Virus record (IMG/VR): IMGVR_UViG_3300035501_000527
Coordinates: 1,583 to 65,582 of that record
DNA from: a virus
Taxonomy: Duplodnaviria; Caudoviricetes
Length of the DNA stretch: 64,000 nt
Strand: one strand, 5' to 3'
In this document: positions 1 through 64,000 of the stretch, piece after piece
Position numbering within the stretch: position 1 is the first letter of the stretch
Layout of the letters: each line of letters starts with the position of its first letter
Position numbers and translations under genes: made by a program
The notes under the pieces: generated by a model
Told to the model about the DNA's origin: nothing
Database searches by the model: none
Seen by the model: the letters and a program-made list of their open reading frames with translations, nothing else

Positions 1-31
1 TATTTGTAAAATTTTAAAGGAGGTTGTAATT

Positions 32-580
32 ATGTTAGGATTATTATTTTTTGGAGCAGTGGGAGTATCAGCAATAAAGGCAGGAATTGACAATGCACAG
101 TGCATGTCTAAACCAAAATACAAAACGGAAAGAGGTTATAATGTCTATATGGACAGAACAGGAAAGGAATATATCAATGGAAAATGGGTATATGATTATC
201 CTGGCAAAGACCAATATGGAAATTATTGTACTGTATTAAGAGATAAAAATGGCAATATCTATTCCTCTACTGCTGATAGAGAAACACTTAGACAGAGAGA
301 ATTCGATAAAAAATCCTATGAGAGTTCAAAAGCAATTGCAGAAAAATTTGGTCATGGAAATTATTTCACATATGAAAAATATTTCCCTGAATACAGAAAG
401 AGATTAAGTGTCGAAAATACAACTGGCAGACCGGTTGGAAGAATAAAATATGATCATACTTCATATGGTGAAGGAATCAAGTATTATAAGTACTATTATC
501 ATGATGGATTGAAATATCGTTGGGATGAAAGTGATAAGGTAGAAATTACAAAAGAAGAATATGATGCAATATGGGATTAG
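32..580 (+). CDS. Hypothetical protein with N-terminal hydrophobic anchor
   Basis: ORF track; GGAGG RBS; hydrophobic N-terminus. Confidence 0.8.
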   Translation: MLGLLFFGAVGVSAIKAGIDNAQCMSKPKYKTERGYNVYMDRTGKEYINGKWVYDYPGKDQYGNYCTVLRDKNGNIYSSTADRETLRQREFDKKSYESSKAIAEKFGHGNYFTYEKYFPEYRKRLSVENTTGRPVGRIKYDHTSYGEGIKYYKYYYHDGLKYRWDESDKVEITKEEYDAIWD

Positions 581-587
581 TTATAAG

Positions 588-623
588 GAGCCATCAGAAA
601 AAATATAATCTGGTGGCTTTATT
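588..623 (+). terminator. Intrinsic terminator
   Basis: GAGCCATCAGA / TCTGGTGGCTT stem followed by TTATT. Confidence 0.65.
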
Positions 624-641
624 CCTATCCCCAGAAAGGTT

Positions 642-1142
642 GTGATAAATATGAGTAGATATAAAAATGGAAACCCAAAGAAAAAATCAAGATTTATTTG
701 TTGTAAATGTCTTCAGGAAAATATGATTGGTACAGGAATACAAAGAGAACATAAACAAAGAGAAAAGAATCATGTAAAAGATTTGTATTGTCTTGAGGAT
801 AAAGAAGTAACAAAAAATCTTGAAGTTAGATATTGTGATATATTTGAAGAAATGATGGACAAAGCTAGTGAATTACATATAGAATATTATGGAGAAAAGG
901 TGAAAGGGGGGGGTGAGATGATGGAAATAGAAACATATCAGGCAACACCTGAAAAGAATGGTAATGGAACTTTTTTCTTTACTGATTGTGGGAATGTGAT
1001 GTATTCTATTAAAAATGATTGGAATGCTTATCATGGATGTTTATGCCCAGCATGTTTATATAAAGGGAAACAAGTTGTATTATATATTCGTGGGTCAAAA
1101 GAGGCAAATGAATATTGGGACAATAAGTTGAAAAGAGAGTAG
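642..1142 (+). CDS. Hypothetical protein with two Cys clusters; probably two genes fused at a G8 tract
   Basis: CCKC and CLCPAC clusters; G8 at 906-913 followed by ATGATG. Confidence 0.7.
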   Translation: MINMSRYKNGNPKKKSRFICCKCLQENMIGTGIQREHKQREKNHVKDLYCLEDKEVTKNLEVRYCDIFEEMMDKASELHIEYYGEKVKGGGEMMEIETYQATPEKNGNGTFFFTDCGNVMYSIKNDWNAYHGCLCPACLYKGKQVVLYIRGSKEANEYWDNKLKRE

Positions 1143-1150
1143 GTGATAAT

Positions 1151-1366
1151 ATGGAAATTCCAAAGTATATATTGAAAAAGATAGATAGATTAAACAAGTT
1201 ATTATCAGATGCAGAAGATTTAAAAATTGATATTGAAAGGTGGGTTGAGAAAAATGGTGGTAATACACTTGATGAGGAATACAGAGATTGGGTAGTGGAA
1301 TGCTGTATAGGGTGTCATGGTATAAATTCAGAACCGTTACAGAGATATATGACGCATTTAGAATAA
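1151..1366 (+). CDS. Hypothetical protein
   Basis: ORF track; AGGTGA RBS. Confidence 0.75.
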   Translation: MEIPKYILKKIDRLNKLLSDAEDLKIDIERWVEKNGGNTLDEEYRDWVVECCIGCHGINSEPLQRYMTHLE

Positions 1367-1429
1367 TACTTCATGGTTATTTAAAGTAGATAGAAGAACT
1401 TTTCTATTAAGGAAATGGAGGTTGAAATT

Positions 1430-2062
1430 ATGGCTGTTGCAAAGGTCATTTTGAAATGTAAATATTGTGGTGAAGAATTTGCTTATAGAAAAGACTGTAT
1501 GAATAGAAAAATTGCAGATTCAACTGAAGAATGGGCAAAAGCTAATGTTGATGAATGTCCTGAATGTTATAAAAAGGGACTTCTGGAAATAAAAATGAAA
1601 AAGGAAAAGGCAAGTAGTGAGAAGTTTGCTCCTGCGCTTGCAGAATATAACCTCCCTAGTTTAAAAGGCACTGAAAAGCAAGTAGAATGGGCTAATACAA
1701 TTAGAAACAATACTTTAGGAATGATGTTAAAATTAAAGCCAAAGGAAAATTTCTGGGAGTGGGCAAGAACAAAAATTGATGCTAAATGGTGGATTGACAA
1801 TAGAAATGAAATGAATAATGTTTATGATTTTTGTTTGGCAATTAAAATAGACCAAATACCAAAACCAAAAGAACCGGAAATATTAAAAGGATATAAATGG
1901 AATCGAAAAATTTACGGAAAAGAAGATAATTATTCTATTTATCTTGATGGGAATAAGGTTGTAATCACTAATGAACAAGCGAAAGAATTAGAACAATATC
2001 TTTCAGCAAGAACGGAATATAATAGTAAGGTAAACGAAGTAAGAAAAGAGTATAATGTTTAA
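1430..2062 (+). CDS. Hypothetical phage protein with Zn-finger-like CKYC...CPEC
   Basis: ORF track 1415-2062; GGAGG favours ATG 1430. Confidence 0.8.
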   Translation: MAVAKVILKCKYCGEEFAYRKDCMNRKIADSTEEWAKANVDECPECYKKGLLEIKMKKEKASSEKFAPALAEYNLPSLKGTEKQVEWANTIRNNTLGMMLKLKPKENFWEWARTKIDAKWWIDNRNEMNNVYDFCLAIKIDQIPKPKEPEILKGYKWNRKIYGKEDNYSIYLDGNKVVITNEQAKELEQYLSARTEYNSKVNEVRKEYNV

Positions 2063-2079
2063 GAAGGAGGTAAGATGTT

Positions 2080-2799
2080 ATGATATTTGGAACAAATCCT
2101 AAATACGTGGAGATACTTATTTTAGCAAAGAAATTAGATGCTGCTAAAATCCCTTACGAAATGGAATATGGTGGGGAAGGATGGATATTATATTATCCTA
2201 GGCGTGATGATTATTCATCAAGTAAGGAATGTGTATGTATGGTTATGGAATATGATGGTTCTTGGGGAAGCGAAAATGATTTGTTGGAAGTCAGTGGAAT
2301 CCCGACTATGAAAAATGAAAAGGACTACACCGTATTTCCACAGCTCCAAGAAACTGATGAATATGAAGATGATGAATGGGAACTAGGAAATCTCCCAGCA
2401 GAATATGTGTATGACAGAATATCTCAACATTATTATGAGAACAAAGACATTATAGATGAAAAAATAAAAGGCAGATATTCTTTAAGAGAAAGCCATAAAT
2501 TGTCAAGTGGCATGGTTCATAAAGATGACTATTCTAATCTACCAGAAGATTTAAAGGAATTTAATTATTTTTATAATAATGGCAAAGGACATGTCATAAT
2601 GGGAATTGCCAAGTATCATTTAGATAATTGTGAAGAAGAAATGACAGAAGAAGAACTCGATGAATATGAGGAACCAATTCCGGTAAGGTTTGTTTTGGAA
2701 AACGGATATACAATATATAAAAACCATGTTATATGTAATGGATATTATGATGTTTCCAAAGGCTTAGTTATTGAAGATAAGTATTACGAACCATATTAA
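2080..2799 (+). CDS. Hypothetical acidic protein
   Basis: ORF track; AGGAGG RBS. Confidence 0.8.
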   Translation: MIFGTNPKYVEILILAKKLDAAKIPYEMEYGGEGWILYYPRRDDYSSSKECVCMVMEYDGSWGSENDLLEVSGIPTMKNEKDYTVFPQLQETDEYEDDEWELGNLPAEYVYDRISQHYYENKDIIDEKIKGRYSLRESHKLSSGMVHKDDYSNLPEDLKEFNYFYNNGKGHVIMGIAKYHLDNCEEEMTEEELDEYEEPIPVRFVLENGYTIYKNHVICNGYYDVSKGLVIEDKYYEPY

Positions 2800-2895
2800 A
2801 AATACCCGTACTTTAGAATTATATAAAAGATATGATAAATTTCATAATGTAAATATTAAAATGTAACTGAATAAAAGAATTGAAAGGAAGAAAAC

Positions 2896-3369
2896 ATGAA
2901 TTATTTTAATCATTTTACATTAAATACAAGAAATAATCGGAAAAGTTTTGCGTCAGAAGTTGATAAGGATATAGTATTTAGACTAATGCCAGTTGTAAAA
3001 CGTGCGATAGAAACTAGTGGTATATGTGATTTTATTATAAATGAAACGTCTATTAAAATAACTGTTGAGGATAATGATACATATGCTATGACTTTGTTTT
3101 TAGGTAAAGAATCAAATCCAGCACTTATTTCTTTTGGCACTATAAATGGTAAAAAAAGAAAAGAAATAATTGAACTGAGTAAGCCATTTGAAAAAATGAT
3201 AAAGCCTACCACATCTATAAGAACAGTTATTCCAGATGCTCCAGTAATTGTAGATATATTATTACCAGGAATAATGGAAAGGATGGATTTATTAGAATTA
3301 ACGGGAGATTTGTCAAGATGTATAGCTTGGATAGTATTATCTTCTGAGAGCATAATTGTAGAAAAGTAG
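2896..3369 (+). CDS. Hypothetical protein
   Basis: ORF track; GAAAGGA RBS. Confidence 0.75.
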   Translation: MNYFNHFTLNTRNNRKSFASEVDKDIVFRLMPVVKRAIETSGICDFIINETSIKITVEDNDTYAMTLFLGKESNPALISFGTINGKKRKEIIELSKPFEKMIKPTTSIRTVIPDAPVIVDILLPGIMERMDLLELTGDLSRCIAWIVLSSESIIVEK

Positions 3370-3391
3370 TTAAAAATAGGAGTGTGATATT

Positions 3392-3553
3392 ATGCCGTTA
3401 GTAAAAAGTTGTAAGACCTGTAGATGGGTTGGATGCAGAAATTATGGTAGAGAATTAAACGCTTGTGTTAATTATATTATGTCATTGGAAGAAGAAAAGA
3501 AAATTGAGAAGGAAAAACTAGAGTTGAGCAGAAGAAGAACAGAGATAAATTAA
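3392..3553 (+). CDS. Small Cys-rich hypothetical protein (53 aa)
   Basis: Manually translated MPLVKSCKTCRWVGC...; AGGAG RBS. Confidence 0.6.
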   Translation: MPLVKSCKTCRWVGCRNYGRELNACVNYIMSLEEEKKIEKEKLELSRRRTEIN

Positions 3554-3576
3554 TAGTTCTATATGAATCTAGTGAG

Positions 3577-3849
3577 GTGATTTTTATGATTTTGTATAGC
3601 AAAGACAATAATAAAATCAAATGTACAAAATGCAATCAGCCAAAATTTAAAAACTTTGATCATATTGTAGGTACAATTGATGGTAAGAAAATAAATTTCT
3701 GGTTTTCTATACAGAATAACGGAAGTAATTATTATTTTGAATATAATAGCCAATGGTACAGAACTTCTATTGTGACAGATGATGGATTAGATTTGTTTGA
3801 ATACATATATAATGATAGAGAAAAATTTTTTACAAAAAGAACTGAATAG
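3577..3849 (+). CDS. Hypothetical protein
   Basis: ORF track. Confidence 0.7.
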   Translation: MIFMILYSKDNNKIKCTKCNQPKFKNFDHIVGTIDGKKINFWFSIQNNGSNYYFEYNSQWYRTSIVTDDGLDLFEYIYNDREKFFTKRTE

Positions 3850-3889
3850 AATAAAGAGATTGAATTATTGAAACGAACGGAGATTAATT

Positions 3890-4042
3890 ATGTGGAGAAA
3901 ATGGAAAGCGATATGTGACAAGCATAATGAAAATATAGATTATGTCAATCAAGATGATTATTGGGATTATACAGAAATTCCTTGTATAATAATTACGTTG
4001 GTTGTTTGGTTTTTACTTATGATTTTGTTGATGAAAATTTAA
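3890..4042 (+). CDS. Small membrane protein (50 aa)
   Basis: Manually translated; C-terminal hydrophobic helix. Confidence 0.55.
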   Translation: MWRKWKAICDKHNENIDYVNQDDYWDYTEIPCIIITLVVWFLLMILLMKI

Positions 4043-4059
4043 AGTAAGGGAGAAATATA

Positions 4060-4284
4060 GTGTTTGATAAAGATTTATTTTCTTCAATATGCAAGGAATA
4101 TGGGGTTGAGTTTAGCAGAACAGCTACAGAACCGATATTTAAGGATGATAAAGATTTTACATATGAAGAACTGGAATTGTTAGAACGGTGTTTGTCAAAA
4201 TATTTCTATGATGTAGAAGGTACACCAGAAATTGTAGTTAGCTGCTACAATAAAATTCAAAAGAAAAAGAAAGAAACTGAGTGA
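4060..4284 (+). CDS. Hypothetical protein
   Basis: ORF track; GGGAG RBS. Confidence 0.7.
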   Translation: MFDKDLFSSICKEYGVEFSRTATEPIFKDDKDFTYEELELLERCLSKYFYDVEGTPEIVVSCYNKIQKKKKETE

Positions 4285-4294
4285 GGTAATTAGT

Positions 4295-4465
4295 ATGAAT
4301 GATAAAAACACGTTAAAACCAAGAAACAATGCTTCTTGGTGCTGTGATCAGATTGAAGAAAAGATAAAAGATTACAAACTGAGCCTTACAGAAACAACAA
4401 ATGAAGAAGTCAAAAGGCAACTTGAAATAATTATTGATGATCTTGAGGAAATATTATATGGGTAA
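4295..4465 (+). CDS. Small hypothetical protein (56 aa)
   Basis: Manually translated MNDKNTLKPRNNASWCC...; GAGGT RBS. Confidence 0.6.
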   Translation: MNDKNTLKPRNNASWCCDQIEEKIKDYKLSLTETTNEEVKRQLEIIIDDLEEILYG

Positions 4466-4540
4466 AAATATTGATAAAGTAATTAAATTATCACAAGATA
4501 TTTATTGTGAATAGAAGGTGAATTTTAAAAGGAAAAGGAT

Positions 4541-4711
4541 GTGATATTTATAAGAGTAAAAGACAAACCAAATAAAGTAAAAGCAAAATTAATCGTAGAA
4601 ATTGAGGGCGAATTTTACGATGATGAAGCAAGCGAAGAAACATTAAGATCTTGTGTGGAGCAAGATTTAGAAGATACCGGATATAATGTGATTGATGTTT
4701 CTGTAATGTAA
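4541..4711 (+). CDS. Small hypothetical protein (56 aa)
   Basis: Manually translated from GTG; AAGGA RBS. Confidence 0.55.
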   Translation: MIFIRVKDKPNKVKAKLIVEIEGEFYDDEASEETLRSCVEQDLEDTGYNVIDVSVM

Positions 4712-4740
4712 TTCTTAAAAATAAAGGAGATATAGATGAT

Positions 4741-5034
4741 ATGAAGAATGAAAAGTTTAAAAGTCTTATTGTAGACGCATATAAAAAATACAAAGAAGAA
4801 GGCAATTTATCTGGAATCCTTTATAGTGCAGTTTCTACATATGGATTTTCTCAAATTACTGATATTAATGGTCTTGTAGAATCAAGTCCTGCTGATATGT
4901 TGCATTTAAAATCTTTATTAACAGATACGGAAATAAACATATATGAGTACGACTTGGTTGATTATAAAATTAATAACAGTAGAAATATGATTTATATTAG
5001 AATGCGAAATAGTGAAACGGCTTTGATGTATTAG
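4741..5034 (+). CDS. Hypothetical protein
   Basis: ORF track; AAGGAG RBS. Confidence 0.7.
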   Translation: MKNEKFKSLIVDAYKKYKEEGNLSGILYSAVSTYGFSQITDINGLVESSPADMLHLKSLLTDTEINIYEYDLVDYKINNSRNMIYIRMRNSETALMY

Positions 5035-5075
5035 ATATTGAATCTAAGTTCTATGGTGATAGGAGGCTATAACAG

Positions 5076-5495
5076 ATGAAATATAATAAAACACAGATCA
5101 AAAAATTTGCGAAAGAATGTGCAAAAATAAATACAGAAATGTGGAATTTAATTTGCAACTGTGAAGAACTATTATCGAATCCTGTAGCAAAAGAATTAAG
5201 AAATAATTTAGCAGAGGATAATAAGAATTTATTATTACAAATTCATAATTGTTTTATGGAAGTGACAGATGATGAAGAGTCTATAGACACTGATTTACAT
5301 AGCGCAACATTGTCAGATGTCAGCTATTTAATATCTATGATAATTGAAAATGGGACAGAAGGTAGTAAAAATTGTTTATCGTGTTCTAATAGTTTTTCAG
5401 AGCCATCTGATAATGATGAAGGAGATATTCTTCATTGTATGCTTAATGATGGTAAAATTGTAGAAGAAAACAGCGTATGTAAAGAGTGGAATTGA
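5076..5495 (+). CDS. Hypothetical protein with C-terminal Cys motif
   Basis: ORF track; AGGAGG RBS. Confidence 0.75.
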   Translation: MKYNKTQIKKFAKECAKINTEMWNLICNCEELLSNPVAKELRNNLAEDNKNLLLQIHNCFMEVTDDEESIDTDLHSATLSDVSYLISMIIENGTEGSKNCLSCSNSFSEPSDNDEGDILHCMLNDGKIVEENSVCKEWN

Positions 5496-5520
5496 GTAGA
5501 AGCAGAAAGGATTATAACAA

Positions 5521-5724
5521 ATGGAAATAATATTAGGATGGCAAGTGTTTACCAAAGAGGAAATGAATAATGAAAATGCTATTAAGGTGTTTTCTGATAT
5601 GATACAGAATTTTGACAAAGACATTCCAAAATGGAAAGAAGATAGTGGGATGAGAAAATTGTTAGAATGCCAAAAAGATGCGTGTTATAAAGCTATTTTT
5701 GCTTTAAACAAAATGGTAGAGTAA
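5521..5724 (+). CDS. Hypothetical protein
   Basis: ORF track. Confidence 0.7.
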   Translation: MEIILGWQVFTKEEMNNENAIKVFSDMIQNFDKDIPKWKEDSGMRKLLECQKDACYKAIFALNKMVE

Positions 5725-5761
5725 CCATAGATTTAAATTTCTAAAAGTGGGGTGAAGTTGA

Positions 5762-6043
5762 TTGGAAAAACTTTTAAATAAATGTCCTATATGTGGAGCA
5801 AAATTGCAATATTCAAGGATGATGTCATTCTCGTTCGACTCCATAATCAAACAAAACGGAGAACTTTCTGCTAAAGAGAAAAAAGGAGAAGTTGGTTCAT
5901 TAGAATGTGGTTTTATTTCATGTATGAGTGATCATTGTGATTTTACAACGGACTGCGATTTGAAATGTTCTAATTATCCTCATATAAAAATATGGCAGCA
6001 AGGTTCGGCATTTTACTATAAAGATTCAAATGAAAATAAATAA
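5762..6043 (+). CDS. Zn-ribbon-like hypothetical protein
   Basis: CPIC and Cys-rich C-terminal half. Confidence 0.7.
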   Translation: MEKLLNKCPICGAKLQYSRMMSFSFDSIIKQNGELSAKEKKGEVGSLECGFISCMSDHCDFTTDCDLKCSNYPHIKIWQQGSAFYYKDSNENK

Positions 6044-6087
6044 TTACTATAAATTTAGATTTCTATAATATTTTAAAGGAGTTCTAA

Positions 6088-6312
6088 ATGGAAACTAATA
6101 GAAAAGAATGTGATAAAAAACTTTTTTGCTATGCAAAAGCTAATACTATGATTGGACATAAATTCAATGATGATGTTGCTTTATGTAGAGCAGAAAACTT
6201 AGAAGAAGCTATAAATATATTGAGTAATTATTATTCATTGGAAATTTTAGAAGGTAACGTAAGAGAAGTCGATTTTGACACAAATAAAGTTTATATTGCG
6301 ACTGATTACTAA
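6088..6312 (+). CDS. Hypothetical protein
   Basis: ORF track; AAGGAG RBS. Confidence 0.7.
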   Translation: METNRKECDKKLFCYAKANTMIGHKFNDDVALCRAENLEEAINILSNYYSLEILEGNVREVDFDTNKVYIATDY

Positions 6313-6399
6313 GACACTTACTAATAATATTTAATTTGAAATGCTTATGATTTTGTTGTATACTCGTTGAAGAAAAGTAGATAAAAGGAAGTAAATAAG

Positions 6400-6903
6400 A
6401 TGTCTGATGATAGTAAAATAGTAAACCCATTAGAAAATAATATGTGTAAAAATTGCGCATACGTATGTAATTACAAAAGAGAGCACATTATAAGTTGTAA
6501 ACAATATCTAAATAAAGAAGGCAAAAAGATACTATGTTGTGATATACATGTTTGTGAATTTTATAAACAAAAAGGACTTATAATAAATGAAAAAGAAACA
6601 GAGGAAAGAAGAGAGTTCCTGAGAGCAGTACAAGTTATAATAAATGCAATTCAGGATAGGAATTTAAGTAAAACTGATTATACGACAATAATGGAATTAG
6701 AAGATTTTTTAACAAAAGAGTTTGAGTTTGAATCTATAGAAACTAAAAATAAGAAAAAATGTGAGTCTATTGATATAGTGGTATCTCTGTTGAATAAACG
6801 CATAAAATTTTTAGAAGGAAGAGAATGGGCTGATGAACTTCTGGAAAAATTAAATGATGCAGTTAATACAGTAGAAGGCTTAAAATATTATACTAAATTA
6901 TAA
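6400..6903 (+). CDS. Cys-rich hypothetical protein
   Basis: ORF track. Confidence 0.7.
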   Translation: MSDDSKIVNPLENNMCKNCAYVCNYKREHIISCKQYLNKEGKKILCCDIHVCEFYKQKGLIINEKETEERREFLRAVQVIINAIQDRNLSKTDYTTIMELEDFLTKEFEFESIETKNKKKCESIDIVVSLLNKRIKFLEGREWADELLEKLNDAVNTVEGLKYYTKL

Positions 6904-6921
6904 ATGGTAATTTATAAACAC

Positions 6922-6956
6922 AAAGCATTTGGAGAAGTATTTTCCAGATGCTTTTT
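6922..6956 (+). terminator. Intrinsic terminator
   Basis: AAAGCATTTGGA / TCCAGATGCTTT stem plus T tract. Confidence 0.7.
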
Positions 6957-6978
6957 ATTATAGGAAAGGAGGTTTTAC

Positions 6979-7149
6979 ATGAATAATGATTTAGATAGAG
7001 AACAAAAAGCAAGAAATATTTTAAAAGATTTTTGTACGGATAACTCAAAATTGTATCAGATATTTCAATTGTACAAAGATGATATTAAAAAAGATTATCC
7101 ACATTTATATTATGCTTTGTTGGGTTGGCAAGATTCTAATATATACTAA
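6979..7149 (+). CDS. Small hypothetical protein (56 aa)
   Basis: Manually translated; strong AAGGAGG RBS. Confidence 0.65.
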   Translation: MNNDLDREQKARNILKDFCTDNSKLYQIFQLYKDDIKKDYPHLYYALLGWQDSNIY

Positions 7150-7221
7150 TATATACTAGGAATATAGAGAATTTTGTGTTATTATAAATACAAAAATTGA
7201 GGAAAGGTTAAGGTAAAAAGT

Positions 7222-7782
7222 ATGGAAGAGAAAAGATATACAGTGAAAAATTATTATAATGAAATAAAAGAAAAGAATATTCTAGCTTATGAACGTTTAG
7301 AAAAACTTCTTCAAAGAGAAACTACACATAAAGAAAATGTAGTCAATATTATTAATTGCTATCGTTATGTATTACTGAACGGTGGTGCCATTTACAATGA
7401 TAGCACCATTGAAAAAGAAACAGAGTTAGGGGAAATACACATATATGCAATATGGCATGATCGAGATGATTATCCTGGTTATCCTGCAATATTAAAAAAT
7501 CCACTTAATTATAATAAAGCAGAAGAGGCAGTAAGATATGTTTTTCCTCAGACAGATTTCGAGTATAGTGAAACAGGATATGCCTTCGATGTTCTTCTTA
7601 AAGATTGTTTTATTACAGATGTTATAAGAAGATTTTTAGAGATTTCAAGCGAAACTTTAGAAGAAATTGAGGAAGGCTTAGAAGTGGAAACAGAATATGT
7701 AATTGAAAACAAAGATTATATTATGGTAAAGTCATTAAGTGGTGAAGTGTTTGTTTTATATAAGGACTGGTTATGTATATAA
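7222..7782 (+). CDS. Hypothetical protein
   Basis: ORF track. Confidence 0.75.
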   Translation: MEEKRYTVKNYYNEIKEKNILAYERLEKLLQRETTHKENVVNIINCYRYVLLNGGAIYNDSTIEKETELGEIHIYAIWHDRDDYPGYPAILKNPLNYNKAEEAVRYVFPQTDFEYSETGYAFDVLLKDCFITDVIRRFLEISSETLEEIEEGLEVETEYVIENKDYIMVKSLSGEVFVLYKDWLCI

Positions 7783-8114
7783 TTGGATATATAAGATATA
7801 AATTAAAAAATATAAAGGATTATAAAGAATTCAAAAGAACTGGATATGAACAAATTAACATTACAAAGCAATATGAAAAATATCTTAGTTGCCATGATAT
7901 TAATGATATAACTGTAGAATTGTATAATGGAATTATCAATATCTTCAATGAATTAGCCAGATATGAGTTTTGGAGCAGTCAAGAAAGACATGAGATATGG
8001 ACGTTTTTATTTCATACTGTATCCTTAAAACTTGGTGATAAAGAAATCAAAAAAGTAGATTATTATAATAATTTGGTAGAAGTAATTAAAATTTTAGAAA
8101 AATATATGGAATAA
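7773..8114 (+). CDS. Hypothetical protein
   Basis: ORF track; overlaps upstream gene. Confidence 0.7.
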   Translation: MYIIGYIRYKLKNIKDYKEFKRTGYEQINITKQYEKYLSCHDINDITVELYNGIINIFNELARYEFWSSQERHEIWTFLFHTVSLKLGDKEIKKVDYYNNLVEVIKILEKYME

Positions 8115-8139
8115 AGCAGTGTATATACACTGCTTTATT
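8110..8139. terminator. Perfect 30-bp palindrome between convergent genes (bidirectional terminator)
   Basis: AATAAAGCAGTGTATATACACTGCTTTATT covers both stop codons. Confidence 0.7.
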
Positions 8140-8365
8140 TATTAACATCATCAATCTCAATATCAGACAATATTTGGTTATAGATTTTTAGCTTATCAGG
8201 ATGTTTATTAATGGCAACATAGTCCCTTATAATTTGGCAAAGTAGACTGCTAATTGACCGATCTTTTTTTATTGCAATTGCTGCAAATTCCTCTTTGAGT
8301 GACCGAGAAATCTTAAATCCGGTCTGAACTTTATCGGAAATATTATTTTCCTTGTTATTACCCAT
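8135..8365 (-). CDS. Ribbon-helix-helix (Arc/CopG-like) DNA-binding protein
   Basis: QTGFKISRSLKEEFAAIAIKKDRSISSLLCQIIRDYV pattern; GGAGGT RBS; own promoter. Confidence 0.75.
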   Translation of the reverse strand: MGNNKENNISDKVQTGFKISRSLKEEFAAIAIKKDRSISSLLCQIIRDYVAINKHPDKLKIYNQILSDIEIDDVNK

Positions 8366-8394
8366 ATGAATGACCTCCGTTATCTTATTTTTTA

Positions 8395-8423
8395 ATTATA
8401 TATTTATAGAAAAATATAGTCAA
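8395..8423 (-). promoter_or_regulatory. Sigma-A promoter of RHH gene
   Basis: Minus strand TTGACT-N17-TATAAT. Confidence 0.75.
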
Positions 8424-8516
8424 CTTTTTAATAAAAATTATAGTAAAATCATAATAAAGTTATAATAAACTGTTATTATTATGTTATACTTTAATTATAT
8501 AAATAATAAAATAGTA

Positions 8517-8545
8517 TTGACAAAATTATATAAAAAATTTATATT
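8517..8545 (+). promoter_or_regulatory. Sigma-A promoter of pemK-like gene
   Basis: TTGACA-N17-TATATT. Confidence 0.7.
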
Positions 8546-8674
8546 ATATATAAATTCTTATATATTTTTTTGAATAATTTTTTATATATTTTCCCCCATC
8601 AATATATAGAAACTTAATAACTTTTTGCGGAGATTTTTCTGCAATTTTCCATCAACCTGAAAGGAGGTTTGTAT

Positions 8675-9061
8675 ATGGAACTGGAACTTCATCGTTATGA
8701 TGTGATTGAAGCAGAGTTAAATTATGGTAGTGGTTCAGTACAATCTAAACGAAGACCATACATAATAGTTAGCAACGAGAAAGGCACTACTAATGCCAGT
8801 ATAATAACTGTAATGCCCCTAAGTACAGTTATTAAGAAACAAAGTCAACCAACACATAGTTGTCTGGAAGCGGAAACAGAAAATGGATTGAAAAGATATT
8901 CCATGATTCTCGGTGAGCAGCCACAAACAATATGTAAGAAAGAGGTAATTAAGAAACTAGGAACGGTAACTAATAGATTCCAAAAGAATAACATAAATAA
9001 AGTATGTTTTAATTCATTCTTTTTTGGAGAAAATATTAATTGGGAGGAGGTTTTTGCATAA
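8675..9061 (+). CDS. PemK/MazF-family endoribonuclease-like protein
   Basis: RYDVIEAEL..GSVQSKRRPYIIVSN..VMPLST family motif; AAGGAGG RBS favours ATG 8675. Confidence 0.85.
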   Translation: MELELHRYDVIEAELNYGSGSVQSKRRPYIIVSNEKGTTNASIITVMPLSTVIKKQSQPTHSCLEAETENGLKRYSMILGEQPQTICKKEVIKKLGTVTNRFQKNNINKVCFNSFFFGENINWEEVFA

Positions 9062-9336
9062 TGGGAGAAAAGGGTGTACAGCTTGACTTAGAGGGAGTCA
9101 ACAATATAATGAGTCATCTTAATGATGATGATATAGTTATTCTTACAACACTTAATATTAATACATTAGAACATTCTGAGAATCAAAGAATAACAAAGGA
9201 AAAAGGGAAAGAGTATATAAGTAAAGCAAAGGTGATTGAGTATCAGGATAATGATTATTTTGGGAGGTTGTCATTATTCGGAATCAGCCAGGATGAGGAT
9301 ATTATACATAATTTGTTGTTTGTGCAGAATACATAA
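9061..9336 (+). CDS. Hypothetical protein translationally coupled to PemK-like gene
   Basis: TAATG stop/start overlap at 9059-9063. Confidence 0.7.
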   Translation: MGEKGVQLDLEGVNNIMSHLNDDDIVILTTLNINTLEHSENQRITKEKGKEYISKAKVIEYQDNDYFGRLSLFGISQDEDIIHNLLFVQNT

Positions 9337-9365
9337 ATAATAAATATATTTTTGTATATATCCAA

Positions 9366-9394
9366 TTGACAAAATCGAACATGTGTTCTATACT
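9366..9394 (+). promoter_or_regulatory. Sigma-A promoter with LexA (SOS/Cheo) box between -35 and -10
   Basis: TTGACA-N17-TATACT; CGAACATGTGTTCT at 9376-9389 fits GAAC-N4-GTTC. Confidence 0.8.
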
Positions 9395-9408
9395 GTAGAA
9401 CAAACAAA

Positions 9409-9464
9409 GAAAGACTTACCCCAACAATCATTGAATTGGCGTTCTATGATGGGGAAAGTCTTTC
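9409..9464. terminator. Long hairpin with TTGGCG loop; leader structure on +, terminator-like on -
   Basis: GAAAGACTT/AAGTCTTTC, CCCC/GGGG, ATCAT/ATGAT; minus strand continues TTTGTTTGTT. Confidence 0.6.
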
Positions 9465-9597
9465 GGCAAAATAATACATATAACACAATTCAATCGAAAT
9501 AAATCAGAAAGAATTGTATTAGAATACGGCATCAATACTTACGAACTACAGTTGAGAATCTATATGTTACATAAGCTGAATAGCCATATATGATTAT

Positions 9598-9626
9598 AAT
9601 ATACATATTTTTTCAAAAATAGTCAA
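9598..9626 (-). promoter_or_regulatory. Candidate antisense promoter
   Basis: Minus strand TTGACT-N17-TATATT. Confidence 0.5.
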
Positions 9627-9671
9627 GGCAAATCAGCTTAATAATTCAGTTAACACAACTATATACAACGG

Positions 9672-9742
9672 TGCGAGTTGGTGTAATGGCAGCACATGAG
9701 AATTTGACTCTCAAAGTACGTGTTCGAACCACGTACTCATAG
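9672..9742 (+). tRNA. tRNA-Gln(UUG), atypical or possibly degenerate, no encoded CCA
   Basis: Cloverleaf: D arm GTGT/GCAC, anticodon arm TGAGA-ATTTGAC-TCTCA, T arm ACGTG-TTCGAAC-CACGT; acceptor has C3:A70 mismatch. Confidence 0.75.
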
Positions 9743-9794
9743 TTTTTGCGACCATTTTTCGCAAAAAATTAAAAAAATAAGAAAGGATGATAAG

Positions 9795-10454
9795 GTGGAT
9801 TATGTAATTAAAAACTATAAAAATGTTTATATCAAATTAAACTCACAGGGTAGAGCAGAAACTTGTTCCAATTCAGATAAGCAACTGTTTGAATTTCATA
9901 AGGCAAAAAATATCTGTGATTGCCTCCCAAAAACCTTAAAGAAAATGAATTTTAAGGTGGAAGCTGTACCTGAAATTAAACCAATTGACAAAGATTTAAA
10001 AGAAAAGGAGAAAGAAAAAGAGAAGAATAGTAAAGAAAATAAACATATAACCTTAAATAGTGATGATTATGAACTCTCGGAAAATATAACCAGGTGGGTA
10101 GACAAGTTCGGAGCGTGTGCAGACAGTTTAGACGAGGCAAGAAAACGTAAAGAACAATTACGAACAGAATTAAATAACATAGATAAAGAATTTTTGAACA
10201 TTTTACATATTATTGAACTGGAAAAATCTAAGGACTTATATGGTGGATGGCTTCAATATAAAAATATTAAAGAAAACCGTAAGAAAAGAAGAGAAATAAA
10301 AGATGAACTATTAATTATTTCTAATGTCCTTAGTAGGATAAATTCAACTTATTTGGAAAGGGATACTGTTCGGAAATCAGTTAATGGTTTATTAAATAGG
10401 GAATATTCATTCAGGGTTGTTGAATCTGAAGAGGAGGAAAGGAGTGTAGTGTAA
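9795..10454 (+). CDS. Hypothetical coiled-coil protein
   Basis: In frame with track ORF; GTG 9795 after AAAGGA; track start 9720 lies inside the tRNA. Confidence 0.8.
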   Translation: MDYVIKNYKNVYIKLNSQGRAETCSNSDKQLFEFHKAKNICDCLPKTLKKMNFKVEAVPEIKPIDKDLKEKEKEKEKNSKENKHITLNSDDYELSENITRWVDKFGACADSLDEARKRKEQLRTELNNIDKEFLNILHIIELEKSKDLYGGWLQYKNIKENRKKRREIKDELLIISNVLSRINSTYLERDTVRKSVNGLLNREYSFRVVESEEEERSVV

Positions 10455-10634
10455 ATGCAGATTTGCAAAAATTGCAAAATCCTAATGAGTGAAGTTTTAT
10501 CTTTTTCAAAGGACAAGCATGAGAAATTTGAGCGATGCCCAAAATGTAAAAGTGAAACTAAGCATAAAACTTTGAGAAATGATGAATTGAATTTCAATAA
10601 GATTTTGCAAAGAAAAATAAGTAACACAGAGTAG
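10455..10634 (+). CDS. Small Zn-finger protein (59 aa)
   Basis: Manually translated MQICKNC...RCPKC. Confidence 0.65.
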   Translation: MQICKNCKILMSEVLSFSKDKHEKFERCPKCKSETKHKTLRNDELNFNKILQRKISNTE

Positions 10635-10654
10635 TAAATGTTGGAGGTTTTTAG

Positions 10655-11320
10655 ATGAATGTCGAAGATGTATTGAAACAGATAGATGTTGTTATCAATT
10701 CATTATACGAGAATAATGCTAATAAACTAGAAAAGGAATGTCGAAAGGTGATGTCTAAATTTGGTGGCATATATCAAATGGATTATGATAATTTTTATTC
10801 AAAAGTTGGTTTAGAGCTTTCTATAGCAAGAATTAAATATGCTAATGAATTAGTAAAAAATAATAAACCATTCAATGAAAGTGATTTTCGTAGTTATCTT
10901 TCAGGTATTATATATTTTGCAGTTTGTAAAGAAATGACAAAGCGAAATAGAAAAAAAAGAATGATAATTATAGAAGTCAAGGAAATTGATGAAGATGAAA
11001 ATATTGTAATAAGAAAAGAATATATACCTACAATTTCACTTGATACACCTTTGACAGATGACAAGAGCGTTACTATTGCTGATACTGTTTTAGATGATAA
11101 CAATACAATTGAAAAGAAAATATTTGAAGAAGATAGTTATAGTGAAAAAATGCTTAAATATTTAAGTAAATTGTCAATGTTGCAAAAAGAAGTTTTGCAG
11201 TTAACTATAGCTGGCTATTCGTCAAAAGAGATTATTGAAAAGTTACATATTACAAATAAACAATATAGTGATAGTTGTGCTGCTATTCATTCATATAGAA
11301 ATGTGTCTGTATTGTTTTAA
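10655..11320 (+). CDS. Sigma-70-like factor / region-4 HTH regulator
   Basis: ISLD motif and C-terminal LSMLQKEVLQLTIAGYSSKEIIEKLHIT HTH. Confidence 0.7.
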   Translation: MNVEDVLKQIDVVINSLYENNANKLEKECRKVMSKFGGIYQMDYDNFYSKVGLELSIARIKYANELVKNNKPFNESDFRSYLSGIIYFAVCKEMTKRNRKKRMIIIEVKEIDEDENIVIRKEYIPTISLDTPLTDDKSVTIADTVLDDNNTIEKKIFEEDSYSEKMLKYLSKLSMLQKEVLQLTIAGYSSKEIIEKLHITNKQYSDSCAAIHSYRNVSVLF

Positions 11321-11345
11321 TATTAAATTAGGGAGGTACAATGTT

Positions 11346-12752
11346 ATGGCAAGACCAAGAAAACAAACTTATGTAATGTCACAGTATATGGATAATGTAA
11401 AAGAGGGTTACATATCTAATGATGCTGATACGCAGAGAAATCCTGCGTGGAAACCTATTATTAATGGATTAATTGTAACGGTACTTACGGATGATTATAT
11501 TCCTCCGATTATTCTTACGGAAGATAATAATGGTATGTTACATATTGTTGATGGTGGAAGTAGAACGGCTGCATTAAGAAGATTCCGGTATATGAATCAT
11601 AAAATTTCTAGTAAAACTGAAGATACACTTATTCGATACAAGGAAAAGACAGTAGATGAAGATGGTGAAATCGTATGGAAGGATGCTGAGTTTGATATAA
11701 AAAATAAAACTTATGATAAACTTCCAAAGGAATTAAAGAAGAAATTTGACGAATACCAGCTTGAAACAGTAATCCATGAGAATTGTACATTTATAGATAA
11801 CTCTAAATACATCAAAAGATACAATATGCATTCGGGAATGAATGTTGAAGAAAAAGCTTTAACCTATATTCCTAATTTTGCTAAGAAAATCAGGAATATA
11901 GCGGATAGGAAATTCTTTAATGATTATAGCGATTTCACTGATAGTCAAAAAGAAAAAGGAAAATTAGAACGTGTTGTTTTTGAAACAGTTATGTGTATGT
12001 TTCATTTTGATAACTGGAAAACACAAGCAAATATGATGGCAGGTTATCTAAATGATAATTCAAATAAAGAGGAATTTAAGAAATTAGAATCAAATATATG
12101 TAGATTAGAAAATGTAATCGCAAATGATATTAAGAATATTTTTAATATAAAAGATTCTTTTATATTTCTTACTTTATTTGATAGGTTTACTAATTCCTGT
12201 CTTGATGATAATAAGTTTGTTGATTTTCTCAGAGAATTTCAGACTAATTATAGAATAAATAAGAAGAATGAAAAAGGTTTGTTATTTGATGAAATCGACA
12301 AAGAAGGTAGTACAAAGGATAAGGTAGTAGTTACGGCTAAATTAGATATGCTTACTAATCTTATGTACGAATATTTACATATCACTCCTAAAACTAAAGA
12401 GGACATTTACATAGATGATTTTTGCAACACTGACTTAATATTATCATCTGACTTATCCGATGAAGATAAGAAAAATGTTGCAATAGAGTCCTTAAAACTA
12501 ACGAATAATGTTACAGATGATGCACTTTTATATGCTGATTCTGTTAATGAATGGCTATTAAACATAGAAGATAGCGAAAAACTTATTGCTAAGAATGTCA
12601 TTCCAGCGATGATAGGATTAGTTAATTACATATATAACGGCGATTATACAGATGAACAGGGTATAAATACACTAAAAAATTATCTACATACTAAGAGTAT
12701 AACTAATAGCGCAAATATTAATCTTACAAATATGATAGCGTGTGTTGGATAG
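11346..12752 (+). CDS. DUF262 (ParB/Srx-fold, GmrS-like) domain protein
   Basis: TQRNPAW...IPPIIL...IVDGGSRT motif; GGAGG RBS favours ATG 11346. Confidence 0.7.
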   Translation: MARPRKQTYVMSQYMDNVKEGYISNDADTQRNPAWKPIINGLIVTVLTDDYIPPIILTEDNNGMLHIVDGGSRTAALRRFRYMNHKISSKTEDTLIRYKEKTVDEDGEIVWKDAEFDIKNKTYDKLPKELKKKFDEYQLETVIHENCTFIDNSKYIKRYNMHSGMNVEEKALTYIPNFAKKIRNIADRKFFNDYSDFTDSQKEKGKLERVVFETVMCMFHFDNWKTQANMMAGYLNDNSNKEEFKKLESNICRLENVIANDIKNIFNIKDSFIFLTLFDRFTNSCLDDNKFVDFLREFQTNYRINKKNEKGLLFDEIDKEGSTKDKVVVTAKLDMLTNLMYEYLHITPKTKEDIYIDDFCNTDLILSSDLSDEDKKNVAIESLKLTNNVTDDALLYADSVNEWLLNIEDSEKLIAKNVIPAMIGLVNYIYNGDYTDEQGINTLKNYLHTKSITNSANINLTNMIACVG

Positions 12753-12762
12753 GGGGATTATT

Positions 12763-13281
12763 ATGGCAAAAACAATTAAATTATCAGATATAAGAATTAG
12801 TGAATCATTTCTAAACAGTAAGCCTAGCGAAAGAAAAATTGCAGAATGTAGAGATAACTGGTTATCTTATGGCAAGCAGGACAGATGGGTTGTTGTAAAT
12901 CATGACAATATATTAGTAGATGGCTATATTATGTATCTTGTCTTAAAGGAACAAGGGATTGAAGATGCTCAGTGTAAAGTATTAGAACAAAAACATAAGC
13001 GTTGGAGCAGAAAAAGAGTAGAGGACTTTGTTCCCAAGTATAGAAATACTATGACTACATATGTATATGGTAAGCATCCTAATACTGAATCTGGTAGGAC
13101 ATATGTTTGGCGTGTCCCTGAATCTGAATCTTGGAAGAACTTCTCTGACAAGGTTCATGTCGGTGATAAGATATATTGTAAAACAAAGTTTGGAATTTCG
13201 CCTGTTATTGTTACGGATATAAAGATCTTGGATAAATGTCCAGTTGATATTCCGGTTAAAAAAGTTTGTAAGATTTACTAA
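12763..13281 (+). CDS. Hypothetical protein with ParB-like N-terminus
   Basis: ILVDGYIMY motif; start adjusted to ATG 12763. Confidence 0.65.
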   Translation: MAKTIKLSDIRISESFLNSKPSERKIAECRDNWLSYGKQDRWVVVNHDNILVDGYIMYLVLKEQGIEDAQCKVLEQKHKRWSRKRVEDFVPKYRNTMTTYVYGKHPNTESGRTYVWRVPESESWKNFSDKVHVGDKIYCKTKFGISPVIVTDIKILDKCPVDIPVKKVCKIY

Positions 13282-13301
13282 GAAAAGGAAGGTACAAAAT
13301 T

Positions 13302-13577
13302 ATGAGATATATAAGTGAAGATGGAAAAATATTTGATAGTGAGGAAATTTGTTTACAACACGAAAGAGAAGAGAGAGAACGTGTAGAGAAGGAACGTGCC
13401 AGAATTGAGAAGCTTGAGAAAGAAAAGGACTCACGTTACGAAGAAATCCTGGCAAAAGAAAGAGAATTAGATGAACTTATAAAGAAATTCAAACAGGATT
13501 ATGGTAGTTCTATCTTTTCAAGAATTAGCAATCCTAATTCTGTTCAGAGTTTGCTTAATGTGTTGTCTATGATGTGA
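13302..13577 (+). CDS. Hypothetical coiled-coil protein
   Basis: ORF track. Confidence 0.75.
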   Translation: MRYISEDGKIFDSEEICLQHEREERERVEKERARIEKLEKEKDSRYEEILAKERELDELIKKFKQDYGSSIFSRISNPNSVQSLLNVLSMM

Positions 13578-13637
13578 TAATGCCTATTAATAAGTAAAAG
13601 TCACAAGTGAGATTATTAGAAAAGTGGAGAAAAACAA

Positions 13638-13967
13638 ATGGATAGTATTGTAAGGCGTGATTTAGACGGTATTTATTTCAGTGTTATAAGAAATGACAGA
13701 TATGAATCTTTATGTTTCTCTGATCTTACAGAAGATGAAATGAATACAGTAATGGAAGGTAGGTCGGAAGTATGGCTTAAATCTATGTGTGTACTGCTTG
13801 GAAAATGTATAAGAGAAATTGGAGATACATTTGATTTGGTTTGTTGTAATAAGGATGAAGATATAGACATATCAGATAGTAGAATTAAAGAATGTGCATT
13901 ATATAAAGAAGCTGATGAATGTGGTAAATATGCTACTTGTAAAATGTGTTCTGCAAATGCTATATAG
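13638..13967 (+). CDS. Hypothetical protein
   Basis: ORF track. Confidence 0.75.
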   Translation: MDSIVRRDLDGIYFSVIRNDRYESLCFSDLTEDEMNTVMEGRSEVWLKSMCVLLGKCIREIGDTFDLVCCNKDEDIDISDSRIKECALYKEADECGKYATCKMCSANAI

Positions 13968-14008
13968 AAGTCGCATTTTCTTGGAAAAATGAAGCGAGGT
14001 GGTGACAT

Positions 14009-14485
14009 TTGAGGTGCCGTGATTGTCCTTATGGGGAAGAATATTTTGAGAAATTATATTCACAAGAAGATATAAACGAAGAATACGTTTGGTGTAATAA
14101 AGTTGGCGGTAAAACTTGGTGCTTTGGACATTGCACAGATTGGTATGATGATAATAAGCAAGTAAATTTACACAGTTCCAGTAAGAGAAAGGGAAGAAGT
14201 AAGAGAGAACGTGACGAAAAATATAAACAACATCTTATGTTTTTAGCAGAAGAAATAAATTCATATCCACCGCCAGCCTATTATAAATCTCATTCATATG
14301 CAGAGCATGAATATATAGAAAATCCAAAACCTTATTATAAAAGGTTGTACAGAGAAAATCATTCTGGCGGCGATTCAAAATATTATAAAAAATATTGCAA
14401 TAGACATGTTAGAAGGTATAAGGGTGAGATACATAAAGGTGGTTTTTATAAAAAATTAGCTGAGTTTTGGTGGAATATAACGTAA
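14009..14485 (+). CDS. Hypothetical protein
   Basis: ORF track; GAGGTGG RBS. Confidence 0.75.
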   Translation: MRCRDCPYGEEYFEKLYSQEDINEEYVWCNKVGGKTWCFGHCTDWYDDNKQVNLHSSSKRKGRSKRERDEKYKQHLMFLAEEINSYPPPAYYKSHSYAEHEYIENPKPYYKRLYRENHSGGDSKYYKKYCNRHVRRYKGEIHKGGFYKKLAEFWWNIT

Positions 14486-14498
14486 AAAGGAGAATAAA

Positions 14499-14894
14499 AT
14501 GGCAAAGTTAGAAGGTTTTTCAAAAGTAGCAGTGATTAAATACAGTTATATTAGTGCATCATATTATTTTGCAATATATGATGATGGCAATGATTATAAA
14601 GTTGGCGATATGGTTGCTTTTTCAGGTAATTCTAATCCTGAAAGAATTTATAAAATTATAAGCATAGAAGAATGGCAACATGAATCTAGTAAGAAAAGCA
14701 TTACAGCAGAAGTTATAGGAAAGATAGATGTTTCAGCATATGAAAAACGTGTAGAATTACGTAAGGAAAAAGAGAAGCTAAAGAAAGAAATGGACAAGCG
14801 TAAGAAAGAGATTCAGAAGGAACTAGATAACGAGTATTATGCTAGTAAGGACGAAGAGTATGCCGAATTATTAAGAAAATATAAGGAGTTATAG
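14499..14894 (+). CDS. Hypothetical protein
   Basis: ORF track; AAGGAG RBS. Confidence 0.8.
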   Translation: MAKLEGFSKVAVIKYSYISASYYFAIYDDGNDYKVGDMVAFSGNSNPERIYKIISIEEWQHESSKKSITAEVIGKIDVSAYEKRVELRKEKEKLKKEMDKRKKEIQKELDNEYYASKDEEYAELLRKYKEL

Positions 14895-14905
14895 GGCAAG
14901 AATTA

Positions 14906-15073
14906 ATGAGTAAAACATATAGGTATAACAAAGAAGACAATGAGATTTGCATGAAAATTTTTGATTCTTTGTTATATCTGTGTAGTGATTGTAAGAGGAA
15001 AAATTGTAAGGATAAAACTGAAAAGTACAAAGATAGGTTTAAAAGAAACAAACATTTAAAGGATGAGCAATGA
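14906..15073 (+). CDS. Small hypothetical protein (55 aa)
   Basis: Manually translated; ATGA overlap with next gene. Confidence 0.55.
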   Translation: MSKTYRYNKEDNEICMKIFDSLLYLCSDCKRKNCKDKTEKYKDRFKRNKHLKDEQ

Positions 15074-15693
15074 CTAAAAAAGAAAGAAAAAGGATTAAGA
15101 AAACAAAATTATATAATAAAAAATTATGTAAGAAATACCCTTTTATAATTCCGAGATCGGCTTGGACGGGTAAAATTCCAGATGATTACGACTATTCCTA
15201 TACAGAATATTATTTTGGAAAAGGTTGGGAAATTGGATTTGGTAAGTTTTGGCTTGAAGATTTAAGAAAGGCTTGTATTGAAACGAATTATTTGGACAAG
15301 CTTTATTTTGTGCAAGTTAAAGAGAAATATGCCTCGCTTAGAGCATACCCTAACGCTGCACCACAACAAGTATATGATGTACTAAATAAGTATGAATATA
15401 TTAGTCAATATATTTGCTATCAGTGTGGAAGTCCTGAAGCTTCTGTTGTGAACGATTATGGTTGGTATCTGCCGATGTGCAAGAAGTGTTGGGATAAGTT
15501 TAATCTAAAGCGTGAGAAAAAGGGGTATAAAGTTATTTCCTATAAAGAAGCCGGTGGTGAAGATAATCCTAAGTTGCCGAACAGTTATTCTTATAGTGTT
15601 TATTCTAACGGCGAAGATAAAACAGTAGAAGTGGATGTAAGCGATATTACAGATAGAATAAATCAGGCATACAAAAAGAGAATACATAATTAA
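15070..15693 (+). CDS. Hypothetical phage protein
   Basis: ORF track; QVKEKYASLR motif and CYQC. Confidence 0.8.
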   Translation: MTKKERKRIKKTKLYNKKLCKKYPFIIPRSAWTGKIPDDYDYSYTEYYFGKGWEIGFGKFWLEDLRKACIETNYLDKLYFVQVKEKYASLRAYPNAAPQQVYDVLNKYEYISQYICYQCGSPEASVVNDYGWYLPMCKKCWDKFNLKREKKGYKVISYKEAGGEDNPKLPNSYSYSVYSNGEDKTVEVDVSDITDRINQAYKKRIHN

Positions 15694-15700
15694 GATGATT

Positions 15701-15890
15701 TTCGGCAAGTGTTGTATTTGCCGAATTTCGTTAAAATCGGTGGAAGGTGGAGCAGAAGATAAAAAAGATAGATAATCTGGTTGATTGGCAGTCTGGCAGA
15801 TTATCTATCTTATGACAATTTGGAATAAATCCGAAATGCATATACATAATATCAAATTCTTTTGCATTATTCAATGCGGTTTATTCCAAA
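15701..15890 (+). ncRNA. Candidate structured RNA (several long stems)
   Basis: TTCGGCAA/TTGCCGAA; 15-bp perfect stem 15765-15779/15797-15811; TTTGGAATAAA/TTTATTCCAAA. Confidence 0.4.
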
Positions 15891-15951
15891 AAACATATTA
15901 AATATATTAAAAACATATAAACAAGTACATTTAAAATTAGAGGTGATCTTT

Positions 15952-16458
15952 ATTTCGATATTTTCAGGGAAATGTGATGTATACGACACATTAATACAAA
16001 CATTCCGATATTCATTAGAAGAATTACAGAATGGTGTAAATATATATGTTGGTGACAGTAAAGAGCCACTACATATATCTAAGATGAAGGACTTAATACC
16101 TTATTATCCATATCTGATTACAAGTGCTTACTACGATAATATAAATAGAAAAGCTAATATTCAAATTTCATCTGAATCCTATGTAGATAGAGAAGAAAGA
16201 GAAATATTGCAGAGATACTTGGAAGAAATTATAAAAATATATAAAAAATGTAAACGTAATAAGGTTGATTTCACATTGGATTTAACATTTCAGGAGAGTT
16301 ATTTCAGTTTTAGCAAGTGGAATTATAATGTATGTAAAGAAATCTATAATCGTGTTCAAAAAGATGGTGCCAAAGCTAATATTGAGGGTATTCATCTGAA
16401 GATATTTGATAAATATAGACAGAATTTAGCTGAAGAATTAGGAAATGTGGGTGAATGA
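15952..16458 (+). CDS. Hypothetical protein, probable ATT start
   Basis: GAGGTGA RBS then in-frame ATT TCG ATA TTT TCA GGG AAA TGT; the track extension runs through the structured region. Confidence 0.65.
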   Translation: MSIFSGKCDVYDTLIQTFRYSLEELQNGVNIYVGDSKEPLHISKMKDLIPYYPYLITSAYYDNINRKANIQISSESYVDREEREILQRYLEEIIKIYKKCKRNKVDFTLDLTFQESYFSFSKWNYNVCKEIYNRVQKDGAKANIEGIHLKIFDKYRQNLAEELGNVGE

Positions 16459-16467
16459 GAGGTAAAA

Positions 16468-16635
16468 ATGAGACAGAAAAAATTTCTTAAAAAATTTATT
16501 GAGGACAATGCTGTGATGATAGATTCATTAATATCAAACGATGAAAGAAAGAAACTACATAATGGTGATACACCAAGTAGTATTTTACTGGAAGAAATTA
16601 ATAAAGAATTGGAGGGCGAAAATGGATACAAGTGA
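16468..16635 (+). CDS. Small hypothetical protein (55 aa)
   Basis: Manually translated; GAGGT RBS. Confidence 0.6.
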   Translation: MRQKKFLKKFIEDNAVMIDSLISNDERKKLHNGDTPSSILLEEINKELEGENGYK

Positions 16636-17440
16636 TTTAGCGAAAAGAATGAAAGGGTACGAAAAAGTAGGAGAGAGATATTTAACTAGAAGACTCCCAG
16701 TTGTGTTGAGACTTGATGGCTGTCATTTCCATAGCTTTACTAAGAATTTTAAAAGACCATTTGATGAAATTTTAATTAAAACTATGCAAAATACAATGAA
16801 ATATTTGTGTGAAAACATTCAAGGAGCAGTAATTGGATATACACAATCAGATGAAATTACTATCTTGTTAGTTGATTATCAAAATCTTAATACGTCTGCA
16901 TGGTTTGATAATAGACAAAACAAAATTGAAAGTGTAGCAGCCAGTATGTGTACTATGGCTTTCAACAGATATTTTGAATTAGCTTCTTTAACAAAAAGGA
17001 TAAAATCTGGCATAGAAGAAGATTATCAATTAGGTGATACTTATAAAAAAGCATTGGTTAAAGGCGCATATTTTGATTGTAGGGCTTTCACTATACCTAA
17101 AGAAGAAGTAACGAATAACTTCTATTGGAGACAACTTGATTGTATAAGAAACAGTATCCAGATGGTAGGACAGGCTAATTTCAGCCACAAGGAATTACAA
17201 AATAAATCCTGTAATGATATTCAAGATATGCTTATGACTCAAAAAGGTATTAATTGGAATGACTTGCCTACATATCAAAAGAGAGGAAGTTGTTGTATTA
17301 AAGAGTATTATCAAGCAGAAAACGTAGACATTAAAGATGGGACTTGTGAAAGAAGTCGTTGGATTATTGATAAAAATATTCCTATATTCAGAGGAGAGGG
17401 CAGAGAATATATAGAAAGATTAGTTATGGTTGGAGAATAG
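16622..17440 (+). CDS. tRNA(His) guanylyltransferase Thg1-like 3'-5' polymerase
   Basis: RMKGYE..VVLRLDGCHFH..YTQSDEI..FDCR motifs; GGAGG RBS before ATG 16622. Confidence 0.9.
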   Translation: MDTSDLAKRMKGYEKVGERYLTRRLPVVLRLDGCHFHSFTKNFKRPFDEILIKTMQNTMKYLCENIQGAVIGYTQSDEITILLVDYQNLNTSAWFDNRQNKIESVAASMCTMAFNRYFELASLTKRIKSGIEEDYQLGDTYKKALVKGAYFDCRAFTIPKEEVTNNFYWRQLDCIRNSIQMVGQANFSHKELQNKSCNDIQDMLMTQKGINWNDLPTYQKRGSCCIKEYYQAENVDIKDGTCERSRWIIDKNIPIFRGEGREYIERLVMVGE

Positions 17441-17449
17441 GAGATTTTT

Positions 17450-17848
17450 ATGAAGAAAGAAAATATAAATATTTCATGTGATATCTGTAAATATAGCAAA
17501 CCACATGATTATATTAACAATCATTATTATTGTGAAAATAGATGTTTCTCAGGGGATAAACCTATGGTACATAATTGCTCAGAGGGTGAATTAGATGAAT
17601 GGGTATATAATCTCAAATACAAACCATTAAAATCTGATGAAAACGTATCAAAAGAACTTATGTATGAAGAATTAAAACAAATACTTTGGGGGATTAAATT
17701 AAAAGATATTGACACTATTATGAAAGAAATAAACGCATTAAAGGAAAAAATTACATCTTACAGGGAATCATATAAATGCGAAACCTGTGCGGTAGAAACT
17801 TGTGATTTATATGCTGCTGGATGTAGAAACTGTAGTGGGTGGAAATAG
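17450..17848 (+). CDS. Cys-rich hypothetical protein
   Basis: ORF track. Confidence 0.75.
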   Translation: MKKENINISCDICKYSKPHDYINNHYYCENRCFSGDKPMVHNCSEGELDEWVYNLKYKPLKSDENVSKELMYEELKQILWGIKLKDIDTIMKEINALKEKITSYRESYKCETCAVETCDLYAAGCRNCSGWK

Positions 17849-17883
17849 AAAATTAATTTTAAATGGATAGGAGGAGAAAATTA

Positions 17884-18810
17884 TTGAAACAGAAGAAATT
17901 TATGGATATATCCCGTATTAAAGAGAATACGGAATTAACAGAATCAAATACAAGGGGATTTGAGGTCGGAGATCATATTAATATTTCAATTAAGTTTGAT
18001 GGAAGTAATGCAAGTTTCCGATATGATAAAGAGACTGGAAAACTGGTTGCATTTTCAAGAAAGCAAGAACTTACATATAATAATACATTATCTGGATTTT
18101 GGAACTTTGTACAATCATTAGATGCTAATAAGTTCAAGAATTATCCGAATTATGTATTTTTTGGTGAATGGGCGGTAAAAAATAAAATTGTATACAAACC
18201 TGAATACAGAAAAATTTGGCTAATGTATGACATCTATGATGTTGAAAATGAGTGTTATTTATCACAGTTAACAGTGAAAGACTTCGCTGATAAGTTTGGA
18301 TTTACATATATTCATGTACTATATGATGGGGAGTTTATCTCTTGGGAACATTGTAAGAGTTTTATGAATGAAGTTGTATATTCTGAAAGTATTGAAGAAG
18401 GAATAGTCATTAAAAACCAATCAAAACTCAACGACCTAAATTCAAGAACACCATTCGTTTTAAAAATTGTAAACGAAAGGTTTTCAGAAGTGATGAAGCA
18501 TAAAATAAAAGAGGTTAATTCAGAAAAAGAAGCAGCGAGAGCACAGGCAGCTGAGATTGTAGAGTCTATTGTAACTAGAAGTCGAGTGGAAAAAGAGATT
18601 TACAAAATGCGTGATGAGGGTATTCTTCCTGAAAAGATTGATCCTTCAGACATGAAGTTGGTTGCACAGAATCTCCCAAAACGTATCTATGAAGACTGTG
18701 TAAAAGAAGAAAATGAGTTAGTAATGGCAGCAGGTGAATATTTTGGTAAGATGTGCGGAAATACAGCAATGAGACATGCTAGAAGTATTATCTTGGGTGA
18801 TGTGTCATGA
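17884..18810 (+). CDS. RNA ligase, Rnl2-like
   Basis: KFDGSN (motif I), FFGEW, EEGIVIK, LKIV; GAGGAG RBS favours TTG 17884. Confidence 0.8.
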   Translation: MKQKKFMDISRIKENTELTESNTRGFEVGDHINISIKFDGSNASFRYDKETGKLVAFSRKQELTYNNTLSGFWNFVQSLDANKFKNYPNYVFFGEWAVKNKIVYKPEYRKIWLMYDIYDVENECYLSQLTVKDFADKFGFTYIHVLYDGEFISWEHCKSFMNEVVYSESIEEGIVIKNQSKLNDLNSRTPFVLKIVNERFSEVMKHKIKEVNSEKEAARAQAAEIVESIVTRSRVEKEIYKMRDEGILPEKIDPSDMKLVAQNLPKRIYEDCVKEENELVMAAGEYFGKMCGNTAMRHARSIILGDVS

Positions 18811-19949
18811 GTTGGAATCCGATATTAAATAAGTTTATAGAAATTAAATATGAGTACATAAGAAGATTTGGAAGTATTGTATACGATTATAAAGATGGAT
18901 ATACAAACGAGTCCAAAACCTGTCTTAATAGATGGGTTTCGGAATTAAATAAGATTGAACAGTGTGATAAATATAAGGAATATGAAGATTTTATTTCGTG
19001 TCTGGAGTTAAACCAACACGAGAATATGCTGTTGTTCAGATACGGAAGATATAGCAATATTTATGATGGTGAGACTGAGGTATCTGGCGAAGATTTTTGG
19101 GATAGATATGATGGTATTTATAGAGAGTGCAGAAGTGTAGTTATTGATGTCGTGAAAGATTGTATCATATTATGTCCAATGAAGAAGTTTTGGAATTTAA
19201 ATGAGTTGGAAGAAACAAGTTTAGAGAATATTCAAGATAGAATTAGCAAGGCGAAGACAATAGAATTTTCGGATAAGTTAGATGGTTCCATGCAATCTGC
19301 ACGTTGGTATGATGGTAAAATTGTTATGGCTGGCAGTCAAGCAGTTAATCCAAATAAATCGTGGCGATTAAAAGATGGATACAGGATGATTCATAGCTTG
19401 CCTGGATATAAAGAGATACTTATGAAATATTCAGATTATACTTTTATATTTGAATACATTGCTCTAAAGGATACTCATGTTGTTAAGTATACAAGAGAGC
19501 AAGAAGGATTGTATCTTATAAGCATTAGAGATATAGAGACAGGGTATGAATGGAGCTATAATACGGTAATTAGTATTGCAAATGAATATAATATCCCTAC
19601 AACAAAATTGTTTAATAAAACACTTAAACAAGTATTATCTGAACTTGACGATAAATCATCCGATGAAGCTGAAGGTTTTGTAATTAATATTGACGGTTAT
19701 AGAGTCAAGGTGAAGTATTCGGATTATGTATCTATCCATAAAGCCTTATCTAAATTATCTTCCGTCAATCTTATTATTCGTAGTATTGCTGATGACAAGT
19801 ATGATGATCTTCTTTCTAAACTCCCAATTGCGTATCATGACAATGTTAAAAAGGTTGCTGGTATTGTAGTTGATTATATTAACAAAACCGAGAAGACGAT
19901 TAGAGAATATTATAGCAGAGACCAAAGGATAACAGGAAAGAGTTTATGA
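18807..19949 (+). CDS. RNA ligase, T4 Rnl1-like; C-terminus frameshifted
   Basis: KFWNLNE, DKLDGS, FIFEY, EGFV, KVKYSDY motifs. Confidence 0.85.
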   Translation: MSWNPILNKFIEIKYEYIRRFGSIVYDYKDGYTNESKTCLNRWVSELNKIEQCDKYKEYEDFISCLELNQHENMLLFRYGRYSNIYDGETEVSGEDFWDRYDGIYRECRSVVIDVVKDCIILCPMKKFWNLNELEETSLENIQDRISKAKTIEFSDKLDGSMQSARWYDGKIVMAGSQAVNPNKSWRLKDGYRMIHSLPGYKEILMKYSDYTFIFEYIALKDTHVVKYTREQEGLYLISIRDIETGYEWSYNTVISIANEYNIPTTKLFNKTLKQVLSELDDKSSDEAEGFVINIDGYRVKVKYSDYVSIHKALSKLSSVNLIIRSIADDKYDDLLSKLPIAYHDNVKKVAGIVVDYINKTEKTIREYYSRDQRITGKSL

Positions 19950-20116
19950 TTTGGATTGATAAGAATGTTCCTAAAGAGTTTCGGAGTTATTGCAGAGAAT
20001 TGTATCTTGGTAAAACAATCAATGTAATTAAGAGTGGAAATGGAAAGCAACCTAAATATAAAAAACTGAAAGATATGGGAGTAGAAGATTATTATAAGAT
20101 TTTTACAGAGGAGTAA
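19946..20116 (+). CDS. Detached C-terminal piece of Rnl1-like ligase, or coupled small ORF
   Basis: -1 frame open from 19922; ATGA overlap with ligase stop. Confidence 0.5.
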   Translation: MIWIDKNVPKEFRSYCRELYLGKTINVIKSGNGKQPKYKKLKDMGVEDYYKIFTEE

Positions 20117-20122
20117 TTACAT

Positions 20123-21028
20123 ATGAAACCTACCTTTATTATGATGTGTGGTTTACCGGGTAGTTGGAAATCCAGCTATGCAGAAGTTATATCAGAAAAA
20201 AATAATTCCGTAATTTGCAGTTCAGATGCTATTAGGGAAGAATTGTTTGGCGATGTAAACAATCAAGATAATAACGAAGAAGTATTTAAAGAATTACATA
20301 AGAGAGTGAAAGAGAATCTTAGTAATGGGAGAAATGTTATTTATGATGCCTGTAACATTAACTCAAAACGGCGTAAAACATTTTTGGATGAATTAAAGAA
20401 AATTCCTTGCGAGAAGCAATGTATTATTATGGCTTCACCATATGAGAAATGTTTAAGAGATAATAAAATAAGACGCAAAGTTGTTCCTGATGAAGTGATA
20501 ACGAAAATGTATAAAAATTGGCAGACACCTTATTATTTCGAGGGTTGGGATAAAATTGCAATATTTCGTGTGCCAGGTACAGATAGGTCACTTAATGATT
20601 TTGTGATTAAACATATAAAGTACAATCAGGATAATTCTCATCATACTTTATCTCTTGGGGAACATTCTTTGACAGTGGCTCATAATTTTGAAAAGCCAAT
20701 GTTATATTATGCTGGTTTACTTCATGATTGCGGAAAGCCTTTCACAAAATCCTTTACGAATTATAAAGGTGAAATTAGTGAAGATGCGCATTATTACGGA
20801 CACGAGTGCGTGGGAGCGTATGAAAGTTTATTTTTTAGATATCCAGATGAAGATAATATTAATGAGTTGGATATCTCTATTCTAATCAATTTACATATGC
20901 GTCCTTATTTCTGGGAGAAAGATAAAGAACACGGCGAAAAGACGAGAGAGAAGTATCGGAAACTTTGGGGCGAAGAACTGTATCAGAATGTGATGAAGTT
21001 GCATGAAGCTGATAAGAAGGCTCATTGA
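20123..21028 (+). CDS. Polynucleotide kinase (AAA_33-like) fused to HD domain; Walker A altered
   Basis: GLPGSWKS, SSDAIR, YDACN; HSL..LLHDCGK HD motif. Confidence 0.85.
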   Translation: MKPTFIMMCGLPGSWKSSYAEVISEKNNSVICSSDAIREELFGDVNNQDNNEEVFKELHKRVKENLSNGRNVIYDACNINSKRRKTFLDELKKIPCEKQCIIMASPYEKCLRDNKIRRKVVPDEVITKMYKNWQTPYYFEGWDKIAIFRVPGTDRSLNDFVIKHIKYNQDNSHHTLSLGEHSLTVAHNFEKPMLYYAGLLHDCGKPFTKSFTNYKGEISEDAHYYGHECVGAYESLFFRYPDEDNINELDISILINLHMRPYFWEKDKEHGEKTREKYRKLWGEELYQNVMKLHEADKKAH

Positions 21029-21058
21029 AACTAAATTATTAAAAAGATAGGTGAACTT

Positions 21059-21454
21059 ATGAGTACAAATGAAATATTAAGAGAGTCTTTTAGAAAAGTC
21101 TTGGATTATAAACCAACAGGTAAAGAACTGACTCGTCAAAAAGAAATTGAGGAACTTGCTGCCAAAGAAAAGGAAGAATACAACAGAAAAAGATATGATT
21201 TTTATAATGATCCTTTGCATTGGGACAATAATAAACGTAGAAGACATCATCTACCGGTATTAAGAGGAAATAAAAATAAATATAGAAGTAAAACGTTTCC
21301 CGCGTTTCATCCAACTGTACGTTTCTTTTGTACGATCGAAGATATGATAGACGATGTATTGGGCGATGTTATAACACAGGACAGATTTTTCAACCAATTT
21401 GTAGATACAAAGAATTTAGAGTGGGGGGATAAAAACGTATTTAGATTAAAATAA
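21059..21454 (+). CDS. Hypothetical protein
   Basis: ORF track. Confidence 0.75.
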   Translation: MSTNEILRESFRKVLDYKPTGKELTRQKEIEELAAKEKEEYNRKRYDFYNDPLHWDNNKRRRHHLPVLRGNKNKYRSKTFPAFHPTVRFFCTIEDMIDDVLGDVITQDRFFNQFVDTKNLEWGDKNVFRLK

Positions 21455-21487
21455 ATTCTCGGTTCTATTGGGAGGTGAAAGATATAG

Positions 21488-21904
21488 GTGGATGATATTA
21501 TAGATGCTACTGAGTTATTTAAGCAAATTGAAAAAATCTGTTATCCTGTTGTTCAAAGTATGGATGAAAAAGAATATTTGTGGTATAAGCTTTTGTGTTA
21601 CTATCATGCAAAAACAGAATTATATGATAGAACATTGACTGATGAAAGAAGTCCTTATGATCCAACAGAAGCATTTATTACTAGTAGAAATCGTAGTACT
21701 TCAGAATACTATGCTGAAATAATGTATACAAGGATAAGGATATTTGCTTCTAAACTAAAAATCCCTGACGCAGTTATTCAAAAAAATAAAAATGGGATTA
21801 CATATAGATATTCTGCACAGGGATGGATAAATGAGTATAATAGGTTGGTTAAAGATGGTGAAATGGGTTTTATAAATAAGGTAATGAACGGATGGGCTTT
21901 ATAA
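21488..21904 (+). CDS. Hypothetical protein
   Basis: ORF track. Confidence 0.75.
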   Translation: MDDIIDATELFKQIEKICYPVVQSMDEKEYLWYKLLCYYHAKTELYDRTLTDERSPYDPTEAFITSRNRSTSEYYAEIMYTRIRIFASKLKIPDAVIQKNKNGITYRYSAQGWINEYNRLVKDGEMGFINKVMNGWAL

Positions 21905-21943
21905 ATATGGGAAATAAATTCCACGTTTTAAGGAGAAAAATAT

Positions 21944-22303
21944 ATGAGCATGATAAAGAGTTATTATGTTATAGTCGGCTTTGATTTAACTGGCTATGAG
22001 ACAGATAAATTTAATGATTGGAAATGGACAGAAGAAGGAGAAAAATATCTTAACGGTCATATTAATGGTTCAGTTCAGTTGTTTGATGATCCTGTGAATG
22101 AAGAACATTTATATCTAGGATATGTTTTGGCTTGTGGTGATGAGTATGATTTCGCAACACAAGCATTCAATTTATCTGATATTACAAGTGTTGAAAATGA
22201 AACATTTGCTACATTAATAAAATTAGAAAAAGTAGGAGTTATTCTAAAAGATTCATATTTTAAGCTACATTACAAAATTATTGCGTTTGAGGAGTGTAGA
22301 TAA
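21944..22303 (+). CDS. Hypothetical protein
   Basis: ORF track; AAGGAG RBS. Confidence 0.75.
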   Translation: MSMIKSYYVIVGFDLTGYETDKFNDWKWTEEGEKYLNGHINGSVQLFDDPVNEEHLYLGYVLACGDEYDFATQAFNLSDITSVENETFATLIKLEKVGVILKDSYFKLHYKIIAFEECR

Positions 22304-22360
22304 AATAGAAAAGAACGGAAGCTTATATTCGTGCAATGGAAGAAATGGAGGATCGGAAGA

Positions 22361-22585
22361 ATGGCTAAAACGGTTGATATGTCTGGTTTCGACGAATTCT
22401 TTGATAATCTCGAAGAATATGTAAATAAGCAAGGTTGTACTCTTGGTAAAGATGCTGATAGGTTACAGGAACTGATGCATTGCATTTCATATTGTTATAT
22501 TCATGGAGTTGTTACTGATAGTCAAAGAGATCAAATGAACAAGAAATTTGTGAAACAATTTCAGAAAGCGTTGTATGAATTATAA
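22361..22585 (+). CDS. Hypothetical protein
   Basis: GGAGG RBS favours ATG 22361. Confidence 0.7.
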   Translation: MAKTVDMSGFDEFFDNLEEYVNKQGCTLGKDADRLQELMHCISYCYIHGVVTDSQRDQMNKKFVKQFQKALYEL

Positions 22586-22736
22586 ACCAGATAGAAACGA
22601 TATTTTATGAGGAGTTTATATGATAACTACATATTGTAATTATGGTTTTATGATAATGATAAAGGATGATTTTGATGAAATGTTTGAGATGACGGATAAA
22701 AGAAGTAATCATGAAGAATAGGTTGGTGATTAATCA

Positions 22737-23504
22737 ATGATTTATATAACAGGAGATATACATGGTGATCCAAGTAGATTTTCAGTAGATTGTTTTCCAG
22801 AACAAAAAGAGATGACTAAAGAAGATTATGTTATCGTTCTCGGTGATTTCGGTCTTGTTTGGGATTATAAAGGCGAAAATAATCATGAAAAGTATTGGTT
22901 AGATTGGTTAGAAAATAAACCATTTACAACATTATTCATTGATGGGAACCATGAGAACTATGACAGATTAGATGCTTATCCAGTAGAAGAATGGCATGGT
23001 GGCAAGATTCATAAGATTAGACCGTCAGTAATTCATTTGATGCGTGGGCAAGTATTCACTATTGAAGATAAGACATTCTTTACATTTGGTGGTGCAAGCA
23101 GCCATGATATTTCTGCCGGTATTTTAGAGCCAAATGACCTTGATTTTAAAGAAAGAAAAAAGAGATTAGATAAAGACCCATTCGCTTTGTATAGAATCAA
23201 TCATATTAGTTGGTGGAAAAGAGAGTTACCTAGTGAAGAAGAAATGAATGAAGGATTGGAAGATCTTGAAAAGCAGAATAATAAAGTAGATTACATCCTT
23301 ACTCATTGCGCTTATACTTCGTTGCTTAGACAATTAGATGGTGGTTCTGGTTTATACGAGAGTGATTACCTAACGGATTACTTACAGAAGATTAAACAAA
23401 TAATAGATTATAAGCAATGGTTATTTGGGCATTTTCACGTTAATGAAAATTTCTATTGGGAAAGAGCAACATGTATTTATGAGCAAATTGTTAGAATTTT
23501 ATAA
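22737..23504 (+). CDS. Calcineurin-like metallophosphoesterase
   Basis: GDIHG, GDFG, GNHEN, THC, GHFH motifs. Confidence 0.9.
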   Translation: MIYITGDIHGDPSRFSVDCFPEQKEMTKEDYVIVLGDFGLVWDYKGENNHEKYWLDWLENKPFTTLFIDGNHENYDRLDAYPVEEWHGGKIHKIRPSVIHLMRGQVFTIEDKTFFTFGGASSHDISAGILEPNDLDFKERKKRLDKDPFALYRINHISWWKRELPSEEEMNEGLEDLEKQNNKVDYILTHCAYTSLLRQLDGGSGLYESDYLTDYLQKIKQIIDYKQWLFGHFHVNENFYWERATCIYEQIVRIL

Positions 23505-23527
23505 GAATAAAAAGGAGATAAAAGAAT

Positions 23528-23653
23528 ATGGGAATTACATGTAAGCCAATTGGCAAGTTTGAAGGAATATTAAGAAAAGTAGAAAATAAAGCAGAACAAC
23601 AGAGAAAAGAATCTAAAATTAGGAAAGATAATAAGAAAAGTATTAAAAAGTAA
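23528..23653 (+). CDS. Small basic protein (41 aa)
   Basis: Manually translated; AAGGAG RBS. Confidence 0.5.
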   Translation: MGITCKPIGKFEGILRKVENKAEQQRKESKIRKDNKKSIKK

Positions 23654-23822
23654 ATTAATATTGTTGTGAACACTTATTAGATACAAAAATCTATTGAACA
23701 GGTTTGGCGGTCTGCTTAATAGAAGATAAATACATATAACACAATTTAAAAAATCCAGTTTTATAAAATTGAATAGTAAAGAGGGCGATTAAAAGATATT
23801 AGAAAATAATATATATGAATTA

Positions 23823-24548
23823 TTGCAAGGTGATTGCATTGAATTAATGAGTAACATTCCAGATAAATCAATTGATATGATATTTTGTGACCTTCCTTAT
23901 GGGACGACTCAATGCAAGTGGGACATGGTTATTCCATTTGAATCGCTTTGGAAACAATACAATAGAGTTATTAAAGATAATGGTGCAATTTTGTTGTTTA
24001 GCAGCCAGCCATTCACAAGTGCTTTAGTTATGAGCAATCCTAAGATGTTTAAATATGAATGGATTTGGCAAAAGACTCATCCAAAAGGACATTTGAACGC
24101 TAAGAAAATGCCGATGAGAGCGCATGAAAATATAGAAGTATTCTATAAGAAACCTCCTACATACAATCCACAAATGACACATGGGCATAAAAGAAAGGTA
24201 GCAAAAACTAATTACATAAGAGAATCAGATGGTAATAGTTGTTACGGTAGAGAAGTGAGAAATACTTCTTATGATAGTACAGACAGGTATCCATTAGATG
24301 TTCAAGTATTTAGTAATGCCGATCAAACGAAGAAGTTGCATCCGACAGAAAAGCCAGTTGAACTATGTGAATATATGATTAAAACATATACAGATGAAGG
24401 ACAAATAATATTGGATAATTGTATGGGTTCTGGAACAACTGGTGTCGCAGCAATCAATTTACATAGAAAATTTATAGGGATTGAATTAGACAAGAATTAT
24501 TTTGATATTGCTGAAAAGCGGATTAAAGAAAGTTTAGAAATTAAATAA
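23823..24548 (+). CDS. N6-adenine/N4-cytosine DNA methyltransferase (beta class)
   Basis: DLPYG catalytic motif, HPTEKP, LDNCMGSGTTG; frame is open back to ATA 23796. Confidence 0.9.
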   Translation: MQGDCIELMSNIPDKSIDMIFCDLPYGTTQCKWDMVIPFESLWKQYNRVIKDNGAILLFSSQPFTSALVMSNPKMFKYEWIWQKTHPKGHLNAKKMPMRAHENIEVFYKKPPTYNPQMTHGHKRKVAKTNYIRESDGNSCYGREVRNTSYDSTDRYPLDVQVFSNADQTKKLHPTEKPVELCEYMIKTYTDEGQIILDNCMGSGTTGVAAINLHRKFIGIELDKNYFDIAEKRIKESLEIK

Positions 24549-24613
24549 CAAAATAAATCAGAAAGGAAAAAGATAGGTAGCTACTAAGGACATGTCACTT
24601 TCTGGTAAATAAT

Positions 24614-25156
24614 TTGGGACTAAATGTAGGATATTTAACATCTGATAAAGAAGATAATGAGCTTTATTCTCCCTACTATATTGTAGACCACATCATCAAA
24701 TATCTCCCAAAAGATAAAATTATATGGTGTTCATTTGATGAAGAATGGAGTGCTTTTTATCAAAGATTGAAAGAAGAAGGATTTAATGTAGTCAGAAGTT
24801 CGTTACAAGAAGGGCAGGATTTCTTCAAGTATGAACCTGATAAGTGGGATATTATCGTGTCTAATCCACCATTTTCAATTAAAGACAAGGTATTAGAACG
24901 TTTATATTCATTTAATAAGCCATTTGCAATTCTACTTCCACTAAACTCGCTGCAAGGTAAGACAAGATATAAATATTTTAAACAAGGTATTCAGATACTT
25001 AGTTTTGATGCGAGAGTCTGCTATCACGACAAAGAACATATGGATAGTGTAGTAAAAGGAAGCCCGTTCGCAACAGCTTATTTTTGTAGAAATTTACTTC
25101 CGAAAGATTTGATTGTGGAAAAGTTAATTACATATGAAAGACCGTTGATTAGATAG
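24614..25156 (+). CDS. Short adenine-specific DNA methyltransferase
   Basis: IWCSFD, SNPPFS motifs. Confidence 0.8.
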   Translation: MGLNVGYLTSDKEDNELYSPYYIVDHIIKYLPKDKIIWCSFDEEWSAFYQRLKEEGFNVVRSSLQEGQDFFKYEPDKWDIIVSNPPFSIKDKVLERLYSFNKPFAILLPLNSLQGKTRYKYFKQGIQILSFDARVCYHDKEHMDSVVKGSPFATAYFCRNLLPKDLIVEKLITYERPLIR

Positions 25157-25235
25157 TGTCTGATGGTGTTAGAACCATCGTTTCATAAGGAGGAAATGAG
25201 ATATAGAAATCAATATATATTTAGTAATACATTTT

Positions 25236-25721
25236 GTGATTTTTGTTGTTTCTTTTTTAGCAGCAATTTCTTGTTTTATATTTGTTGATGAAACTAATAT
25301 TAAATTTATTATATTTGCTTACATTTTTTTATTTATAAGTGTATCTTCCACAATATTTCTTTTTATTGGTGATGATAAAATGGAATCTTCTTCCTGGCAA
25401 TATGGTGAAGAACCGTACTCAACAGAACATATAGTTGCCTTGAGTGATAATAATATGATATCTGGAAAGTTTTATATTAGATCAGGCTATATAGATGAAA
25501 ATCTTTATTATCAATACCTAGTTAAATTAAATAGTGGTGGTTTTGTGGCAAATAAGGTTAAAGCATCAAACACTACATTATTTTATGATACAGACAATTA
25601 TCGTGTGGAATGGTATACAAGGACAAAGAAGTGGTTGTACTTTGAGAAAAAAGAAAATTATGTAAAGATTTATATTCCGGAAGACAGTATCAGTAGTGAT
25701 TTCTCCGTTGATTTGAATTAA
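25236..25721 (+). CDS. Membrane protein (two N-terminal TM helices)
   Basis: Hydrophobic N-terminus. Confidence 0.7.
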   Translation: MIFVVSFLAAISCFIFVDETNIKFIIFAYIFLFISVSSTIFLFIGDDKMESSSWQYGEEPYSTEHIVALSDNNMISGKFYIRSGYIDENLYYQYLVKLNSGGFVANKVKASNTTLFYDTDNYRVEWYTRTKKWLYFEKKENYVKIYIPEDSISSDFSVDLN

Positions 25722-25732
25722 AGAGGTTATTT

Positions 25733-26095
25733 ATGAAAGCAATAATTTTTGATAGGTGGTTTCAATCACCAGATGAATTTAAAGAATTTTGTGAAAGTAT
25801 CGGATATAAAAGATTTGACATTATAAGCTGTTCAAGAAATTATGATTTAATGTTTGACGAAAGAGTTATTGAATTTTGCGAAGAAAGATTATCAAAATTA
25901 TGGAGTGAAATGGTTTATAAAGGCAAAGAGAGCATTGAATTCAAAATAGGTTTCGCTGGTGCAGGATATATTCGTGATATAGATACAGATAAAACATGGG
26001 TTATTGAACACAATAAGGTCGATGCTCCGATTATTAAATATGTGACACCTAGAAGGAACGAGTATGGACATTTATCTGTGTTATACATTAATTGA
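25733..26095 (+). CDS. Hypothetical protein
   Basis: ORF track. Confidence 0.75.
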   Translation: MKAIIFDRWFQSPDEFKEFCESIGYKRFDIISCSRNYDLMFDERVIEFCEERLSKLWSEMVYKGKESIEFKIGFAGAGYIRDIDTDKTWVIEHNKVDAPIIKYVTPRRNEYGHLSVLYIN

Positions 26096-26127
26096 AGTAT
26101 TTTTTTATTTAGGAGGTTAAAACTAAT

Positions 26128-26331
26128 ATGGACAAAGAAGAATTATTAAATATCCTTGATAACGGTATGACGGTAGATGAGCTAATTAAAAAGTTAAGAA
26201 AATTTGATGAAGATATCCTTGTTATTAATGGTAAAGATAAGGAGGGTCTTCCTGTCACTTATGTTGAGGAAACAGATATTAATTACTGTTATGATGAAAT
26301 TATTCGTAAGAAAGTAGTACAAATCTGGTAA
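26128..26331 (+). CDS. Hypothetical protein
   Basis: ORF track; AGGAGG RBS. Confidence 0.75.
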   Translation: MDKEELLNILDNGMTVDELIKKLRKFDEDILVINGKDKEGLPVTYVEETDINYCYDEIIRKKVVQIW

Positions 26332-26346
26332 TAAAAGGAGAATATA

Positions 26347-26793
26347 ATGGTAGAAATCTTAGGTGGTCATCTAAAAATGTTCATGGATTTAATGGACGAG
26401 AATTGCGAAGACACGAAAATTACATATGCTGGTGATCAATATGAGGTTTGGCAAGTATCGGATTATTTATTTCAAAGAATGTGTGATATGTCAGAAGAAA
26501 AATTTGTTGAGATAGCTGGTAAAGATGCTTGGTGGAGAAGTGCAGAAGGCAGTGTTATGGGTGTTCCTGATATGAAGACACATATTAAAGGACATGAAAT
26601 GTTAGGATGGGATAAATTTTGGGAGCACGACGAATCAGATAATGTATCCGAATATGATTTTCGTAGTCTTACATCTTATTTATGTGACGTTTGTGGTGCT
26701 TCACAACCTACAAATGTCTGTGCGCTGGCAGTGGATCTAGCCAAGTATAACAATATGACTATGGGCGAGCTATTTAGTAAGTATGAAGGATAA
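26347..26793 (+). CDS. Hypothetical protein
   Basis: ORF track; AAGGAG RBS. Confidence 0.75.
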   Translation: MVEILGGHLKMFMDLMDENCEDTKITYAGDQYEVWQVSDYLFQRMCDMSEEKFVEIAGKDAWWRSAEGSVMGVPDMKTHIKGHEMLGWDKFWEHDESDNVSEYDFRSLTSYLCDVCGASQPTNVCALAVDLAKYNNMTMGELFSKYEG

Positions 26794-26806
26794 GGAGAAT
26801 TAAATT

Positions 26807-27112
26807 TTGAAATATAAAATTAGTAATGCTTATATAGAAATTAATGGAGAAAGCATAGCAGTTGGTACTGTTTTAGGGGAAGAAGATAAACCGGAAAGCC
26901 TGTATATGTCAGAGACAATTACAAATTCTGAATACGAAAAAGGATTAAAAGAATTTATTTATGGAACATCACGAATAAATGATTTGGTCTATCATCGTGT
27001 TGCAGTATTTAAGGATTTTGTCGCTACAAGTCCTGTTGAACAGAAGTGGATTGATGAATTGAAGTTAATGGGATACGATACGTCAAAATTAGCATATGTG
27101 ATAGCGGAATAG
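26807..27112 (+). CDS. Hypothetical protein
   Basis: ORF track. Confidence 0.75.
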   Translation: MKYKISNAYIEINGESIAVGTVLGEEDKPESLYMSETITNSEYEKGLKEFIYGTSRINDLVYHRVAVFKDFVATSPVEQKWIDELKLMGYDTSKLAYVIAE

Positions 27113-27344
27113 AAGCAACATTTTATTGGTAAAATAAAGCTAGTAAAATCAATGAGTTTAGAGGTTGAAAATTAAAAAAGAGATAAAATAGAACAAAAAT
27201 AAGTATTTTTAATGTTTTTCGGAAAATTATTAAAAATAGAGTCCAAAAAAGTCTTAGTTTTCAATAGTTTTTTGGCATTTAAATACAGAAACACAAAATG
27301 TAAAAATCCCCATAGAACGGTAGTTTCAAAGGGATTTTTATACA

Positions 27345-27555
27345 GTAATGTATAACCTCATATGAGGTATTTGAATAGCCTAAGTCTTAATTGACTACGT
27401 TCATTTAGTTATCACACCATAGAATGATTCCCTAGTTCTATGCAACTGTGTAGGCACTGTAAAAGTCTTGAAAATCACGAGACGGTCAACCTAGTATTGG
27501 TCGAATGACAAGCTATTTGAACATTGGCGAAGGGAAACAACTCTGAAAGGAGGAC
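27345..27555 (+). ncRNA. omegaRNA (HEARO-type) scaffold of IscB; 5' end approximate
   Basis: ATAGCCTAAGTC..GACTACGTT..CCCTAGTTCT..AACATTGGCGAAGGG hallmarks directly upstream of iscB. Confidence 0.8.
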
Positions 27556-27560
27556 GAAAC

Positions 27561-28844
27561 TTGAGAGTATTCGTCAAAAATATGAGAGGTGAGGCTTTAA
27601 TGCCTTGCTCTCAAAGAAAAGCTAGACTTCTATTAAAAGAAGATAAGGCAAAAATTATTAACTATAAGCCATTTGCAATACAATTAAAAATTCAAACTGG
27701 CGAATCAACACAAGAAATTCATCTTGGAATTGATACAGGTGCAAAGTATATTGGTATTGCTGCTACAAGCGGTAATAAGGTCTTAGCAAAAGGTGAGATT
27801 GAATTAAGAGATGATATTCATAAGAATATGACAAATCGACAAACCTTGCGAAAAACGAGAAGAAGCAGAAAAACAAGACATAGACCATCGAGATTTCTAA
27901 ATAGAAAAAGAAAAGATGGCTGGTTGCCACCAACAGTTCAAAGTAAGCTAGATGCTACTTTTATGTGGATAGACAAATTTATTAGTTTATTACCAAATCC
28001 AATTTTACATATAGAAGTTGGGAAATTTAATACTCAAAAAATGAAAAATCCTGACATTACTAACGAAGAGTATCAGAATGGTCAATGTGCAGGATATTAT
28101 GATACAAGGTATTTTGTATTTGCAAGAGATAATTATATATGTCAAGTATGCAAAAAGAAAAATAAAATATTACGCACACATCATCTTTTATATAAGTCAA
28201 AAGGTGGCACTGACAGTGCAGACAATTTAATAACTGTTTGCACCGATTGTCATACATCAGAGAATCACAAACAAGGTGGCATTTTCTATGATTGGATGAT
28301 GAAACATAAGAAAGTAAAATCATATAAAGAAGCAACATTTATGAACATTGTTAGAAGAAGAACTTTTCTGAAGTACCCCGATGCTGTTATTACGTATGGA
28401 TCAGAAACCTCTCCATATAGAAAAGAACTTGGGTTAGAGAAAACTCATTATAATGATGCTATTGCCATTTCAAAGATTGAAAATATTAAAGAAAATCCAA
28501 ACGAATATTTTTGTATTAAACAGTTCAGAAAGAAAAAACGCTCATTGCATGAAAGTATCCCAATCAGAGGCAGAAGAAAAGATAAGAATGTAAATGCAGA
28601 AAGAAAAAATAAGAATGTTCCTTATAGAGCAGGTTGGTATATGAATGATATGGCTTTGTGTGAAGGACAAATAGGATGGATTTATGGTTTTTCTGGAGGG
28701 AATACATCAAATGCTTGTGTATTAAGAGATATAAATGGTAGCATTGTTCGCACTTCAACTGTTAGTAAAAATACGCCAAGTATCAATACTTCTACTTTAA
28801 AATTTATTTGTCATAACAATAATTGGCAATATCAAATTATATAA
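27561..28844 (+). CDS. iscB: IscB RNA-guided endonuclease (PLMP, RuvC, bridge helix, HNH)
   Basis: ALMPC, GIDTG, RRSRKTRHR, HIEVG, HH..GG..NL..C..CH, HYNDA. Confidence 0.92.
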   Translation: MRVFVKNMRGEALMPCSQRKARLLLKEDKAKIINYKPFAIQLKIQTGESTQEIHLGIDTGAKYIGIAATSGNKVLAKGEIELRDDIHKNMTNRQTLRKTRRSRKTRHRPSRFLNRKRKDGWLPPTVQSKLDATFMWIDKFISLLPNPILHIEVGKFNTQKMKNPDITNEEYQNGQCAGYYDTRYFVFARDNYICQVCKKKNKILRTHHLLYKSKGGTDSADNLITVCTDCHTSENHKQGGIFYDWMMKHKKVKSYKEATFMNIVRRRTFLKYPDAVITYGSETSPYRKELGLEKTHYNDAIAISKIENIKENPNEYFCIKQFRKKKRSLHESIPIRGRRKDKNVNAERKNKNVPYRAGWYMNDMALCEGQIGWIYGFSGGNTSNACVLRDINGSIVRTSTVSKNTPSINTSTLKFICHNNNWQYQII

Positions 28845-28979
28845 TATTTGAAAAAATATTACTTTTATTCAGGTAGTTGCAAATGCCTGGATAAAAGCAG
28901 CTTTTACAAAATTAAAAGAAAGGAAATTAACAAGTAACACCGGTTAAAATGATATGCATATCCTTGAGGATCAAGGAAT

Positions 28980-30533
28980 TTGAACAAAAATACAAATAAT
29001 AATAAAAGTAATAATTTAACGAAATTAAAAGTAATTGAACTGTGTAGTGGAATTGGCGCACAGATTAAAGGAATTAAAAATACGAATTTATTTGATTCAG
29101 AAGTTGTAGCAACAGCAGATTTAGATAAAGAAGTGGTAGTCAGTTATGCGGCAATTCATTGTGGTTTAACAAATGATTTGATTAACAGTTATGAAAATTA
29201 TCCATCTAAAGAACAGATGGTAGAAGAACTTACAAAGAAAAGACTCGGATATGATTTTAAAAACGATAAACCTTATGATTGGGAAAAATTAGCAAAGAAA
29301 AAAGATAAAACAAAAGGTGTTGAGAAGTATTGGTTAGCAGATAAACTATCACATAATCTTGGAGATATGATAAAAATTGAAGAATTACCAGATTGTGATT
29401 TTCTATCTTACTCCTGTCCTTGTACCGACATCAGCATTTCCGGTAAACAAGAAGGACTAAAATGGACTTGTCAGGATTGTGGTCACGAATATGATCCGTC
29501 TACATTAGATGTAGAAACAAGATATACTTGCCCAAATTGCGGAAGTAATAATATAAAGTCAACTCGTTCAGGATTATTATATGAGGTTGAACGTTTGCTT
29601 GTAAAAGCAAAAGAGAATGGTAATCTGCCTAAATATTTACTTATGGAAAATGTTGACGCTTTAGTTTCAAAGAAATACATAGAGAGTTTTAATGATTGGA
29701 TTGAGAGATTAAGTAATCTTGGATATGATTCATATTATCAAACAATCAATGCGAAAAATACAGGTATTCCCCAAAATCGTAATAGGATCTTTTGCATATC
29801 AATTCTAAAAGATATTGATTCAAAACAGTTTGAATTTCCACACCCATTTGATACAGGCATTCGATTAAAGGATATGTTGGAAGATGATGAGGAAGTTTTA
29901 GACAAATATTTCCTATCGGATGAAGTACAAAGAAGGTTACAAATCACTGATGAAAAGTTTGAAAAGAATGTAGTTGGCACAACGCTTGGTAAAGAAAATC
30001 ATAGAATTGGAACGAGAGATCTTGTTTATTGGAAAGAAGGAATAATTGGTTGTCTTACATCAACAGACTATAAACAGCCACATCAGATATTAGAAAATCC
30101 TAATGAAATAAAAAAGATTGATAATAAGATTTCAGCTAATGAGCCAATACATATTGCTGATTTGAATAGCGAGAAATATCAAAGAATGCATGAGATTTCA
30201 AGAAGAGTATATAGTGAGGATGGTATTGCTCCTGCTATGCACACTTGTAATGGTGGCAACACAGAGCCAAAGATTGAAAAAGATAATCTAAGGATTGTTA
30301 GGAAGCTTACACCAAAAGAGGCTCATAGGCTTATGGGATTTGATGATATTGATTATGAGAATTGTAAAGCAGTTGGAATGTCTGATACTCAAGGATATAA
30401 ACAAGCGGGTAATTCGATTGTCACAAATTGCATATCTCTATTAATTGAACATTTATATAAAGCTCAGTATGACAATACATATATTTGTACAGATGAAAAG
30501 ATGGTAAATTTTCAGATTCCACAAGCGGAGTAG
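28980..30533 (+). CDS. C5-cytosine DNA methyltransferase with Zn-ribbon insertion
   Basis: ELCSGIG (I), SCPC (IV), MENV (VI), QNRNR (VIII), RKLTPKE (IX), QAGNSI (X). Confidence 0.92.
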   Translation: MNKNTNNNKSNNLTKLKVIELCSGIGAQIKGIKNTNLFDSEVVATADLDKEVVVSYAAIHCGLTNDLINSYENYPSKEQMVEELTKKRLGYDFKNDKPYDWEKLAKKKDKTKGVEKYWLADKLSHNLGDMIKIEELPDCDFLSYSCPCTDISISGKQEGLKWTCQDCGHEYDPSTLDVETRYTCPNCGSNNIKSTRSGLLYEVERLLVKAKENGNLPKYLLMENVDALVSKKYIESFNDWIERLSNLGYDSYYQTINAKNTGIPQNRNRIFCISILKDIDSKQFEFPHPFDTGIRLKDMLEDDEEVLDKYFLSDEVQRRLQITDEKFEKNVVGTTLGKENHRIGTRDLVYWKEGIIGCLTSTDYKQPHQILENPNEIKKIDNKISANEPIHIADLNSEKYQRMHEISRRVYSEDGIAPAMHTCNGGNTEPKIEKDNLRIVRKLTPKEAHRLMGFDDIDYENCKAVGMSDTQGYKQAGNSIVTNCISLLIEHLYKAQYDNTYICTDEKMVNFQIPQAE

Positions 30534-30551
30534 ATAATTCTGCTTGTGGGA
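30506..30551 (+). promoter_or_regulatory. Candidate -1 programmed ribosomal frameshift signal
   Basis: A_AAT_TTT heptamer in MTase frame, 6-nt spacer, 12-bp stem 30519-30530/30538-30549; -1 frame open into ORF 30560. Confidence 0.7.
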
Positions 30552-30559
30552 TAGTTAGA

Positions 30560-30994
30560 ATGGGAAATGTGTCAACAGGCAATTCACAAGCTGGCATGGT
30601 TTATGGAATAAATGGGTTGTTTCCTGCTGTATGTGCTGGCACTCATGGTTATGCAAATGGAAACATTTATGATGATAGAAATAATATTGAATTACCAGCG
30701 GTATTAAAATACCAAAGAACAGAGTACGCTAAGAAAATACGTAAGGATTATGAAGCGGGTAGAATCAAGGAACGTAGATGTAATATGCGTGAATGCACTC
30801 TGAGAGATGATGGATTGTGTAATACTATCACGACAGTGCAGAAAGATAATTACATTGTTGTCGGTGCTGCTATGAGAGGACGTTATAACTCTGATGGAAA
30901 AATTGAACAACAGATAGAAGTCAGGGATGATGAAGTGTCTAATGCAATTACGACAGCACAGAAAGATTCATTGGTGGTCAAATATGAAGAATGA
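30560..30994 (+). CDS. Protein made of MTase target-recognition-like modules
   Basis: VYGINGLFPAV, NTITTVQKD, NAITTAQKD resemble the MTase variable-region modules. Confidence 0.7.
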   Translation: MGNVSTGNSQAGMVYGINGLFPAVCAGTHGYANGNIYDDRNNIELPAVLKYQRTEYAKKIRKDYEAGRIKERRCNMRECTLRDDGLCNTITTVQKDNYIVVGAAMRGRYNSDGKIEQQIEVRDDEVSNAITTAQKDSLVVKYEE

Positions 30995-31177
30995 TAAAGA
31001 AACATATGTAGAAAGAAAGTATAGAGAGTTCTATGAGAAGAATGGTTATATCCCAAAATATTTTGTCCCATATAACTGCTTGGAAGTATCTGATTATGCC
31101 CTACATTGACAACAGAATCAAATACAAGCTTTGGAAAATCCGGTACTGTACTAATTGTTGTGAATAACGATAAATAA
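30984..31177 (+). pseudogene. Further TRD-like module ORF, frameshifted at CCC 31099-31101
   Basis: Adding one C gives DYAPTLTTESNTSFGKSGTVLI, ending TAA 31175-31177. Confidence 0.55.
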
Positions 31178-31180
31178 AAT

Positions 31181-31258
31181 ACTATATATAGTGGTTGTAA
31201 TGTTACAATACCACTATATATAGAAATATTTTGGGAATAAAACTTCAATTCTATTCGG
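31181..31258 (+). repeat. Composite site A
   Basis: ACTATATATAGT-N20-ACTATATATAGA-N12-ATAAAA-N6-TTCTAT. Confidence 0.8.
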
Positions 31259-31281
31259 AAAAATGTGAAAGGAATTTTTGT

Positions 31282-31560
31282 ATGAAGATATGTAAATGTG
31301 ACTATTGTGGTGAACTATGTGAATCAACACCACAATATGTATTACCATCAGTAGAATTTGTAGATACAGACATCAAAGGTGGAAGTGATAATGTAACCTT
31401 ATCAAAATATACAAGCAGAGTAATTCAGGATGAGCAAGTTGATATATGCCATAAGTGTAGAGAAATTATAGCTGAATTTACAAATTTGATGAAGTTTTGT
31501 GATGTAAATGTTCAAGCTATTAAAGAAGACTTGTTTAAAAAATGCACAAGAGTGGTATGA
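31282..31560 (+). CDS. Hypothetical Zn-finger-like protein
   Basis: GAAAGGA RBS favours ATG 31282; CDYC...CHKC. Confidence 0.7.
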   Translation: MKICKCDYCGELCESTPQYVLPSVEFVDTDIKGGSDNVTLSKYTSRVIQDEQVDICHKCREIIAEFTNLMKFCDVNVQAIKEDLFKKCTRVV

Positions 31561-31721
31561 GTAGCTTGAAGAAAGTAGATATTGTAAGAAAAGAGAAAAA
31601 TGAATTAGAGAAACATAACACGATATGATATGAAATTTTTATAAGGGATTTTTTAGAGAACATATAAGAAAGGATAATTAGTAGCTGGCTTTAAAGGTTG
31701 CAACCGCTTTGGTACTAATTA

Positions 31722-32828
31722 TTGAAAATTGCAATTATTGATGCAGATTTAATAGGAAGAAATAAGCATAGATTTCCTAATCTCGTTTCTATGAAATTAT
31801 CAGGATACTACAAAGAGTTAGGAAGTGATGTTGAATTAAAAACAGATTATGAGAATCTATCAGATTATGACAAAGTATTCATATCTAAAGTATTCACAGA
31901 CACACCAATAGACGAAACCATATTAAATCTTCCAAACGTAGAATATGGTGGTACAGGTTTCTTTTATGATAAAGCACCAAAATTACCAGATGAAGTAGAA
32001 CATCATATGCCGGATTATCACCTATATGATGATTGGGTAAATGATAAGTTAGCGAATGGTAGTAAGAAGAATGATTTTAAATATTACACGGATTATTCGA
32101 TTGGGTTACTGAGTAGAGGATGCTTCCGTCAGTGTCAGTTTTGTGTAAACAGGAATTATAAAAGAGTTTCAGTACATAGTCCATTAGACGAATTTGTTGA
32201 TAAATCAAGAAAGAAAATATGCTTATTAGATGATAATTTCTTAGGTTGCCCTAATTGGAAAGAAATGTTGCTTGAATTGCAAGCCACTGGCAAACCATTT
32301 CAATTTAAGCAAGGGCTTGATGAGCGTATATTAACAGATGAAAAATGTGAGTTGTTATTTAAGAGTAAGTATGATGGTGATTATATCTTCGCATTTGATA
32401 ATATTGCCGATTATGACCTGATTGAAAAGAAGTTACAGTTACTAAGAAAGTATACAGATAAAGTTCCTAAATTTTATGTCTTTTGTGGTTTTGATAGAGA
32501 AGATAAATGGGATAGTGATTTTTGGAAACAAGATTTATGGGATTTATGGAAACGCATCGAATTGCTTATGAAATATCATTGTTTACCATACATAATGAGG
32601 TTTGCAAAGTATGAAGAATCTCCATATAGAGGAACTTATATCAATTTGGCTGCGTGGTGTAACCAACCATCTGCTTTTAAGAAAAAGTCATATAGAGAGT
32701 TTGTGAAATATCAGCAATCAAGACATCCCAAAGAATGTTCAGAAACAAGATATTTGAAACAAATTGAACAGGATATGCCTGATTTAGCAGAAAAATATTT
32801 TGATATGAAGTTTATGGATTTTAATTAA
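31722..32828 (+). CDS. Radical SAM-domain protein
   Basis: RGCFRQCQFC (CX3CX2C), LDDNF motif. Confidence 0.8.
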   Translation: MKIAIIDADLIGRNKHRFPNLVSMKLSGYYKELGSDVELKTDYENLSDYDKVFISKVFTDTPIDETILNLPNVEYGGTGFFYDKAPKLPDEVEHHMPDYHLYDDWVNDKLANGSKKNDFKYYTDYSIGLLSRGCFRQCQFCVNRNYKRVSVHSPLDEFVDKSRKKICLLDDNFLGCPNWKEMLLELQATGKPFQFKQGLDERILTDEKCELLFKSKYDGDYIFAFDNIADYDLIEKKLQLLRKYTDKVPKFYVFCGFDREDKWDSDFWKQDLWDLWKRIELLMKYHCLPYIMRFAKYEESPYRGTYINLAAWCNQPSAFKKKSYREFVKYQQSRHPKECSETRYLKQIEQDMPDLAEKYFDMKFMDFN

Positions 32829-32847
32829 AATAAAAGAGAGGGATATT

Positions 32848-33087
32848 ATGAAATTCATTTTAAACGGTTGCGATATATCTTTCACAGCAGAAGCACCTGA
32901 AGATATTACATTAAAACAGTTATTAGCACAATGCGACAAAATTAAACCGGATTATTGTGCTTGTGGAATCTGTTCTTATGAAAAAGAAGGATTTAGAGAA
33001 GATGTAGAACCGGAAATTATTATTGGATATGACAGTATTAGGAAAGCTAGTGACGATGTAAGTTGTAAAATTATTGGAGAAGAATAA
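32848..33087 (+). CDS. Hypothetical protein
   Basis: ORF track. Confidence 0.7.
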   Translation: MKFILNGCDISFTAEAPEDITLKQLLAQCDKIKPDYCACGICSYEKEGFREDVEPEIIIGYDSIRKASDDVSCKIIGEE

Positions 33088-33124
33088 TTTAGTAAACAAT
33101 AAATTAAGAAAGAGGTTGTAAAAG

Positions 33125-34192
33125 ATGATTAGAAAAGTTGATAAGAAAAACAAATTTATATCCGTATTCAATCCAGATACAGGATTTTATGTGAGAACTG
33201 GAGTTATTAAAGATGGTAAAGATACCGGCGAAGATCCTTTTATGACTTCATTTCCTGAATTACTCGATGTGGGAATTATGCAAACATGTGTATGTAGTCA
33301 TAAATGTAATGTTGATTGCTACCAGAAAGCAATTGATAGAACTGGAAATAATATGTCTGTAAAAGATTTTAAAAGTATCTTGGAACAAGGTAAGGGTAAA
33401 TTATTTCAGGTAGCTCTTGGTGGAGCTGGTGATGTAGATACACATGAAAATTTTGAAGATATTGTAAGACTTTGCAGAGAATATAATATTGTTCCAAACT
33501 TTACAACAAGTGGAATCATGATGACAAAAGAAAAAGCTGAGATATGCAAGAAGTATTGCGGTGCAGTTGCGGTGTCAGAACATTTTGCTGATTATACGGA
33601 TAAGGCTTTAGATTTACTTTTAAATGCGGGTGTTAAGACTAATATTCACTATGTATTAAGTAATAAAAGCATTGATACTGCTATTGATAGATTGAAAAAC
33701 AATAGCTTTAAAAGAGGGATTAATGCAGTTGTTTTTCTTCTGTATAAACCTGTAGGACTTGGTATTGAAGAAAATATGTTGAAAGCGAATGATCCGAGAG
33801 TAAAAGAATTCTTTAGTTTGATTGATAAAGGAAATTATCATCACAAAATTGGATTTGATAGCTGCTCTTGTTCAGGAATAGTTAATTATGCAAGTAATAT
33901 AAATCTTGACACTCTTGATTTCTGTGAAGGAGCAAGATATTCAGCTTACATTGATGCAAATATGAATATGATGCCTTGTTCTTTTGCTAATCAGGATAGT
34001 AACTGGTTTGTTAGTTTAAGAGAACATACAATCAAGGAAGCGTGGGATAGTGATATTTTTGAAAAATTTAGATATTCGTTAAGAAATTCATGTAATGGAT
34101 GCATCAATAGATTAAACTGTGCTGGTGGGTGTCCACTTGTTAATCAGATTACATTGTGTAATAGGAAAGAAAGAGACTTTAAGACAAGATAA
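33125..34192 (+). CDS. Radical SAM protein with SPASM domain
   Basis: CSHKCNVDC cluster, ALGGAG, TTSG, MPCSF, CNGC-X5-CAGGC. Confidence 0.85.
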   Translation: MIRKVDKKNKFISVFNPDTGFYVRTGVIKDGKDTGEDPFMTSFPELLDVGIMQTCVCSHKCNVDCYQKAIDRTGNNMSVKDFKSILEQGKGKLFQVALGGAGDVDTHENFEDIVRLCREYNIVPNFTTSGIMMTKEKAEICKKYCGAVAVSEHFADYTDKALDLLLNAGVKTNIHYVLSNKSIDTAIDRLKNNSFKRGINAVVFLLYKPVGLGIEENMLKANDPRVKEFFSLIDKGNYHHKIGFDSCSCSGIVNYASNINLDTLDFCEGARYSAYIDANMNMMPCSFANQDSNWFVSLREHTIKEAWDSDIFEKFRYSLRNSCNGCINRLNCAGGCPLVNQITLCNRKERDFKTR

Positions 34193-34194
34193 GC

Positions 34195-34596
34195 GTGGTG
34201 AGAATTACGAAGATTAGATTTGATTTTGTGACTAATTCATCAAGTAGTAGTTTTATTATTGAAAAAGACCAATTATCATACGGACAATTGTTAAAATATT
34301 TATTACAGATTGCAAATAAAGAAGCATCTTATTGGGACGATGAATCCGATGATAAAACATATAAATGGAAAGACGTAGAAAAGAATTGTGTTGCTGGTAG
34401 ATATAACATTATTGAAGCAACGCCGGAAAATCCGCATACAGAATATGATGAATTTGGATATGGGGATTCAGAGGAAAAGATTTATACAAATCATTATATT
34501 ATAGACAATGGAAGTTGTGGAAGATACGATTGGGATGTTGTTAGAGAAGTATTAGATAAGCATGGTATTAAATGGAGTTATGGGTATTGCGATTAA
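34195..34596 (+). CDS. TNSSSSS-motif protein 1
   Basis: KIRFDFVTNSSSSSF near N-terminus. Confidence 0.8.
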   Translation: MVRITKIRFDFVTNSSSSSFIIEKDQLSYGQLLKYLLQIANKEASYWDDESDDKTYKWKDVEKNCVAGRYNIIEATPENPHTEYDEFGYGDSEEKIYTNHYIIDNGSCGRYDWDVVREVLDKHGIKWSYGYCD

Positions 34597-34608
34597 GGAG
34601 GATATGTA

Positions 34609-35385
34609 GTGAAGATTCGGAATGATTACGTTACTAATAGTTCAAGTAGCAGCTTTATTATCGGTAAGAAGGATTCTGAATCAGTTACAATTGATTCGGT
34701 TTTCCAGACAATAAAAACATTCTATAAAGAGTACCTAGATGCAAGAAACGCTGTTATCCAATATATTAAAGACAATCCTAAACTTGGTTTGGTTTATCAG
34801 TTATCAGAAGATGGAGCATATTATCATTTTAAATTTATTAATGGTAACAGGTTTGATAATAAGAATACAGCAATAGAGCGATCTATTGAAAGAGATTTTG
34901 GTATTTCTACATGGGATTATTTTTATAAAGATTATGATTGGTTAGAATGCGATACATATAACGATTATGAAAATTATTGGATTGCTAAAATGAATAATGC
35001 TAATAATAAGTGGATTCATGCGCCGTTTACCATAGCAGATTTTCTCGAAGAAAAAGAAATTAGATGGTTACATTGGGGATGTAATGAAAAAGGCATTCAT
35101 AAAGTCAACAGTAAATCTAATACTCTTGGTTGGTATTACAAATATGTAGAAGAAGCATTTGAAAATATGGAATCATGTGATAAGTGTAATTATTCAGATT
35201 GGTGTGACAGAGAAGAATGTGAACAACAAAAGATTTTTCTAAAAGGACAAGATATACCAGAAGATAAAGCATGTTTGTGGTTATTAGGAAGAGTTTGTAT
35301 TCATTCAGAATGCGGATATATTCCTGATTATGTAGTAACGAGATTAGCGAATATATCAGAATATTCGTGCAATCATATGGGATAA
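34609..35385 (+). CDS. TNSSSSS-motif protein 2
   Basis: MKIRNDYVTNSSSSSF. Confidence 0.85.
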   Translation: MKIRNDYVTNSSSSSFIIGKKDSESVTIDSVFQTIKTFYKEYLDARNAVIQYIKDNPKLGLVYQLSEDGAYYHFKFINGNRFDNKNTAIERSIERDFGISTWDYFYKDYDWLECDTYNDYENYWIAKMNNANNKWIHAPFTIADFLEEKEIRWLHWGCNEKGIHKVNSKSNTLGWYYKYVEEAFENMESCDKCNYSDWCDREECEQQKIFLKGQDIPEDKACLWLLGRVCIHSECGYIPDYVVTRLANISEYSCNHMG

Positions 35386-35402
35386 AGAAAGGATGAATTA
35401 TC

Positions 35403-35834
35403 GTGAAAATTAGAAGCGACTACGTGACAAATTCAAGCAGCAGTAGTTTTGTTATTGCTTATAGAAATCTTCCAGAATTTGACGAAGATACACTGACCAA
35501 ATATCCATTTTTGAAAAATTACGGAGAACTAATAGAGAAAGTATTATTTACAGAAGGTGATAATGAAACCGATGAGGGTATCGTATCAAGAACAAAAGAA
35601 GAGTATGATAAGAACTTTATTTCTGTATATGGGTGGAAAGATAATCAATCTGTAGAAGATATTTTAGAAGATGATGATTGGCTCACGAATACATATAACA
35701 AATCTATTGAATATATTGAAAAAGGATTCAATATTTTAGATAAGAGAGTGGATTATAACGATACATATTGCTCAAATATGATTCGTGAATTAGCAAAAGA
35801 TAAAGATAATTTTGTAATATTGGAGGATGAATAA
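35403..35834 (+). CDS. TNSSSSS-motif protein 3
   Basis: MKIRSDYVTNSSSSSF. Confidence 0.85.
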   Translation: MKIRSDYVTNSSSSSFVIAYRNLPEFDEDTLTKYPFLKNYGELIEKVLFTEGDNETDEGIVSRTKEEYDKNFISVYGWKDNQSVEDILEDDDWLTNTYNKSIEYIEKGFNILDKRVDYNDTYCSNMIRELAKDKDNFVILEDE

Positions 35835-36428
35835 TTGAAGATAAGAACTGATTTTGTCACGAATAGTAGTAGCTCTAGTTTTGTATGTGAAATCTGTGGA
35901 CGAACTGAAAGCGGATTTGATGCTAGTTTAAGTGATTTCGATATGATGGAATGTATTAATGGTCATACATTTTGTTGTGATGAAGCGTTAGAAAGACCAT
36001 CAAAAAAAGAACTTATTAAAATGATTTTAGAAAACGAATGGAATAAAGATGCATGGGATTCTAAAACAAAGTATAGAAGAGATTTTTCGGAAGAAGAATT
36101 ACTTGTTATGGAAGAAGATGTTTTGTTTGACAAGTTCTGTTCTGAATGTGGATATTATGAAGTTCCTGAATGCGTTTGCCCTATCTGCCAGTTTATTGAA
36201 TATTCCGAATATGACCTTAGTGCTTATTTGTTAAAAGAGTATGGGGTATCAAGAGATGAAGTTTTCGCAGAAGTGAAAAAGCTTAATAAGAGAAGAAGAA
36301 AGTTGTATGAGAATGAATATATTACATATGTTTGTAAGAAATTTGACTTAAATCCAACTGAAATTGTTGCAGCTTGGAAAGAAAAGTTTGGTACATACAA
36401 TAAATTTAGAGAGTGGTTGGAAAATTAG
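35835..36428 (+). CDS. TNSSSSS-motif protein 4 with Zn-finger-like Cys clusters
   Basis: MKIRTDFVTNSSSSSFVCEIC; CPIC. Confidence 0.85.
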   Translation: MKIRTDFVTNSSSSSFVCEICGRTESGFDASLSDFDMMECINGHTFCCDEALERPSKKELIKMILENEWNKDAWDSKTKYRRDFSEEELLVMEEDVLFDKFCSECGYYEVPECVCPICQFIEYSEYDLSAYLLKEYGVSRDEVFAEVKKLNKRRRKLYENEYITYVCKKFDLNPTEIVAAWKEKFGTYNKFREWLEN

Positions 36429-36439
36429 AAAAGAGACAT

Positions 36440-36516
36440 ACTGTATATAGTGCTTTACAAATGTTAAAACACTATATATAGATTTAAAATCCAGATAAAA
36501 TTTTTGTTTTATTTGG
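36440..36516 (+). repeat. Composite site B
   Basis: ACTGTATATAGT-N19-ACTATATATAGA-N12-ATAAAA-N6-TTTTAT. Confidence 0.8.
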
Positions 36517-36529
36517 AAAGTTACGATGA

Positions 36530-36712
36530 TTAAAAATTTAATTCTATTCCATCAGAAATAGATAATTTATAAAATTTATGTATATTGCCTTGCTTGTCAA
36601 AACCTTTAATAATCAGTCTATCTAGCCAAAAATAACCTTCTTTAAGGTTTGACAAAGTATTACCACTTGTATCTCTCATAAACTGGATACATTCATTAAA
36701 AATTGGATTCAC
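36530..36712 (-). CDS. Inverted 5' end (59 codons) of the PAPS-reductase-like gene
   Basis: GTG start with AGAAAGG leader; joins 36818 onward in frame when the segment is re-inverted. Confidence 0.75.
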   Translation of the reverse strand: MNPIFNECIQFMRDTSGNTLSNLKEGYFWLDRLIIKGFDKQGNIHKFYKLSISDGIELNF

Positions 36713-36817
36713 TCACAACCTGAGTGTAATGTACATTACGATTTAACTAGTATTATCCTTACCTTTCTTTACTTTTTGTCGTTTGCAAACTTTAAAAATT
36801 CTTGAATAGAATTAAAT
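36536..36817. other. Inverted (possibly invertible) DNA segment bounded by 14-bp inverted repeats
   Basis: ATTTAATTCTATTC 36536-36549 and GAATAGAATTAAAT 36804-36817. Confidence 0.8.
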
Positions 36818-36823
36818 ATTGAT

Positions 36824-37942
36824 GTGCCAGAAAAGGGCTATGACAATATTGAAGATGTAGATTTAGCAAGTTGGAACGACTTAGTAAAAATGCAGGAACG
36901 GCATTTGTATCAGATAGAGAAGAAATCAAAAGGGATTATTAAGAAGAAAATGCGAAAGTTTGATGAATATATACCATTAGTTCCTGTAAGTATGGGTAAA
37001 GATTCTATGGTTACTTGCCATTTGGTAAGAGAATGTTATCCAGATACCAAAGCGATTTTTAATAATACAACTTTGGATTGTGCTGATACATATAGAATGG
37101 CAAAACAGTTTCCTAATTGTGAAATGATGACACCAAAGCAAGGTTTCTATCAATACATAAAAGAACAGAACGTAGTGTTTAATAGAATATCTCGTGGTTG
37201 TTGCCGGATATTTAAGGTTGGTGAAATGGTCAATCAGTTGGATCATAATACTCCATATTTGATGTTTATGGGTATGAGAAATGAAGAAAGTAATACTAGG
37301 AGTGGTTATGGTGATGAATGGATTAACGAAACTGAATGGGGAGATACTTGTTGGCAAGGAATTTTACCAATTAGAAAATGGTCTGAATTAGATATTTGGC
37401 TTTATACATTTTGGAAGAATATAGAAATAAATACTAAGTACAGAAAAGGCTATTCAAGAGTTGGTTGTGCTATTGCTTGCCCTTACTATACCAAATCAAC
37501 ATGGATTCTTGATAAATATTGGTATCCAACAATGCGAAAGAGATGGGAAGATATTTTAAGAGAAGATTTTATTAGTAATAAGAAGTGGATTGTCATGAAC
37601 TGTACAATTAATGAATATATCAACTTAGCTTGGAATGGCGGTGTATTCAGGCAAGAGCCAACAGAAGAAGTCATAAAAGAATATGCTGAATATAACGGTT
37701 TAGATAAAACAGTGGCAAAGCAATATTTCAATAAGTATTGTGCTAATGGCTGCAAAACAAATTCTGGTAAACAGAAGAAAATAAAAGAGAAGAATGTATT
37801 AGCAATGAATATGAAATATCATGGCAGAAATATTAACAAGTTTTATTGCAAAAAGTGCCTGATGAAGATGTTGGATATGGATGAAGATAAGTGGAATGCT
37901 AATATTGAGACATTCAAACAACAGGGTTGTGCTTTGTTCTAA
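36824..37942 (+). CDS. PAPS-reductase-family protein; 5'-truncated in this orientation
   Basis: SMGKDS PP-loop, GMRNEES..R, SRVGCAIACP; C-terminal CKKC; no RBS before GTG 36824. Confidence 0.85.
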   Translation: MPEKGYDNIEDVDLASWNDLVKMQERHLYQIEKKSKGIIKKKMRKFDEYIPLVPVSMGKDSMVTCHLVRECYPDTKAIFNNTTLDCADTYRMAKQFPNCEMMTPKQGFYQYIKEQNVVFNRISRGCCRIFKVGEMVNQLDHNTPYLMFMGMRNEESNTRSGYGDEWINETEWGDTCWQGILPIRKWSELDIWLYTFWKNIEINTKYRKGYSRVGCAIACPYYTKSTWILDKYWYPTMRKRWEDILREDFISNKKWIVMNCTINEYINLAWNGGVFRQEPTEEVIKEYAEYNGLDKTVAKQYFNKYCANGCKTNSGKQKKIKEKNVLAMNMKYHGRNINKFYCKKCLMKMLDMDEDKWNANIETFKQQGCALF

Positions 37943-37950
37943 AAATGAAT

Positions 37951-38027
37951 ACTATATATAGTAGTTTATAAATGCTCAAACACAATATGTTGATTAGATT
38001 TCCCGATAAAACCTTTCTTCTATTTGG
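37951..38027 (+). repeat. Composite site C
   Basis: ACTATATATAGT-N19-ACAATATGTTGA-N12-ATAAAA-N6-TTCTAT. Confidence 0.8.
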
Positions 38028-38048
38028 AAAATTAACAGGAGGAAACTA

Positions 38049-38402
38049 ATGACAAAAAGAGAGAATGTATTAACAAGAGTACCATTCCAAACAAGATTTT
38101 CTGGGATGTACGTTTTGGATAAATCAAAAGATTGGGTACTTAATACCATAAAAATGTGTGGTATAGAAGATAATTGTATAGATGGAAGGTCTATAAATTT
38201 TGATATATCTTCAATAAACAACAGAATTATTATTCGTCCACTAGAAAAATATGATGATTATTTTTTGGTTGCAGAGTATCTTTGTTTTACTTCTGTTGTT
38301 GAAATTAAATCAGATGATTATATAGATGTTATTAAACAAAGTAATGGCGATTATCTATTTACTATGAAAAAAGGTGACTTAAATGATAACCAACAAGCGT
38401 GA
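38049..38402 (+). CDS. Hypothetical protein
   Basis: ORF track; AGGAGG RBS. Confidence 0.75.
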   Translation: MTKRENVLTRVPFQTRFSGMYVLDKSKDWVLNTIKMCGIEDNCIDGRSINFDISSINNRIIIRPLEKYDDYFLVAEYLCFTSVVEIKSDDYIDVIKQSNGDYLFTMKKGDLNDNQQA

Positions 38403-38568
38403 ACAGAAAATCTGTGACAAATACTCTGCCTACGATGAAACAGGTCATGTTTAGTGCTTTGAATGTCCGTTGAGTAAAGGTAATTGGAGACAGCATGACT
38501 TTCGGTGTAAGGCGAATACTCATTACGATAGGCATACAGGAGAATGGGAATACGATGAAAAGAGGTGA
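38383..38568 (+). pseudogene. Small Cys-containing gene with in-frame TAG
   Basis: MITNKREQKICDKYSAYDETGHV*CFECPLSKG...; TAG at 38452-38454; AAGGTGA RBS. Confidence 0.55.
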
Positions 38569-39160
38569 TTCTTTGAGAAGTGATTTTCGGTTAGGAGATA
38601 AAGTTATTTTCGATAAAAGTAATGGCAATGATAATTTTAAAAGTAAAGGTTTGTTGACTAATTTTGGAATCATTATAAATAAAAATGATATTGACACATA
38701 TCATATTATGTATTTTGACGATTGTAAAATTTCAATAGCATATTATATTTCTGATGATTATATCAAACCTATTGAGGATAATACATATGAACAATCAAGG
38801 ATTGAAGTATATTATGAAAAACTTATTGAGGATGAAAAGAAGAAATTAAAAACAGTATCACAAGAAGAAAAGGATAAGCAGAAAGTAGAAAGATATGAGA
38901 ATATTAAACAACGAATTATCCGCAATTGTGAATGGTGTGTAACTAAGGATTTAGATGATGAAGATTTTGTAAATCGTGTAAAAGAAATTGCTAATCTTAA
39001 AAAGCAACTATTCTCACCTGAACGGCTTCCGTGTATGAATGAGATTCATAGATATAATGGAACTATTAAATATAATATTAGAGAATTGGAGTATGAAAGA
39101 GATAAGCTGCTGAAACAAATTTCTGATGAAGAAATCGAATTAAGATTGGGAAAGTTTTGA
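38555..39160 (+). CDS. Hypothetical protein
   Basis: In frame with track ORF 38495; start uncertain. Confidence 0.7.
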   Translation: MKRGDSLRSDFRLGDKVIFDKSNGNDNFKSKGLLTNFGIIINKNDIDTYHIMYFDDCKISIAYYISDDYIKPIEDNTYEQSRIEVYYEKLIEDEKKKLKTVSQEEKDKQKVERYENIKQRIIRNCEWCVTKDLDDEDFVNRVKEIANLKKQLFSPERLPCMNEIHRYNGTIKYNIRELEYERDKLLKQISDEEIELRLGKF

Positions 39161-39240
39161 TTTAAAATTTACAAGAAAGGATACAAGGCGTTGCAACCGT
39201 AAGAGATATCTGTCCTTTTTGGTAAAAGAAAATAAAATAT

Positions 39241-39936
39241 ATGGGTTCAAAGAGCAGGATAGTTAATAACATTCTGCCAATAATTCAGAAAAGATTAGAA
39301 GATTATAATATTAAAACGTACATCGAACCATTTTGCGGCGGCTGTAACGTAATTGATAAAGTGGTTTGTGATAAGAAAATTGCATCAGATAATAACAAAT
39401 ACCTAATAGAGTTGTTCAAAAATATAGACAAAATAGATTTACTTCCAGAGATTGCTTCTTATGAGCATTATTGTGAATGTAGAGATGCTTATAACAATTC
39501 TGATTTCTCAAATTTTCCCAAATGGTACATTGGTATGATTGGATTTCTCGCTAGTTATTCCGGCAGGTTCTATGACGGAGGGTTTAATGGAACTGGTTAT
39601 TTAGAAGGAAGAACAAAAAGAAATTATTATGATGAAGCAAAAAGAAATTTAGCTGCACAAGTTAAAGATTTAGATGGCATTGATTTTGTTTATGGCGATT
39701 ATTTTGACCTATATAAAGATAATGAGGATTGCTTATTCTACTGTGATATTCCGTATAAAGATACAAAGCAGTATAATACTTCAAGAAATTTCGATTATGA
39801 AAAATTTTGGGATTGGGCTGAAAGAATGTCAGAGAAGAATATAGTATTAGTTAGCGAATATCAAGCACCTAAACAATGGGAATGTATATGGGAGAAACCA
39901 TTATTAAAGACAATGAATCATGGGGAAAAATGTTAA
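39241..39936 (+). CDS. Dam-like (D12 class) N6-adenine methyltransferase; C-terminal frameshift likely
   Basis: (IKY)MGSK, EPFCGG, YCDIPY; alternative-frame tail NSNEKLFEIRE ends 39970. Confidence 0.85.
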   Translation: MGSKSRIVNNILPIIQKRLEDYNIKTYIEPFCGGCNVIDKVVCDKKIASDNNKYLIELFKNIDKIDLLPEIASYEHYCECRDAYNNSDFSNFPKWYIGMIGFLASYSGRFYDGGFNGTGYLEGRTKRNYYDEAKRNLAAQVKDLDGIDFVYGDYFDLYKDNEDCLFYCDIPYKDTKQYNTSRNFDYEKFWDWAERMSEKNIVLVSEYQAPKQWECIWEKPLLKTMNHGEKC

Positions 39937-40002
39937 TTCAAATGAGAAATTGTTTGAGATTAGAGAATAAAAGGAAGATAAATAGAAGAAAGAAGTGATA
40001 AA

Positions 40003-40308
40003 TTGGTTAAAAAAGAATTTGAGATAAAAACTCATACAGTTACAGATAAGGTTTGTACAAAAGAAACGCTTATTTGTGATATTTGCGACAAAGAAATTCC
40101 ATATCGTTGTGGTTACTGGCATTTAGTTACGCAGCATCATGATTGGGGAAATGATAGTATAGAGAGCATTGAATCTTTTGATGTATGCTCAAAAGATTGT
40201 ATGAATGAAAAGTACAACGAATACATGAATGATAGTGGAGAGAGCGATTACAACACTATGGAATTTGAAATAAGCAGAGAATGTAACTCTTATGGGATAA
40301 AGCAATAA
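40003..40308 (+). CDS. Hypothetical protein
   Basis: ORF track; CDIC...CSKDC. Confidence 0.7.
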   Translation: MVKKEFEIKTHTVTDKVCTKETLICDICDKEIPYRCGYWHLVTQHHDWGNDSIESIESFDVCSKDCMNEKYNEYMNDSGESDYNTMEFEISRECNSYGIKQ

Positions 40309-40372
40309 TTAAAGTAACAAGATATAGAATCTGCGTTTTATTGGGGTAAATTTTAGAGAGGAGAATGGTTAA

Positions 40373-40579
40373 ATGGACATGAATTATAACATTACAATAA
40401 AACTTTCACCGGAAGAATTGAAAAATATTATTGCCGAATATATTTCAAAAGAGACAGGAAGAAGAATAAAAAGTGATAATATAAAATTCTTAGCTACCTA
40501 TGATTGTGTTGGATATGGAATGAATGAATATTATGAAACCGTATTTAAGGGTTGTGAAATAGATTGCAAGAGGGAATAA
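40373..40579 (+). CDS. Hypothetical protein
   Basis: ORF track. Confidence 0.7.
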   Translation: MDMNYNITIKLSPEELKNIIAEYISKETGRRIKSDNIKFLATYDCVGYGMNEYYETVFKGCEIDCKRE

Positions 40580-40848
40580 TATTGGACGAAGATTATTATC
40601 TTGATATATGGCTAGATGCATGGTCAGAACAATTTAAGGATAAAAATAAAGCATTAGAAATATTACGAAAACTTTCTGACAATCTTAATATGCCAATTCG
40701 AGAAATTGTTGAGCATATTGATATTATTGCTGGATATCCAGAATTTTCATATGAGTTATTAGAGAAAATAGCAGATATATATAATTCAAAAATTGATTTT
40801 CCAAAAGAGAGTATTTCTTCTATCAAAAAAACAAATCAAATATTGTAA
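40564..40848 (+). CDS. Hypothetical protein
   Basis: ORF track; start uncertain. Confidence 0.65.
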   Translation: MQEGIILDEDYYLDIWLDAWSEQFKDKNKALEILRKLSDNLNMPIREIVEHIDIIAGYPEFSYELLEKIADIYNSKIDFPKESISSIKKTNQIL

Positions 40849-41141
40849 AAATCCAATGGAGAAGAAAAGATTAGAGGAAAAATTAAATGGTCTGTATAAA
40901 AAAAGAAAAATAAAGATAAGAGGTGAATAAAAATTATACTTATATTCGCACATATTGCATTGGCTATTATGAGTATGTCGATGGCAATTAATCAGGGTAG
41001 GAAAAGATATAAGATTTGGTGGACTGCTATTTCAATTATCTGGGCATTGTGTGTAATTATTGAACTATTAAAACTTGTAGGGATTATGTAAGAGTTACTT
41101 TCATTACCTCTACAAATCCAAACTTCTATTGGGAAAATTTT

Positions 41142-41648
41142 TTGAAGAAGGTGATAAAAATAATAAATATTTCACAATGGGCTAGAAAATTAGATGAGAA
41201 ATATTGTGTATATAGATATATTGATATGTCTGATGGTGTAATTAAATATGTTGGAATTGTTTGTAATGGAACTGTCGCAAATAGACATAAAGCACATTCA
41301 AAAGAAGATTGGTATATTGATGGTCAATATTTAGTGGAATATATAGTTGTAAATAATCGCAGCGAAGCTGAAGCGATTGAATCTCATTTAATATCATTAT
41401 ATGGGACAGATCAATATTACAACAAAGCAAAGACAGGGTGGGGAATAAACACATTGCTCCCAACTGAATTTGATTGGAAACCAGTAATTACAACAATTGA
41501 TGATTTGGTAAAAGATATTCAGAGTTCATGTAACTATTATGATGATAAGTATAATGGGAAGATACCAACTGATAGAATTAGAGATTACATAGAAGAAATC
41601 AATTATATAAGACAAGTACGTGAATATTTGGAGAATATAGCAGTGTAG
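41142..41648 (+). CDS. GIY-YIG nuclease-like protein
   Basis: CVYRY...KYVG...RHKAH...AEAIESHLI. Confidence 0.7.
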   Translation: MKKVIKIINISQWARKLDEKYCVYRYIDMSDGVIKYVGIVCNGTVANRHKAHSKEDWYIDGQYLVEYIVVNNRSEAEAIESHLISLYGTDQYYNKAKTGWGINTLLPTEFDWKPVITTIDDLVKDIQSSCNYYDDKYNGKIPTDRIRDYIEEINYIRQVREYLENIAV

Positions 41649-41685
41649 TAATTATTAGAGTTTAGAAGAAAGAGAGAAATAATTT

Positions 41686-42114
41686 ATGAGTGATGTAACT
41701 AAAATATGGCTTCCATATTTTGAAACATTTAAAGAAAAATACACAATTACAAAAGGAAAGAAAATTGATTTAACAAGCATTTCTGTTCATGGTGTGCCAT
41801 ACTTCTCTTTATAAGACAAAGATTTAGAAGAAATAAATTTTGAGATTAAGTGTATTGATGGTGAATGGATAGTGTATCCACTAAAAAAATATGATAATTA
41901 TGCGATTAAATATACTAGATATGTTGAAAAGATTTTTTCTGAAAATGAACCGAAGGTTTCAGCGAAAACGATCAAATTAACAGATGAGGAAGTTACTTTT
42001 ATAGATACAGAAGCATTAGTAAAATGTTTAAGAACTGGTGGTTCAACATATGCAGAATATGATAAGAATGGAAAAATTTTAATGAATATACTTTTCTCAT
42101 ATAATGAAGAATAG
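41686..42114 (+). pseudogene. Hypothetical gene split by in-frame TAA
   Basis: ATG 41686 is in frame with track ORF 41872; a single TAA at 41812-41814. Confidence 0.55.
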
Positions 42115-42161
42115 ATAAAAATTTTCCAAATAAATCTCGGCTTCTATTTCCATCGAGAGAG

Positions 42162-42416
42162 GTGATTAAGAGCTTGAGTGATTTCAACGAATCTGAAAAG
42201 AATGAATTTATAAATCTTATCAATTCTGTAAAGCCATGTTTCTGTTTTTCTGATAAGGAAACACATGAAAAATTCAATGAATGGATAAGAAATCAAAAAG
42301 ATATAGATGATTTATTTAAGAAAATAGAATGGTATGAATATGAAGGATTAGAAGAAAATTATATTTATGTTATACCTAGTAATGGCAAATATTTAAAATG
42401 TATGCTGGAGAAATAG
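42162..42416 (+). CDS. Hypothetical protein
   Basis: ORF track. Confidence 0.7.
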   Translation: MIKSLSDFNESEKNEFINLINSVKPCFCFSDKETHEKFNEWIRNQKDIDDLFKKIEWYEYEGLEENYIYVIPSNGKYLKCMLEK

Positions 42417-42420
42417 AAGA

Positions 42421-42666
42421 ATGAAATTATATTTAGCAAGTAAAGAATTAGATTTAAAAGAATTACAAGAAAAGATTATTTATTTCCGCATTCTTAAAAA
42501 TAAATATCCATATTTGTTTATGAGTGGTAGTACGTTGAGCGCAATCGAAGATCAGTCTGATTTAAAGTCATTTAACGAACCTGTTAATTCTGTAATTTGC
42601 GAGTATCGTGGTTGTAAAGTTTATCTTGATAATAGCTTGTGGTTTGGAGAAGTTGAACTTAGATAA
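42421..42666 (+). CDS. Hypothetical protein (paralog of 60638-60892)
   Basis: PYLFM...Y.G..VY....L.FGEVE.R shared. Confidence 0.75.
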   Translation: MKLYLASKELDLKELQEKIIYFRILKNKYPYLFMSGSTLSAIEDQSDLKSFNEPVNSVICEYRGCKVYLDNSLWFGEVELR

Positions 42667-42672
42667 ATAAAG

Positions 42673-42987
42673 GTGATAAGGATGATTAGAAAAGTAAATA
42701 AATTTGCATTTCTTGATAGTTGTAACGATCCTGCTTCATTAGCCTATAACATTTTAGACGCTGAAACTGGAATGTTATTAGAGGAAAATCCATCTGATTT
42801 TACTTATTATATTTATGATTTACCTTTTAGTGTTGACAGTAAATCAGATGGCAGATATGAACGGGTGGTAGCATTAGAGTTTGTAGAAGTATGCGAAACA
42901 GACCAAGAAGATAATTTAAGTGATTTTGGTTTTACTCTGATAAATTCTCATACTGCTCATGGATATAAAATGTGGCAAAAGTTTTAA
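42673..42987 (+). CDS. Hypothetical protein
   Basis: ORF track. Confidence 0.7.
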   Translation: MIRMIRKVNKFAFLDSCNDPASLAYNILDAETGMLLEENPSDFTYYIYDLPFSVDSKSDGRYERVVALEFVEVCETDQEDNLSDFGFTLINSHTAHGYKMWQKF

Positions 42988-43008
42988 AGGAAAGGATAGA
43001 GAAAGATA

Positions 43009-43647
43009 GTGGCAGAAATTAAATTGATTGAAAAAGACACAGACATCTCAGCATTAACAATGCATAAAATGGATTGGGATGTTGTAGTAAACAACAAACC
43101 ATATCAAGTAGTTTTAATAGAAGATTATATTCATATAATTGGTGGTCGGCATGGAGTGAATAATCTATGGATGTATCCAAGATACGAAGAACCAACATAC
43201 GAAAATCTTGTTGAATATGATGGCGAGGGTTGTGGTGTGTGTTGGGGAATTAAGTATGAACCACATAATTACATAAGAAGCAAATATGATGAGTCAGAAT
43301 GTTTTACAAGCGGTGGAGCAACTATTACAAGAAATGGTAAAGACTTCTATTTTTGTAGACATGGTATTGATGAAGCAAGAGTAAAAATCAGAAAATGTGA
43401 AGATCATCCATTAAATCTGAATGCAATTGAATATGATGAAAAAATGATTGGTAGAAAAGTTTGGTGGAGAAGCGAACCTGCTGTTATTACGTTTTATTGC
43501 GATGAACAGGCCTGTGTAATTCTTGAACCTGATGGAATTAAAAGGTTTACCACACCAGCAGAATTTGCAGATGAACGTGATGAATATTATGAGGACGGTG
43601 AAGTAAAAGTAGATATTTTCAGTGAACATATTTGGTGGCATAGATAA
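43009..43647 (+). CDS. Hypothetical protein
   Basis: ORF track. Confidence 0.8.
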   Translation: MAEIKLIEKDTDISALTMHKMDWDVVVNNKPYQVVLIEDYIHIIGGRHGVNNLWMYPRYEEPTYENLVEYDGEGCGVCWGIKYEPHNYIRSKYDESECFTSGGATITRNGKDFYFCRHGIDEARVKIRKCEDHPLNLNAIEYDEKMIGRKVWWRSEPAVITFYCDEQACVILEPDGIKRFTTPAEFADERDEYYEDGEVKVDIFSEHIWWHR

Positions 43648-43669
43648 TTATTAAAAGGAGAAGAATTAA

Positions 43670-43972
43670 TTGAAAATATTAAATAAATATCAAATGCAAA
43701 ATTTAATAGAAGAGTTCCCTGATAGTGGAGGAATTGTATTTGCGGAGTATGAACCTTGTGTTCTTAAATCAGAATTAATGGTAACTGATGGAGATTTCGG
43801 CGCAACAACAGTTATTCCTAATAATGGCGAAGTGTTTGATTTCGACTGGAATATTGAAGAATATAAAGATAAGGATTTATTTGCAGTATTTGACAATAAT
43901 GATGTACTACAAATGATTCAAACATTAACTAGAGGATTAAAAATCAAACTTAGTAGTCAATATGATTATTAA
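43670..43972 (+). CDS. Hypothetical protein
   Basis: ORF track; AAGGAG RBS. Confidence 0.75.
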   Translation: MKILNKYQMQNLIEEFPDSGGIVFAEYEPCVLKSELMVTDGDFGATTVIPNNGEVFDFDWNIEEYKDKDLFAVFDNNDVLQMIQTLTRGLKIKLSSQYDY

Positions 43973-43987
43973 CATAAGAAAAAGAAG

Positions 43988-44896
43988 GTGATAATAATAG
44001 ATTTAATTGAAGCATTACAGAAGCAGATGGAATTTTGTCGTGAAAAAGAAAGATATAAATGTGGAGTATATGTTAAATCCCAAGAGCATATGAAGATGGT
44101 TGGGAAAGTTATCAGCAACTTGATTCCAAGAGTAAATAAAGAAGTAGATTTAAGACTTCGCAATAATTATACTGAAGCAATTTGGACAAATGGTAGTGTT
44201 TTAAAAATAATTCGTGCAAATGATAGTGCAAGAGCACAACGGTTCAACGGAATCATAATTGACAATGATATTGAAAGAGAAATTATAAATACGATTATTT
44301 ACCCAGTACTAAGACCAATTATAACAGAAATATCAAAAGGATATGAGAAGAATGATAATCCGAATGAAAGAGTTTATTACGTTGGAATTAGTGAAGACGA
44401 TGTAAGAAAATCTGAACAGTATAAACAAATTTTTTATGTTTCATCGGCTACAAGATCAAGTTCAGTTTTTTGTGATGATTTGATAAAGCCATTTACAACC
44501 ACAGAATTATTTAAGAAGGAGTATGAATGTATGTTTTACGAAAATGATTATGATAGACCAGTAATAGAAAAAGAATTAAATGGTGATAAGGTCATGCTAT
44601 ATGAAGCATGGGGAATTCCAAAGGATTTAATTACATACTCAACAGAATTTATCAATAAAACAAAGAAAACATATTTAAATGTTTCTGGTAAGTATGAAAT
44701 TCAAGATCTTGGATTTAAAAATGATTTGAATATTCATATCCTTATTGATACAGATATCTATGATGGATACGAAGTACATGTTAATGATGGATTGGTAATG
44801 GTAGTATTGCATGAAATAAAGAATGAAGCACCCGCATTAAAGGACTATGGTGTATCTGAATCCGAAGATAATGAAGCTCATTTCCCAATAGATTAA
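43988..44896 (+). CDS. Hypothetical protein
   Basis: ORF track. Confidence 0.75.
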   Translation: MIIIDLIEALQKQMEFCREKERYKCGVYVKSQEHMKMVGKVISNLIPRVNKEVDLRLRNNYTEAIWTNGSVLKIIRANDSARAQRFNGIIIDNDIEREIINTIIYPVLRPIITEISKGYEKNDNPNERVYYVGISEDDVRKSEQYKQIFYVSSATRSSSVFCDDLIKPFTTTELFKKEYECMFYENDYDRPVIEKELNGDKVMLYEAWGIPKDLITYSTEFINKTKKTYLNVSGKYEIQDLGFKNDLNIHILIDTDIYDGYEVHVNDGLVMVVLHEIKNEAPALKDYGVSESEDNEAHFPID

Positions 44897-44948
44897 TAAA
44901 ATAAATTCTCATTCTATTTGGTAAAAAAAATAGGAAGGAGGGTGAAAT

Positions 44949-45614
44949 GTGCCTTATGTTTATAGATACACAGATTTAAATGATGAAATTATAAAATATG
45001 TTGGTAATGTATGGTCAAATAATCGAACATTACAGAAACGAATAAGAGAACATAAAAATGATGATTGGTACAAAGATAAAAATTGGAAAATAGAATATAT
45101 TCAAGTAAACACAAGAACGGATGCAGAATATCTTGAATCTCATTTTATCGAAAAGTATAAAACATATAACTATTATAATCAGGCTAAAGCACATTGGGGC
45201 ATATCTGATTTTATCAAAGATGATTTCGAATGGAAATTGTACACAGAGGATTTGTCTGAGTTTGAATGTTTAAAAAATTACAATAAAAAGTTATGTAACG
45301 AAAATAACAAACTGTCTTTAGATATAAAAAAGTTGGAATATGAATTAAAGGATGCAAAAAATCAAATAAATTATTTAGAGCAAAATAAGAATACTGATAT
45401 TACACAAGATGAAATAGATGATGCTAATAATGAATTATCTTTATTAAAAATTGAAAAGGATTCACATAAAGTTGGTAGACCATCATCAATAACACCGCAT
45501 GATATAGATTTAATGTTTACTTTAAGAAAAGATGGAGCTTCAATGAGAGAAATTGCAAAAATATTAAAAATTTCCGTTGGCTCGGTACATAGATTCCTTA
45601 ATAATTTAGCATAA
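44949..45614 (+). CDS. GIY-YIG nuclease-like protein with coiled coil and C-terminal HTH
   Basis: YVYRY..KYVG..RIREH..AEYLESHFI; GRPS...SMREIAKILKISVGSVHRFL. Confidence 0.75.
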   Translation: MPYVYRYTDLNDEIIKYVGNVWSNNRTLQKRIREHKNDDWYKDKNWKIEYIQVNTRTDAEYLESHFIEKYKTYNYYNQAKAHWGISDFIKDDFEWKLYTEDLSEFECLKNYNKKLCNENNKLSLDIKKLEYELKDAKNQINYLEQNKNTDITQDEIDDANNELSLLKIEKDSHKVGRPSSITPHDIDLMFTLRKDGASMREIAKILKISVGSVHRFLNNLA

Positions 45615-45711
45615 TTCTGATAGAGATATTTCTAAATGTAGCAATTATTTGAGCTATATTCTGTTCAGGTGGAAAACAGCCCGCCTTTTCCCATTCTCAG
45701 AAATTCACACC

Positions 45712-45789
45712 ACTATATATAGTGGCTTATATAGATAATACATACAATATATTGATTAAAAATGGGGATAGAATAGCTGTTTTATCGGG
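45712..45789 (+). repeat. Composite site D
   Basis: ACTATATATAGT-N20-ACAATATATTGA-N12-ATAGAA-N6-TTTTAT. Confidence 0.8.
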
Positions 45790-45923
45790 ATAAATTTTAC
45801 ATAGAGTTATTTTATGTTCCAGTCGAAAGACTGTTTATCATATTTTGATTTTTGTTGGTTTAGTTATTTATTATTTTATATTTTACATTAAAATTTTTTA
45901 TTTACAAGGAGGACATTTATTTA

Positions 45924-46805
45924 ATGGCAGAAACAAATTTGAGACAGGCAAACGCAAAGGCATTTGTGCATGGTATTGTCAGCGAAAAGAATTTAAAGGT
46001 TGTAACAGAGGAAGGAAAAAATAAGATTACTGGTCATTTGACTGTAAAGACTTCTGATGTGAACTTTGTTAAGTTCAATGTCAATGTTAATGAAAAAACA
46101 AATGCTGGTACGGATAATAAGACCTATGCTGGTATTCAGACAGTAATGAATGAATACAAGTCTATTGCTGAAGTGGGCGAAGATGAAGCTACAAGAGTTA
46201 AGGTAAGTGGAGATATTAGTCCTTTTACTGGTAAGAATGGTGAAAAGATTGTTTCTTACAAGAGTAATTTCTTTAACAGATTAAAGGCTGATGAGGAATT
46301 AGAAGCAAAAGCTGAGTTCTCAATCGAGTTATTTATTTCTGGTATCAACCCTGAACTTGATACAGAAGGTGTAGAAACAGGTAGAACAATCGTTAGTGGT
46401 TGGATGCCAACATATAACGGTATTGAACCGGTTGATTTAGTTGCTGAAGGAGAAGTTGCACAGGCTATTGATTCTGGTTTCGAACCAGGACAGACAGTAG
46501 AGTTTTATGGAGATATTATTAACAATAGAATTGAAACTGTTACTGAAATTCCTGTAAAGATTGGCAAGCCAAGAAAGAAGGTTACTGTTGAAATTAAGAA
46601 TGACCTTATTATTACAGGAGCTTCTGAGGCATATGAAGAGGGTATTACACCAGAACTTCCTTACGCAGCAGATACTATTCAGGCTGCTATTCAAGAGAGG
46701 GCAAACAAGCTTGAAGAAGCAAAAGCAAAGGCTCAGAGTGGTGCGAAGACCACTAGCAATGCAAAGCCTAGTGGTGCGGCGCATGGCAGAAGTTTAGGCT
46801 TCTAA
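45924..46805 (+). CDS. Putative single-stranded DNA-binding protein
   Basis: First gene of replication module, beta-rich composition, low-complexity C-terminal tail; positional inference. Confidence 0.55.
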   Translation: MAETNLRQANAKAFVHGIVSEKNLKVVTEEGKNKITGHLTVKTSDVNFVKFNVNVNEKTNAGTDNKTYAGIQTVMNEYKSIAEVGEDEATRVKVSGDISPFTGKNGEKIVSYKSNFFNRLKADEELEAKAEFSIELFISGINPELDTEGVETGRTIVSGWMPTYNGIEPVDLVAEGEVAQAIDSGFEPGQTVEFYGDIINNRIETVTEIPVKIGKPRKKVTVEIKNDLIITGASEAYEEGITPELPYAADTIQAAIQERANKLEEAKAKAQSGAKTTSNAKPSGAAHGRSLGF

Positions 46806-46897
46806 GATAATTGATATATAAGGTACAAATGAAACAGTATGAAAATAAGTACCGTTTTTAACATTAGAAAATACATAAATTGGAGGAATTTATTTTA

Positions 46898-47884
46898 ATG
46901 GAATTAGATATTTTTAACCCACAAGTCAGTACAGTCGCAAAAGGTTTAGAGGGCAAGGTTATTTTGGTTTATGGTGGAAACAACTTAGGGAAGACTAAAC
47001 AGGCTACACGTATGAAAAAACCGTTCTATCTTCCGTTTGAAGCTGGTTTGAATGCAATTCCAGGTGTTCCATTTTGTCCGATTACTAAGTGGTCTGACTT
47101 TATTAAGATTAATAAGCAGTTGACTGATCCTGCAACAGTAGAAAAGGCAAGAGAAATGTATTCTACTATTATTTTTGATGAGATTGAAGCAGCCGCTAAT
47201 TATTGTCAGGAATTCATCTGCCAAAAGTATAAAGCACCTTCTATTGGAGAAGGAAATGGTGGATACGGACTTTGGAAAGAGTATGAAACAGAATTTTGGA
47301 AACAGATTAATAAGTTGGTAGGTGCTGGATATTGCTGCTACTTTATTGCACATGCACAGGAGAAAGAAGGTTTTATTTCACCAAAGGCTGATAAGAGAGC
47401 ATTATCGCCTATTATTAATAATACAGATTTATGTGTGTATGTTCGTTCAAATGGTGTAGATAAGGATGGTAAGGTTGTAAAATCTTCTGGATATTTAGCA
47501 CAGACTGATGAGTTTTTTGCTCGTTCTCGTTTTGATTATCTCCCTACAACATATATTGAAGAATTTACAGCGGAAGCACTTGAAGATGTGATTGTAAAGG
47601 CGATTGAAATCCAGGAGAGAGAAGAAGGAATTACAGCAGTTACTTTTGCAGAGCAGAAAGCGCAGAGAACAGTTGCAACTAAGTCCTATGACGATTTAAT
47701 GGATGACTTGCAGAAGCTAGGTGAGAAGTTGGCTGATAACGGTTATCTTGAAGATTTGCAGTCTATTGTTGCCAATCAGCTTGGAGAAGGAAAGAAAGCA
47801 AGTGACCTCAAGAAAGGTCAGGAACAGCTTATTGAAGCTATTATCTATGACATTGAGAGTTTTATTGAGGAGAACAACTTATAA
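46898..47884 (+). CDS. AAA ATPase (AAA_24 / Sak4-like)
   Basis: YGGNNLGKT, IIFDE; GGAGG RBS favours ATG 46898. Confidence 0.8.
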   Translation: MELDIFNPQVSTVAKGLEGKVILVYGGNNLGKTKQATRMKKPFYLPFEAGLNAIPGVPFCPITKWSDFIKINKQLTDPATVEKAREMYSTIIFDEIEAAANYCQEFICQKYKAPSIGEGNGGYGLWKEYETEFWKQINKLVGAGYCCYFIAHAQEKEGFISPKADKRALSPIINNTDLCVYVRSNGVDKDGKVVKSSGYLAQTDEFFARSRFDYLPTTYIEEFTAEALEDVIVKAIEIQEREEGITAVTFAEQKAQRTVATKSYDDLMDDLQKLGEKLADNGYLEDLQSIVANQLGEGKKASDLKKGQEQLIEAIIYDIESFIEENNL

Positions 47885-47895
47885 GAGGTTTGTGA

Positions 47896-48486
47896 ATGGC
47901 TCGACAAAGAAAATGCGTAATATGCAATGAGCTGATTGTGGATGAGCAAGGCGTTCCATACAAAGAACGCTATGCTCATCAAAAATGTTTCAATATTGCA
48001 ATGAAGACATTGCAGAAAGATAAAAATAAACAAATAGATAAAGTGGCTGAAAAAAAGAAAGTAGGCAGGAAAGCAAAACCAAAGGCTGAATTAAAAGAAG
48101 CACTTTCAGAAGAAGATTATAAAGAGAAACAACAGTATTATCAGTATTTAAGACAGATAATTGAAGAAAATGAATTAAGTGCAAAAGTATATGCGTTGAC
48201 AGAAGATTGTATAAAGCGTTATGCGTTTACTTACAAATCCATGTATCAGACTTTGGTTTATTTGCATGAAATTATAGAAAAAGATTTAACAGGTGATGTG
48301 GTTGGTATTATTCCGTATTATTACAGTGAGGCAATGCAATACTATGACAGTATAAATAAAGTGGCAGAACTTAATGAAAATGTTGATATCTCAAATATGT
48401 ATAAAGAAAAAACCATTGTGATCCAACCCAAAAGAAGAAAGATAAAACAGATTGATATTGAGTCAATCGGGAAAGGGGTGGATTGA
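47896..48486 (+). CDS. Replication-module protein with N-terminal Zn finger
   Basis: CVIC...HQKC; sits before helicase as in SPbeta-like phages. Confidence 0.7.
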   Translation: MARQRKCVICNELIVDEQGVPYKERYAHQKCFNIAMKTLQKDKNKQIDKVAEKKKVGRKAKPKAELKEALSEEDYKEKQQYYQYLRQIIEENELSAKVYALTEDCIKRYAFTYKSMYQTLVYLHEIIEKDLTGDVVGIIPYYYSEAMQYYDSINKVAELNENVDISNMYKEKTIVIQPKRRKIKQIDIESIGKGVD

Positions 48487-50111
48487 TGGCTCATGAAGGA
48501 CTTGTAGATAAGAGAGCATATCTAAATACCATAGGATGTTTACTACAAGATTCATCATTAATAGATGATATAGATAGACCATTAGATAGAACGGATTTTA
48601 ATACAGAAAATTTTTATGAATTACTTTTTGTAGCGATTTACAATCTCCATATGCAAGGTTGCACCACGATTGACGAATTTAGCATAGATTCTTATTTGAG
48701 CAATTATAAAGAACAATATTCTATTTTCCAAGAAAATCAAGGAATTGAATATCTTACCAATGCCAGAGAAATGGCGACCCTTGAAAATTATGAATATTAC
48801 TATCATAGGTTGAGGAAATATTCTTTGCTTAGATATTATGAAAAGCAAGGATTAGACACTCGATTTATCTATGATAGTACGATTGCTGATACTTCAAAAA
48901 TGGAAACAGAACAAATTAAATTTGATAACTATACGGAACAAGACATTATTGAAATGGTTGAAACTACATTTGTTATCAATCCTAATATGAAGTATTGCAC
49001 CAATACATTAAGTACAGATGTACAAGCTGGCGATGGTATGACGGATTTGGTCAATGAATTGATGGAAGTTCCTGATGTCGGCTTGGCTTTGAACAATGAA
49101 GGACTTAATACAGTATCAAGAGGTGCGAGATTAGGATGTCTGTTTATGCGTTCATGCCCGCAGGGGGGAGGTAAGACCCGTATGGCGGCTGGAGACGCAT
49201 GTAAAATTGCAGTTCCTTATTTTTATGATACGGTTACAAATCAATATATTTATACAGGAAATTGTGAACCTACTACTATATTTTCAACAGAGATGCCGGT
49301 AGATGAAATTCAAACACTGCTTATTGCTGCTGTTAGTAAAGTAAATGAGGAGCATATATTGTATGGTGCTTATGAAAAAGGCGAACTTGAAAGAGTTCAA
49401 CAAGCAATTTCTTACATAGAGTCAAGTCCACTATATATAGTTCATATTCCAGATTTTTCAATAGAGGACATAAAAAATCAAATCAAAAAGTATAATAGAG
49501 AATTTTCAGTACGATATTTTTTCTTCGATTATATTCATACTTCTTTAAGACTAATGGCAGAAGTAAACAGTAAATCTGGAATGGGATTAAAAGAGCACCA
49601 ATTATTATTAGTGTTTGCCACAGAATTAAAAACCATAGCACAGCAGTTGGATGTATTTATTTATACAGCTTCTCAGTTGAATGGGGAGGCACAAAACGCA
49701 TTATACAAAGACCAAAATTTATTAGCTGGCTCAAAAGCATTGGCAAATAAATTAGATATGGGTGTTATATCTATGGCTCCTACAAAAGCAGAAAAGAAAA
49801 AAATTGAAACGGTATTACATAAAATGGTAAATATGCCTGTTCCTAATATGTGTCATTGGGTATACAAAGTAAGACGAGGAAGATTAACACGAATTATTAT
49901 TTGGACAAAGATTGATTTGGGTACTATGACTGAACAATGTCTTTTTGTTACTAATTATGATTTTGAGTTAATAGATATGGATTTCACTAAGATAGAACAG
50001 GTAGAAGAAAAAATAAAAGAGCATTCTGTTTTATTGTCTCAAGTACCAGACAATCCTTCAGAAGAAATAGAAGAAGAACCAACTGATAAAAAGAGTTGGG
50101 GAAATTGGTAA
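48483..50111 (+). CDS. DnaB-like replicative helicase
   Basis: PQGGGKT Walker A, FSTEM, FFDY, ASQLN motifs. Confidence 0.88.
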   Translation: MMAHEGLVDKRAYLNTIGCLLQDSSLIDDIDRPLDRTDFNTENFYELLFVAIYNLHMQGCTTIDEFSIDSYLSNYKEQYSIFQENQGIEYLTNAREMATLENYEYYYHRLRKYSLLRYYEKQGLDTRFIYDSTIADTSKMETEQIKFDNYTEQDIIEMVETTFVINPNMKYCTNTLSTDVQAGDGMTDLVNELMEVPDVGLALNNEGLNTVSRGARLGCLFMRSCPQGGGKTRMAAGDACKIAVPYFYDTVTNQYIYTGNCEPTTIFSTEMPVDEIQTLLIAAVSKVNEEHILYGAYEKGELERVQQAISYIESSPLYIVHIPDFSIEDIKNQIKKYNREFSVRYFFFDYIHTSLRLMAEVNSKSGMGLKEHQLLLVFATELKTIAQQLDVFIYTASQLNGEAQNALYKDQNLLAGSKALANKLDMGVISMAPTKAEKKKIETVLHKMVNMPVPNMCHWVYKVRRGRLTRIIIWTKIDLGTMTEQCLFVTNYDFELIDMDFTKIEQVEEKIKEHSVLLSQVPDNPSEEIEEEPTDKKSWGNW

Positions 50112-50124
50112 GTGAGGTGAAGAT

Positions 50125-51291
50125 ATGTATTTAGATAAAGATGCAATCTTAAACTCACTTACTAAAGACGATGTGATAAAAATTGTTACAAGTTTAGGTT
50201 CTAGTTACCCTAAAACAGATAGTAATGGAGACTTAATATTCCAATCTGTTTGTCACGGCTCAGATTCGTGGAAATTGTATTACTATCACGAACCAAACGA
50301 AGAAAAAGATTATAAAGGTAGGACTTTCCATTGTTATTCTGGGTGCTCGGATAGTTTTAACATTGTGGAATTGGTTATTAGAGCCAATCGTGTTAAAGGT
50401 AGGACACTAACATGGTATAAAGCACTAAAATATATAGGTGAATTAACTAATAAATTAGCAACAACAAGTGCAGAAGAAGTAGCAAAAGAAAAAAATCGTA
50501 TTAATGATTTTGAATGGATAAATCGTTTGAAATCTGTAAAAAAGAATAAAAAAGAAGTTCCCACTCTATCGGAAATCAATGAAAATATTTTAGAAACTTT
50601 TTATTATGCACCACATGAAGACTGGTTAAAAGATAATATTTCTCGTGAAGCGTTAAGTAGATATGAGATTGGATATTATGGGCTAACTAATCAAATTGTT
50701 ATCCCACATAGAGATAAAGATAATCGTTTAATTGGTATCAGAGGTCGTTACCTTGATGAGAGTGATATTGAAAGAGTGGGGAAATATGTTCCTTTGCAAA
50801 TTAATGGTAAATTTTTAAGCCACCAATTAGGTTCTAATTTATATGGCATAAACGTCACACAAGACAAAATAAAAAGCATTAGAAAAGTAATGATATTGGA
50901 ATCAGAAAAAGGTTGTATGCAGAATTATTCTTACTTTGGTGATGATTCTTTTGCTGTTGCTACTTGTGGTAGCAATATCACTCTAACCCAACAAAAATTA
51001 TTGTTACATTATCTAAAGTGTGAAGAAGTAATTCTGGCATTTGATAGAGAATATCATGAAGCGCAATCTTTTGAAGCTGAAATTTATTATAACAAATTAG
51101 TTAAAAAAGTAGCCAATATTGTTCCATATTGTAAGGTGTGTTTGCTTTTGGATAGTGAAAAAAGGTTGCCATACAAGGCTAGTCCTACCGATATGGGGAA
51201 AGAAACTTTATTAGAATTACTAGATGAAAAAATTGTTATTACAATGGACGAAGTAAATAGAGTGTTAAAAGAAACGAAAAAGGAGAAATAG
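50125..51291 (+). CDS. DNA primase
   Basis: CH..HCYSGC Zn motif, IPH, NLYG, ESEKG, FDRE TOPRIM. Confidence 0.88.
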   Translation: MYLDKDAILNSLTKDDVIKIVTSLGSSYPKTDSNGDLIFQSVCHGSDSWKLYYYHEPNEEKDYKGRTFHCYSGCSDSFNIVELVIRANRVKGRTLTWYKALKYIGELTNKLATTSAEEVAKEKNRINDFEWINRLKSVKKNKKEVPTLSEINENILETFYYAPHEDWLKDNISREALSRYEIGYYGLTNQIVIPHRDKDNRLIGIRGRYLDESDIERVGKYVPLQINGKFLSHQLGSNLYGINVTQDKIKSIRKVMILESEKGCMQNYSYFGDDSFAVATCGSNITLTQQKLLLHYLKCEEVILAFDREYHEAQSFEAEIYYNKLVKKVANIVPYCKVCLLLDSEKRLPYKASPTDMGKETLLELLDEKIVITMDEVNRVLKETKKEK

Positions 51292-52263
51292 TTGCAGGAA
51301 TTATTAGACAGAATTAGGTCTGTCACAGAGGACGATCAAGAGCTTCCTGTATTTTCATATAGTAAGTTAGAAGTCTTTAAAAATTGTCCTTTGCAGTACA
51401 GATATAAATATATTGAGAAGAAGTATTCACAAGATACTTCTATTGCTTTGGAATTAGGAAGTCTTTGCCATTACATCCTTGAACAGAAGGGTAAAGCATT
51501 GGCGAATGGCGAAACAGTAGATTATAACAAGTTGAATGATTTACTAATGAATGGTGTAAAAGAAACAAATGAAAAAACGAAAGAAGAATTGTTAGGAGTA
51601 AATCAATTAAAACGTAAATACTTTGAGGTATGGCACGAACCAGACAATGCGAGTGGTGCTACATACGATGAAAAAATTAAATTGTTCGCTCAGGTCTTAC
51701 ATGAAGAAATGGAAGACACAGATTGGATTCCTACATATTTTGAAAGACCGTTTGAATTTGTTTGGGATAATAAAGTAATTTTAAAAGGTTTTATAGACAG
51801 AATTGATGTAAAAGATGGTCAATATAAAACGGTAGACTATAAGACTTCCAAAAAGATCTATGAACAGAACAAGTTGTCTACTTCGTTACAGTTTGGAATT
51901 TACGCTTTAGCAATACTTAATGATTTTGGTACATTGCCGGTTGAATCGGAATATAGGTTTATTTTAATTGATAACAAACAATATGCCCTTACAAAAGGTT
52001 GGGAGAAAAGATTAATTAAAGCATTGGATAAGTTGTTTGGTGAAATTAAGGCGAGCGAAGAGAAAAAGGTATTTATTCCAAAAGCTACACCACTTTGCTT
52101 TTGGTGTTCGTATTGTCAAACAAATCCAGAAGCAACAATTTATAGAAACGAATGTGAATATTTTTCTAAGTGGACACCAACACAAAAGACTTTTGAAGTA
52201 AATAAAAAGTGGAATGCTTTAGAGAATATAAATACAGCACCTAAAAGAAAGTTGGTATTTTAA
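51292..52263 (+). CDS. PD-(D/E)XK RecB-like exonuclease
   Basis: FSYSK..CP, GFIDRID..DYKTS, Q..IY, CFWC..C. Confidence 0.88.
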   Translation: MQELLDRIRSVTEDDQELPVFSYSKLEVFKNCPLQYRYKYIEKKYSQDTSIALELGSLCHYILEQKGKALANGETVDYNKLNDLLMNGVKETNEKTKEELLGVNQLKRKYFEVWHEPDNASGATYDEKIKLFAQVLHEEMEDTDWIPTYFERPFEFVWDNKVILKGFIDRIDVKDGQYKTVDYKTSKKIYEQNKLSTSLQFGIYALAILNDFGTLPVESEYRFILIDNKQYALTKGWEKRLIKALDKLFGEIKASEEKKVFIPKATPLCFWCSYCQTNPEATIYRNECEYFSKWTPTQKTFEVNKKWNALENINTAPKRKLVF

Positions 52264-52994
52264 TGACAGATGAGAGATACAAATTAGTTGAAAGAATTTT
52301 AGACTCAATTGAAAACGAAGATTTAAAAGAATTATGTATAGCAATATTAGATGACTTTCCAGAATATATCTGGCTTGTCCCTGGTAGTTCATCAGGCAAA
52401 TACCATCCCTCAACTGATTTAGGTGAGGGTGGATTAATGAGACATCAGATTGCAGTTGCAAGATTTTGTAACTGGAAATTGGAACTTGAACAGAATCAGA
52501 ATAAATTTGATTCAAGACAGAGAGATTGTTTAAGAATTGCTTGTTTGTGTCACGATGGTCGTAAATCTGGAGAAGAAGATTGCGGGCATACAGTACACGA
52601 ACATCCAAGATTAATGTCGGAAGCAGTAAGAACATTAGTAGAAAAATTTCCAACACATAAAATAGAAATCAATATGATTGCACATTGTATTGACTCACAT
52701 ATGGGGCAGTGGTGCGAGAGTAAAAAATCAGATTTAGTTTTGCCCAAACCTCAGACTGAAATGGAAGAATTCGTCCATGAATGTGATTATTTGGCTTCAC
52801 GGAAAGACATTGAGTTACAATTTGATGATTGGAAGAAACCGGAATTGCCACCATTAGATACATATGTCTTAACTTTTGGAAAGTACAAAGATATGAAATT
52901 AGTTGATGCTGCTGCTAAAGATAGAGGATATATTGATTGGCTAAAAGAGAATTATGGTAGAGAACCAGTTAGAAGTTTATTAAAACTATTGTAA
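52263..52994 (+). CDS. HD-domain phosphohydrolase
   Basis: SSSGKYHP..GLMRH..CHDGRK..HP..SHMG..CDY. Confidence 0.8.
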   Translation: MTDERYKLVERILDSIENEDLKELCIAILDDFPEYIWLVPGSSSGKYHPSTDLGEGGLMRHQIAVARFCNWKLELEQNQNKFDSRQRDCLRIACLCHDGRKSGEEDCGHTVHEHPRLMSEAVRTLVEKFPTHKIEINMIAHCIDSHMGQWCESKKSDLVLPKPQTEMEEFVHECDYLASRKDIELQFDDWKKPELPPLDTYVLTFGKYKDMKLVDAAAKDRGYIDWLKENYGREPVRSLLKLL

Positions 52995-53005
52995 GGAGGA
53001 AACGA

Positions 53006-56000
53006 GTGAGTTTTTTTGGAGTACATAACCATAGTGCCGAAGGAAGTAATTTACGTTTAAGAGATTCCATAAATAAAATACCAGAAATGATTGAATATGC
53101 TCACTCATTAGGTCATTCTGGTATTTGTTTTACAGAACATGAATCAATTACTTCATCATTAGATGCATTAAAATACTATGACAGTAAAAAAGATTCGGAA
53201 GATTGGAAAGATTTTAAAGTAGTTCTTGGCAATGAAATTTATCTTTGTACGGAAGAAGTAACAGCAGAGAATAAATTTAATAATCGTTATCCTCATTTTA
53301 TTTTAGTAGCTCTTAATGCTAATGGTCATAAAGGTATTAGAGAATTAAGTACAAAAGCATGGATTCAAAACTCTTTTATGCACGTTATGATGAGAGTTCC
53401 TACTTATTATAGTGATCTTGAAGAAATGATGATTAGTTACAAGGGGGATATTGTTGGTTCATCAGCCTGTATAGGTGGTGCTCTCCCCCATAGATTATTG
53501 CAGTTTCAAGATTTAGAGCAGAGTAATCCTAAAGAATACGAGAAAATTTGGCAGTCTTGTAAAGATTGGATTGCTTATATGAATGAGATTTTTGGAAAAG
53601 GATATTTCTTTTTAGAGTTGCAACCTTCCCATATGGGAGAACAAATTTATGTAAATCATAAATTAATACAGCTTTCACAAGAGACGGATACACCATATAT
53701 TATCACTACAGATTCACACTATCTAAAGAAAGAAGATAGAGAAATACATAAAATATTTTTGGAATCACAAGATGGTGACAGAGAAGTTGATGATTTTTAT
53801 TCAACCACTTATATCATGAGTGAAACAGAAATTCATGAATACATGGATGAATATTATGGTTATGATGTTGTGCAAAAAGGGTTGGATAATACAATGCTTA
53901 TTTATGAAAAAGCAGAGTATTACAAGCTGACTAAGGATTTGGATATTCCATATATTCCCCTTAATACAAATGAACCGAATAAGCAGCTTTATGAAAAGTA
54001 TAAAGATAAAATTTTACTACTGAAGGATTTTTATGAATCAGAATATGACAGTGACAGGCATTTAGTGAGAGATATTGTCGCTTATATTGATACTGATGAA
54101 TATTATCGTACAGAAGAAGCTTATGAAAAAATCAATGAATGTTTACATTATATAAAAGATTCATCTGAAAAAATGAAAGTTCGTTGGTCTAAATATCTTT
54201 TGCAGATTGCAATAGATGTACAGATTGCATGGAATGCTGGAACATTAGTGGGCGCAGGTCGTGGTTCAGGTGTAGGATTTTGTTTGTTGAACATCCTTGG
54301 TATCACACAAATCAATCCTTTAAGAGAAAAAACAAAGACATATCCATGGAGATTTTTGAATCCAGAACGAGCCTCTGTGTTAGATATTGATATTGATATA
54401 TGTGGTTCAAAGCGTGAAACAGTTATTCAAGCAATGAAAGACACATATGGAGAAGATAGAGTTAGTAAAGTAATGACATTATCTACGGAAAAAAGTAGAA
54501 GTGCTATTTTAACGGCAGCTCGTGGTTTGAAAATTGACAATGATATTGCACAGTATATCAGTTCATTGATTGTGGCTGATAGAGGGCAGTTAAGAACTTT
54601 GTCACAAATGTATTATGGAGATGATGACAATCCACCAGTTAAAGAGTTTGTAACAGAAATGGATAAATATCCTCAACTATGGGAAGCTGCACAAAAAATA
54701 GAAGGCTTAGTAAATGGTGTTGGTTCACATGCTGGTGGAATTATTTTAGTAGATAAACCTTTTACTGATACAACGGCTTTAATGAAAACAAATTCTGGTG
54801 ATATTATTACCCAGTTTGACCTTCATATGTGTGAAGATTGTTCGCTTATTAAAGTAGATCTTCTTTGTATAGATGCATTAGATAAGATGCAAGCGGAATT
54901 AGATTTGTTGTTAGAGAACGGATTAATTGAATGGCAAGGCTCTTTAAAAGACACTTATGAAAAATACATTGGTGTCTATACGCTTGAAAGAGAAGCAAAA
55001 GATATGTGGGAAATGCTGTGGAATCACAAAGTAATGTCTTTCTTCCAGATGGAAAAAGAAAGTGGCGTACAAGCAGTAGCCTTGGCTAAACCGGCTTCTG
55101 TTGATGAATTGGCAACAATTAACTCTGTATTGCGATTAATGGCACAGGAAAAAGGAGCAGAAACGCCATTACAAAAGTATGCAAGATTCAGAGAAAATAT
55201 TCAGTATTGGTATGATGAGATGACTGAATATGGATTAACACAAGAAGAACAGGATATTTTAAAAGACATTATAGGTGTTTCTTATGGGATATGTGAAGCA
55301 CAGGAGTATTTGGTACTACTCACACAACATCCTAAGATTGGTGGTTTTTCGTTAGCTTGGGGCGACAGACTGCGTAAAGCAGTAGCGAAGAAAAAACCAA
55401 AAGAGTTTTTGCAATTACAAGAAGAATTTTTTGCTAATGCAAAAGAGAAGAATCTATCAAAGAATTTAACAAATTATGTTTGGAATGTACTTATTTGTAC
55501 GCAGCGTGGATATGGTTTCAACAAATCTCACACTTTAGCGTACTCCATTATTGGCTTACAAGAATTGAATTTATGCTACAAATACAACCCTATTTACTGG
55601 CAAACTGCAAACTTGATTGTTGATTCCGGTGCAATAGATGAAAATGCTGGTGATTCAACTAATTACGGCAAAATGGCAATAGCAATAGCTTCCGTACAAA
55701 AAGAGAATGTAAAGGTGGAATTACCACTTATCAATACAGCCGAATTTGGATTCAAAGCCGATGTCAACAATAATCGTATTATTTTTGGATTAAAAGGTAT
55801 CAATGGTATTGGAGACGATATCGTGCAAGCCATTGTTCAAAATCGACCATTTACTTCAATAGAAGATTTCGCAGAAAAAATGTTAGATACAAAAATAATC
55901 ACTAATGCAAAAATGGTTCAACTTATAAAAGCTGGTTGTTTTACTGAATTACATTCATCAGATCGAACAGAGACAATGAATTGGTTTTTAAATAAATATG

Positions 56001-56944
56001 CTTTTTCTCCAAGTGAAAAAATAACCATGCAGCAATTTAATAAAATGAAAGAATTGGGGATTGTTCCTGATTCGTTGGATTTAGCTGTAAGAATGGTTAA
56101 TTTTAAAAAGTATATTTTAGATGAAGAAGGTCTGTATGAAAAACATATTGAAGAAGGAAAGAAAATACCAAAGAGAGGCTATCATGATGGATATTACATA
56201 TTAGACAACAATTCGCAACCATTCTTCAAAGAACATTTTTCAGAAGATTCTGTTGTAGATATTAAAGGTGATTACTATATTGTGTCAGAAAAAATATTTA
56301 CAAAAGAAGCAGATTCTAAAATACAACCATTAAAGGATTGGTTTGACAATGAAGAAACTTTAAAGAAATATAACGAAGCATTATATCAAACAGTATGGAA
56401 AAAATATGCAAGTGGCACATTACCTTCCTGGTCTATGCAAGCATTAAGCTATTACAATGGTGAACACGAATTAGCACATATTAATGAAGAATTATATGGT
56501 ATAGTCAATTTCTTTAAATTACCAGAAGAACCAGAGCCTTACGATTATTATACAAGATATATTGATGGTGTTCCTAGACAGATACCCAAATTTAAAATTT
56601 CTCGTATTGCTGGAACGGTAATCAATGCTGATAACTTACATTGTATGGTAACACTTTTAACGGTATATGGTGCTGTTCAAGTGAAATTCAATAAAGGACA
56701 TTATGCTTTTTATAATAAACAAATTTCAGCAAAACTTGATCCAAACAGCGATAAGAAAACAGTTCTTGAAAAAAGCTGGTTAAGTCGTGGCTCTAAAATA
56801 GTTGTTGCCGGTATAAGAAGAGAAGATGGTTTTAGACCAATGATATATAAAGATACAATTTATCAGCATACGGTTAATAGAATTCAAGAAATATATAAAG
56901 ACGGAACATTATTATTACAATCAGAAAGAACAAAAGTAGAATAG
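53006..56944 (+). CDS. dnaE: DNA polymerase III alpha subunit (DnaE-type)
   Basis: PHP domain (HNHS, TEHE, TDSH), GRGSG, DIDID, HAGG, FNKSH. Confidence 0.95.
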   Translation: MSFFGVHNHSAEGSNLRLRDSINKIPEMIEYAHSLGHSGICFTEHESITSSLDALKYYDSKKDSEDWKDFKVVLGNEIYLCTEEVTAENKFNNRYPHFILVALNANGHKGIRELSTKAWIQNSFMHVMMRVPTYYSDLEEMMISYKGDIVGSSACIGGALPHRLLQFQDLEQSNPKEYEKIWQSCKDWIAYMNEIFGKGYFFLELQPSHMGEQIYVNHKLIQLSQETDTPYIITTDSHYLKKEDREIHKIFLESQDGDREVDDFYSTTYIMSETEIHEYMDEYYGYDVVQKGLDNTMLIYEKAEYYKLTKDLDIPYIPLNTNEPNKQLYEKYKDKILLLKDFYESEYDSDRHLVRDIVAYIDTDEYYRTEEAYEKINECLHYIKDSSEKMKVRWSKYLLQIAIDVQIAWNAGTLVGAGRGSGVGFCLLNILGITQINPLREKTKTYPWRFLNPERASVLDIDIDICGSKRETVIQAMKDTYGEDRVSKVMTLSTEKSRSAILTAARGLKIDNDIAQYISSLIVADRGQLRTLSQMYYGDDDNPPVKEFVTEMDKYPQLWEAAQKIEGLVNGVGSHAGGIILVDKPFTDTTALMKTNSGDIITQFDLHMCEDCSLIKVDLLCIDALDKMQAELDLLLENGLIEWQGSLKDTYEKYIGVYTLEREAKDMWEMLWNHKVMSFFQMEKESGVQAVALAKPASVDELATINSVLRLMAQEKGAETPLQKYARFRENIQYWYDEMTEYGLTQEEQDILKDIIGVSYGICEAQEYLVLLTQHPKIGGFSLAWGDRLRKAVAKKKPKEFLQLQEEFFANAKEKNLSKNLTNYVWNVLICTQRGYGFNKSHTLAYSIIGLQELNLCYKYNPIYWQTANLIVDSGAIDENAGDSTNYGKMAIAIASVQKENVKVELPLINTAEFGFKADVNNNRIIFGLKGINGIGDDIVQAIVQNRPFTSIEDFAEKMLDTKIITNAKMVQLIKAGCFTELHSSDRTETMNWFLNKYAFSPSEKITMQQFNKMKELGIVPDSLDLAVRMVNFKKYILDEEGLYEKHIEEGKKIPKRGYHDGYYILDNNSQPFFKEHFSEDSVVDIKGDYYIVSEKIFTKEADSKIQPLKDWFDNEETLKKYNEALYQTVWKKYASGTLPSWSMQALSYYNGEHELAHINEELYGIVNFFKLPEEPEPYDYYTRYIDGVPRQIPKFKISRIAGTVINADNLHCMVTLLTVYGAVQVKFNKGHYAFYNKQISAKLDPNSDKKTVLEKSWLSRGSKIVVAGIRREDGFRPMIYKDTIYQHTVNRIQEIYKDGTLLLQSERTKVE

Positions 56945-56957
56945 GAAAGAGAGGATT

Positions 56958-59213
56958 ATGGCATTAGAAGGTAGAATTAAAGTTATTTGTAGTGTAGAGA
57001 CAATTAGATTTTATAAAAACGAATTTGGTATTGCTGTTGTTTCAGTAGATAAAATAAAAGAAGGGAAGCCAAAAACAGATAGATTTAATCAGATTACTAT
57101 AAAAGGAGTAATGCCACAATTAGTAGAAGGTAATCCTTATGTATTAGTAGCTGATTATGTGGAAGATCCCAAATGGGGAGGACAATATAATATTATTTCA
57201 ATCTATAGTGCCATTACCTTTAGCGATGACGATAAAGTTGGACAGAAGAAATTTTTGTCCACTTTATTTACACCATTACAGATTGAAAATATGTATTTTG
57301 CTTTGGAAGATCCTTTTAATTCATTAAAGAATAATAGAGCAGAAGATTTAGTCAAAGTCAAAGGTTGTGGTTTAGATACAGCCGCTAGATGGATTAACAA
57401 ATTCAATCAGAATCTTCATCTCGCAAAGATTTTCTCGGAATTAGAATCATACAACCTTACTAATAATATGGTACAAAGACTTATGGATAAATATAATTCG
57501 CCTGATATTGTTATTGAGAAAGTCAAGAATAATCCTTATGTTTTATGTAACGAAGTGAAAGGCATTGGTTGGAAAACTGCTGATAAGATTGCTCTTGAAG
57601 GTGGTATGGAAGAATTTTGTGTAGAACGCATTAGTGCTTATATGTATAAGTATTTAGATGATTCAGGACAAAATGGCTGTTCATGGGTAACACCTGATGA
57701 ACTAATGGGTGCAATTATTGAAATGTTAGGAGAAGAAGTACCTGATAAGAATATCACAGAAGCTATTCATTACATGGAAGAAGATTTATGGTGGAATGAT
57801 GACAAAACACAGATTGGTCTTAGAAAATATTTCAATATAGAAGATAAAATTGCAAAAGAACTAATTAGACTTAGAGATGCTAAATCTGAAATTACATATG
57901 ATGATTGGGAAGATACAATCAAGCATGTTGAACATAAAAATGGTTGGCAGTTTACAGAAGAACAGAAATTAGGAGTAAAAGAAGCATTAGAAAATAACGT
58001 AGTTGTTATACATGGAGAGGCTGGAACAGGAAAAAGTTCATCTGTATCTGCTTTTCTCGAAGCATTAAAGAATTATGTATATGTACAGTGCGCATTGTCG
58101 GGAAGGGCAAGTTCACGAATGGCAGAAATTACAGGAGAAGAAGGATATACAATACACCGACTTTTAAAATATCCTTGTCAAAATAAAGAAGGAAAAAATG
58201 GTTTCACTTATCATGACGAAAATCCCTTGGACGTAGATATTGTGATTGTTGATGAGATTTCAATGGTTGATGCTTATCTGTTTTATTATCTGTTAAGAGC
58301 GATACCTTCAGGTGCTAAGTTGATTTGTTTGGGAGATATGGGACAGTTAGAATCTATTGGATGTGGCAACATTGCTTTTGATATGATTCATTCACCTGAA
58401 ATCCCGACAGTATATCTTAGTCAAGTACATAGACAAGCTGCTTCATCAGCGATTGTAACAGAAGCAAGACGCATTCGACAAGGAACGCAGATAATTGAAA
58501 AAGATTGGGTTGGTACTGATATTCGTGGTGAATTACAAGATTTATCTTTGGATTGCTATTCTGATAAAAGCAACACATTTTATAAGATTATGCAGAAGTT
58601 TTCAGAAGCAATGAATAAAGAAGATTTTAATGTTATGGAAACACAAATCCTTGTTCCAGTAAAAAATAATGGCGATGCTTGTACTTATAATATCAATAAT
58701 ACAATTCAGGATTTATATAATCCAGAAGATGTTGATAAACCGCAAATAGAAGTAGTATCACAAGGGAAGGTTACGATTCTTCGTAGAGGGGACAAAGTAA
58801 TTAATACACAAAATACTTACAAAACTAATCCTCCTATTTTTAATGGTAATTTGGGAATTATCAAAGAAGTATTTCCAGAAGACAAAGCGTTGATTATTTC
58901 TTTTATGGGTATTGGAGATGTTTATGTAGAAGGAACACAAGTAAATAGTATCGAACTTGGATACGCAATTACCATCCACAAATCACAAGGATCGCAGTTT
59001 GACCATGTAATATTTGGTATTGATTTTTCATCTTATTCGTTATTAACAAGAGAATTATTATATACCGGTATTACAAGAGCAAAAAGAATGTGTGATTTAA
59101 TCGCACAGACAGGTGCATTGAGAATGGCAATCAGTAAAGAAGGTGTTAGTAAAAAACAGACGCACTTACAACAATGTCTTTATGATACAGCACATCCCAA
59201 ATTAGTATTTTAA
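56958..59213 (+). CDS. RecD2-like ATP-dependent helicase
   Basis: GEAGTGKS, TIHRLL, DEISM, GDMGQL, HRQ, TIHKSQGSQF. Confidence 0.92.
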   Translation: MALEGRIKVICSVETIRFYKNEFGIAVVSVDKIKEGKPKTDRFNQITIKGVMPQLVEGNPYVLVADYVEDPKWGGQYNIISIYSAITFSDDDKVGQKKFLSTLFTPLQIENMYFALEDPFNSLKNNRAEDLVKVKGCGLDTAARWINKFNQNLHLAKIFSELESYNLTNNMVQRLMDKYNSPDIVIEKVKNNPYVLCNEVKGIGWKTADKIALEGGMEEFCVERISAYMYKYLDDSGQNGCSWVTPDELMGAIIEMLGEEVPDKNITEAIHYMEEDLWWNDDKTQIGLRKYFNIEDKIAKELIRLRDAKSEITYDDWEDTIKHVEHKNGWQFTEEQKLGVKEALENNVVVIHGEAGTGKSSSVSAFLEALKNYVYVQCALSGRASSRMAEITGEEGYTIHRLLKYPCQNKEGKNGFTYHDENPLDVDIVIVDEISMVDAYLFYYLLRAIPSGAKLICLGDMGQLESIGCGNIAFDMIHSPEIPTVYLSQVHRQAASSAIVTEARRIRQGTQIIEKDWVGTDIRGELQDLSLDCYSDKSNTFYKIMQKFSEAMNKEDFNVMETQILVPVKNNGDACTYNINNTIQDLYNPEDVDKPQIEVVSQGKVTILRRGDKVINTQNTYKTNPPIFNGNLGIIKEVFPEDKALIISFMGIGDVYVEGTQVNSIELGYAITIHKSQGSQFDHVIFGIDFSSYSLLTRELLYTGITRAKRMCDLIAQTGALRMAISKEGVSKKQTHLQQCLYDTAHPKLVF

Positions 59214-59231
59214 GATATATGAGGAATCCAT

Positions 59232-59447
59232 ATGAAATTATTAACAAGACTGTTTACGAAAAATCTCACAAGAGTTCCATTATTAGTCTTATATTTTGAT
59301 CTGCCACATTACAAAGAATTCGGAAAGAAACATTCATGTATCTGTACCTTTCATCCTGTTCTGAAGAACGATGAGCACATCAAAGAAACGATGACGGGAT
59401 TATGTGATTATATTCGAGATAACTACGATATGGAGAAGATGATATGA
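59232..59447 (+). CDS. Hypothetical protein
   Basis: ORF track. Confidence 0.7.
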   Translation: MKLLTRLFTKNLTRVPLLVLYFDLPHYKEFGKKHSCICTFHPVLKNDEHIKETMTGLCDYIRDNYDMEKMI

Positions 59448-59629
59448 AACTAGAAAGGATATGGAAGAAAATCGGAGTTCAGCCATTAAAAGTTACACGA
59501 TATACAGATGGAATTGTTTTTGCTAGTGAGAAAAAATATATTATTACAGGCATTAAATATAAAAATGGCAAGTGGATAGGATTTGAAGCAGAAGAAATTA
59601 AAAATGATGAAGAATCAAAAAACGCATAA
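59444..59629 (+). CDS. Hypothetical protein
   Basis: ORF track; ATGA overlap. Confidence 0.65.
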   Translation: MKLERIWKKIGVQPLKVTRYTDGIVFASEKKYIITGIKYKNGKWIGFEAEEIKNDEESKNA

Positions 59630-59712
59630 CGAAAAAACCTTGAAAAATAAGGGTTTTTGAAATTGAATTTGCCAATAAACAGCGGTTTTATCTGGAAATT
59701 ATAAAAAAGAAG

Positions 59713-60249
59713 GTGATTAACATAGGTTGTGATATTTGGATTAGATTAGAAAAAATAAATAAGAACGGTGAATGGATTCCGCTAGATTATTATAAAATTA
59801 AAGAAGACTGGACAGATCAAAAAGATACTAATAAATCATTTCCATTCTTTCCGGTAAGTATCTACGATGGTAGAGATTATGAATTATTTGGATTATTAGC
59901 AGGTGTTAGAAGTACATATCCTGAACCGATCGTTGAGCCAAGAGGTATTCCAGAATCAGCAAATCATTACATAAAAGATGAATATGCTGCAAGTGAATAT
60001 AATCATACTCCAAGCTGGCTAACATTAGGTGAATTAAGAAAAACATGGTATAAACATAGCCAAGATGAGCCATTGGATGAATATGGTTTTCACAATGTTT
60101 ATATTAGATTGCTCGAAGGAATTATTAAACCAATAGAACAAAGAATCTCAGATTTTGACTGGTTATTTACTGGAACTGATGCTGAGTTAGAAGAAAAATG
60201 TAGGAACTATTGGGATAGAGTGAGAATGGTATTTTGGTTTGACAGCTAA
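59713..60249 (+). CDS. Hypothetical phage protein
   Basis: ORF track; GRDYELFGLLAGVR motif. Confidence 0.8.
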   Translation: MINIGCDIWIRLEKINKNGEWIPLDYYKIKEDWTDQKDTNKSFPFFPVSIYDGRDYELFGLLAGVRSTYPEPIVEPRGIPESANHYIKDEYAASEYNHTPSWLTLGELRKTWYKHSQDEPLDEYGFHNVYIRLLEGIIKPIEQRISDFDWLFTGTDAELEEKCRNYWDRVRMVFWFDS

Positions 60250-60291
60250 GTTATATGTTAAAAATTTTACATAGAAGTTAGAAAGGCGAAA

Positions 60292-60657
60292 ATGAACATT
60301 TTAGAGGATATAAAAGATATTGTAAAAGATGACAAAGAACATCTGATTGCAGTCAAGGCATCTTGGGATGGAATTTATGTATATTTAGAATATGACCCTG
60401 ATAAAGAGTTTGAGGAAAATTGTATTATTCCAATTTTTTATGATGTGTTAGATGAATTCCCTTATATACCAGATGATGAACTAAAAGAAAAATGGAATCC
60501 TAGTGATTATGGGATTGATTATAATGAGATTTGTTTGATTAAAAACATCATGGAATATTTTAATGAACACAAAGAAGAAATTAAAGAATTATGTAGTGGT
60601 TTTGATTTTGAAACAAAGAAGAAAGAGGTAGAAACCGATGAAAGTAAATCTGATTAG
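60292..60657 (+). CDS. Hypothetical protein
   Basis: ORF track. Confidence 0.75.
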   Translation: MNILEDIKDIVKDDKEHLIAVKASWDGIYVYLEYDPDKEFEENCIIPIFYDVLDEFPYIPDDELKEKWNPSDYGIDYNEICLIKNIMEYFNEHKEEIKELCSGFDFETKKKEVETDESKSD

Positions 60658-60892
60658 TAATGAAATAGATGAAACAAAATTAAATAAAGAAATTAATTAT
60701 TATGTCTGTACAACAAATCAAGAGCCATATCTATTCATGAACAAAGATACTGCAAATGCTATAGGAAAACAACATAATTTATCACCATTAGAGACAGTGA
60801 AGAATAATAGTAACATTATAATTGGAAGATATATGGGTAATAGAGTTTATATTAATGACGATTTAACATTTGGAGAAGTCGAGATTAGGTAA
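60638..60892 (+). CDS. Hypothetical protein (paralog of 42421-42666)
   Basis: Shared motifs. Confidence 0.75.
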   Translation: MKVNLISNEIDETKLNKEINYYVCTTNQEPYLFMNKDTANAIGKQHNLSPLETVKNNSNIIIGRYMGNRVYINDDLTFGEVEIR

Positions 60893-60905
60893 AAGAGGAA
60901 ATATA

Positions 60906-61142
60906 ATGATTAGTGCAGAAGAAGCAAGAAAAGAGACAAGTAAAAATTTAGAAACATTTTCTACTACCCAATTACAGGATATTGAGAAAAAGATAAAAGA
61001 AGCGATTGAACAAGGAAGTTATTCAATATCATGTGATGGTTATTTGGCAGCTCAATCAATGAATGTTCTTGAAAAGGCAGGTTTTAAAATAGATATTGGA
61101 AGGCAATATAATGAATTATATTATTCAATAAGTTGGGAATAG
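60906..61142 (+). CDS. Hypothetical protein
   Basis: GAGGA RBS favours ATG 60906. Confidence 0.7.
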   Translation: MISAEEARKETSKNLETFSTTQLQDIEKKIKEAIEQGSYSISCDGYLAAQSMNVLEKAGFKIDIGRQYNELYYSISWE

Positions 61143-61190
61143 AATTTTGATTTTATTTGGTTATAAATAGAATTATTTAAGGAGGTAACT

Positions 61191-61727
61191 TTGGAAACGA
61201 TTGTAATCAATTTATTTGGAGAACCATCTGCCGGCAAAAGTACAGCAGCTATGGATATTACGGCAAGGCTAAAAAGAAAAGGTATCAATGCAGAGTATGT
61301 ATCTGAATTTGCAAAAGATAAAGTTTATGAAAACAATGGTGAAGTATTCAAACATCAGGAATATATGTTTGGAAAACAGTCGTTTAAAATGGGAAGAGTA
61401 AAAGATAAAGTGGAAGTTATGGTTGTTGATTCGCCACTCATTCTATCTATTGTTTATAATAATGATGAGATTTTAGATGATAATTTTAATAGAGCCGTTC
61501 TAAATATGTTTAATTCGTACATAAACAAAAATTATCTCTTGACAAGAAATCATACATACGAAAACGAAGGAAGATTCCAAAATGAGAACGAAGCATTACT
61601 TGTTAGGACTCAGATTATGAATATGTTGGAAGTATATGATATAGATTATAATATTGCGACATCAAGTGAAAAAGATTGTGAAAGGATTGTAAATGATATT
61701 GTGAAGGAGATTAGAGAAAATGAATAG
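61191..61727 (+). CDS. P-loop nucleotide kinase-like ATPase (AAA_28/NadR-like)
   Basis: NLFGEPSAGKST, SEFAKD, VDSP, EGRFQ. Confidence 0.8.
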   Translation: METIVINLFGEPSAGKSTAAMDITARLKRKGINAEYVSEFAKDKVYENNGEVFKHQEYMFGKQSFKMGRVKDKVEVMVVDSPLILSIVYNNDEILDDNFNRAVLNMFNSYINKNYLLTRNHTYENEGRFQNENEALLVRTQIMNMLEVYDIDYNIATSSEKDCERIVNDIVKEIRENE

Positions 61728-61881
61728 TAAAGGTCATTTGTTTATCAGCTTATCAAAATCAGCTATTAGAGTAATCGGTGGAATTATAACACTTATGAAT
61801 GGTTCAATTATTCCATTGACAGTAGGAATTATTGTTGCTGAAATTGGTGGCGTATTGGAAGAATTGGTTGATAAGAGATGA
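61720..61881 (+). CDS. Small membrane protein (53 aa)
   Basis: Manually translated; hydrophobic; overlaps both neighbours. Confidence 0.6.
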   Translation: MNSKGHLFISLSKSAIRVIGGIITLMNGSIIPLTVGIIVAEIGGVLEELVDKR

Positions 61882-62132
61882 AAAAGGTAATAAAAAATCG
61901 TATCATATGTTTCTTTATGATTTGTAGTTTTATATTCCTATTAGCAGGATGTGATAGTGAAAATAATATTGAAGATATCGAAATAAGTCAACCGCATAAT
62001 ACTTATAGTGATGATGCAATATTAATTAAGTCACACAATAATTTCCAATGCATAGACACTAATATTGAATATGATGAAGAATTGGGCGTTTATACATGTA
62101 CTGTTAAATTTAAGAAGATTATAGACAAATAA
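61878..62132 (+). CDS. Putative lipoprotein
   Basis: Signal peptide with LAGC lipobox. Confidence 0.65.
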   Translation: MKKVIKNRIICFFMICSFIFLLAGCDSENNIEDIEISQPHNTYSDDAILIKSHNNFQCIDTNIEYDEELGVYTCTVKFKKIIDK

Positions 62133-62179
62133 AAATTCCGTTTCATTTAGATTCAAAAGATTAGGGAGGTTACTTAATT

Positions 62180-62521
62180 ATGGCAAATTGGAATCAACAT
62201 ACTGTTCCAAAGTGCAAAGAAAGAGATTGTTCAGATGAAGTGCTTGTAACAGTAAAAACTAATATAGGAAAACGGGTTATAAAAGCAATTTATATTCCAT
62301 ATCATCATTGCACTGTCGAAGATATGGGATGGAATATGTATGACGGAATACCTGACGATTGGGAATATATAGAAGAGGAAGATACATGGTGGATTCCGCA
62401 AGGTTGGTATGAAGTAACCGATTATTTTGAAGATTATTCATACGCAACAATCTCAGATAAAGTAATTGCATGGTCAAAACTTCCAAAACCGTATGAGCCA
62501 AGAGTCAATGAACTTAATTAG
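62180..62521 (+). CDS. DUF551-like phage protein
   Basis: W...P...EVLVT...VIAWSKLPKPY pattern. Confidence 0.7.
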   Translation: MANWNQHTVPKCKERDCSDEVLVTVKTNIGKRVIKAIYIPYHHCTVEDMGWNMYDGIPDDWEYIEEEDTWWIPQGWYEVTDYFEDYSYATISDKVIAWSKLPKPYEPRVNELN

Positions 62522-62535
62522 GAGGATAACCATAA

Positions 62536-62808
62536 ATGAATATTTTTTTAGAAATTATATTGATTATTGAACTTTTAGCAAATATATCATTTCTTATTGC
62601 ACTAATTAGTTTTGATGGTTGTGAAGTCTTTTGCATATTTGAAATATTTAATCCCATCTGTAATTATGAGGAATATACTCAATTTAACTGGTTTGGAATT
62701 GCCATTATAACATTGATATTAAATATTTTATTCCTACCATTCGCAGTAATTTACTGGATATATCAGTTGTTTACAGTTGGTAGGAAAAATGAAGAACGAG
62801 GTGATTAA
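62536..62808 (+). CDS. Membrane protein
   Basis: Two hydrophobic segments. Confidence 0.7.
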   Translation: MNIFLEIILIIELLANISFLIALISFDGCEVFCIFEIFNPICNYEEYTQFNWFGIAIITLILNILFLPFAVIYWIYQLFTVGRKNEERGD

Positions 62809-63570
62809 TTGAAACACGTAACAATAAATGTATCAGAAGAAATCAAAAATGTTCTTCCGGAAACATTAGAAAAAGATTTACAAGACAATGAAAAAATTTG
62901 TCCGATATGTCATGGTTTGGGGATGAGACTTAACAATAATATTTATGGAATTAAAGGCGATACATCAGAAGTTACAAAACATAAAATGTTTCCATATAAT
63001 CACCAATCATTGTCTTTCTGCCCTAATTGTTATAACGGTGTAATTAAATTATGTGAATATTGCGGAGAATTAATACCAAAAGGAAGATTAAAATGCAATT
63101 GTGTGGAACAGAAAGAAAAGGACGAAGAAGAAAGAAGAATAAAATATCAAGAAAAGATTGATAAAGCAAAAGAAATCTCATGGGAAGAAACTGAATATTA
63201 TGTATACGATGAAAAATCAGATAAATATTTTGCAGATAAACAGGAATTTGTGGATTATTATTTTTATCCATATTTTAATGATTTAAATGCTTTAGCCAAA
63301 TATAGTTTCAAAGAATATCTTGAAAAACATGCTCCAAAAGTCTTATGGAATTGTTCAGTTGAGAATATTTCAATAAATGCTGATAGTATTATAGAAGATG
63401 TTTGTGTAGAATTGCATGAAAATGCAGAAGAAAGTATTAGTAGTGAAGATAGGAAAGAATTACAAACTATATTAGATGATTGGTGTAAGAGACAAAGTGG
63501 TGCTACAACATATTATCCTGATTATAAAGAATACGTAAAGGTTGACTGGGAATGGGTTAAGGAAAGTTAA
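62809..63570 (+). CDS. Hypothetical protein with DnaJ-like Cys repeats
   Basis: CPICHGLG, CPNCYNG, CEYCG. Confidence 0.75.
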   Translation: MKHVTINVSEEIKNVLPETLEKDLQDNEKICPICHGLGMRLNNNIYGIKGDTSEVTKHKMFPYNHQSLSFCPNCYNGVIKLCEYCGELIPKGRLKCNCVEQKEKDEEERRIKYQEKIDKAKEISWEETEYYVYDEKSDKYFADKQEFVDYYFYPYFNDLNALAKYSFKEYLEKHAPKVLWNCSVENISINADSIIEDVCVELHENAEESISSEDRKELQTILDDWCKRQSGATTYYPDYKEYVKVDWEWVKES

Positions 63571-63592
63571 TTATAAAAAGAGAGGTATAAAA

Positions 63593-63763
63593 ATGAGTAT
63601 TAAACAAGATATGTCAAAAAGATGTGGTTTCAAATATAACGAATATTGGTCGGCAGCTAATACATCACAAACCATGCCACAAGAAGATTGGTTAACATGG
63701 TATAAGGAACATTGTGGAAAATGTCAATACATGGGTGAAATCTGTATGTATGGTGAAGATTAA
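63593..63763 (+). CDS. Small hypothetical protein
   Basis: GAGGT RBS favours ATG 63593. Confidence 0.65.
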   Translation: MSIKQDMSKRCGFKYNEYWSAANTSQTMPQEDWLTWYKEHCGKCQYMGEICMYGED

Positions 63764-63776
63764 ATAAAAACAGGAA

Positions 63777-63911
63777 GTGATAAAAATAGATAAAACAATA
63801 GCACTATTAATAATGATTGGTTTGTTTGTCATCTCAATTATAACACTAGTTATAATCAAAATATATATATTTTATACCAATAAAAAAGAAGGTGAACTAC
63901 CCACAGCCTAA
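63777..63911 (+). CDS. Small membrane protein whose 3' end runs into the IS element
   Basis: Manually translated MIKIDKTIALLIMIGLF...EGELPTA. Confidence 0.5.
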   Translation: MIKIDKTIALLIMIGLFVISIITLVIIKIYIFYTNKKEGELPTA

Positions 63912-64000
63912 AGGCAGTGGGCTTCCATTAAATAGTTTACCAGACTGAGGATGCAGAAACGCATCCTACGATAGATAGGTCAAGACACCTTTGGTTGACG
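63892..64000 (+). mobile_element. Start of a second IS200/IS605 IscB-type element (omegaRNA 5' part), cut by the window edge
   Basis: GTGAACTACCCACAGCCTAAAGGCAGTGGGCTT..ACCAGACTGAG..CTACG is a typical omegaRNA start. Confidence 0.8.

Follow-up and report, generated by a model that had tools for sequence, protein, structure and literature searches.

Spacer-bearing dyads at early-gene junctions of an SPbeta-like gut phage as candidate recombination joints

Analysis of a 64,000-nucleotide stretch of viral DNA (the window) revealed a family of short dyads, each with two inverted arms around a 6-bp spacer, at the junctions of the early genes, and the evidence favours joints for recombination, built into the genome, over ordinary gene signals. 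In our estimate the prospects are even that a site-specific recombinase, most likely a member of the tyrosine family, uses the dyads as core sites and that the spacer determines which partner a site takes. The window derives from a distant SPbeta-like gut phage, large and of the prophage type, with a DnaE that is 40% identical to YorL.

The dyad family in the window

The exact pattern ATARAA-N6-TTYTAT was matched 9 times in the window against 0.44 expected, and none of 100 shuffles reached 9; the shuffle comparison proposed in the preliminary description, made from the window alone, thus favours the motif. A de novo EM search of the plus-strand intergenic gaps returned nATAGAA-N6-TTTTAT-TnGGA in ~25 of 63 gaps (17 bits). 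More than 20 imperfect inverted-repeat copies with a 6-bp spacer, often trailed by T(T)GG, had been claimed; 23 core dyads were accepted here, and the EM search recovered both motif and tail. All 23 lie at junctions of plus-strand early genes, 21 of them before 45.9 kb and 2 beyond the replication module (45.9-59.3 kb), which contains none, as already described. The motif matches in a sister contig of the window's lineage are concentrated in its last 10 kb, the early region. The sites and associated features are, in window coordinates:

1390-1407, plus: dyad ATAGAA-gaactt-TTCTAT, at the junction ahead of the gene at 1430-2062
3545-3562, plus: dyad ATAAAT-taatag-TTCTAT, upstream stop within the spacer
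4511-4528, plus: dyad ATAGAA-ggtgaa-TTTTAA
5037-5054, plus: dyad ATTGAA-tctaag-TTCTAT
6049-6066, plus: dyad ATAAAT-ttagat-TTCTAT
13964-13981, plus: dyad ATAGAA-gtcgca-TTTTCT, stop codon in left arm
17845-17862, plus: dyad ATAGAA-aattaa-TTTTAA, stop codon in left arm
21451-21468, plus: dyad ATAAAT-tctcgg-TTCTAT, stop codon in left arm
21914-21931, plus: dyad ATAAAT-tccacg-TTTTAA, RBS directly 3'
22591-22608, plus: dyad ATAGAA-acgata-TTTTAT, RBS directly 3'
25169-25186, plus: dyad TTAGAA-ccatcg-TTTCAT
26091-26108, plus: dyad ATTGAA-gtattt-TTTTAT
27109-27126, plus: dyad ATAGAA-gcaaca-TTTTAT, stop codon in left arm
28851-29019, plus: candidate second switch, AAAAAA-TATTAC-TTTTAT and ATAAAA-GTAATA-ATTTAA, bracketing the leader and first codons of a C5 methyltransferase gene, ON as sequenced
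31237-31254, plus: dyad ATAAAA-cttcaa-TTCTAT, 13 nt past paired palindromic boxes at 31180 and 31212
36495-36512, plus: dyad ATAAAA-tttttg-TTTTAT, 13 nt past paired palindromic boxes at 36439 and 36470
36530-36547, plus: left inversion site TTAAAA-ATTTAA-TTCTAT, inverted repeat at 36533-36549
36536-36817, minus: invertible segment, OFF as sequenced, its minus strand bearing the leader plus 59 initial codons of a PAPS-reductase-like gene
36806-36823, plus: right inversion site ATAGAA-TTAAAT-ATTGAT, spacer the reverse complement of the left-site spacer; the ON state encodes I-E-L-N-I-D
36824-37942, plus: body of the PAPS-reductase-like gene, its own 5' end missing as sequenced
38006-38023, plus: dyad ATAAAA-cctttc-TTCTAT, 13 nt past the box region at 37950
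40324-40341, plus: dyad ATAGAA-tctgcg-TTTTAT
41112-41129, plus: dyad ACAAAT-ccaaac-TTCTAT
42130-42147, plus: dyad ATAAAT-ctcggc-TTCTAT
44900-44917, plus: dyad AATAAA-ttctca-TTCTAT
45768-45785, plus: dyad ATAGAA-tagctg-TTTTAT, past a palindromic box at 45711, heading the replication module
61139-61156, plus: dyad ATAGAA-ttttga-TTTTAT, stop codon in left arm
62129-62146, plus: dyad ATAAAA-attccg-TTTCAT, stop codon in left arm

The arms are 6 bp long and extendable to ~10 bp, giving an 18-bp core and up to 26 bp with flanks. Each dyad lies on the transcribed strand with the stop codon 5' and the RBS 3', and the right arm is followed by an asymmetric T(T)GG-A-rich tail. The dyads had been described as similarly oriented, which holds for the shared tail; the 18-bp core reads the same on both strands, and orientation rests on the tail only. 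An upstream stop codon was found in the left arm at all six sites for which one had been reported (13964, 17845, 21451, 27109, 61139 and 62129), because TAR belongs to the arm sequence. An RBS downstream, also reported earlier, was found together with a start codon 27-52 nt past the dyad start. Promoter context is missing at 19 of the 23 dyads, which lie between stop codon and RBS, and four are preceded, always by 13 nt, by palindromic boxes that are conserved and promoter-like. A match at 9374 was rejected from the family, being a LexA-type box within a TTGACA-17-TATACT promoter, and a match at 27312 falls at the 5' end of a HEARO/omega RNA.

The spacers are mutually distinct within the window, in agreement with the preliminary description, and enriched in C (24% versus 11% in the window); relatively C/G-rich spacers are unlike many known overlap regions and count against a core-site reading. 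So does the left arm, which is far weaker in conservation than the right. As a correction to the preliminary description, R and Y of ATARAA/TTYTAT do not covary, and A·C arm combinations occur at 31237 and 38006. The same 6-6-6 design is found with other arms (ARGAAA/TTTCWT, ATGAAA/TTTCAT and, in G008, ATCAAA/TTTTAT) in the sister lineages G003, G005 and G008, the arms being constant within a genome and different between phage lineages.

An invertible segment in a PAPS-reductase-like gene

The 282-bp segment 36536-36817 lies between a dyad and a dyad-like copy in inverse orientation, their spacers being identical, and computed flipping of this segment restores a 433-aa open frame, collinear with homologues in three related contigs (L272, L237 and L279). 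Across the five contigs compared, the window and L257 carry the inverted orientation and L279, L237 and L272 the collinear one; as in an inverton, inverted repeats bound a segment that is present in both orientations across contigs. The repeats are 11-14 bp long (14 bp in both the window and L257) and consist of the arm and spacer of the respective lineage, ATTTAA+TTCTAT in the window and CCAATC+TTTCA in L257 and L279, with the internal copy at homologous codons in both. A dyad is paired with an inverted copy in 12 cases, versus 2-3 in controls. The inversion with identical-spacer ends, already noticed in the window, is genuine, recurs in relatives and has dyad-type repeats. On the sequences compared, the only proven rearrangement is one that joins identical-spacer sites.

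Gene exchange, candidate enzymes and alternative readings

Exchange was analysed in ~40 close relatives of one sister lineage rather than in the window's own lineage. In these genomes homology blocks start or end on dyads, with mosaic joints at nucleotide resolution. Certain 6-nt spacers, few in number, come back repeatedly as tags of particular slots, with many different genes on each side: tcactg, ctgaca, cgacag and ccatta each have at least 10 different upstream and downstream flanks, with genome order conserved. The fraction of linkage breaks is 0.95 at dyad junctions in two independent sets and 0.60-0.88 at other junctions, and exchange is also seen between leader and start codon. The alignment of relatives proposed earlier thus places joints on dyads as anticipated; it also shows exchange to be nearly as frequent at non-dyad junctions. 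Some genes adjoin two different spacers, and spacer identity is therefore no absolute rule.

The dyads, with a 6-bp centre between inverted arms, correspond to the geometry of a tyrosine-recombinase core site, in which inverted enzyme-binding arms enclose an overlap of 6-8 bp that recombining sites have in common, and the anatomy proposed in the preliminary description, inverted 6-bp arms with a 6-bp spacer, is borne out as a prediction from sequence. In such a scheme the arms would be protein-binding half-sites and the spacer the crossover region. A site whose spacer is unique within the genome would normally have no cis partner and be inert. A same-spacer site in a related phage or prophage would be its partner, allowing the gene or genes of one slot to be swapped with gene order and each RBS kept, whereas with a matched inverted cis copy the 5' part of a gene would be flipped, the PAPS-reductase-like gene (OFF in the window) being the example. 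We infer that an enzyme rather than homology is the agent of exchange, that cutting takes place at the spacer, and likewise which protein might act.

The proposed search for a tyrosine recombinase elsewhere in the genome found a gene just upstream of the window (G000:2-904), matching PF00589 together with its G003 orthologue at 43-54 bits against a 27-bit cut-off. Both proteins keep the predicted catalytic residues R, HxxR, H and Y: aligned with PDB 3nkh, GRRIGD, HSLRK, NH(T/A)D and the tyrosine of (N/K)YIG fall on active-site positions, while the catalytic Lys could not be placed. The atypical but catalytically intact product of the gene next to the window is one candidate enzyme; another recombinase of the phage or of a Lachnospiraceae-type host is equally possible. 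The flanks of the gene showed neither a dyad nor any special site. Tyrosine recombinases were the only type found: the resolvase-family catalytic domain PF00239 had no match in five genomes (control positive in 13 of 14 genomes), and a Hin/Gin-type serine invertase system was rejected on this ground. The HTH_7 protein at 44949-45614 resembles a free-standing relative of GIY-YIG-type endonucleases.

No recombinase gene tracks arm type among the compared genomes, which, like the frequent exchange at non-dyad junctions, stands against the core-site reading. G001 and G004 have the arms and spacers of G003 without its early-region recombinase, carrying an unrelated XerD-like one, and the other integrase-family genes of G001 and G003 are at most 26% identical.

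A possible but rather doubtful alternative makes the dyads operators of a dimeric early-gene regulator, the counterpart of SPBRE/MrpR. The ~26-bp recurrent sequence with its RBS leader would double as a homology linker for relaxed exchange by the phage's Sak4-like ATPase and PD-(D/E)XK exonuclease, and the inversion would be a homology flip between 14-bp repeats, kept by selection. Both genes are found in the phage, linkers of this kind have a precedent in PeSL (PMC2839356), and exchange is seen where dyads are missing as well as between leader and start codon. The regulator side draws on the relationship to SPbeta, in whose early region a repeated dyad is bound by a recombinase-fold repressor, on the independent variation of the half-sites, as a protein dimer would predict, and on the four dyads behind promoter-like boxes; yet an operator has no obvious target between stop and RBS at the 19 dyads without a nearby promoter, an MrpR homologue is absent, and no regulator gene tracks arm type. 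As for the inversion, homology would have to work on repeats of just 11-14 bp, which is very little, yet the five contigs show both orientations, and the internal repeat changes along with the arm and spacer of the lineage.

Improbable in our view is a family of promoters or signals for a phage-directed RNA polymerase, for example one using the sigma-like factor encoded at 10655-11320, with mosaic joints arising merely from position at gene starts. This hypervariable gene and a 505-aa partner are present in every dyad-bearing complete genome tested and were not found in G007, where the junction motif is different and not a dyad, and a TGG-A-rich tail lies behind the right arm; however, the 6-bp arm spacing misfits the -35/-10 geometry of sigma-70 type, the RBS often abuts the right arm and leaves no space for a -10 element and start site, genomes that share identical arms have sigma-like proteins of just 27-45% identity, and the inversion is left unexplained.

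A small mRNA stem-loop upstream of each RBS, serving as processing site, stabiliser or translational element, would suit the constant strand and asymmetric tail of the dyads between stop and RBS and their nominally complementary arms, but the hairpin suggested in the preliminary description is largely refuted and very improbable because the arms do not covary (66.5% paired cells versus 68.1% in column shuffles, 436 of 500 shuffles being at least as high): a full 6-bp stem is possible at only 7 of 24 sites, the variant arms of G003 combine into mismatches (AGTAAA occurs with TTTCTT, AAGAAA with TTTACT), the G008 consensus is itself mismatched (ATCAAA with TTTTAT), and no Rfam family matches the dyads.

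Comparison with known systems

Heterospecific spacers in tyrosine-recombinase core sites are familiar from the lox and FRT variants used for cassette exchange, and the XerCD site dif has an 11-6-11 geometry. Like these, the dyads have two inverted arms around a 6-bp centre, spacer identity would set the pairing, and inverted sites would give inversion. In contrast, a genome here has ~25 natural sites at gene junctions, each bearing a different spacer; the arms are short, the left one weak, and they are unlike the conserved XerD arm of dif. Tentatively, the system may be a natural counterpart of recombinase-mediated cassette exchange, in which the accessory genome of a widespread SPbeta-like gut phage family is laid out in addressed slots by ~25-40 heterospecific sites with shared arms and a 6-bp address each, a recombinase swapping single genes between co-infecting phages or prophages and the same sites being re-used as ON/OFF switches. 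If so, single genes could be swapped without scrambling of gene order, and matched inverted copies would be switches for phage DNA-modification genes.

The SPbeta element SPBRE is bound by MrpR (YopR), a protein of tyrosine-recombinase fold (PMC10516654), and, read directly from the SPbeta sites, is ATACA-N7-TGTAT between the -35 and -10 of ~10 promoters, which it represses. Like the dyads it is repeated in the early region of a related phage group, whereas the dyads differ in sequence and spacing, number at least 23 and lie mostly away from promoters. The MrpR families PF22822 and PF22823 had no match in G000, G006, G003, G001 and G005 (control positive in B. subtilis), nor did a tblastn search with YopR. 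An SPBRE/MrpR operator proper was rejected on sequence, spacing, the 19 of 23 sites lacking promoter context and the missing MrpR-family protein.

The PeSL of T4-type phages combine a strong sigma-70 promoter with a terminator stem-loop and recombine by homology (PMC2839356, PMC4122927). They too are short conserved intergenic elements in hyperplastic regions of small non-essential genes, where recombination explains gene replacement between close relatives. The dyads were rejected as PeSL, having neither -35/-10 geometry nor a G+C-rich stem with T run, and no stem selection; unlike PeSL, they have slot-specific spacers and a linked inversion switch.

Integron attC cassette arrays have been reported also in phages (PMC9892861), and the preliminary description had proposed an integron-like, phage-borne cassette exchange. 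This analogy is only partly supported. Promoterless small genes split by recombination-type sites, often with the stop in the site, and a tyrosine recombinase gene alongside are common to both, and core-site anatomy, joints on dyads and the inversion agree with the proposal; exchange at non-dyad junctions does not. The sites are not attC: they are 18-26 bp with ATARAA/TTYTAT arms and no GTTRRRY, against 57-141 bp with R''/L''/L'/R' boxes. Nor is the adjacent recombinase an integron integrase (24.9 bits against a cut-off of 265 for TIGR02249, 22 against 435 for NF011946). The array seems to lack an attI, and the unlike spacers of neighbouring sites, between which excision would therefore be blocked, argue against single-cassette excision.

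The inversion itself resembles the invertons of gut bacteria, including intragenic ones (PMC10028968), and shufflons, in which inversion between two short repeats carries along part of a coding sequence and both orientations occur in metagenomes. Here, in contrast, the switch is carried by a phage, and one of its repeats is a member of a genome-wide junction family that is otherwise without a cis partner.

Phage context and dyad sites in the window

The window, 64 kb of sequence with 30% G+C and with almost all genes on the plus strand, makes up most of a 65.6-kb viral contig and contains the early/accessory array and the replication module of a phage. In addition to the polymerase listed below, the module encodes a RecD-like helicase, a DnaB-like helicase, a primase, a PD-(D/E)XK exonuclease and a Sak4-like AAA_24 ATPase.

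53006-56944: DnaE-type polymerase, replication module

The top matches of the polymerase among 50,697 phage records are YorL of Bacillus phage SPbeta and its kin (40% identity). IMG/VR holds 54 relatives (polymerase ~91% identical, contigs of 150-180 kb), many further relatives occur in human-gut metagenomes, and one was found within a Lachnospiraceae genome. Based on the YorL-like polymerase, the gut-metagenome relatives and the Lachnospiraceae occurrence, the phage is a distant SPbeta-like gut phage and is probably temperate. For the window's own lineage, no close relative was found in viral, metagenome and genome collections, the exception being a contig with the upstream half of the genome. 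G006 (112 kb), the second contig of this lineage, ends within the gene that opens the window's contig. Both assemblies are interrupted in this tyrosine-recombinase gene, at the start of the window's contig (L182:1-330) and at the end of G006 (L184:10001-10327), and the two overlap inside it over 109 codons with 96% identity.

The preliminary description reported more than 20 ATARAA-N6-TTYTAT sites, all at gene junctions and absent from the replication module, and this picture was borne out. Exact matches to the motif number 9, against 0.44 expected. A de novo expectation-maximisation motif search of the plus-strand intergenic gaps returned two main signals, the ribosome-binding site (RBS) and nATAGAA-N6-TTTTAT-TnGGA, the latter in ~25 of 63 gaps (17 bits). 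After inspection, 23 core sites were kept, each with a stop codon before it and the next RBS after it; 21 lie upstream of 45.9 kb, 0 inside the module and 2 beyond it. Every spacer is different, as described, with a C content of 24% compared to 11% for the window, and at 6 sites the upstream stop codon falls within the left arm, because TAR belongs to the arm sequence. The claim that all sites share one orientation stands for the conserved T(T)GG tail, which sets a direction, but not for the core, which is its own reverse complement; opposite the tail, at the mirror position, there is a weaker CC. Two sites were excluded from the family: 9374, a CGAAC-N4-GTTC box within a TTGACA-17-TATACT promoter, and 27312, where a HEARO/omega RNA has its 5' end.

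Other features of the accessory array are as follows.

9366-9394: CGAACATGTGTTC box, a LexA-type operator inside an early promoter (TTGACA before it, TATACT after it)
9672-9742: tRNA-Gln(ttg) gene, shortly downstream of the LexA-type box
16541-19949: Thg1-like gene near a T4 Rnl1-like RNA ligase gene
23823, 28980 and 39241: three DNA methyltransferase genes
27325-28844: HEARO/omega RNA (Rfam RF02033, 89.6 bits), then a 427-aa RRXRR and HNH protein
31180-31225, 36439-36483, 37950-37963 and 45711-45724: palindromic (T/C)ACTATATATAGTG boxes, mostly paired, ~31 nt apart, with a dyad 13 nt downstream of each location
41142-41648 and 44949-45614: paralogues with a dyad before each; the C-terminus of one is a resolvase-type HTH_7, and the other shows a faint hint of GIY-YIG

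The HEARO RNA and the RRXRR/HNH protein form an IscB-type RNA-guided nuclease unit, the paralogues look like free-standing homing-endonuclease relatives, and the Thg1-like and Rnl1-like genes suggest an RNA repair set. An identical (T/C)ACTATATATAGTG box also precedes some dyads of relatives of the G003 type, despite their different arms. Since the box sequence is the same while the dyad arms differ, it may be read by the host polymerase or by a factor that is conserved.

Lineage-specific arms and mosaic joints in relatives

The window's motif is absent from close relatives, and a scan for window-type motifs across IMG/VR gave single chance matches only. Applied to the early regions of the relatives, the same motif search recovers 6-6-6 dyads with other arms. 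In G006, window-type dyads are confined to the final 10 kb, which is the early region.

Junction motifs in genomes of other lineages (genome; motif; gaps)
G003; cAC-A[GA][GT]AAA-N6-TTTC[TA]T-[GT]TG; 25-30/73
G005; ATGAAA-N6-TTTCAT; ~36/74
G008; ATCAAA-N6-TTTTAT; ~36/73
G007; non-dyad junction motif of another kind

As judged from these motifs, the dyad design is a family trait, and its arms are specific to the lineage. G007 (L189-L191, positions 1-60000), a more distant relative with the common replication module, lacks the dyad and has, in 14-15 of 42 gaps, a repeated element, TAAACTAAATAAAATTAAACAAA.

To compare junctions, ~40 relatives of the G003 type were used, in which the DNA of the replication module is 96-98% identical and the flanking small genes form a patchwork. 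The expectation that breakpoints in relatives fall on the sites was correct in that homology blocks start and end on dyads, but exchange also occurs at other junctions. At the dyad L017:16276-16293, homology ends at 16291-16294 in 23 loci. In dyad-anchored pairs with a common upstream side, divergence sets in where the right arm ends (+15 to +19); in those with a common downstream side, matching starts mostly at -3 to +3. Several spacers (tcactg, ctgaca, cgacag, ccatta, gacgga, tttcga) recur across the population in conserved genome order, and each of them, together with the right arm, adjoins at least 10 different upstream gene ends and at least 10 different downstream genes in many combinations. 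The left-arm variant mostly moves together with the upstream gene, and two different spacers adjoin some of the same genes.

Linkage loss was expressed as a break fraction: whenever another phage contains one flank of a junction, is the other flank changed or not?

Break fraction by junction class (junction; first set; 63 metagenome loci)
Dyad; 95%; 95%
ACAGAGAATA-type second motif; 81%; 88%
Other; 60%; 76%

The rough noise level of the method is 28%, at 'other' junctions in the conserved core (91/99 core junctions). With the highest break fraction among the junction classes, dyads are the most shuffled joints, at nucleotide precision, and exchange is not limited to them. The second junction motif, (A)ACAGAGAATAT(A), lies between stop codon and RBS in the G003-type relatives (L003-L054, L210-L289, e.g. 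L003:370-400) and is a frequent mosaic joint too (0.81-0.88). The window contains no exact match to it and, at up to 2 mismatches, a modest excess (71 vs 50 by chance).

An invertible segment and a candidate second one

The preliminary description had noticed an inversion at 36536-36817, with sites of this type and identical spacers at its two ends. It is genuine: a 17-nt inverted repeat (36533-36549 / 36804-36820) agrees at 16/17 positions, and the ends are dyad-type sites of the local lineage type with matching spacers. Flipping the segment in silico yields a single 433-aa frame, with ...SISDGIELN fused to IDVPEKGYDN..., and homologues from three metagenome loci (L272, L237, L279) are collinear across all 433 residues at ~65% identity. 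L257, a further locus, has this N-terminal part inverted, as in the window. L257 and L279, read by eye, are closely similar over the inversion stretch, so that both orientations occur within one lineage.

Sites at the ends of the inversion (lineage; upstream; internal)
Window; TTAAAA-ATTTAA-TTCTAT; ATAGAA-TTAAAT-ATTGAT
L257/L279; AAGAAT or AGTAAA-CCAATC-TTTCA[AT], with the usual TGGAAAAT tail; [AT]TGAAA-GATTGG-ATTGCA

The internal copy lies at homologous codons in both lineages, 11 residues ahead of a conserved YDNI. It has changed jointly with the arm of its lineage and the spacer of its partner, as a maintained, programmed switch would predict. Repeats of 11-14 bp are too short for efficient homologous inversion.

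Pairs of a dyad and an inverted copy number 12 distinct cases, compared to 2-3 in reversed or complemented controls. One candidate second invertible segment (28851-28868 / 29002-29019, spacers TATTAC and GTAATA) spans the leader and first codons of a C5 DNA methyltransferase gene. The sequenced state is ON, and a flip would delete the start. Its 12-bp inverted repeat, TATTACTTTTAT/ATAAAAGTAATA, is AT-rich and may therefore be due to chance.

Readings of the dyad and comparison with known systems

Recombination by a site-specific recombinase acting at the dyads is a plausible mechanism, to which we give an even chance. The foremost argument for it is the recurrent, covarying inversion between 11-14 bp repeats, followed by the site geometry, by arms that are lineage-specific yet uniform inside a genome, and by spacers that are unique in cis but common to genomes at the same slot. 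The idea of cassette boundaries is supported in part; the integron label was rejected, and the enzyme was not found among the candidates.

It is possible, though we think it doubtful, that the dyad is the operator of a regulator doubling as a homology linker. SPbeta and the promoter-early stem-loop (PeSL) of T4-type phages offer precedents, four dyads lie 13 nt after conserved palindromic boxes, exchange at non-dyad junctions is frequent, and the phage has a Sak4-type recombination module; an inversion that is recurrent and covaries, with repeats this short, argues against it. A signal for a phage polymerase is very unlikely. A reading as a sigma-70 promoter, in which the arm would serve as -35 ahead of a TGG-extended -10, was rejected since the RBS is too near and the transcript start would fall within it. 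An RNA element is less likely still, and the RNA processing hairpin proposed as an alternative, or a DNA hairpin, was ruled out by the lack of arm covariation: a full 6-bp stem is possible at only 7/24 sites, and paired cells in the 23-site alignment amount to 66.5%, compared to 68.1% after shuffling the 3' letters (436/500 shuffles equal or better). The R and Y positions mix freely, with an A.C combination at 31237 and 38006, and G003 arm variants combine uncompensated (AGTAAA with TTTCTT, AAGAAA with TTTACT). With pairing no better than in shuffles and R/Y combining freely, the arms behave like two independent half-sites for a DNA-binding protein.

Candidate readers of the arms and genes near them are as follows.

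2-904 of the window's contig (G000): tyrosine recombinase at the contig start, just outside the window on its upstream side, 5'-truncated
8135-9061: minus-strand 76-aa RHH-type gene, divergent from a MazF/PemK-like gene (59 bits)
10655-12752: 221-aa sigma-like protein with motifs resembling regions 2 and 4 (weak GerE match) and a 505-aa partner

Each genome has 3-4 integrase-family genes. The tyrosine recombinase, which the preliminary description proposed to look for elsewhere in the genome, is 331 aa long once completed from G006 (G003 orthologue 335 aa, 52% identity). It retains R, HxxR, H and Y; its N-terminal core-binding region is almost absent, its catalytic domain contains an insertion, and ~65 residues extend the C-terminus. 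It scores far under the thresholds for Xer and integron-integrase families and has no sequence relationship to MrpR, the SPbeta repressor. As a universal reader it was ruled out, being missing in G001 and G004, which have arms and spacers in common with G003 yet carry an unrelated XerD-like recombinase at the same position. Low identity among same-arm genomes likewise ruled out the integrase-family gene of the late region (26%) and the sigma-like factor (27-45%), and no member of the integrase family is conserved from G001 to G003. The sigma-like/505-aa pair is present in all dyad-bearing complete relatives, at 27-45% identity even between otherwise near-identical phages. Switch regulators were rejected for lack of conservation, being of RHH type in the window and of Cro-like HTH type in G003 and G001; in G003 and G001, unrelated Cro-like HTH genes occupy the position of the RHH-type gene, and the variable tyrosine-recombinase gene lies directly upstream of that position, compared to ~8 kb upstream in the window's lineage. 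A serine invertase was ruled out, as the genomes searched contain no serine recombinase. Genes common to four lineages are only the replication module, a MazF-like gene, the sigma-like factor and a 518-aa protein. Host dif/Xer was rejected because the dyad arms are presumably unlike the conserved XerD arm and because the dyad is not enriched in one host genome (1 match in 3.5 Mb). Since no recombinase or regulator gene tracks the arms across same-arm genomes, the reader is one of three: an unrecognised protein, a host protein, or an enzyme that the phage population, recombining freely, supplies in trans.

Single-gene mosaicism of phages is a long-standing question, usually answered by rare illegitimate recombination with selection or by relaxed homologous recombination. 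A defined lineage-specific site at the joints, a slot-specific tag and, in at least one place, a recurrent inversion make it testable: which protein is it that reads the arms, and does the 6-bp spacer choose the partner? If driven by an enzyme, the dyads would be a new route by which gut viruses exchange accessory genes, many likely for defence or counter-defence, the first clear phage-borne intragenic inversion switch, and a natural orthogonal set of recombination sites. If they are regulatory linkers only, temperate Firmicutes phages would join the T4-type phages under the PeSL idea.

Integrons have been reported in phages (PMC9892861); the label does not fit here, as the dyads are not attC-type, IntI is absent and no attI was seen. 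The inversion qualifies as an inverton and belongs with the intragenic ones reported from gut bacteria (PMC10028968), but it lies in a phage. The dyad system is not the same as SPBRE/MrpR, the operator and repressor of SPbeta, and homology to it was ruled out; unlike PeSLs, dyads have no promoter and terminator. We know of no natural counterpart, also from literature searches, to the heterospecific recombinase sites of engineered cassette exchange, and it is such a set that the dyads work most like.

Follow-up and report, generated by a model that had tools for sequence, protein, structure and literature searches.

A palindrome-bearing leader with a distal Shine-Dalgarno-like sequence precedes DNA-modification genes in phages of Clostridia

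Five leaders precede genes in the window

The window analysed here is a 64,000-nt stretch of a Caudoviricetes virus record. Within it, five coding sequences are each preceded by a leader in which an AGAAAGG heptamer, the beginning of a Shine-Dalgarno (SD) or half-SD sequence, stands far upstream of the start and is followed by perfect palindromes. The leaders and their parts are as follows:

Leader 1, class I, 24560-24616, plus strand: precedes a short N6-adenine methyltransferase gene (24614-25156); 5' half-SD 24560-67, palindromes 24577-84 and 24589-96, GGU 24604-06, start TTG 24614; anti-SD tract 24598-604, which pairs with the half-SD in the predicted fold
Leader 2, 28917-28982, plus strand: precedes a C5 cytosine methyltransferase gene (28980-30533); distal SD 28917-24, palindromes 28939-44 and 28951-62, start TTG 28980; predicted 7-bp hairpin, 28961-67 with 28971-77, locking a proximal AAGGA
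Leader 3, class I, 31667-31724, plus strand: precedes the gene of a 368-aa protein (31722-32828); half-SD 31667-74, palindromes 31689-96 and 31696-705, GGU 31711-13, start TTG 31722; predicted 11-bp closing stem, 31673-83 with 31713-23
Leader 4, class I, 36710-36768, minus strand: precedes the detached, inverted 5' end of a PAPS-reductase-like gene; half-SD 36768-62, palindromes 36751-46 and 36739-26, GGU 36720-18, start GTG 36712
Leader 5, class I, 39174-39243, plus strand: precedes a D12 (Dam-like) methyltransferase gene (to 39936); half-SD 39174-81, palindromes 39190-97 and 39204-11, GGU 39221-23; anti-SD tract 39213-20, which pairs with the half-SD in the predicted fold

The initial annotation had reported a shared AGAAAGG/palindrome leader, and our recomputed coordinates bear this out. 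The distances from the heptamers (first positions 24560, 28917, 31667, 36768 on the minus strand, and 39174) to the starts TTG 24614, TTG 28980, TTG 31722, GTG 36712 and ATA 39232 are exactly those given, 54, 63, 55, 56 and 58 nt. All the palindromes that it named are present (every one listed above except 31689-96), and its pyrimidine tracts were located at 24598-604, 28961-67 and 39213-20. That most leaders carry an anti-SD tract is true of 24560, 28917 and 39174, but not of 31667, where the stem starts directly after the SD. For leader 5, ATA 39232 is a plausible start, or else ATG 39241; homologues have ATG, ATT or TTG at the ATA codon. The 368-aa protein, which had been called a radical SAM enzyme, gave no Pfam match.

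The heptamer is not enriched in the window (17 observed, 12.6 +/- 3.3 expected); what is enriched is the arrangement. The five leaders account for five of the nine intergenic AGAAAGG copies, as counted by eye, and their approximately 275 nt contain 6 of the roughly 37 window palindromes that are 8 nt or longer and have four or more G/C, where about 0.16 would be expected. Chance is rejected as an explanation, as the leader recurs among homologues picked by protein similarity only. Recoding or a missed upstream start is likewise rejected: in-frame stops separate the distal SD from the starts, so no ORF reaches upstream.

The leader is widespread and is shuffled among genes

The same arrangement occurs in more than 100 related contigs, from phages and prophages of Lachnospiraceae and other Clostridia, and we distinguished 46 leader types. 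The SD-to-start spacing, 54-63 nt in the window, is 46-72 nt across these types. Among homologues selected purely on protein similarity, 43 of the 46 upstream regions with a distal SD only contained a palindrome of 8 nt or more, as against 4 of the 35 with a proximal SD. Behind 30 leader types, 25 genes have Pfam matches to DNA-modification families: 20 DNA methyltransferases, three PAPS-reductases, one Mom (the bearer of a leader in L167) and one radical SAM. Two RNA ligases are also among the downstream genes, as are six genes without a Pfam match.

Only the SD half, the GGU and short linkers are conserved across leader types; the interiors are replaced wholesale, and whole palindromes are exchanged between close relatives. 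The palindromes vary independently of the gene, such that one palindrome occurs before different genes and one gene occurs with different palindromes. The leader 1 type also precedes D12 methyltransferase genes (L082, L129, L162), and leader 3 stands ahead of a different gene in L258. Homologues of leader 2 (G003, L257, L260) and leaders related to leader 5 (L007, L123) carry other palindromes at the same two positions. Elsewhere the elements are kept: in L009 the palindrome of the leader 3 counterpart is preserved by changes on both sides, in L010 the stem of that leader is preserved via two G.U pairs, and L009 carries leader 4 in direct orientation, ahead of an intact 441-aa PAPS_reduct protein. 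The INPHARED collection yielded no near-identical phage records, and a pattern scan for C5 methyltransferase homologues found none.

A covariance model built from the GCGC-centred leaders recovers its own family at E values of 1e-16 to 1e-4. A single model for all types was abandoned: the GCGC-centred model does not match the window leaders significantly, the best being 31666-31730 with an E value of 0.4. The kinship between the leader types rests on their architecture and on intermediates rather than on model homology. Searches against Rfam at gathering and permissive thresholds returned only HEARO and a tRNA; a motif named D12-methyl is also known. The suggestion of an undescribed regulatory element is supported: the leader is conserved, covarying, specific to DNA-modification genes and without a matching Rfam family.

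In class I leaders the Shine-Dalgarno sequence appears to be split

Four of the window leaders (24560, 31667, 36768 on the minus strand, and 39174) constitute class I. In these, AGAAAGGA and a GGU located 8-12 nt before the start are jointly the complement of the host-type 16S rRNA tail, and are kept apart by an insert of 33-47 nt (median 38). The insert is 36 nt long in leader 1, with GGU 10 nt ahead of the start, and 39 nt long in leader 5, with GGU 11 nt ahead of ATA. The 16S gene of a host-type Lachnospiraceae genome has the complementary tail GGAUCACCUCCUUUCU; AGAAAGGA, which lies 54-63 nt from the starts, is complementary to the last 8 nt of the tail read in L308.

An AGAAAGG(A/U)-type half-SD without a GGAG core occurs in 32 of the 46 leader types. 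Among these 32, GGU or GGGA is found at -16 to -6 in 23, compared with a background of 12%. Virtual excision of 33-47 nt joins AGAAAGGA to GGU, and GGN then stands 8-12 nt before the start in 21 of the 23 types. Leaderless homologues have an uninterrupted SD at the same place. Class I starts are 78% non-ATG, with ATT and ATA included, whereas 34% of SD-associated starts in the window are non-ATG. A further 14 types form class II: they lack GGU, and their SD is complete and paired to an ACUCC tract. In the predicted folds, an SD is occluded in leaders 24560, 28917 and 39174 and in the class II types.

Flanks of the insert are predicted to form a covarying closing stem

Cognate 5' and 3' flanks pair at -9.0 kcal/mol, as against -7.5 kcal/mol for non-cognate flanks (0 of 5000 permutations). 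In a model-fitted alignment, 80% of cells pair, compared with 74% when shuffled (0 of 500) and 32-44% when slid, and six stem pairs are changed on both sides. The predicted folds of 38 of 45 leader types include an outer helix. The SD lies inside the stem in about half of the types, and where it lies outside, both flanks total approximately 0-16 nt. The monomer folds are not clearly more stable than shuffled sequence (z +0.9 to -2.5). RNAalifold gave only three invariant pairs on a plain MAFFT alignment, because the subtypes are out of register there. In the GCGC-centred types, the 5' stem arm is able to pair with either a near or a distant partner.

A proposed translational gate and its alternatives

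We propose that the leader acts in cis to gate translation initiation by means of a split or locked SD, a reading to which we give an even chance of being right. In class I, a long SD matching the host-type 16S 3' tail would be interrupted after AGGA by a self-folding insert of about 38 nt, leaving the 5' half (AGAAAGGA) 54-58 nt upstream of the start and the 3' half (GGU...) at an ordinary SD distance. In the free mRNA, the closing stem would join the beginning of the insert, or the 5' half-SD, to the region beside the 3' half, thereby holding the SD halves together yet occluding at least one of them. For productive 30S binding, the insert would have to loop out into a pair of small hairpins, with both halves pairing with the rRNA tail. 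Together with the structure, the weak starts (UUG, GUG, AUU and AUA) would make expression of DNA-altering enzymes low and structure-dependent, and the leader probably gates the amount made of these potentially harmful proteins. Leader 28917 would lock its own proximal SD instead of splitting it. The sequences show the anatomy of the leaders, their conservation, a covarying closing stem, a constant distance from GGU to the start, the association with particular genes and the shuffling of types; binding of the ribosome by both SD halves, and the direction in which the structure shifts translation, are inferred.

Of the three mechanisms put forward in the initial annotation, a structure-bridged ribosome-binding site comes nearest to the evidence, although it is better described as an SD interrupted by an insert. 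Several features sit poorly with a split SD. It cannot explain the class II types, which have a complete SD and no GGU and so fall outside its geometry, and leader 28917 possesses a proximal SD of its own. GGU may act as a weak SD in its own right, in which case the distal half would have another role. Finally, the palindromes are always perfect and remain unexplained by the split-SD model, as RNA hairpins need no self-complementary centres.

Because the 5' half-SD is paired in the predicted folds of 24560 and 39174, the structure may simply be a lock: an OFF state that sequesters the SD and is opened by a trans-acting phage factor, by upstream translation or by RNase processing. The pairing of the SD or half-SD with an anti-SD-like tract in these two leaders, the locked proximal SD of 28917 and the paired SD of every class II type all point in this direction, as does the alternative partner of the 5' stem arm in GCGC-centred types. 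There is also a precedent in phage Mu, where Com opens a stem-loop that hides the mom start region, and the leader-bearing gene of L167 belongs to the Mom family. Against a lock, the interiors of the leaders differ so greatly within one genome that one sequence-specific key is unlikely, and the short reading frames inside the leaders vary in length and start. We found no Com-like zinc ribbon (PF10122) in the 65-kb record, which is about 37% complete; this says little, because the search control was silent. We think a pure lock unlikely. The two-state switch that had been suggested for the C5 methyltransferase leader is plausible: the predicted 7-bp hairpin locks the proximal AAGGA. Relatives do not keep this hairpin in their homologous leader.

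A second alternative is that the two palindromes let copies of the same mRNA pair with one another, making translation or decay a matter of how much message is present. Only a duplex explains the self-complementary centres: the four-base "loops" of the leader hairpins are palindromic in 7 of 10 cases, as against 2 of 30 in coding DNA, and the predicted dimer gain is -15.4 kcal/mol compared with -7.1 for shuffles (mean z -3.0). Each GCGC-centred type is present once per genome. Single mismatches favour G.U (19, vs 7 A.C), but base composition alone predicts an excess of about 1.6 to 1. Moreover, the predicted dimers leave the SD still paired, and leaders 31667 and 39174 have an identical 8-base palindrome, so the leader types are not strictly orthogonal. 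We regard self-pairing as improbable. A device of two parts would combine it with the gate: a split SD reassembled on the 16S tail, and strictly self-complementary words of free sequence pairing same-mRNA copies, with counter-defence enzymes translated or destroyed according to the concentration of their own message, each gene having a private code kept changing by restriction pressure and recombination avoidance. This composite is a long shot.

The palindromes might instead, as the initial annotation also offered, be read as double-stranded DNA, as sites for the methyltransferases or for a symmetric DNA-binding protein that feed methylation back on expression. With their perfect symmetry, even length and size of 6-14 bp, they look as type II sites usually do, and they precede methyltransferase genes; Mu mom is partly under Dam methylation control. 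However, the palindromes do not track the downstream gene, and at least 10 different words in one genome would demand as many readers. They also follow an SD-like element, in many cases 12-14 nt past the preceding stop codon, and hence lie inside the transcript, and the closing stem tolerates G.U pairs. We consider this reading quite improbable.

Slightly more doubtful still is mRNA stabilisation, in which the distal SD-like sequence would bind 30S without initiating, and the hairpin and 30S would protect a poorly translated mRNA from 5'-to-3' decay by RNase J1. The element complements the 16S tail but is too distant from the start for normal initiation, the hosts are Firmicutes, and the STAB-SD of cry3A offers a precedent (PMC4113751). 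Yet the distal SD is paired in several leaders, and stabilisation would not account for the constant GGU distance, the precise break after AGGA or the restriction to modification genes. The SAM/SAH-type riboswitch of the initial annotation, or a switch for another small ligand, is not supported and very improbable: the downstream enzymes use SAM and the leader is close in size to small pseudoknot aptamers, but cmscan against Rfam 15 gave no match to a SAM/SAH, SAM-II/V, preQ1 or other riboswitch at E<=10 (24300-39500) or at E<=1 (8 related loci). A conserved core is lacking, the interior, where a ligand pocket would have to form, varies more than any other part, with palindromes swapped, and the genes behind the leader include RNA ligase and PAPS-reductase-like genes.

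Comparison with known systems

To our knowledge, control of dose or timing is known for very few phage DNA modifiers, Mu mom among them. Like the present leader, in which the structure is predicted, the Mu com/mom system has a stem-loop over the initiation region of a DNA-modification gene; mom is kept silent by it, and a Mom-family gene is among the bearers of our leader. There is no sequence or structure match between the two, and our leader differs in its distal SD and its two palindromes.

Split ribosome-binding sites have been described for T4 genes 38 and 25 (PMC3014915) and for E. coli thrS (PMC3936740). As here, the SD is too far from the start in linear sequence, the intervening RNA is structured and the ribosome accommodates that structure (for our leaders, both are proposals), and the element is carried by phages and kept within a clade. 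By contrast, the spacer is 22-27 nt there and 54-63 nt here, and there the SD is separated from AUG, whereas in class I the SD itself is cut. In addition, our insert has two perfect palindromes, the starts are mostly non-AUG, and a single architecture is shared by, and shuffled among, many unrelated genes. Our best reading is of a widespread leader, uncatalogued in Rfam, that resembles the T4 25/38 sites but has the SD itself interrupted.

Other systems share single features. The STAB-SD of Bacillus thuringiensis cry3A, a 5' mRNA stabiliser (PMC4113751), is likewise an SD-like Firmicute sequence, complementary to the 16S 3' end and situated far ahead of the start, but it lies about 125 nt upstream at a processed 5' end, without a partner half-SD, closing stem or palindromes. 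The PeSL elements of T4-type phages, in which a sigma-70 early promoter is combined with a terminator-like stem-loop, are mobile regulatory cassettes (PMC2839356, PMC4122927). They too are short, conserved and intergenic, lie 5' of accessory genes and before unrelated genes, and undergo modular shuffling; unlike them, the present element sits between SD and start, with no promoter or terminator consensus seen at the leaders. Translational attenuation of ermC/cat also involves an upstream SD, alternative pairings and a sequestered downstream ribosome-binding site, but requires a conserved ribosome-stalling leader peptide, whereas the short frames of our leaders vary.

A phage's survival of host restriction hinges on its methyltransferases, Mom-like enzymes and other DNA modifiers, and here a single compact leader architecture is found on a whole island of modification genes and across a large clade of gut Clostridia phages. 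If the split SD works as proposed, the T4 split site would turn from a curiosity of two genes into a reusable module, and natural initiation at AUU and AUA would be supported by long rRNA pairing. The perfect, fast-changing palindromes pose a clean, testable puzzle: an RNA-RNA pairing code, DNA sites and scars of template switching are all candidates. In phage metagenomes, the leader also offers a practical marker for counter-defence genes.

Three further readings of the leaders were rejected. A promoter inside the leader gave no signal in a promoter scan that was itself uninformative; no promoter- or terminator-like sites were seen at the leaders, and overall counts were at or below shuffled expectation. 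The window strongly avoids GGCC, CGCG, GATC, CTTAAG, TCTAGA and ATCGAT, and the leader palindromes consist of words that the phage does not avoid, which argues against restriction-site bait. A conserved leader peptide or termination-reinitiation is not compatible with short frames whose starts, lengths and frames vary. These frames often finish near the main start, and chance in AT-rich sequence accounts for them.

Leaders ahead of modification genes in the window

The window makes up 64 kb of a 65.6-kb IMG/VR virus record, has a G+C content of about 30%, and carries nearly all of its genes on one strand. When we re-read the sequence at the five places singled out by the initial annotation, we found that all of its coordinates were correct, that AGAAAGG lies 54, 63, 55, 56 and 58 nt ahead of the first possible start of the five genes, and that every palindrome it had named is present. 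We name these leaders 1 to 5 by the start of AGAAAGG:

24560: short adenine methyltransferase, weak EcoRI_methylase match
28917: C5 methyltransferase
31667: 368-aa protein without a Pfam match
36768, minus strand: PAPS-reductase-like gene, 5' end only, detached and inverted
39174: D12 methyltransferase

AGAAAGG by itself is not enriched (17 in the window, 12.6 +/- 3.3 expected), and most window genes have an ordinary Shine-Dalgarno (SD) sequence 6-10 nt ahead of the start. The nine intergenic copies that we counted comprise four ordinary SDs and the five distant leader copies. The N6_N4 methyltransferase gene at 23823-24548 has no proximal SD; an SD-like AAAGAGGG lies about 41 nt upstream and the only palindromes are AT-only. 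This region (23780-23825) may be a degenerate sixth leader.

Leaders recur in relatives and are shuffled among genes

We retrieved homologues on protein similarity alone, yielding 80 loci with relatives of the protein starting at 31722 and 80 with relatives of the short methyltransferase. Ahead of these genes we saw two arrangements: either an ordinary SD stands right before the start, or an SD-like element lies 45-70 nt upstream and two short, perfect palindromes come after it. Of the unique upstream regions, 43 of the 46 that had only a distal SD contained a palindrome of 8 nt or longer; where the SD was proximal, the figure was 4 of 35.

When we scanned viral contigs for the pattern of one leader type, at least 120 matched, and among the matches listed this type stands ahead of at least 10 unrelated genes. 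Conversely, a single gene family bears many leader types. In three related loci (L082, L129 and L162) D12 methyltransferases bear the type of leader 1, a different gene in L258 bears that of leader 3, and the leader 4 type is found in L009 in direct orientation, ahead of an intact PAPS-reductase-like gene. A type centred on GCGC is single-copy in each of five large relatives, and a 40-kb stretch of one of these carries three different leaders, all ahead of methyltransferase genes. Prophage copies are present in the genomes of Lachnospiraceae and other Clostridia, Konateibacter massiliensis (L299) among them. This shuffling of leader types has a parallel in the PeSL (promoter plus stem-loop) cassettes of T4-type phages (PMC2839356).

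A putative interrupted Shine-Dalgarno

We could tell apart 46 leader types, which form two classes. Class I comprises 32 types, including window leaders 24560, 31667, 36768 and 39174. Its upstream element is AGAAAGG(A/U), never running on into GGAG, and 23 of the 32 types have GGU or GGGA at -16 to -6, compared with a background of 12%. With 33-47 nt (median 38) virtually removed, AGAAAGGA comes to abut GGU, and the joined sequence is complementary to the 16S rRNA tail GGAUCACCUCCUUUCU, as read in one host-type genome. After this removal, GGN falls 8-12 nt ahead of the start in 21 of the 23 types, where that part of an SD normally lies, and leaderless homologues of the same genes have a long, unbroken SD at that place. 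Class I is therefore best viewed as a Shine-Dalgarno that an insert has broken in two.

The 14 types of class II, none of them in the window, all lack GGU; a complete GGAG core pairs with an ACUCC tract whose last base is 7-11 nt ahead of the start. Leader 28917 is a separate variant, with a distal element and a proximal SD that is locked in a predicted 7-bp hairpin.

Structure of the leaders

In the predicted folds a closing stem joins the region just ahead of the start to either the distal SD or the 5' part of the insert, and minimum-free-energy folds contain an outer helix of this kind in 38 of 45 types. The putative closing stem covaries between types. The GCGC-centred family alone has several different complementary arm pairs, both sides of one palindrome are changed between L009 and the window, and another relative (L010) retains the stem through two G.U pairs. 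Cognate flanks pair at -9.0 kcal/mol versus -7.5 for non-cognate ones (0 of 5000 permutations). In a model-fitted alignment, which is biased towards structure, 80% of cells pair versus 74% in shuffles (0 of 500) and 32-44% with the partner slid, and 6 of 14 pairs in this same biased alignment show changes on both sides. Counter to structure, folding energies are hardly better than those of shuffles. The 5' arm of the GCGC-centred types has two possible partners, one nearby, yielding the first palindrome, and one a distant arm that overlaps the 3' half-SD, which looks like a two-state device.

The words that make up the two palindromes of the insert differ wholly between relatives, and are nearly always perfect and of even length. 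The centre is self-complementary in 7 of 10 leader hairpins with four-base "loops", versus 2 of 30 in coding DNA. A hairpin made by a single RNA molecule has no need of such a centre; only a duplex would explain it, either double-stranded DNA or two paired RNA copies, the alternative being a mutational origin via template switching. The predicted gain on homodimer formation is -15.4 kcal/mol versus -7.1 for shuffles, and the SD stays paired in the predicted dimers. Among single mismatches G.U outnumbers A.C by 19 to 7, where base composition alone gives about 1.6 to 1.

Genes and start codons behind the leader

For 30 distinct leader types we scanned the genes that follow against Pfam, with these counts:

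Pfam matches of genes behind the leader
N6/N4 DNA methyltransferase: 7
D12 DNA methyltransferase: 7
C5 DNA methyltransferase: 6
PAPS-reductase-like: 3
RNA ligase: 2
Mom family: 1
Radical SAM: 1
No Pfam match: 6

Several of the six genes without a match have methyltransferase-like N-termini. Since RNA ligase genes also bear the leader, it is not strictly confined to DNA-modifying enzymes. The leaders ahead of RNA ligase genes in relatives (L124:4799-4867, L090:5732-5799 and the minus strand of L217) share the architecture but are longer and include a third hairpin.

In class I, 78% of the starts are other than ATG (TTG 13, GTG 5, ATT 4, ATA 3, ATG 7), and the non-ATG share of SD-associated starts in the window is 34%. 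Certain ATT starts are secure because a conserved N-terminal domain begins at the ATT codon, examples being motif I of the C5 methyltransferase and the Mom domain. Short-methyltransferase homologues with an ordinary SD still use ATA or ATT as their conserved first codon (L129, L136, L144, L148, L149, L300-L302 and L305; position 3001 or 1501), with no in-frame ATG, GTG or TTG near it. On this comparison, non-canonical initiation seems habitual in the family.

A possible translational gate

We see about an even chance that the leader is a cis-acting translational gate, in which an SD that is either split or locked would act together with the folded insert and a weak start codon to give a low, structure-dependent enzyme level. 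The closest precedents are T4 genes 38 and 25 and thrS, whose initiation regions are split (PMC3014915, PMC3936740). Parallels in function are phage Mu com/mom, where Com opens a stem-loop hiding the mom start region, and STAB-SD, the 5' mRNA stabiliser of cry3A (PMC4113751).

The initial annotation had also offered the palindromes as possible sites of methylation. They are built from words that the window does not avoid, which counts against restriction targets and fits turnover under restriction pressure. Avoidance itself is strong for GGCC (1 in the window, 36 expected), CGCG (1, 16 expected), GATC (58, 210 expected) and the six-base palindromes CTTAAG, TCTAGA and ATCGAT (0 each; 21, 20 and 11.5 expected), and is probably the footprint of host restriction systems. 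We found no promoter or terminator consensus at the leaders and no conservation of the short reading frames within them. A search of the 65-kb record for a Com-like protein gave no match, with the search control also silent. A riboswitch, which the initial annotation had suggested, is unlikely because the interior is the least conserved part of the leader, and no Rfam family matched the leaders at gathering or permissive thresholds.

Neighbouring elements

A HEARO RNA (IscB omega-RNA; 89.6 bits, E 8e-17) at 27325-27541 is directly followed by a 427-aa RRXRR and HNH protein (IscB) at 27561-28844; together (27325-28844) they form an insertion of the OMEGA type within the modification island, a short way upstream of leader 2. 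Inverted repeats of 17 nt (36533-49 and 36804-20) flank the inverted leader and the first ~55 codons of the PAPS-reductase-like gene. Flipping the 36533-36820 segment would give back an in-frame gene, and the uninverted arrangement in L009 lacks the repeats; the inversion is a switch or else a rearrangement specific to the lineage.

Long intergenic hairpins or palindromes with a common ACTATATATAGTGG-like arm lie around the modification island (31181-31223, 36441-36481, 37950-37963, 45710-45725) and may be terminators or cassette-boundary sites. A motif of ATAAA, 6-8 nt and TTCTATTTGG recurs between genes, shortly ahead of many accessory-gene SDs (21460-21487, 38020-38040, 42130-42160, 44900-44930, 61150-61180 and others), and related phages have a AGAGAATATAA-like box 5-35 nt ahead of SDs, leaders included; both may be phage-specific promoters. 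Finally, at 25186-25330 a good SD and an ATG at 25196 open a 30-codon frame that overlaps, in a different frame and across T-runs, the start of a 161-aa ORF (25236-25721); it may encode a small membrane peptide, mark a frameshift site or reflect a sequencing error.

Follow-up and report, generated by a model that had tools for sequence, protein, structure and literature searches.

A C5 DNA methyltransferase (MTase) gene of this gut phage very probably carries a programmed -1 ribosomal frameshift cassette at its 3' end, and two isoforms of 517 aa and 671 aa are most likely encoded by the one gene, as judged from the sequence and its relatives. The window, i.e. the whole stretch of 64,000 nucleotides analysed here, holds the MTase reading frame (zero frame), a slippery heptamer near its end, a spacer, a putative stimulatory hairpin and an extension in the -1 frame (ORF2) that consists largely of TRD-like modules (Table 1). 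In 35 further loci the heptamer is found again together with a hairpin at an equal spacer length, which places the signal far beyond chance; the slippage itself is what we infer from these features.

Table 1. Positions of the MTase gene, the candidate frameshift signal and the -1-frame modules in the window
Feature	Position	Strand	Remarks
C5 DNA methyltransferase ORF, zero frame	28980..30533	+	517 aa; PF00145, E 6.8e-49
Slippery heptamer A_AAT_TTT	30506..30512	+	X_XXY_YYZ phase of the MTase frame; Asn510-Phe511
Spacer CAGATT	30513..30518	+	6 nt
Putative stimulatory stem-loop	30519..30549	+	12-bp core, 30519-30530 pairs with 30538-30549
Zero-frame TAG stop	30531..30533	+	First bases of the hairpin loop
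-1-frame extension (ORF2)	30512..30994	+	160 codons + stop; three TRD-like modules behind a linker that spans the hairpin
ATG, possible independent ORF2 start	30560..30562	+	144 aa; weak GGGA upstream, within the hairpin 3' arm
TRD-like module 1	about 30563-30670	+	GNVSTGNSQAGMVYG... type
TRD-like module 2	30692-30862	+	LKYQRTEYAKKIRK...NTITTVQKDNY type
TRD-like module 3	30863-30991	+	AMRGRYN...NAITTAQKDSL type
Fourth TRD-like module, 5' half	30975..31109	+	...YREFYEKNGYIPKYFVPYN...; MTase frame, +1 relative to ORF2; premature end
Fourth TRD-like module, 3' half	31094..31177	+	PTLTTESNTSFGKSGTVLIVV...; -1 shift at about 31095, beside a CCC run

The methyltransferase gene and its candidate frameshift signal

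The translation of the zero frame contains the C5 MTase motifs CSGIGA, SCPCTD, MENV, RKLTPKEAHRLMGF and AGNSI and matches the C5 profile. Motif I is N-terminal, a zinc ribbon is inserted 3' of motif IV, and TRD-like segments are seen in an internal variable/TRD region (about aa 290-440). Given that motifs IX and X are both present in this frame, the gene does not have the composition of a two-polypeptide C5 MTase. The protein ends with ...MVNFQIPQAE. Among the 120 best MTase homologs, 113 have a C-terminal tail of the NFxxP type, which reads exactly NFxxPQxE in 63 of them and NFxxPQxD in most of the others.

The first-pass annotation, made from the letters of the window, had described at this site a heptamer A_AAT_TTT in the MTase frame, a 12-bp stem six nucleotides further on whose loop contains the TAG stop, and a -1 frame free of stops from 30497 to 30994 that would add about 160 residues. 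All of these features were recovered at the same positions. The MTase-frame codons at 30504-30512 are GTA AAT TTT, the -1 frame is open from 30497 up to its stop at 30992-30994, and the stem core contains two G-U among its 12 pairs and encloses a loop of 7 nt (30531-30537). ViennaRNA adds four further pairs, resulting in a 16-bp stem (30516-30531 with 30537-30552), and the centroid structure has an energy of -23.3 kcal/mol (z = -5.4; none of 200 shuffled sequences was equally stable). The 16-bp version of the stem would cut the spacer to 3 nt. In E. coli, the H_HH.U_UU.Y class of motifs, to which A_AA.U_UU.U belongs, is one of those with the highest -1 frameshift efficiency (PMC4066793).

A search of Rfam with the hairpin yielded no matching family. 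An interpretation as an intrinsic terminator was rejected, as no T-run follows the stem, where the sequence reads GATAGTTAGAATG, and no terminator-like site was found at 30516-30560. The string AAATTTT-N6-CCACAAG occurs a single time in the whole 65.6-kb record, i.e. a second tandem cassette is absent.

According to the mechanism that we propose, most ribosomes would stop at the TAG in the loop and release the 517-aa enzyme. A fraction of them would pause at the hairpin with tRNA-Asn and tRNA-Phe on AAU UUU, slip one base back onto AAA UUU and read 160 more codons. The predicted transframe product (511 + 160 = 671 aa; junction ...MVNF-SDSTSG...) would then carry a C-terminal array of three TRD-type modules.

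Conservation of the signal across related loci

The signal was compared in 36 loci including the window, which represent 29 distinct sequences. The heptamer is invariant in 36/36 loci, its three synonymous sites included, and the codons AAC and TTC were never seen. The codon that overlaps the heptamer start is GGA, GAA, GTA, AGA or CAA and thus always ends in A. In nearly all loci the heptamer is in phase with a long, MTase-length zero-frame ORF upstream, which proved to be a C5 methyltransferase (PF00145) in 19/19 cases tested. The MTase of the window is 36% identical to that of locus L005 over motifs IV-X. A spacer of 6 nt, which falls in the 5-9 nt range of a canonical -1 signal, was found in 29/29 distinct signals and comprises 17 different sequences, and the zero-frame stop follows six codons after TTT in 27 of the 29.

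Across the loci, the hairpins enclose the stop in their loops and have energies between -11 and -23 kcal/mol. In an alignment of 25 sequences, 94.6% of the cells pair, compared to 41-52% when the pairing is slid, and five stem pairs show compensatory (double) changes with G-U intermediates present. The stems of locus L037 and of a second, tandem cassette in locus L069 are unrelated in sequence and lie at the identical distance of 6 nt. No conserved SD-like stimulator was found 5' of the heptamer. The cassette is widespread in phages and prophages of Lachnospiraceae and Clostridia; blastn gave no match for the locus among 50,697 phage records. A lack of conservation of heptamer and stem among homologs had been named in advance by the first-pass annotation as an observation that would speak against frameshifting, and both were found to be conserved.

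The -1 frame as a coding sequence

Searches with the extension yielded 320 homologs, and two other contigs carry the ORF2 of the window. The -1 frame has a dN/dS of 0.036 at a dS of about 1.3, a value that also covers the 26 codons in front of the first Met, and on this substitution pattern it is a coding sequence under strong purifying selection. Nothing significant was found for ORF2 in Pfam or in a sequence search of the PDB, and motifs IX and X are absent from it. ORF2 ends with ...VVKYEE, without an NF tail. A metatranscriptome contained one contig of 187 nt identical to 30773-30959, which is evidence neither for expression nor for the shift.

Behind ORF2, three-frame translation and comparison with intact homologs revealed a fourth module that is broken in this assembly, whereas a module of this type is intact and in frame behind the preceding one in the homologs P0018, P0068, P0121 and P0153. 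Indel-broken arrays were also found in loci L054, L072 and L074, with some of the indels in A-runs, which suggests that the extension is dispensable in some lineages. These breaks, two of them in the fourth module of the window alone (30975-31177; at about 30975-30994 and 31095), together with the existence of in-frame versions, are what might be expected if the extension were a decaying, unexpressed remnant of an ancestral in-frame extension or of a second MTase, put out of frame by mutation or by a homopolymer sequencing error. We regard this as very improbable, since the frame relation recurs in 36 independent assemblies, and the low dN/dS is seen where synonymous divergence is saturated. 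Furthermore, a pseudogene would lose features such as invariant synonymous sites in the heptamer and a covarying stem.

Start codons available to ORF2

A free ORF2 product of 144 aa is possible in this phage. The ATG at codon 18 of the -1 frame lies 27 nt past the stop, has a weak GGGA upstream and coincides with the position at which the gene calls of the homologs P0002 and P0003 begin. ORF2 could accordingly be an independent, coupled gene, translated by re-initiation after the TAG or from a de novo start at this ATG, so that a free TRD-array protein would act in trans and the hairpin would regulate only the coupling or the mRNA stability. The existence of two-polypeptide C5 MTases such as M.AquI and M.EcoHK31I lends this idea some plausibility. 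Nevertheless, 18 of 32 loci have no ATG, GTG or TTG before codon 46, their first start being an ATG at codon 46-51 or 89 that is mostly the Met of a conserved NMRE motif in the middle of a module; yet purifying selection acts on the residues upstream of it, which hardly vary. In 13 other loci of the 32, an earlier start is limited to GTG or TTG. An independent gene would also leave the invariant in-phase heptamer and the fixed 6-nt spacer unexplained, ORF2 offers no motif IX or X for complementation, and fusions in frame with the MTase are known (see below). We therefore consider an independent ORF2 unlikely, and frameshifting into it by far the better reading.

Module homology, natural fusions and structure models

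The modules of the extension are homologous to TRDs that ordinary C5 MTases carry internally, between motifs VIII and IX. In tblastn searches of cultured phages, matches were obtained solely in internal TRD regions of ordinary C5 MTases, and the matches H2 and H10 sit inside long ORFs. Natural in-frame fusions of MTase and array also exist: in P0122 the two are joined within the hairpin loop, in P0124 just 3' of NF, and further fusions were found in P0135, P0153, P0155, P0162 and P0213. In P0268, P0291 and P0340, a TRD-like module in the zero frame precedes an NFHQPQAD tail. As suspected in the first-pass annotation, the extra residues are thus TRD-like, and its reading of the site as a canonical -1 frameshift signal is supported by the invariant heptamer, the fixed 6-nt spacer, the covarying stem, the coding -1 frame and the in-frame fusions.

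Directly 3' of the hairpin, array content varies among loci, with one to three scored module types in several orders. The cassette was found behind ordinary MTases, circularly permuted MTases and MTase-HNH fusions, and cassette and array together appear to be portable. A shift of array composition immediately behind a conserved hairpin, the unrelated C-terminal contexts in front of it and the occurrence of tandem cassettes would also fit an element acting at the level of DNA, in which the hairpin serves as a recombination joint or cruciform for the exchange of TRD cassettes and the frameshift is incidental. However, G-U pairs are frequent in the stems, and the sense strand folds more stably than the antisense strand in 27 of the 29 signals (-17.1 vs -12.3 kcal/mol, i.e. 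better by 4.8 kcal/mol), which points to RNA and not to duplex DNA. Besides, the in-phase heptamer and the 6-nt spacer have no explanation in a DNA element, so that we give such an element hardly any weight as a replacement for the frameshift; the conserved sequence could still allow homology-driven exchange in addition.

The extra modules lie C-terminal of motif X and in the other frame; they do not follow the SPR/phi3T pattern of multispecific enzymes, in which a single polypeptide has several tandem TRDs between motifs VIII and IX. We know of no structural precedent for TRDs located after motif X. This position, the ATG at 30560 and the broken fourth module had escaped the first-pass annotation. 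An AlphaFold2 model of the in-frame fusion P0122 has a confident core, with a pLDDT below 50 for the TRDs and the tail, and the tail can therefore not be placed. For a two-module array, the mean pLDDT was 64, and Foldseek returned no match of this model to the PDB at E <= 0.001.

Discussion

Programmed -1 frameshifting is established for the G/GT tail-assembly-chaperone genes of phage lambda and its relatives (Xu, Hendrix and Duda 2004, as cited in PMC10885494). Like these genes and E. coli dnaX (tau/gamma), the MTase gene has its slippery heptamer near the 3' end, and one gene is predicted to yield a short protein and one that is extended or different at the C-terminus; in G/GT and dnaX, the ratio of the two is fixed. 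The signal is likewise conserved over very divergent sequences, and dnaX shares the downstream hairpin. In contrast to both systems, the gene encodes a DNA C5 methyltransferase and its slippery site reads A_AAT_TTT instead of G_GGA_AAG or A_AAA_AAG. An SD-like stimulator is not seen upstream, the extension consists of recognition modules in a variable array, and cassettes can occur in tandem (L069).

Multispecific C5 MTases with an anti-restriction role are known from the Bacillus phages SPR, phi3T, rho11s, H2 and SPbeta through the work of the Trautner laboratory. These enzymes resemble the present case in being phage-encoded and in combining one catalytic core with several short, contiguous and exchangeable TRDs, and the module types found here occur as internal TRDs, too. 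While all TRDs of the SPR/phi3T type lie between motifs VIII and IX in a single frame, those described here follow motif X, or the permuted motif I, and would be reached via a frameshift. M.AquI and M.EcoHK31I likewise have overlapping frames in one C5 MTase gene region, and part of what recognizes the DNA comes from the second of these frames; the beta polypeptide of M.EcoHK31I is read from the alpha gene in a different frame. The second polypeptides of these two enzymes have their own starts and supply motif IX or motifs IX-X, whereas in our case the zero frame holds motifs I-X and the second frame contains TRD modules only, is mostly start-less and is accompanied by a frameshift signal.

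The methyltransferase frameshift that PRFect cites is apparently its ref. 36, which deals with macrolide-induced frameshifting and not with a DNA MTase. The macrolide-induced case is presumably that of the erm rRNA-methylase leader. The literature search revealed no published description of frameshifting being used in DNA methyltransferases; the first-pass annotation knew of no account of short and long isoforms with different specificity sets among phage C5 MTases.

With respect to function, the TRD tail may offer alternative recognition modules to the single catalytic core, either in cis or within a dimer. We infer that the long isoform would widen or change the set of methylated sites, which may allow the phage to escape more host restriction enzymes. 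A more far-reaching idea, which is tentative and in our judgement somewhat doubtful, is that the cassette and the start-less TRD arrays form a portable and stackable system of specificity expansion. A single catalytic core would then use tail modules located outside the canonical VIII-IX slot, either of its own chain or of a dimer partner. The efficiency of frameshifting would set the ratio of enzymes with different target sets, and the cassette would also serve as a homology joint for TRD shuffling in gut phages that face host restriction.

If the frameshift holds true, DNA methyltransferases would join the short list of protein families with conserved programmed frameshifting, and the case is unusually clean for recoding, in that the heptamer does not vary, the spacer length is fixed and the stem covaries. 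It would also indicate an undescribed route to multispecific C5 MTases, by which recognition modules are appended past motif X, and would challenge the view of a TRD confined between motifs VIII and IX. The natural pairs of short and long enzymes would lend themselves to studies of how TRDs are offered to the catalytic core. In genome annotation, small "hypothetical" ORFs behind phage MTases are probably mis-called in hundreds of cases and should be given as joined CDSs. Since cultured carriers exist, the predicted frameshift is directly testable: the cultured Bacterium 1xD42-87 carries a full cassette in an intact locus (L067, RAYM01000015), and the close MTase homologs include ones named for Coprococcus phoceensis and Anaerocolumna aminovalerica.

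Results

The C5 DNA methyltransferase (MTase) gene of the window very probably ends in a hairpin-stimulated -1 frameshift site working by tandem slippage, from which a short and a long isoform would be made. The elements described in the first-pass annotation, namely a heptamer A_AAT_TTT in the MTase frame, a 6-nt spacer and a 12-bp stem with the TAG stop in its loop, were all found, and translation confirmed the stop-free -1 frame, the predicted shift product comprising 511 + 160 = 671 aa with the junction MVNF/SDSTSG. In the MTase, motif I is N-terminal, motif IV is followed by a zinc ribbon, and motifs IX and X lie close to the C-terminus. The zinc ribbon is absent from the MTase of the related locus L005 and present in many relatives (weak HypA/Zn_ribbon Pfam matches). 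In ViennaRNA the window stem reaches 16 bp (-23.3 kcal/mol, z = -5.4; 0 of 200 shuffles equally stable), a form that would leave a spacer of only 3 nt, compared with 6 nt for the conserved core. The hairpin matched no Rfam family, and its reading as a transcription terminator was ruled out because no T-run follows the stem.

Features of the methyltransferase locus and its surroundings in the window
Feature	Position	Remarks
HEARO/omega RNA	27325-27541	Rfam RF02033, 89.6 bits; ahead of the IscB-type ORF
IscB-type nuclease ORF	27561-28844	RRXRR PF14239, E 3.5e-56, and HNH; immediately 5' of the MTase
Complete C5 DNA methyltransferase ORF	28980-30533	PF00145, E 6.8e-49
Zinc ribbon CxxC...CPxC	29420-29560	MTase aa 148-195; between motif IV and the TRSGL segment
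Open -1 frame	30497-30994	
Slippery heptamer A_AAT_TTT	30506-30512	MTase-frame codons GTA AAT TTT, 30504-30512
12-bp stem	30519-30530 paired with 30538-30549	6 nt past the heptamer; two G-U pairs
Zero-frame TAG stop	30531-30533	first bases of the hairpin loop
Three TRD-like modules of the extension	about 30563-30670, 30692-30862, 30863-30991	
Broken fourth module, 5' half	30975-31109	MTase frame
Broken fourth module, 3' half	31094-31177	-1 frame; shift adjoins a CCC run
Two radical-SAM-like ORFs	31722-32828, 33125-34192	just 3' of the MTase locus; from translations only

Conservation of heptamer and stem in homologs, proposed earlier as a check, was assessed in 36 loci from viral contigs, metagenome contigs and bacterial genomes (29 distinct sequences), in which the heptamer is invariant and the stem covaries. 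AAATTTT is unchanged in all 36 loci, and in nearly all its phase matches that of a long zero-frame ORF on its 5' side. The codon before AAT is GGA, GAA, GTA, AGA or CAA, always ending in A, and neither AAC nor TTC ever occurs; three synonymous sites are therefore frozen, whereas synonymous divergence outside the heptamer is saturated (dS about 1.3). The spacer measures 6 nt throughout, although its sequence takes 17 forms; every spacer is followed by a hairpin of -11 to -23 kcal/mol, and the zero-frame stop lies 6 codons past TTT in 27 of the 29 signals. In an alignment of 25 sequences, the 12 proposed pairs were standard in 94.6% of cells, compared with 41-52% when the 3' partners were slid by 1-3 columns. 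Five stem pairs show compensatory double changes (e.g., A-U to G-C, C-G to G-C and G-C to A-U) and G-U intermediates are numerous, while the stem of locus L037 (GGAGAAGA/TCTTCTCC) is unrelated in sequence and placed at the same distance from the heptamer.

The sense fold is more stable than the antisense fold in 27 of 29 signals (mean -17.1 vs -12.3 kcal/mol), which points to an RNA element acting on the mRNA. This strand asymmetry and the G-U pairs in the stem speak against the hairpin being a DNA recombination joint, a reading that we regard as highly improbable; homology-driven exchange of modules at the cassette may be an additional property.

A tandem second cassette was observed in a Clostridiales MAG (L069:3710-3790), with A_AAT_TTT in phase with the first extension, a 6-nt spacer and a 12-bp stem of yet another sequence (-18.6 kcal/mol), beyond which a -1 frame of 75 aa adds one more TRD-like module. 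No tandem cassette was found in the window.

The -1-frame extension had no match in Pfam, but tblastn aligned it with the variable parts of C5 MTases from phages; in the 595-aa enzyme of Bacillus phage LY1, for instance, the aligned segment spans residues 407-532. A protein search returned 320 homologs, many of them ORFs of roughly 100 aa with 80-89% identity, and a profile built from such homologs detected 57 viral loci. In about half of these the LKYQRTEYAKKIRK...NTITTVQKDNY module sits within the body of an ordinary MTase, flanked by motifs VIII and IX, and in the remaining half in a short frame directly 3' of the MTase. Its occurrence in the VIII-IX slot marks the module as a true TRD, in agreement with the TRD-like character first ascribed to the added residues. 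Arrays hold one to three scored module types in several orders, and the module that is broken in the window is whole and in frame in the homologs P0018, P0068, P0121 and P0153. Single-base indels interrupt the arrays of some relatives (L037 vs L054, about 3040; L074, about 2990; L072), in one case within an A7 run; they could reflect decay, population heterogeneity or assembly error.

The first TRD module is under strong constraint across loci (dN/dS 0.036), including 26 nearly invariant codons before the first Met. This purifying selection, together with the same arrangement in 36 assemblies, makes a decaying pseudogene or a sequencing error a very poor explanation of the -1 frame. A coupled independent gene is somewhat less improbable, though still unlikely: the -1-frame ORF of the window (ORF2) has its own ATG at 30560, partly within the 3' arm, and might conceivably give a separate 144-aa product. 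However, many relatives lack such a start. Past the heptamer, 18 of 32 loci have no ATG, GTG or TTG until an ATG at codon 46-51 or 89; in most of them this codon encodes the Met of a conserved NMRE motif, and no Shine-Dalgarno sequence precedes it. The frozen heptamer likewise argues against a coupled gene.

Each of the 19 zero-frame ORFs tested upstream of the signal matched PF00145. An NFxxP-type tail, which is the heptamer plus 5' arm read in the zero frame, is present in 113 of the 120 homologs closest to the window MTase C-terminus; 63 of these tails end exactly in NFxxPQxE and most others in NFxxPQxD. Where MTase and array are naturally fused in frame, the joint lies inside the hairpin loop (P0122), directly past NF (P0124) or elsewhere (P0135, P0153, P0155, P0162 and P0213), and P0268, P0291 and P0340 carry a zero-frame TRD-like module ahead of the NF tail. 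On this evidence, selection in this clade maintains a TRD tail at the MTase C-terminus, whether or not a shift is needed to reach it. The frameshift claimed in the first-pass annotation is thus supported by signal conservation, -1-frame selection and in-frame fusions, while the two isoforms stand as predictions.

In some MTases (L040:2756-3675; L019, L021 and L024 around 2989) a -1 frame change occurs inside the TRD region after ...TLLARDYKGFGNQQMTGVME, adjoining TGCAAAAAAGAG in L040; this may represent either another kind of recoding site or a pseudogene common to these loci.

Discussion

With the hairpin as stimulator, tandem slippage at the heptamer from AAU UUU to AAA UUU would allow one gene to encode a short and a long MTase. 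Sharma et al. 2014 (PMC4066793) rank H_HH.U_UU.Y with the heptamers that shift most efficiently in E. coli. In its working the cassette would resemble the G/GT frameshift of phages and that of dnaX. As in the multispecific MTases of Bacillus phages, one core is combined with several TRDs, but there the TRDs lie in one frame between motifs VIII and IX, a placement that the window array does not share. Nor is the window MTase of the split M.AquI/M.EcoHK31I type, since motifs IX and X are both present in its zero-frame protein. A frameshift in a DNA methyltransferase was not found in the literature searched, including a recoding review (PMC5009743), and the methyltransferase case cited by PRFect appears to correspond to its ref. 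36, which concerns macrolide-induced frameshifting. The signal is a variation on programmed frameshifting and multispecific C5 MTases, both of which are known. The macrolide case is that of the erm leader.

TRD homology and the varying array composition suggest that the tail TRDs, which lie past motif X, would add target sites and thereby widen protection from host restriction enzymes. AlphaFold2 gave low confidence for the TRD and tail parts of a natural fusion and for an array model. The cassette follows ordinary MTases such as that of the window, circularly permuted MTases with motif I (FSGIGAFE) past motif X, and MTase-HNH_3-NUMOD1 fusions, a range of C-terminal contexts consistent with both a flexible tether and portability of the module.

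The source record is a 65.6-kb IMG/VR virus with a CheckV-estimated completeness of 37%, and ORF2 is present on two other contigs. Cassettes occur in many gut viral contigs, in Lachnospiraceae and Clostridiales MAGs and in Bacterium 1xD42-87, and close MTase matches include homologs named for Coprococcus phoceensis and Anaerocolumna aminovalerica. Judged from translations only, the second radical-SAM-like ORF has SPASM-like Cys clusters, and several ORFs after the pair share an N-terminal ...TNSSSSSFII motif.

Many MTases of the clade look circularly permuted (L005:2316-4049, L071:1492-3126, P0155, P0162 and P0153), beginning at a CEIDKYA motif (Pfam match from profile position 24) and carrying the motif-I-like segment just 5' of the cassette; the window MTase itself is not permuted. 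Mobile insertions are found in these MTase genes as well: in L005 and L003:2-835 the MTase core and the NF tail are separated by an in-frame HNH_3 plus NUMOD1 domain resembling a homing endonuclease. One of 19 aligned MTases, probably the 841-aa ORF of L008 (L008:509-3034), also matched intein/Hint profiles.
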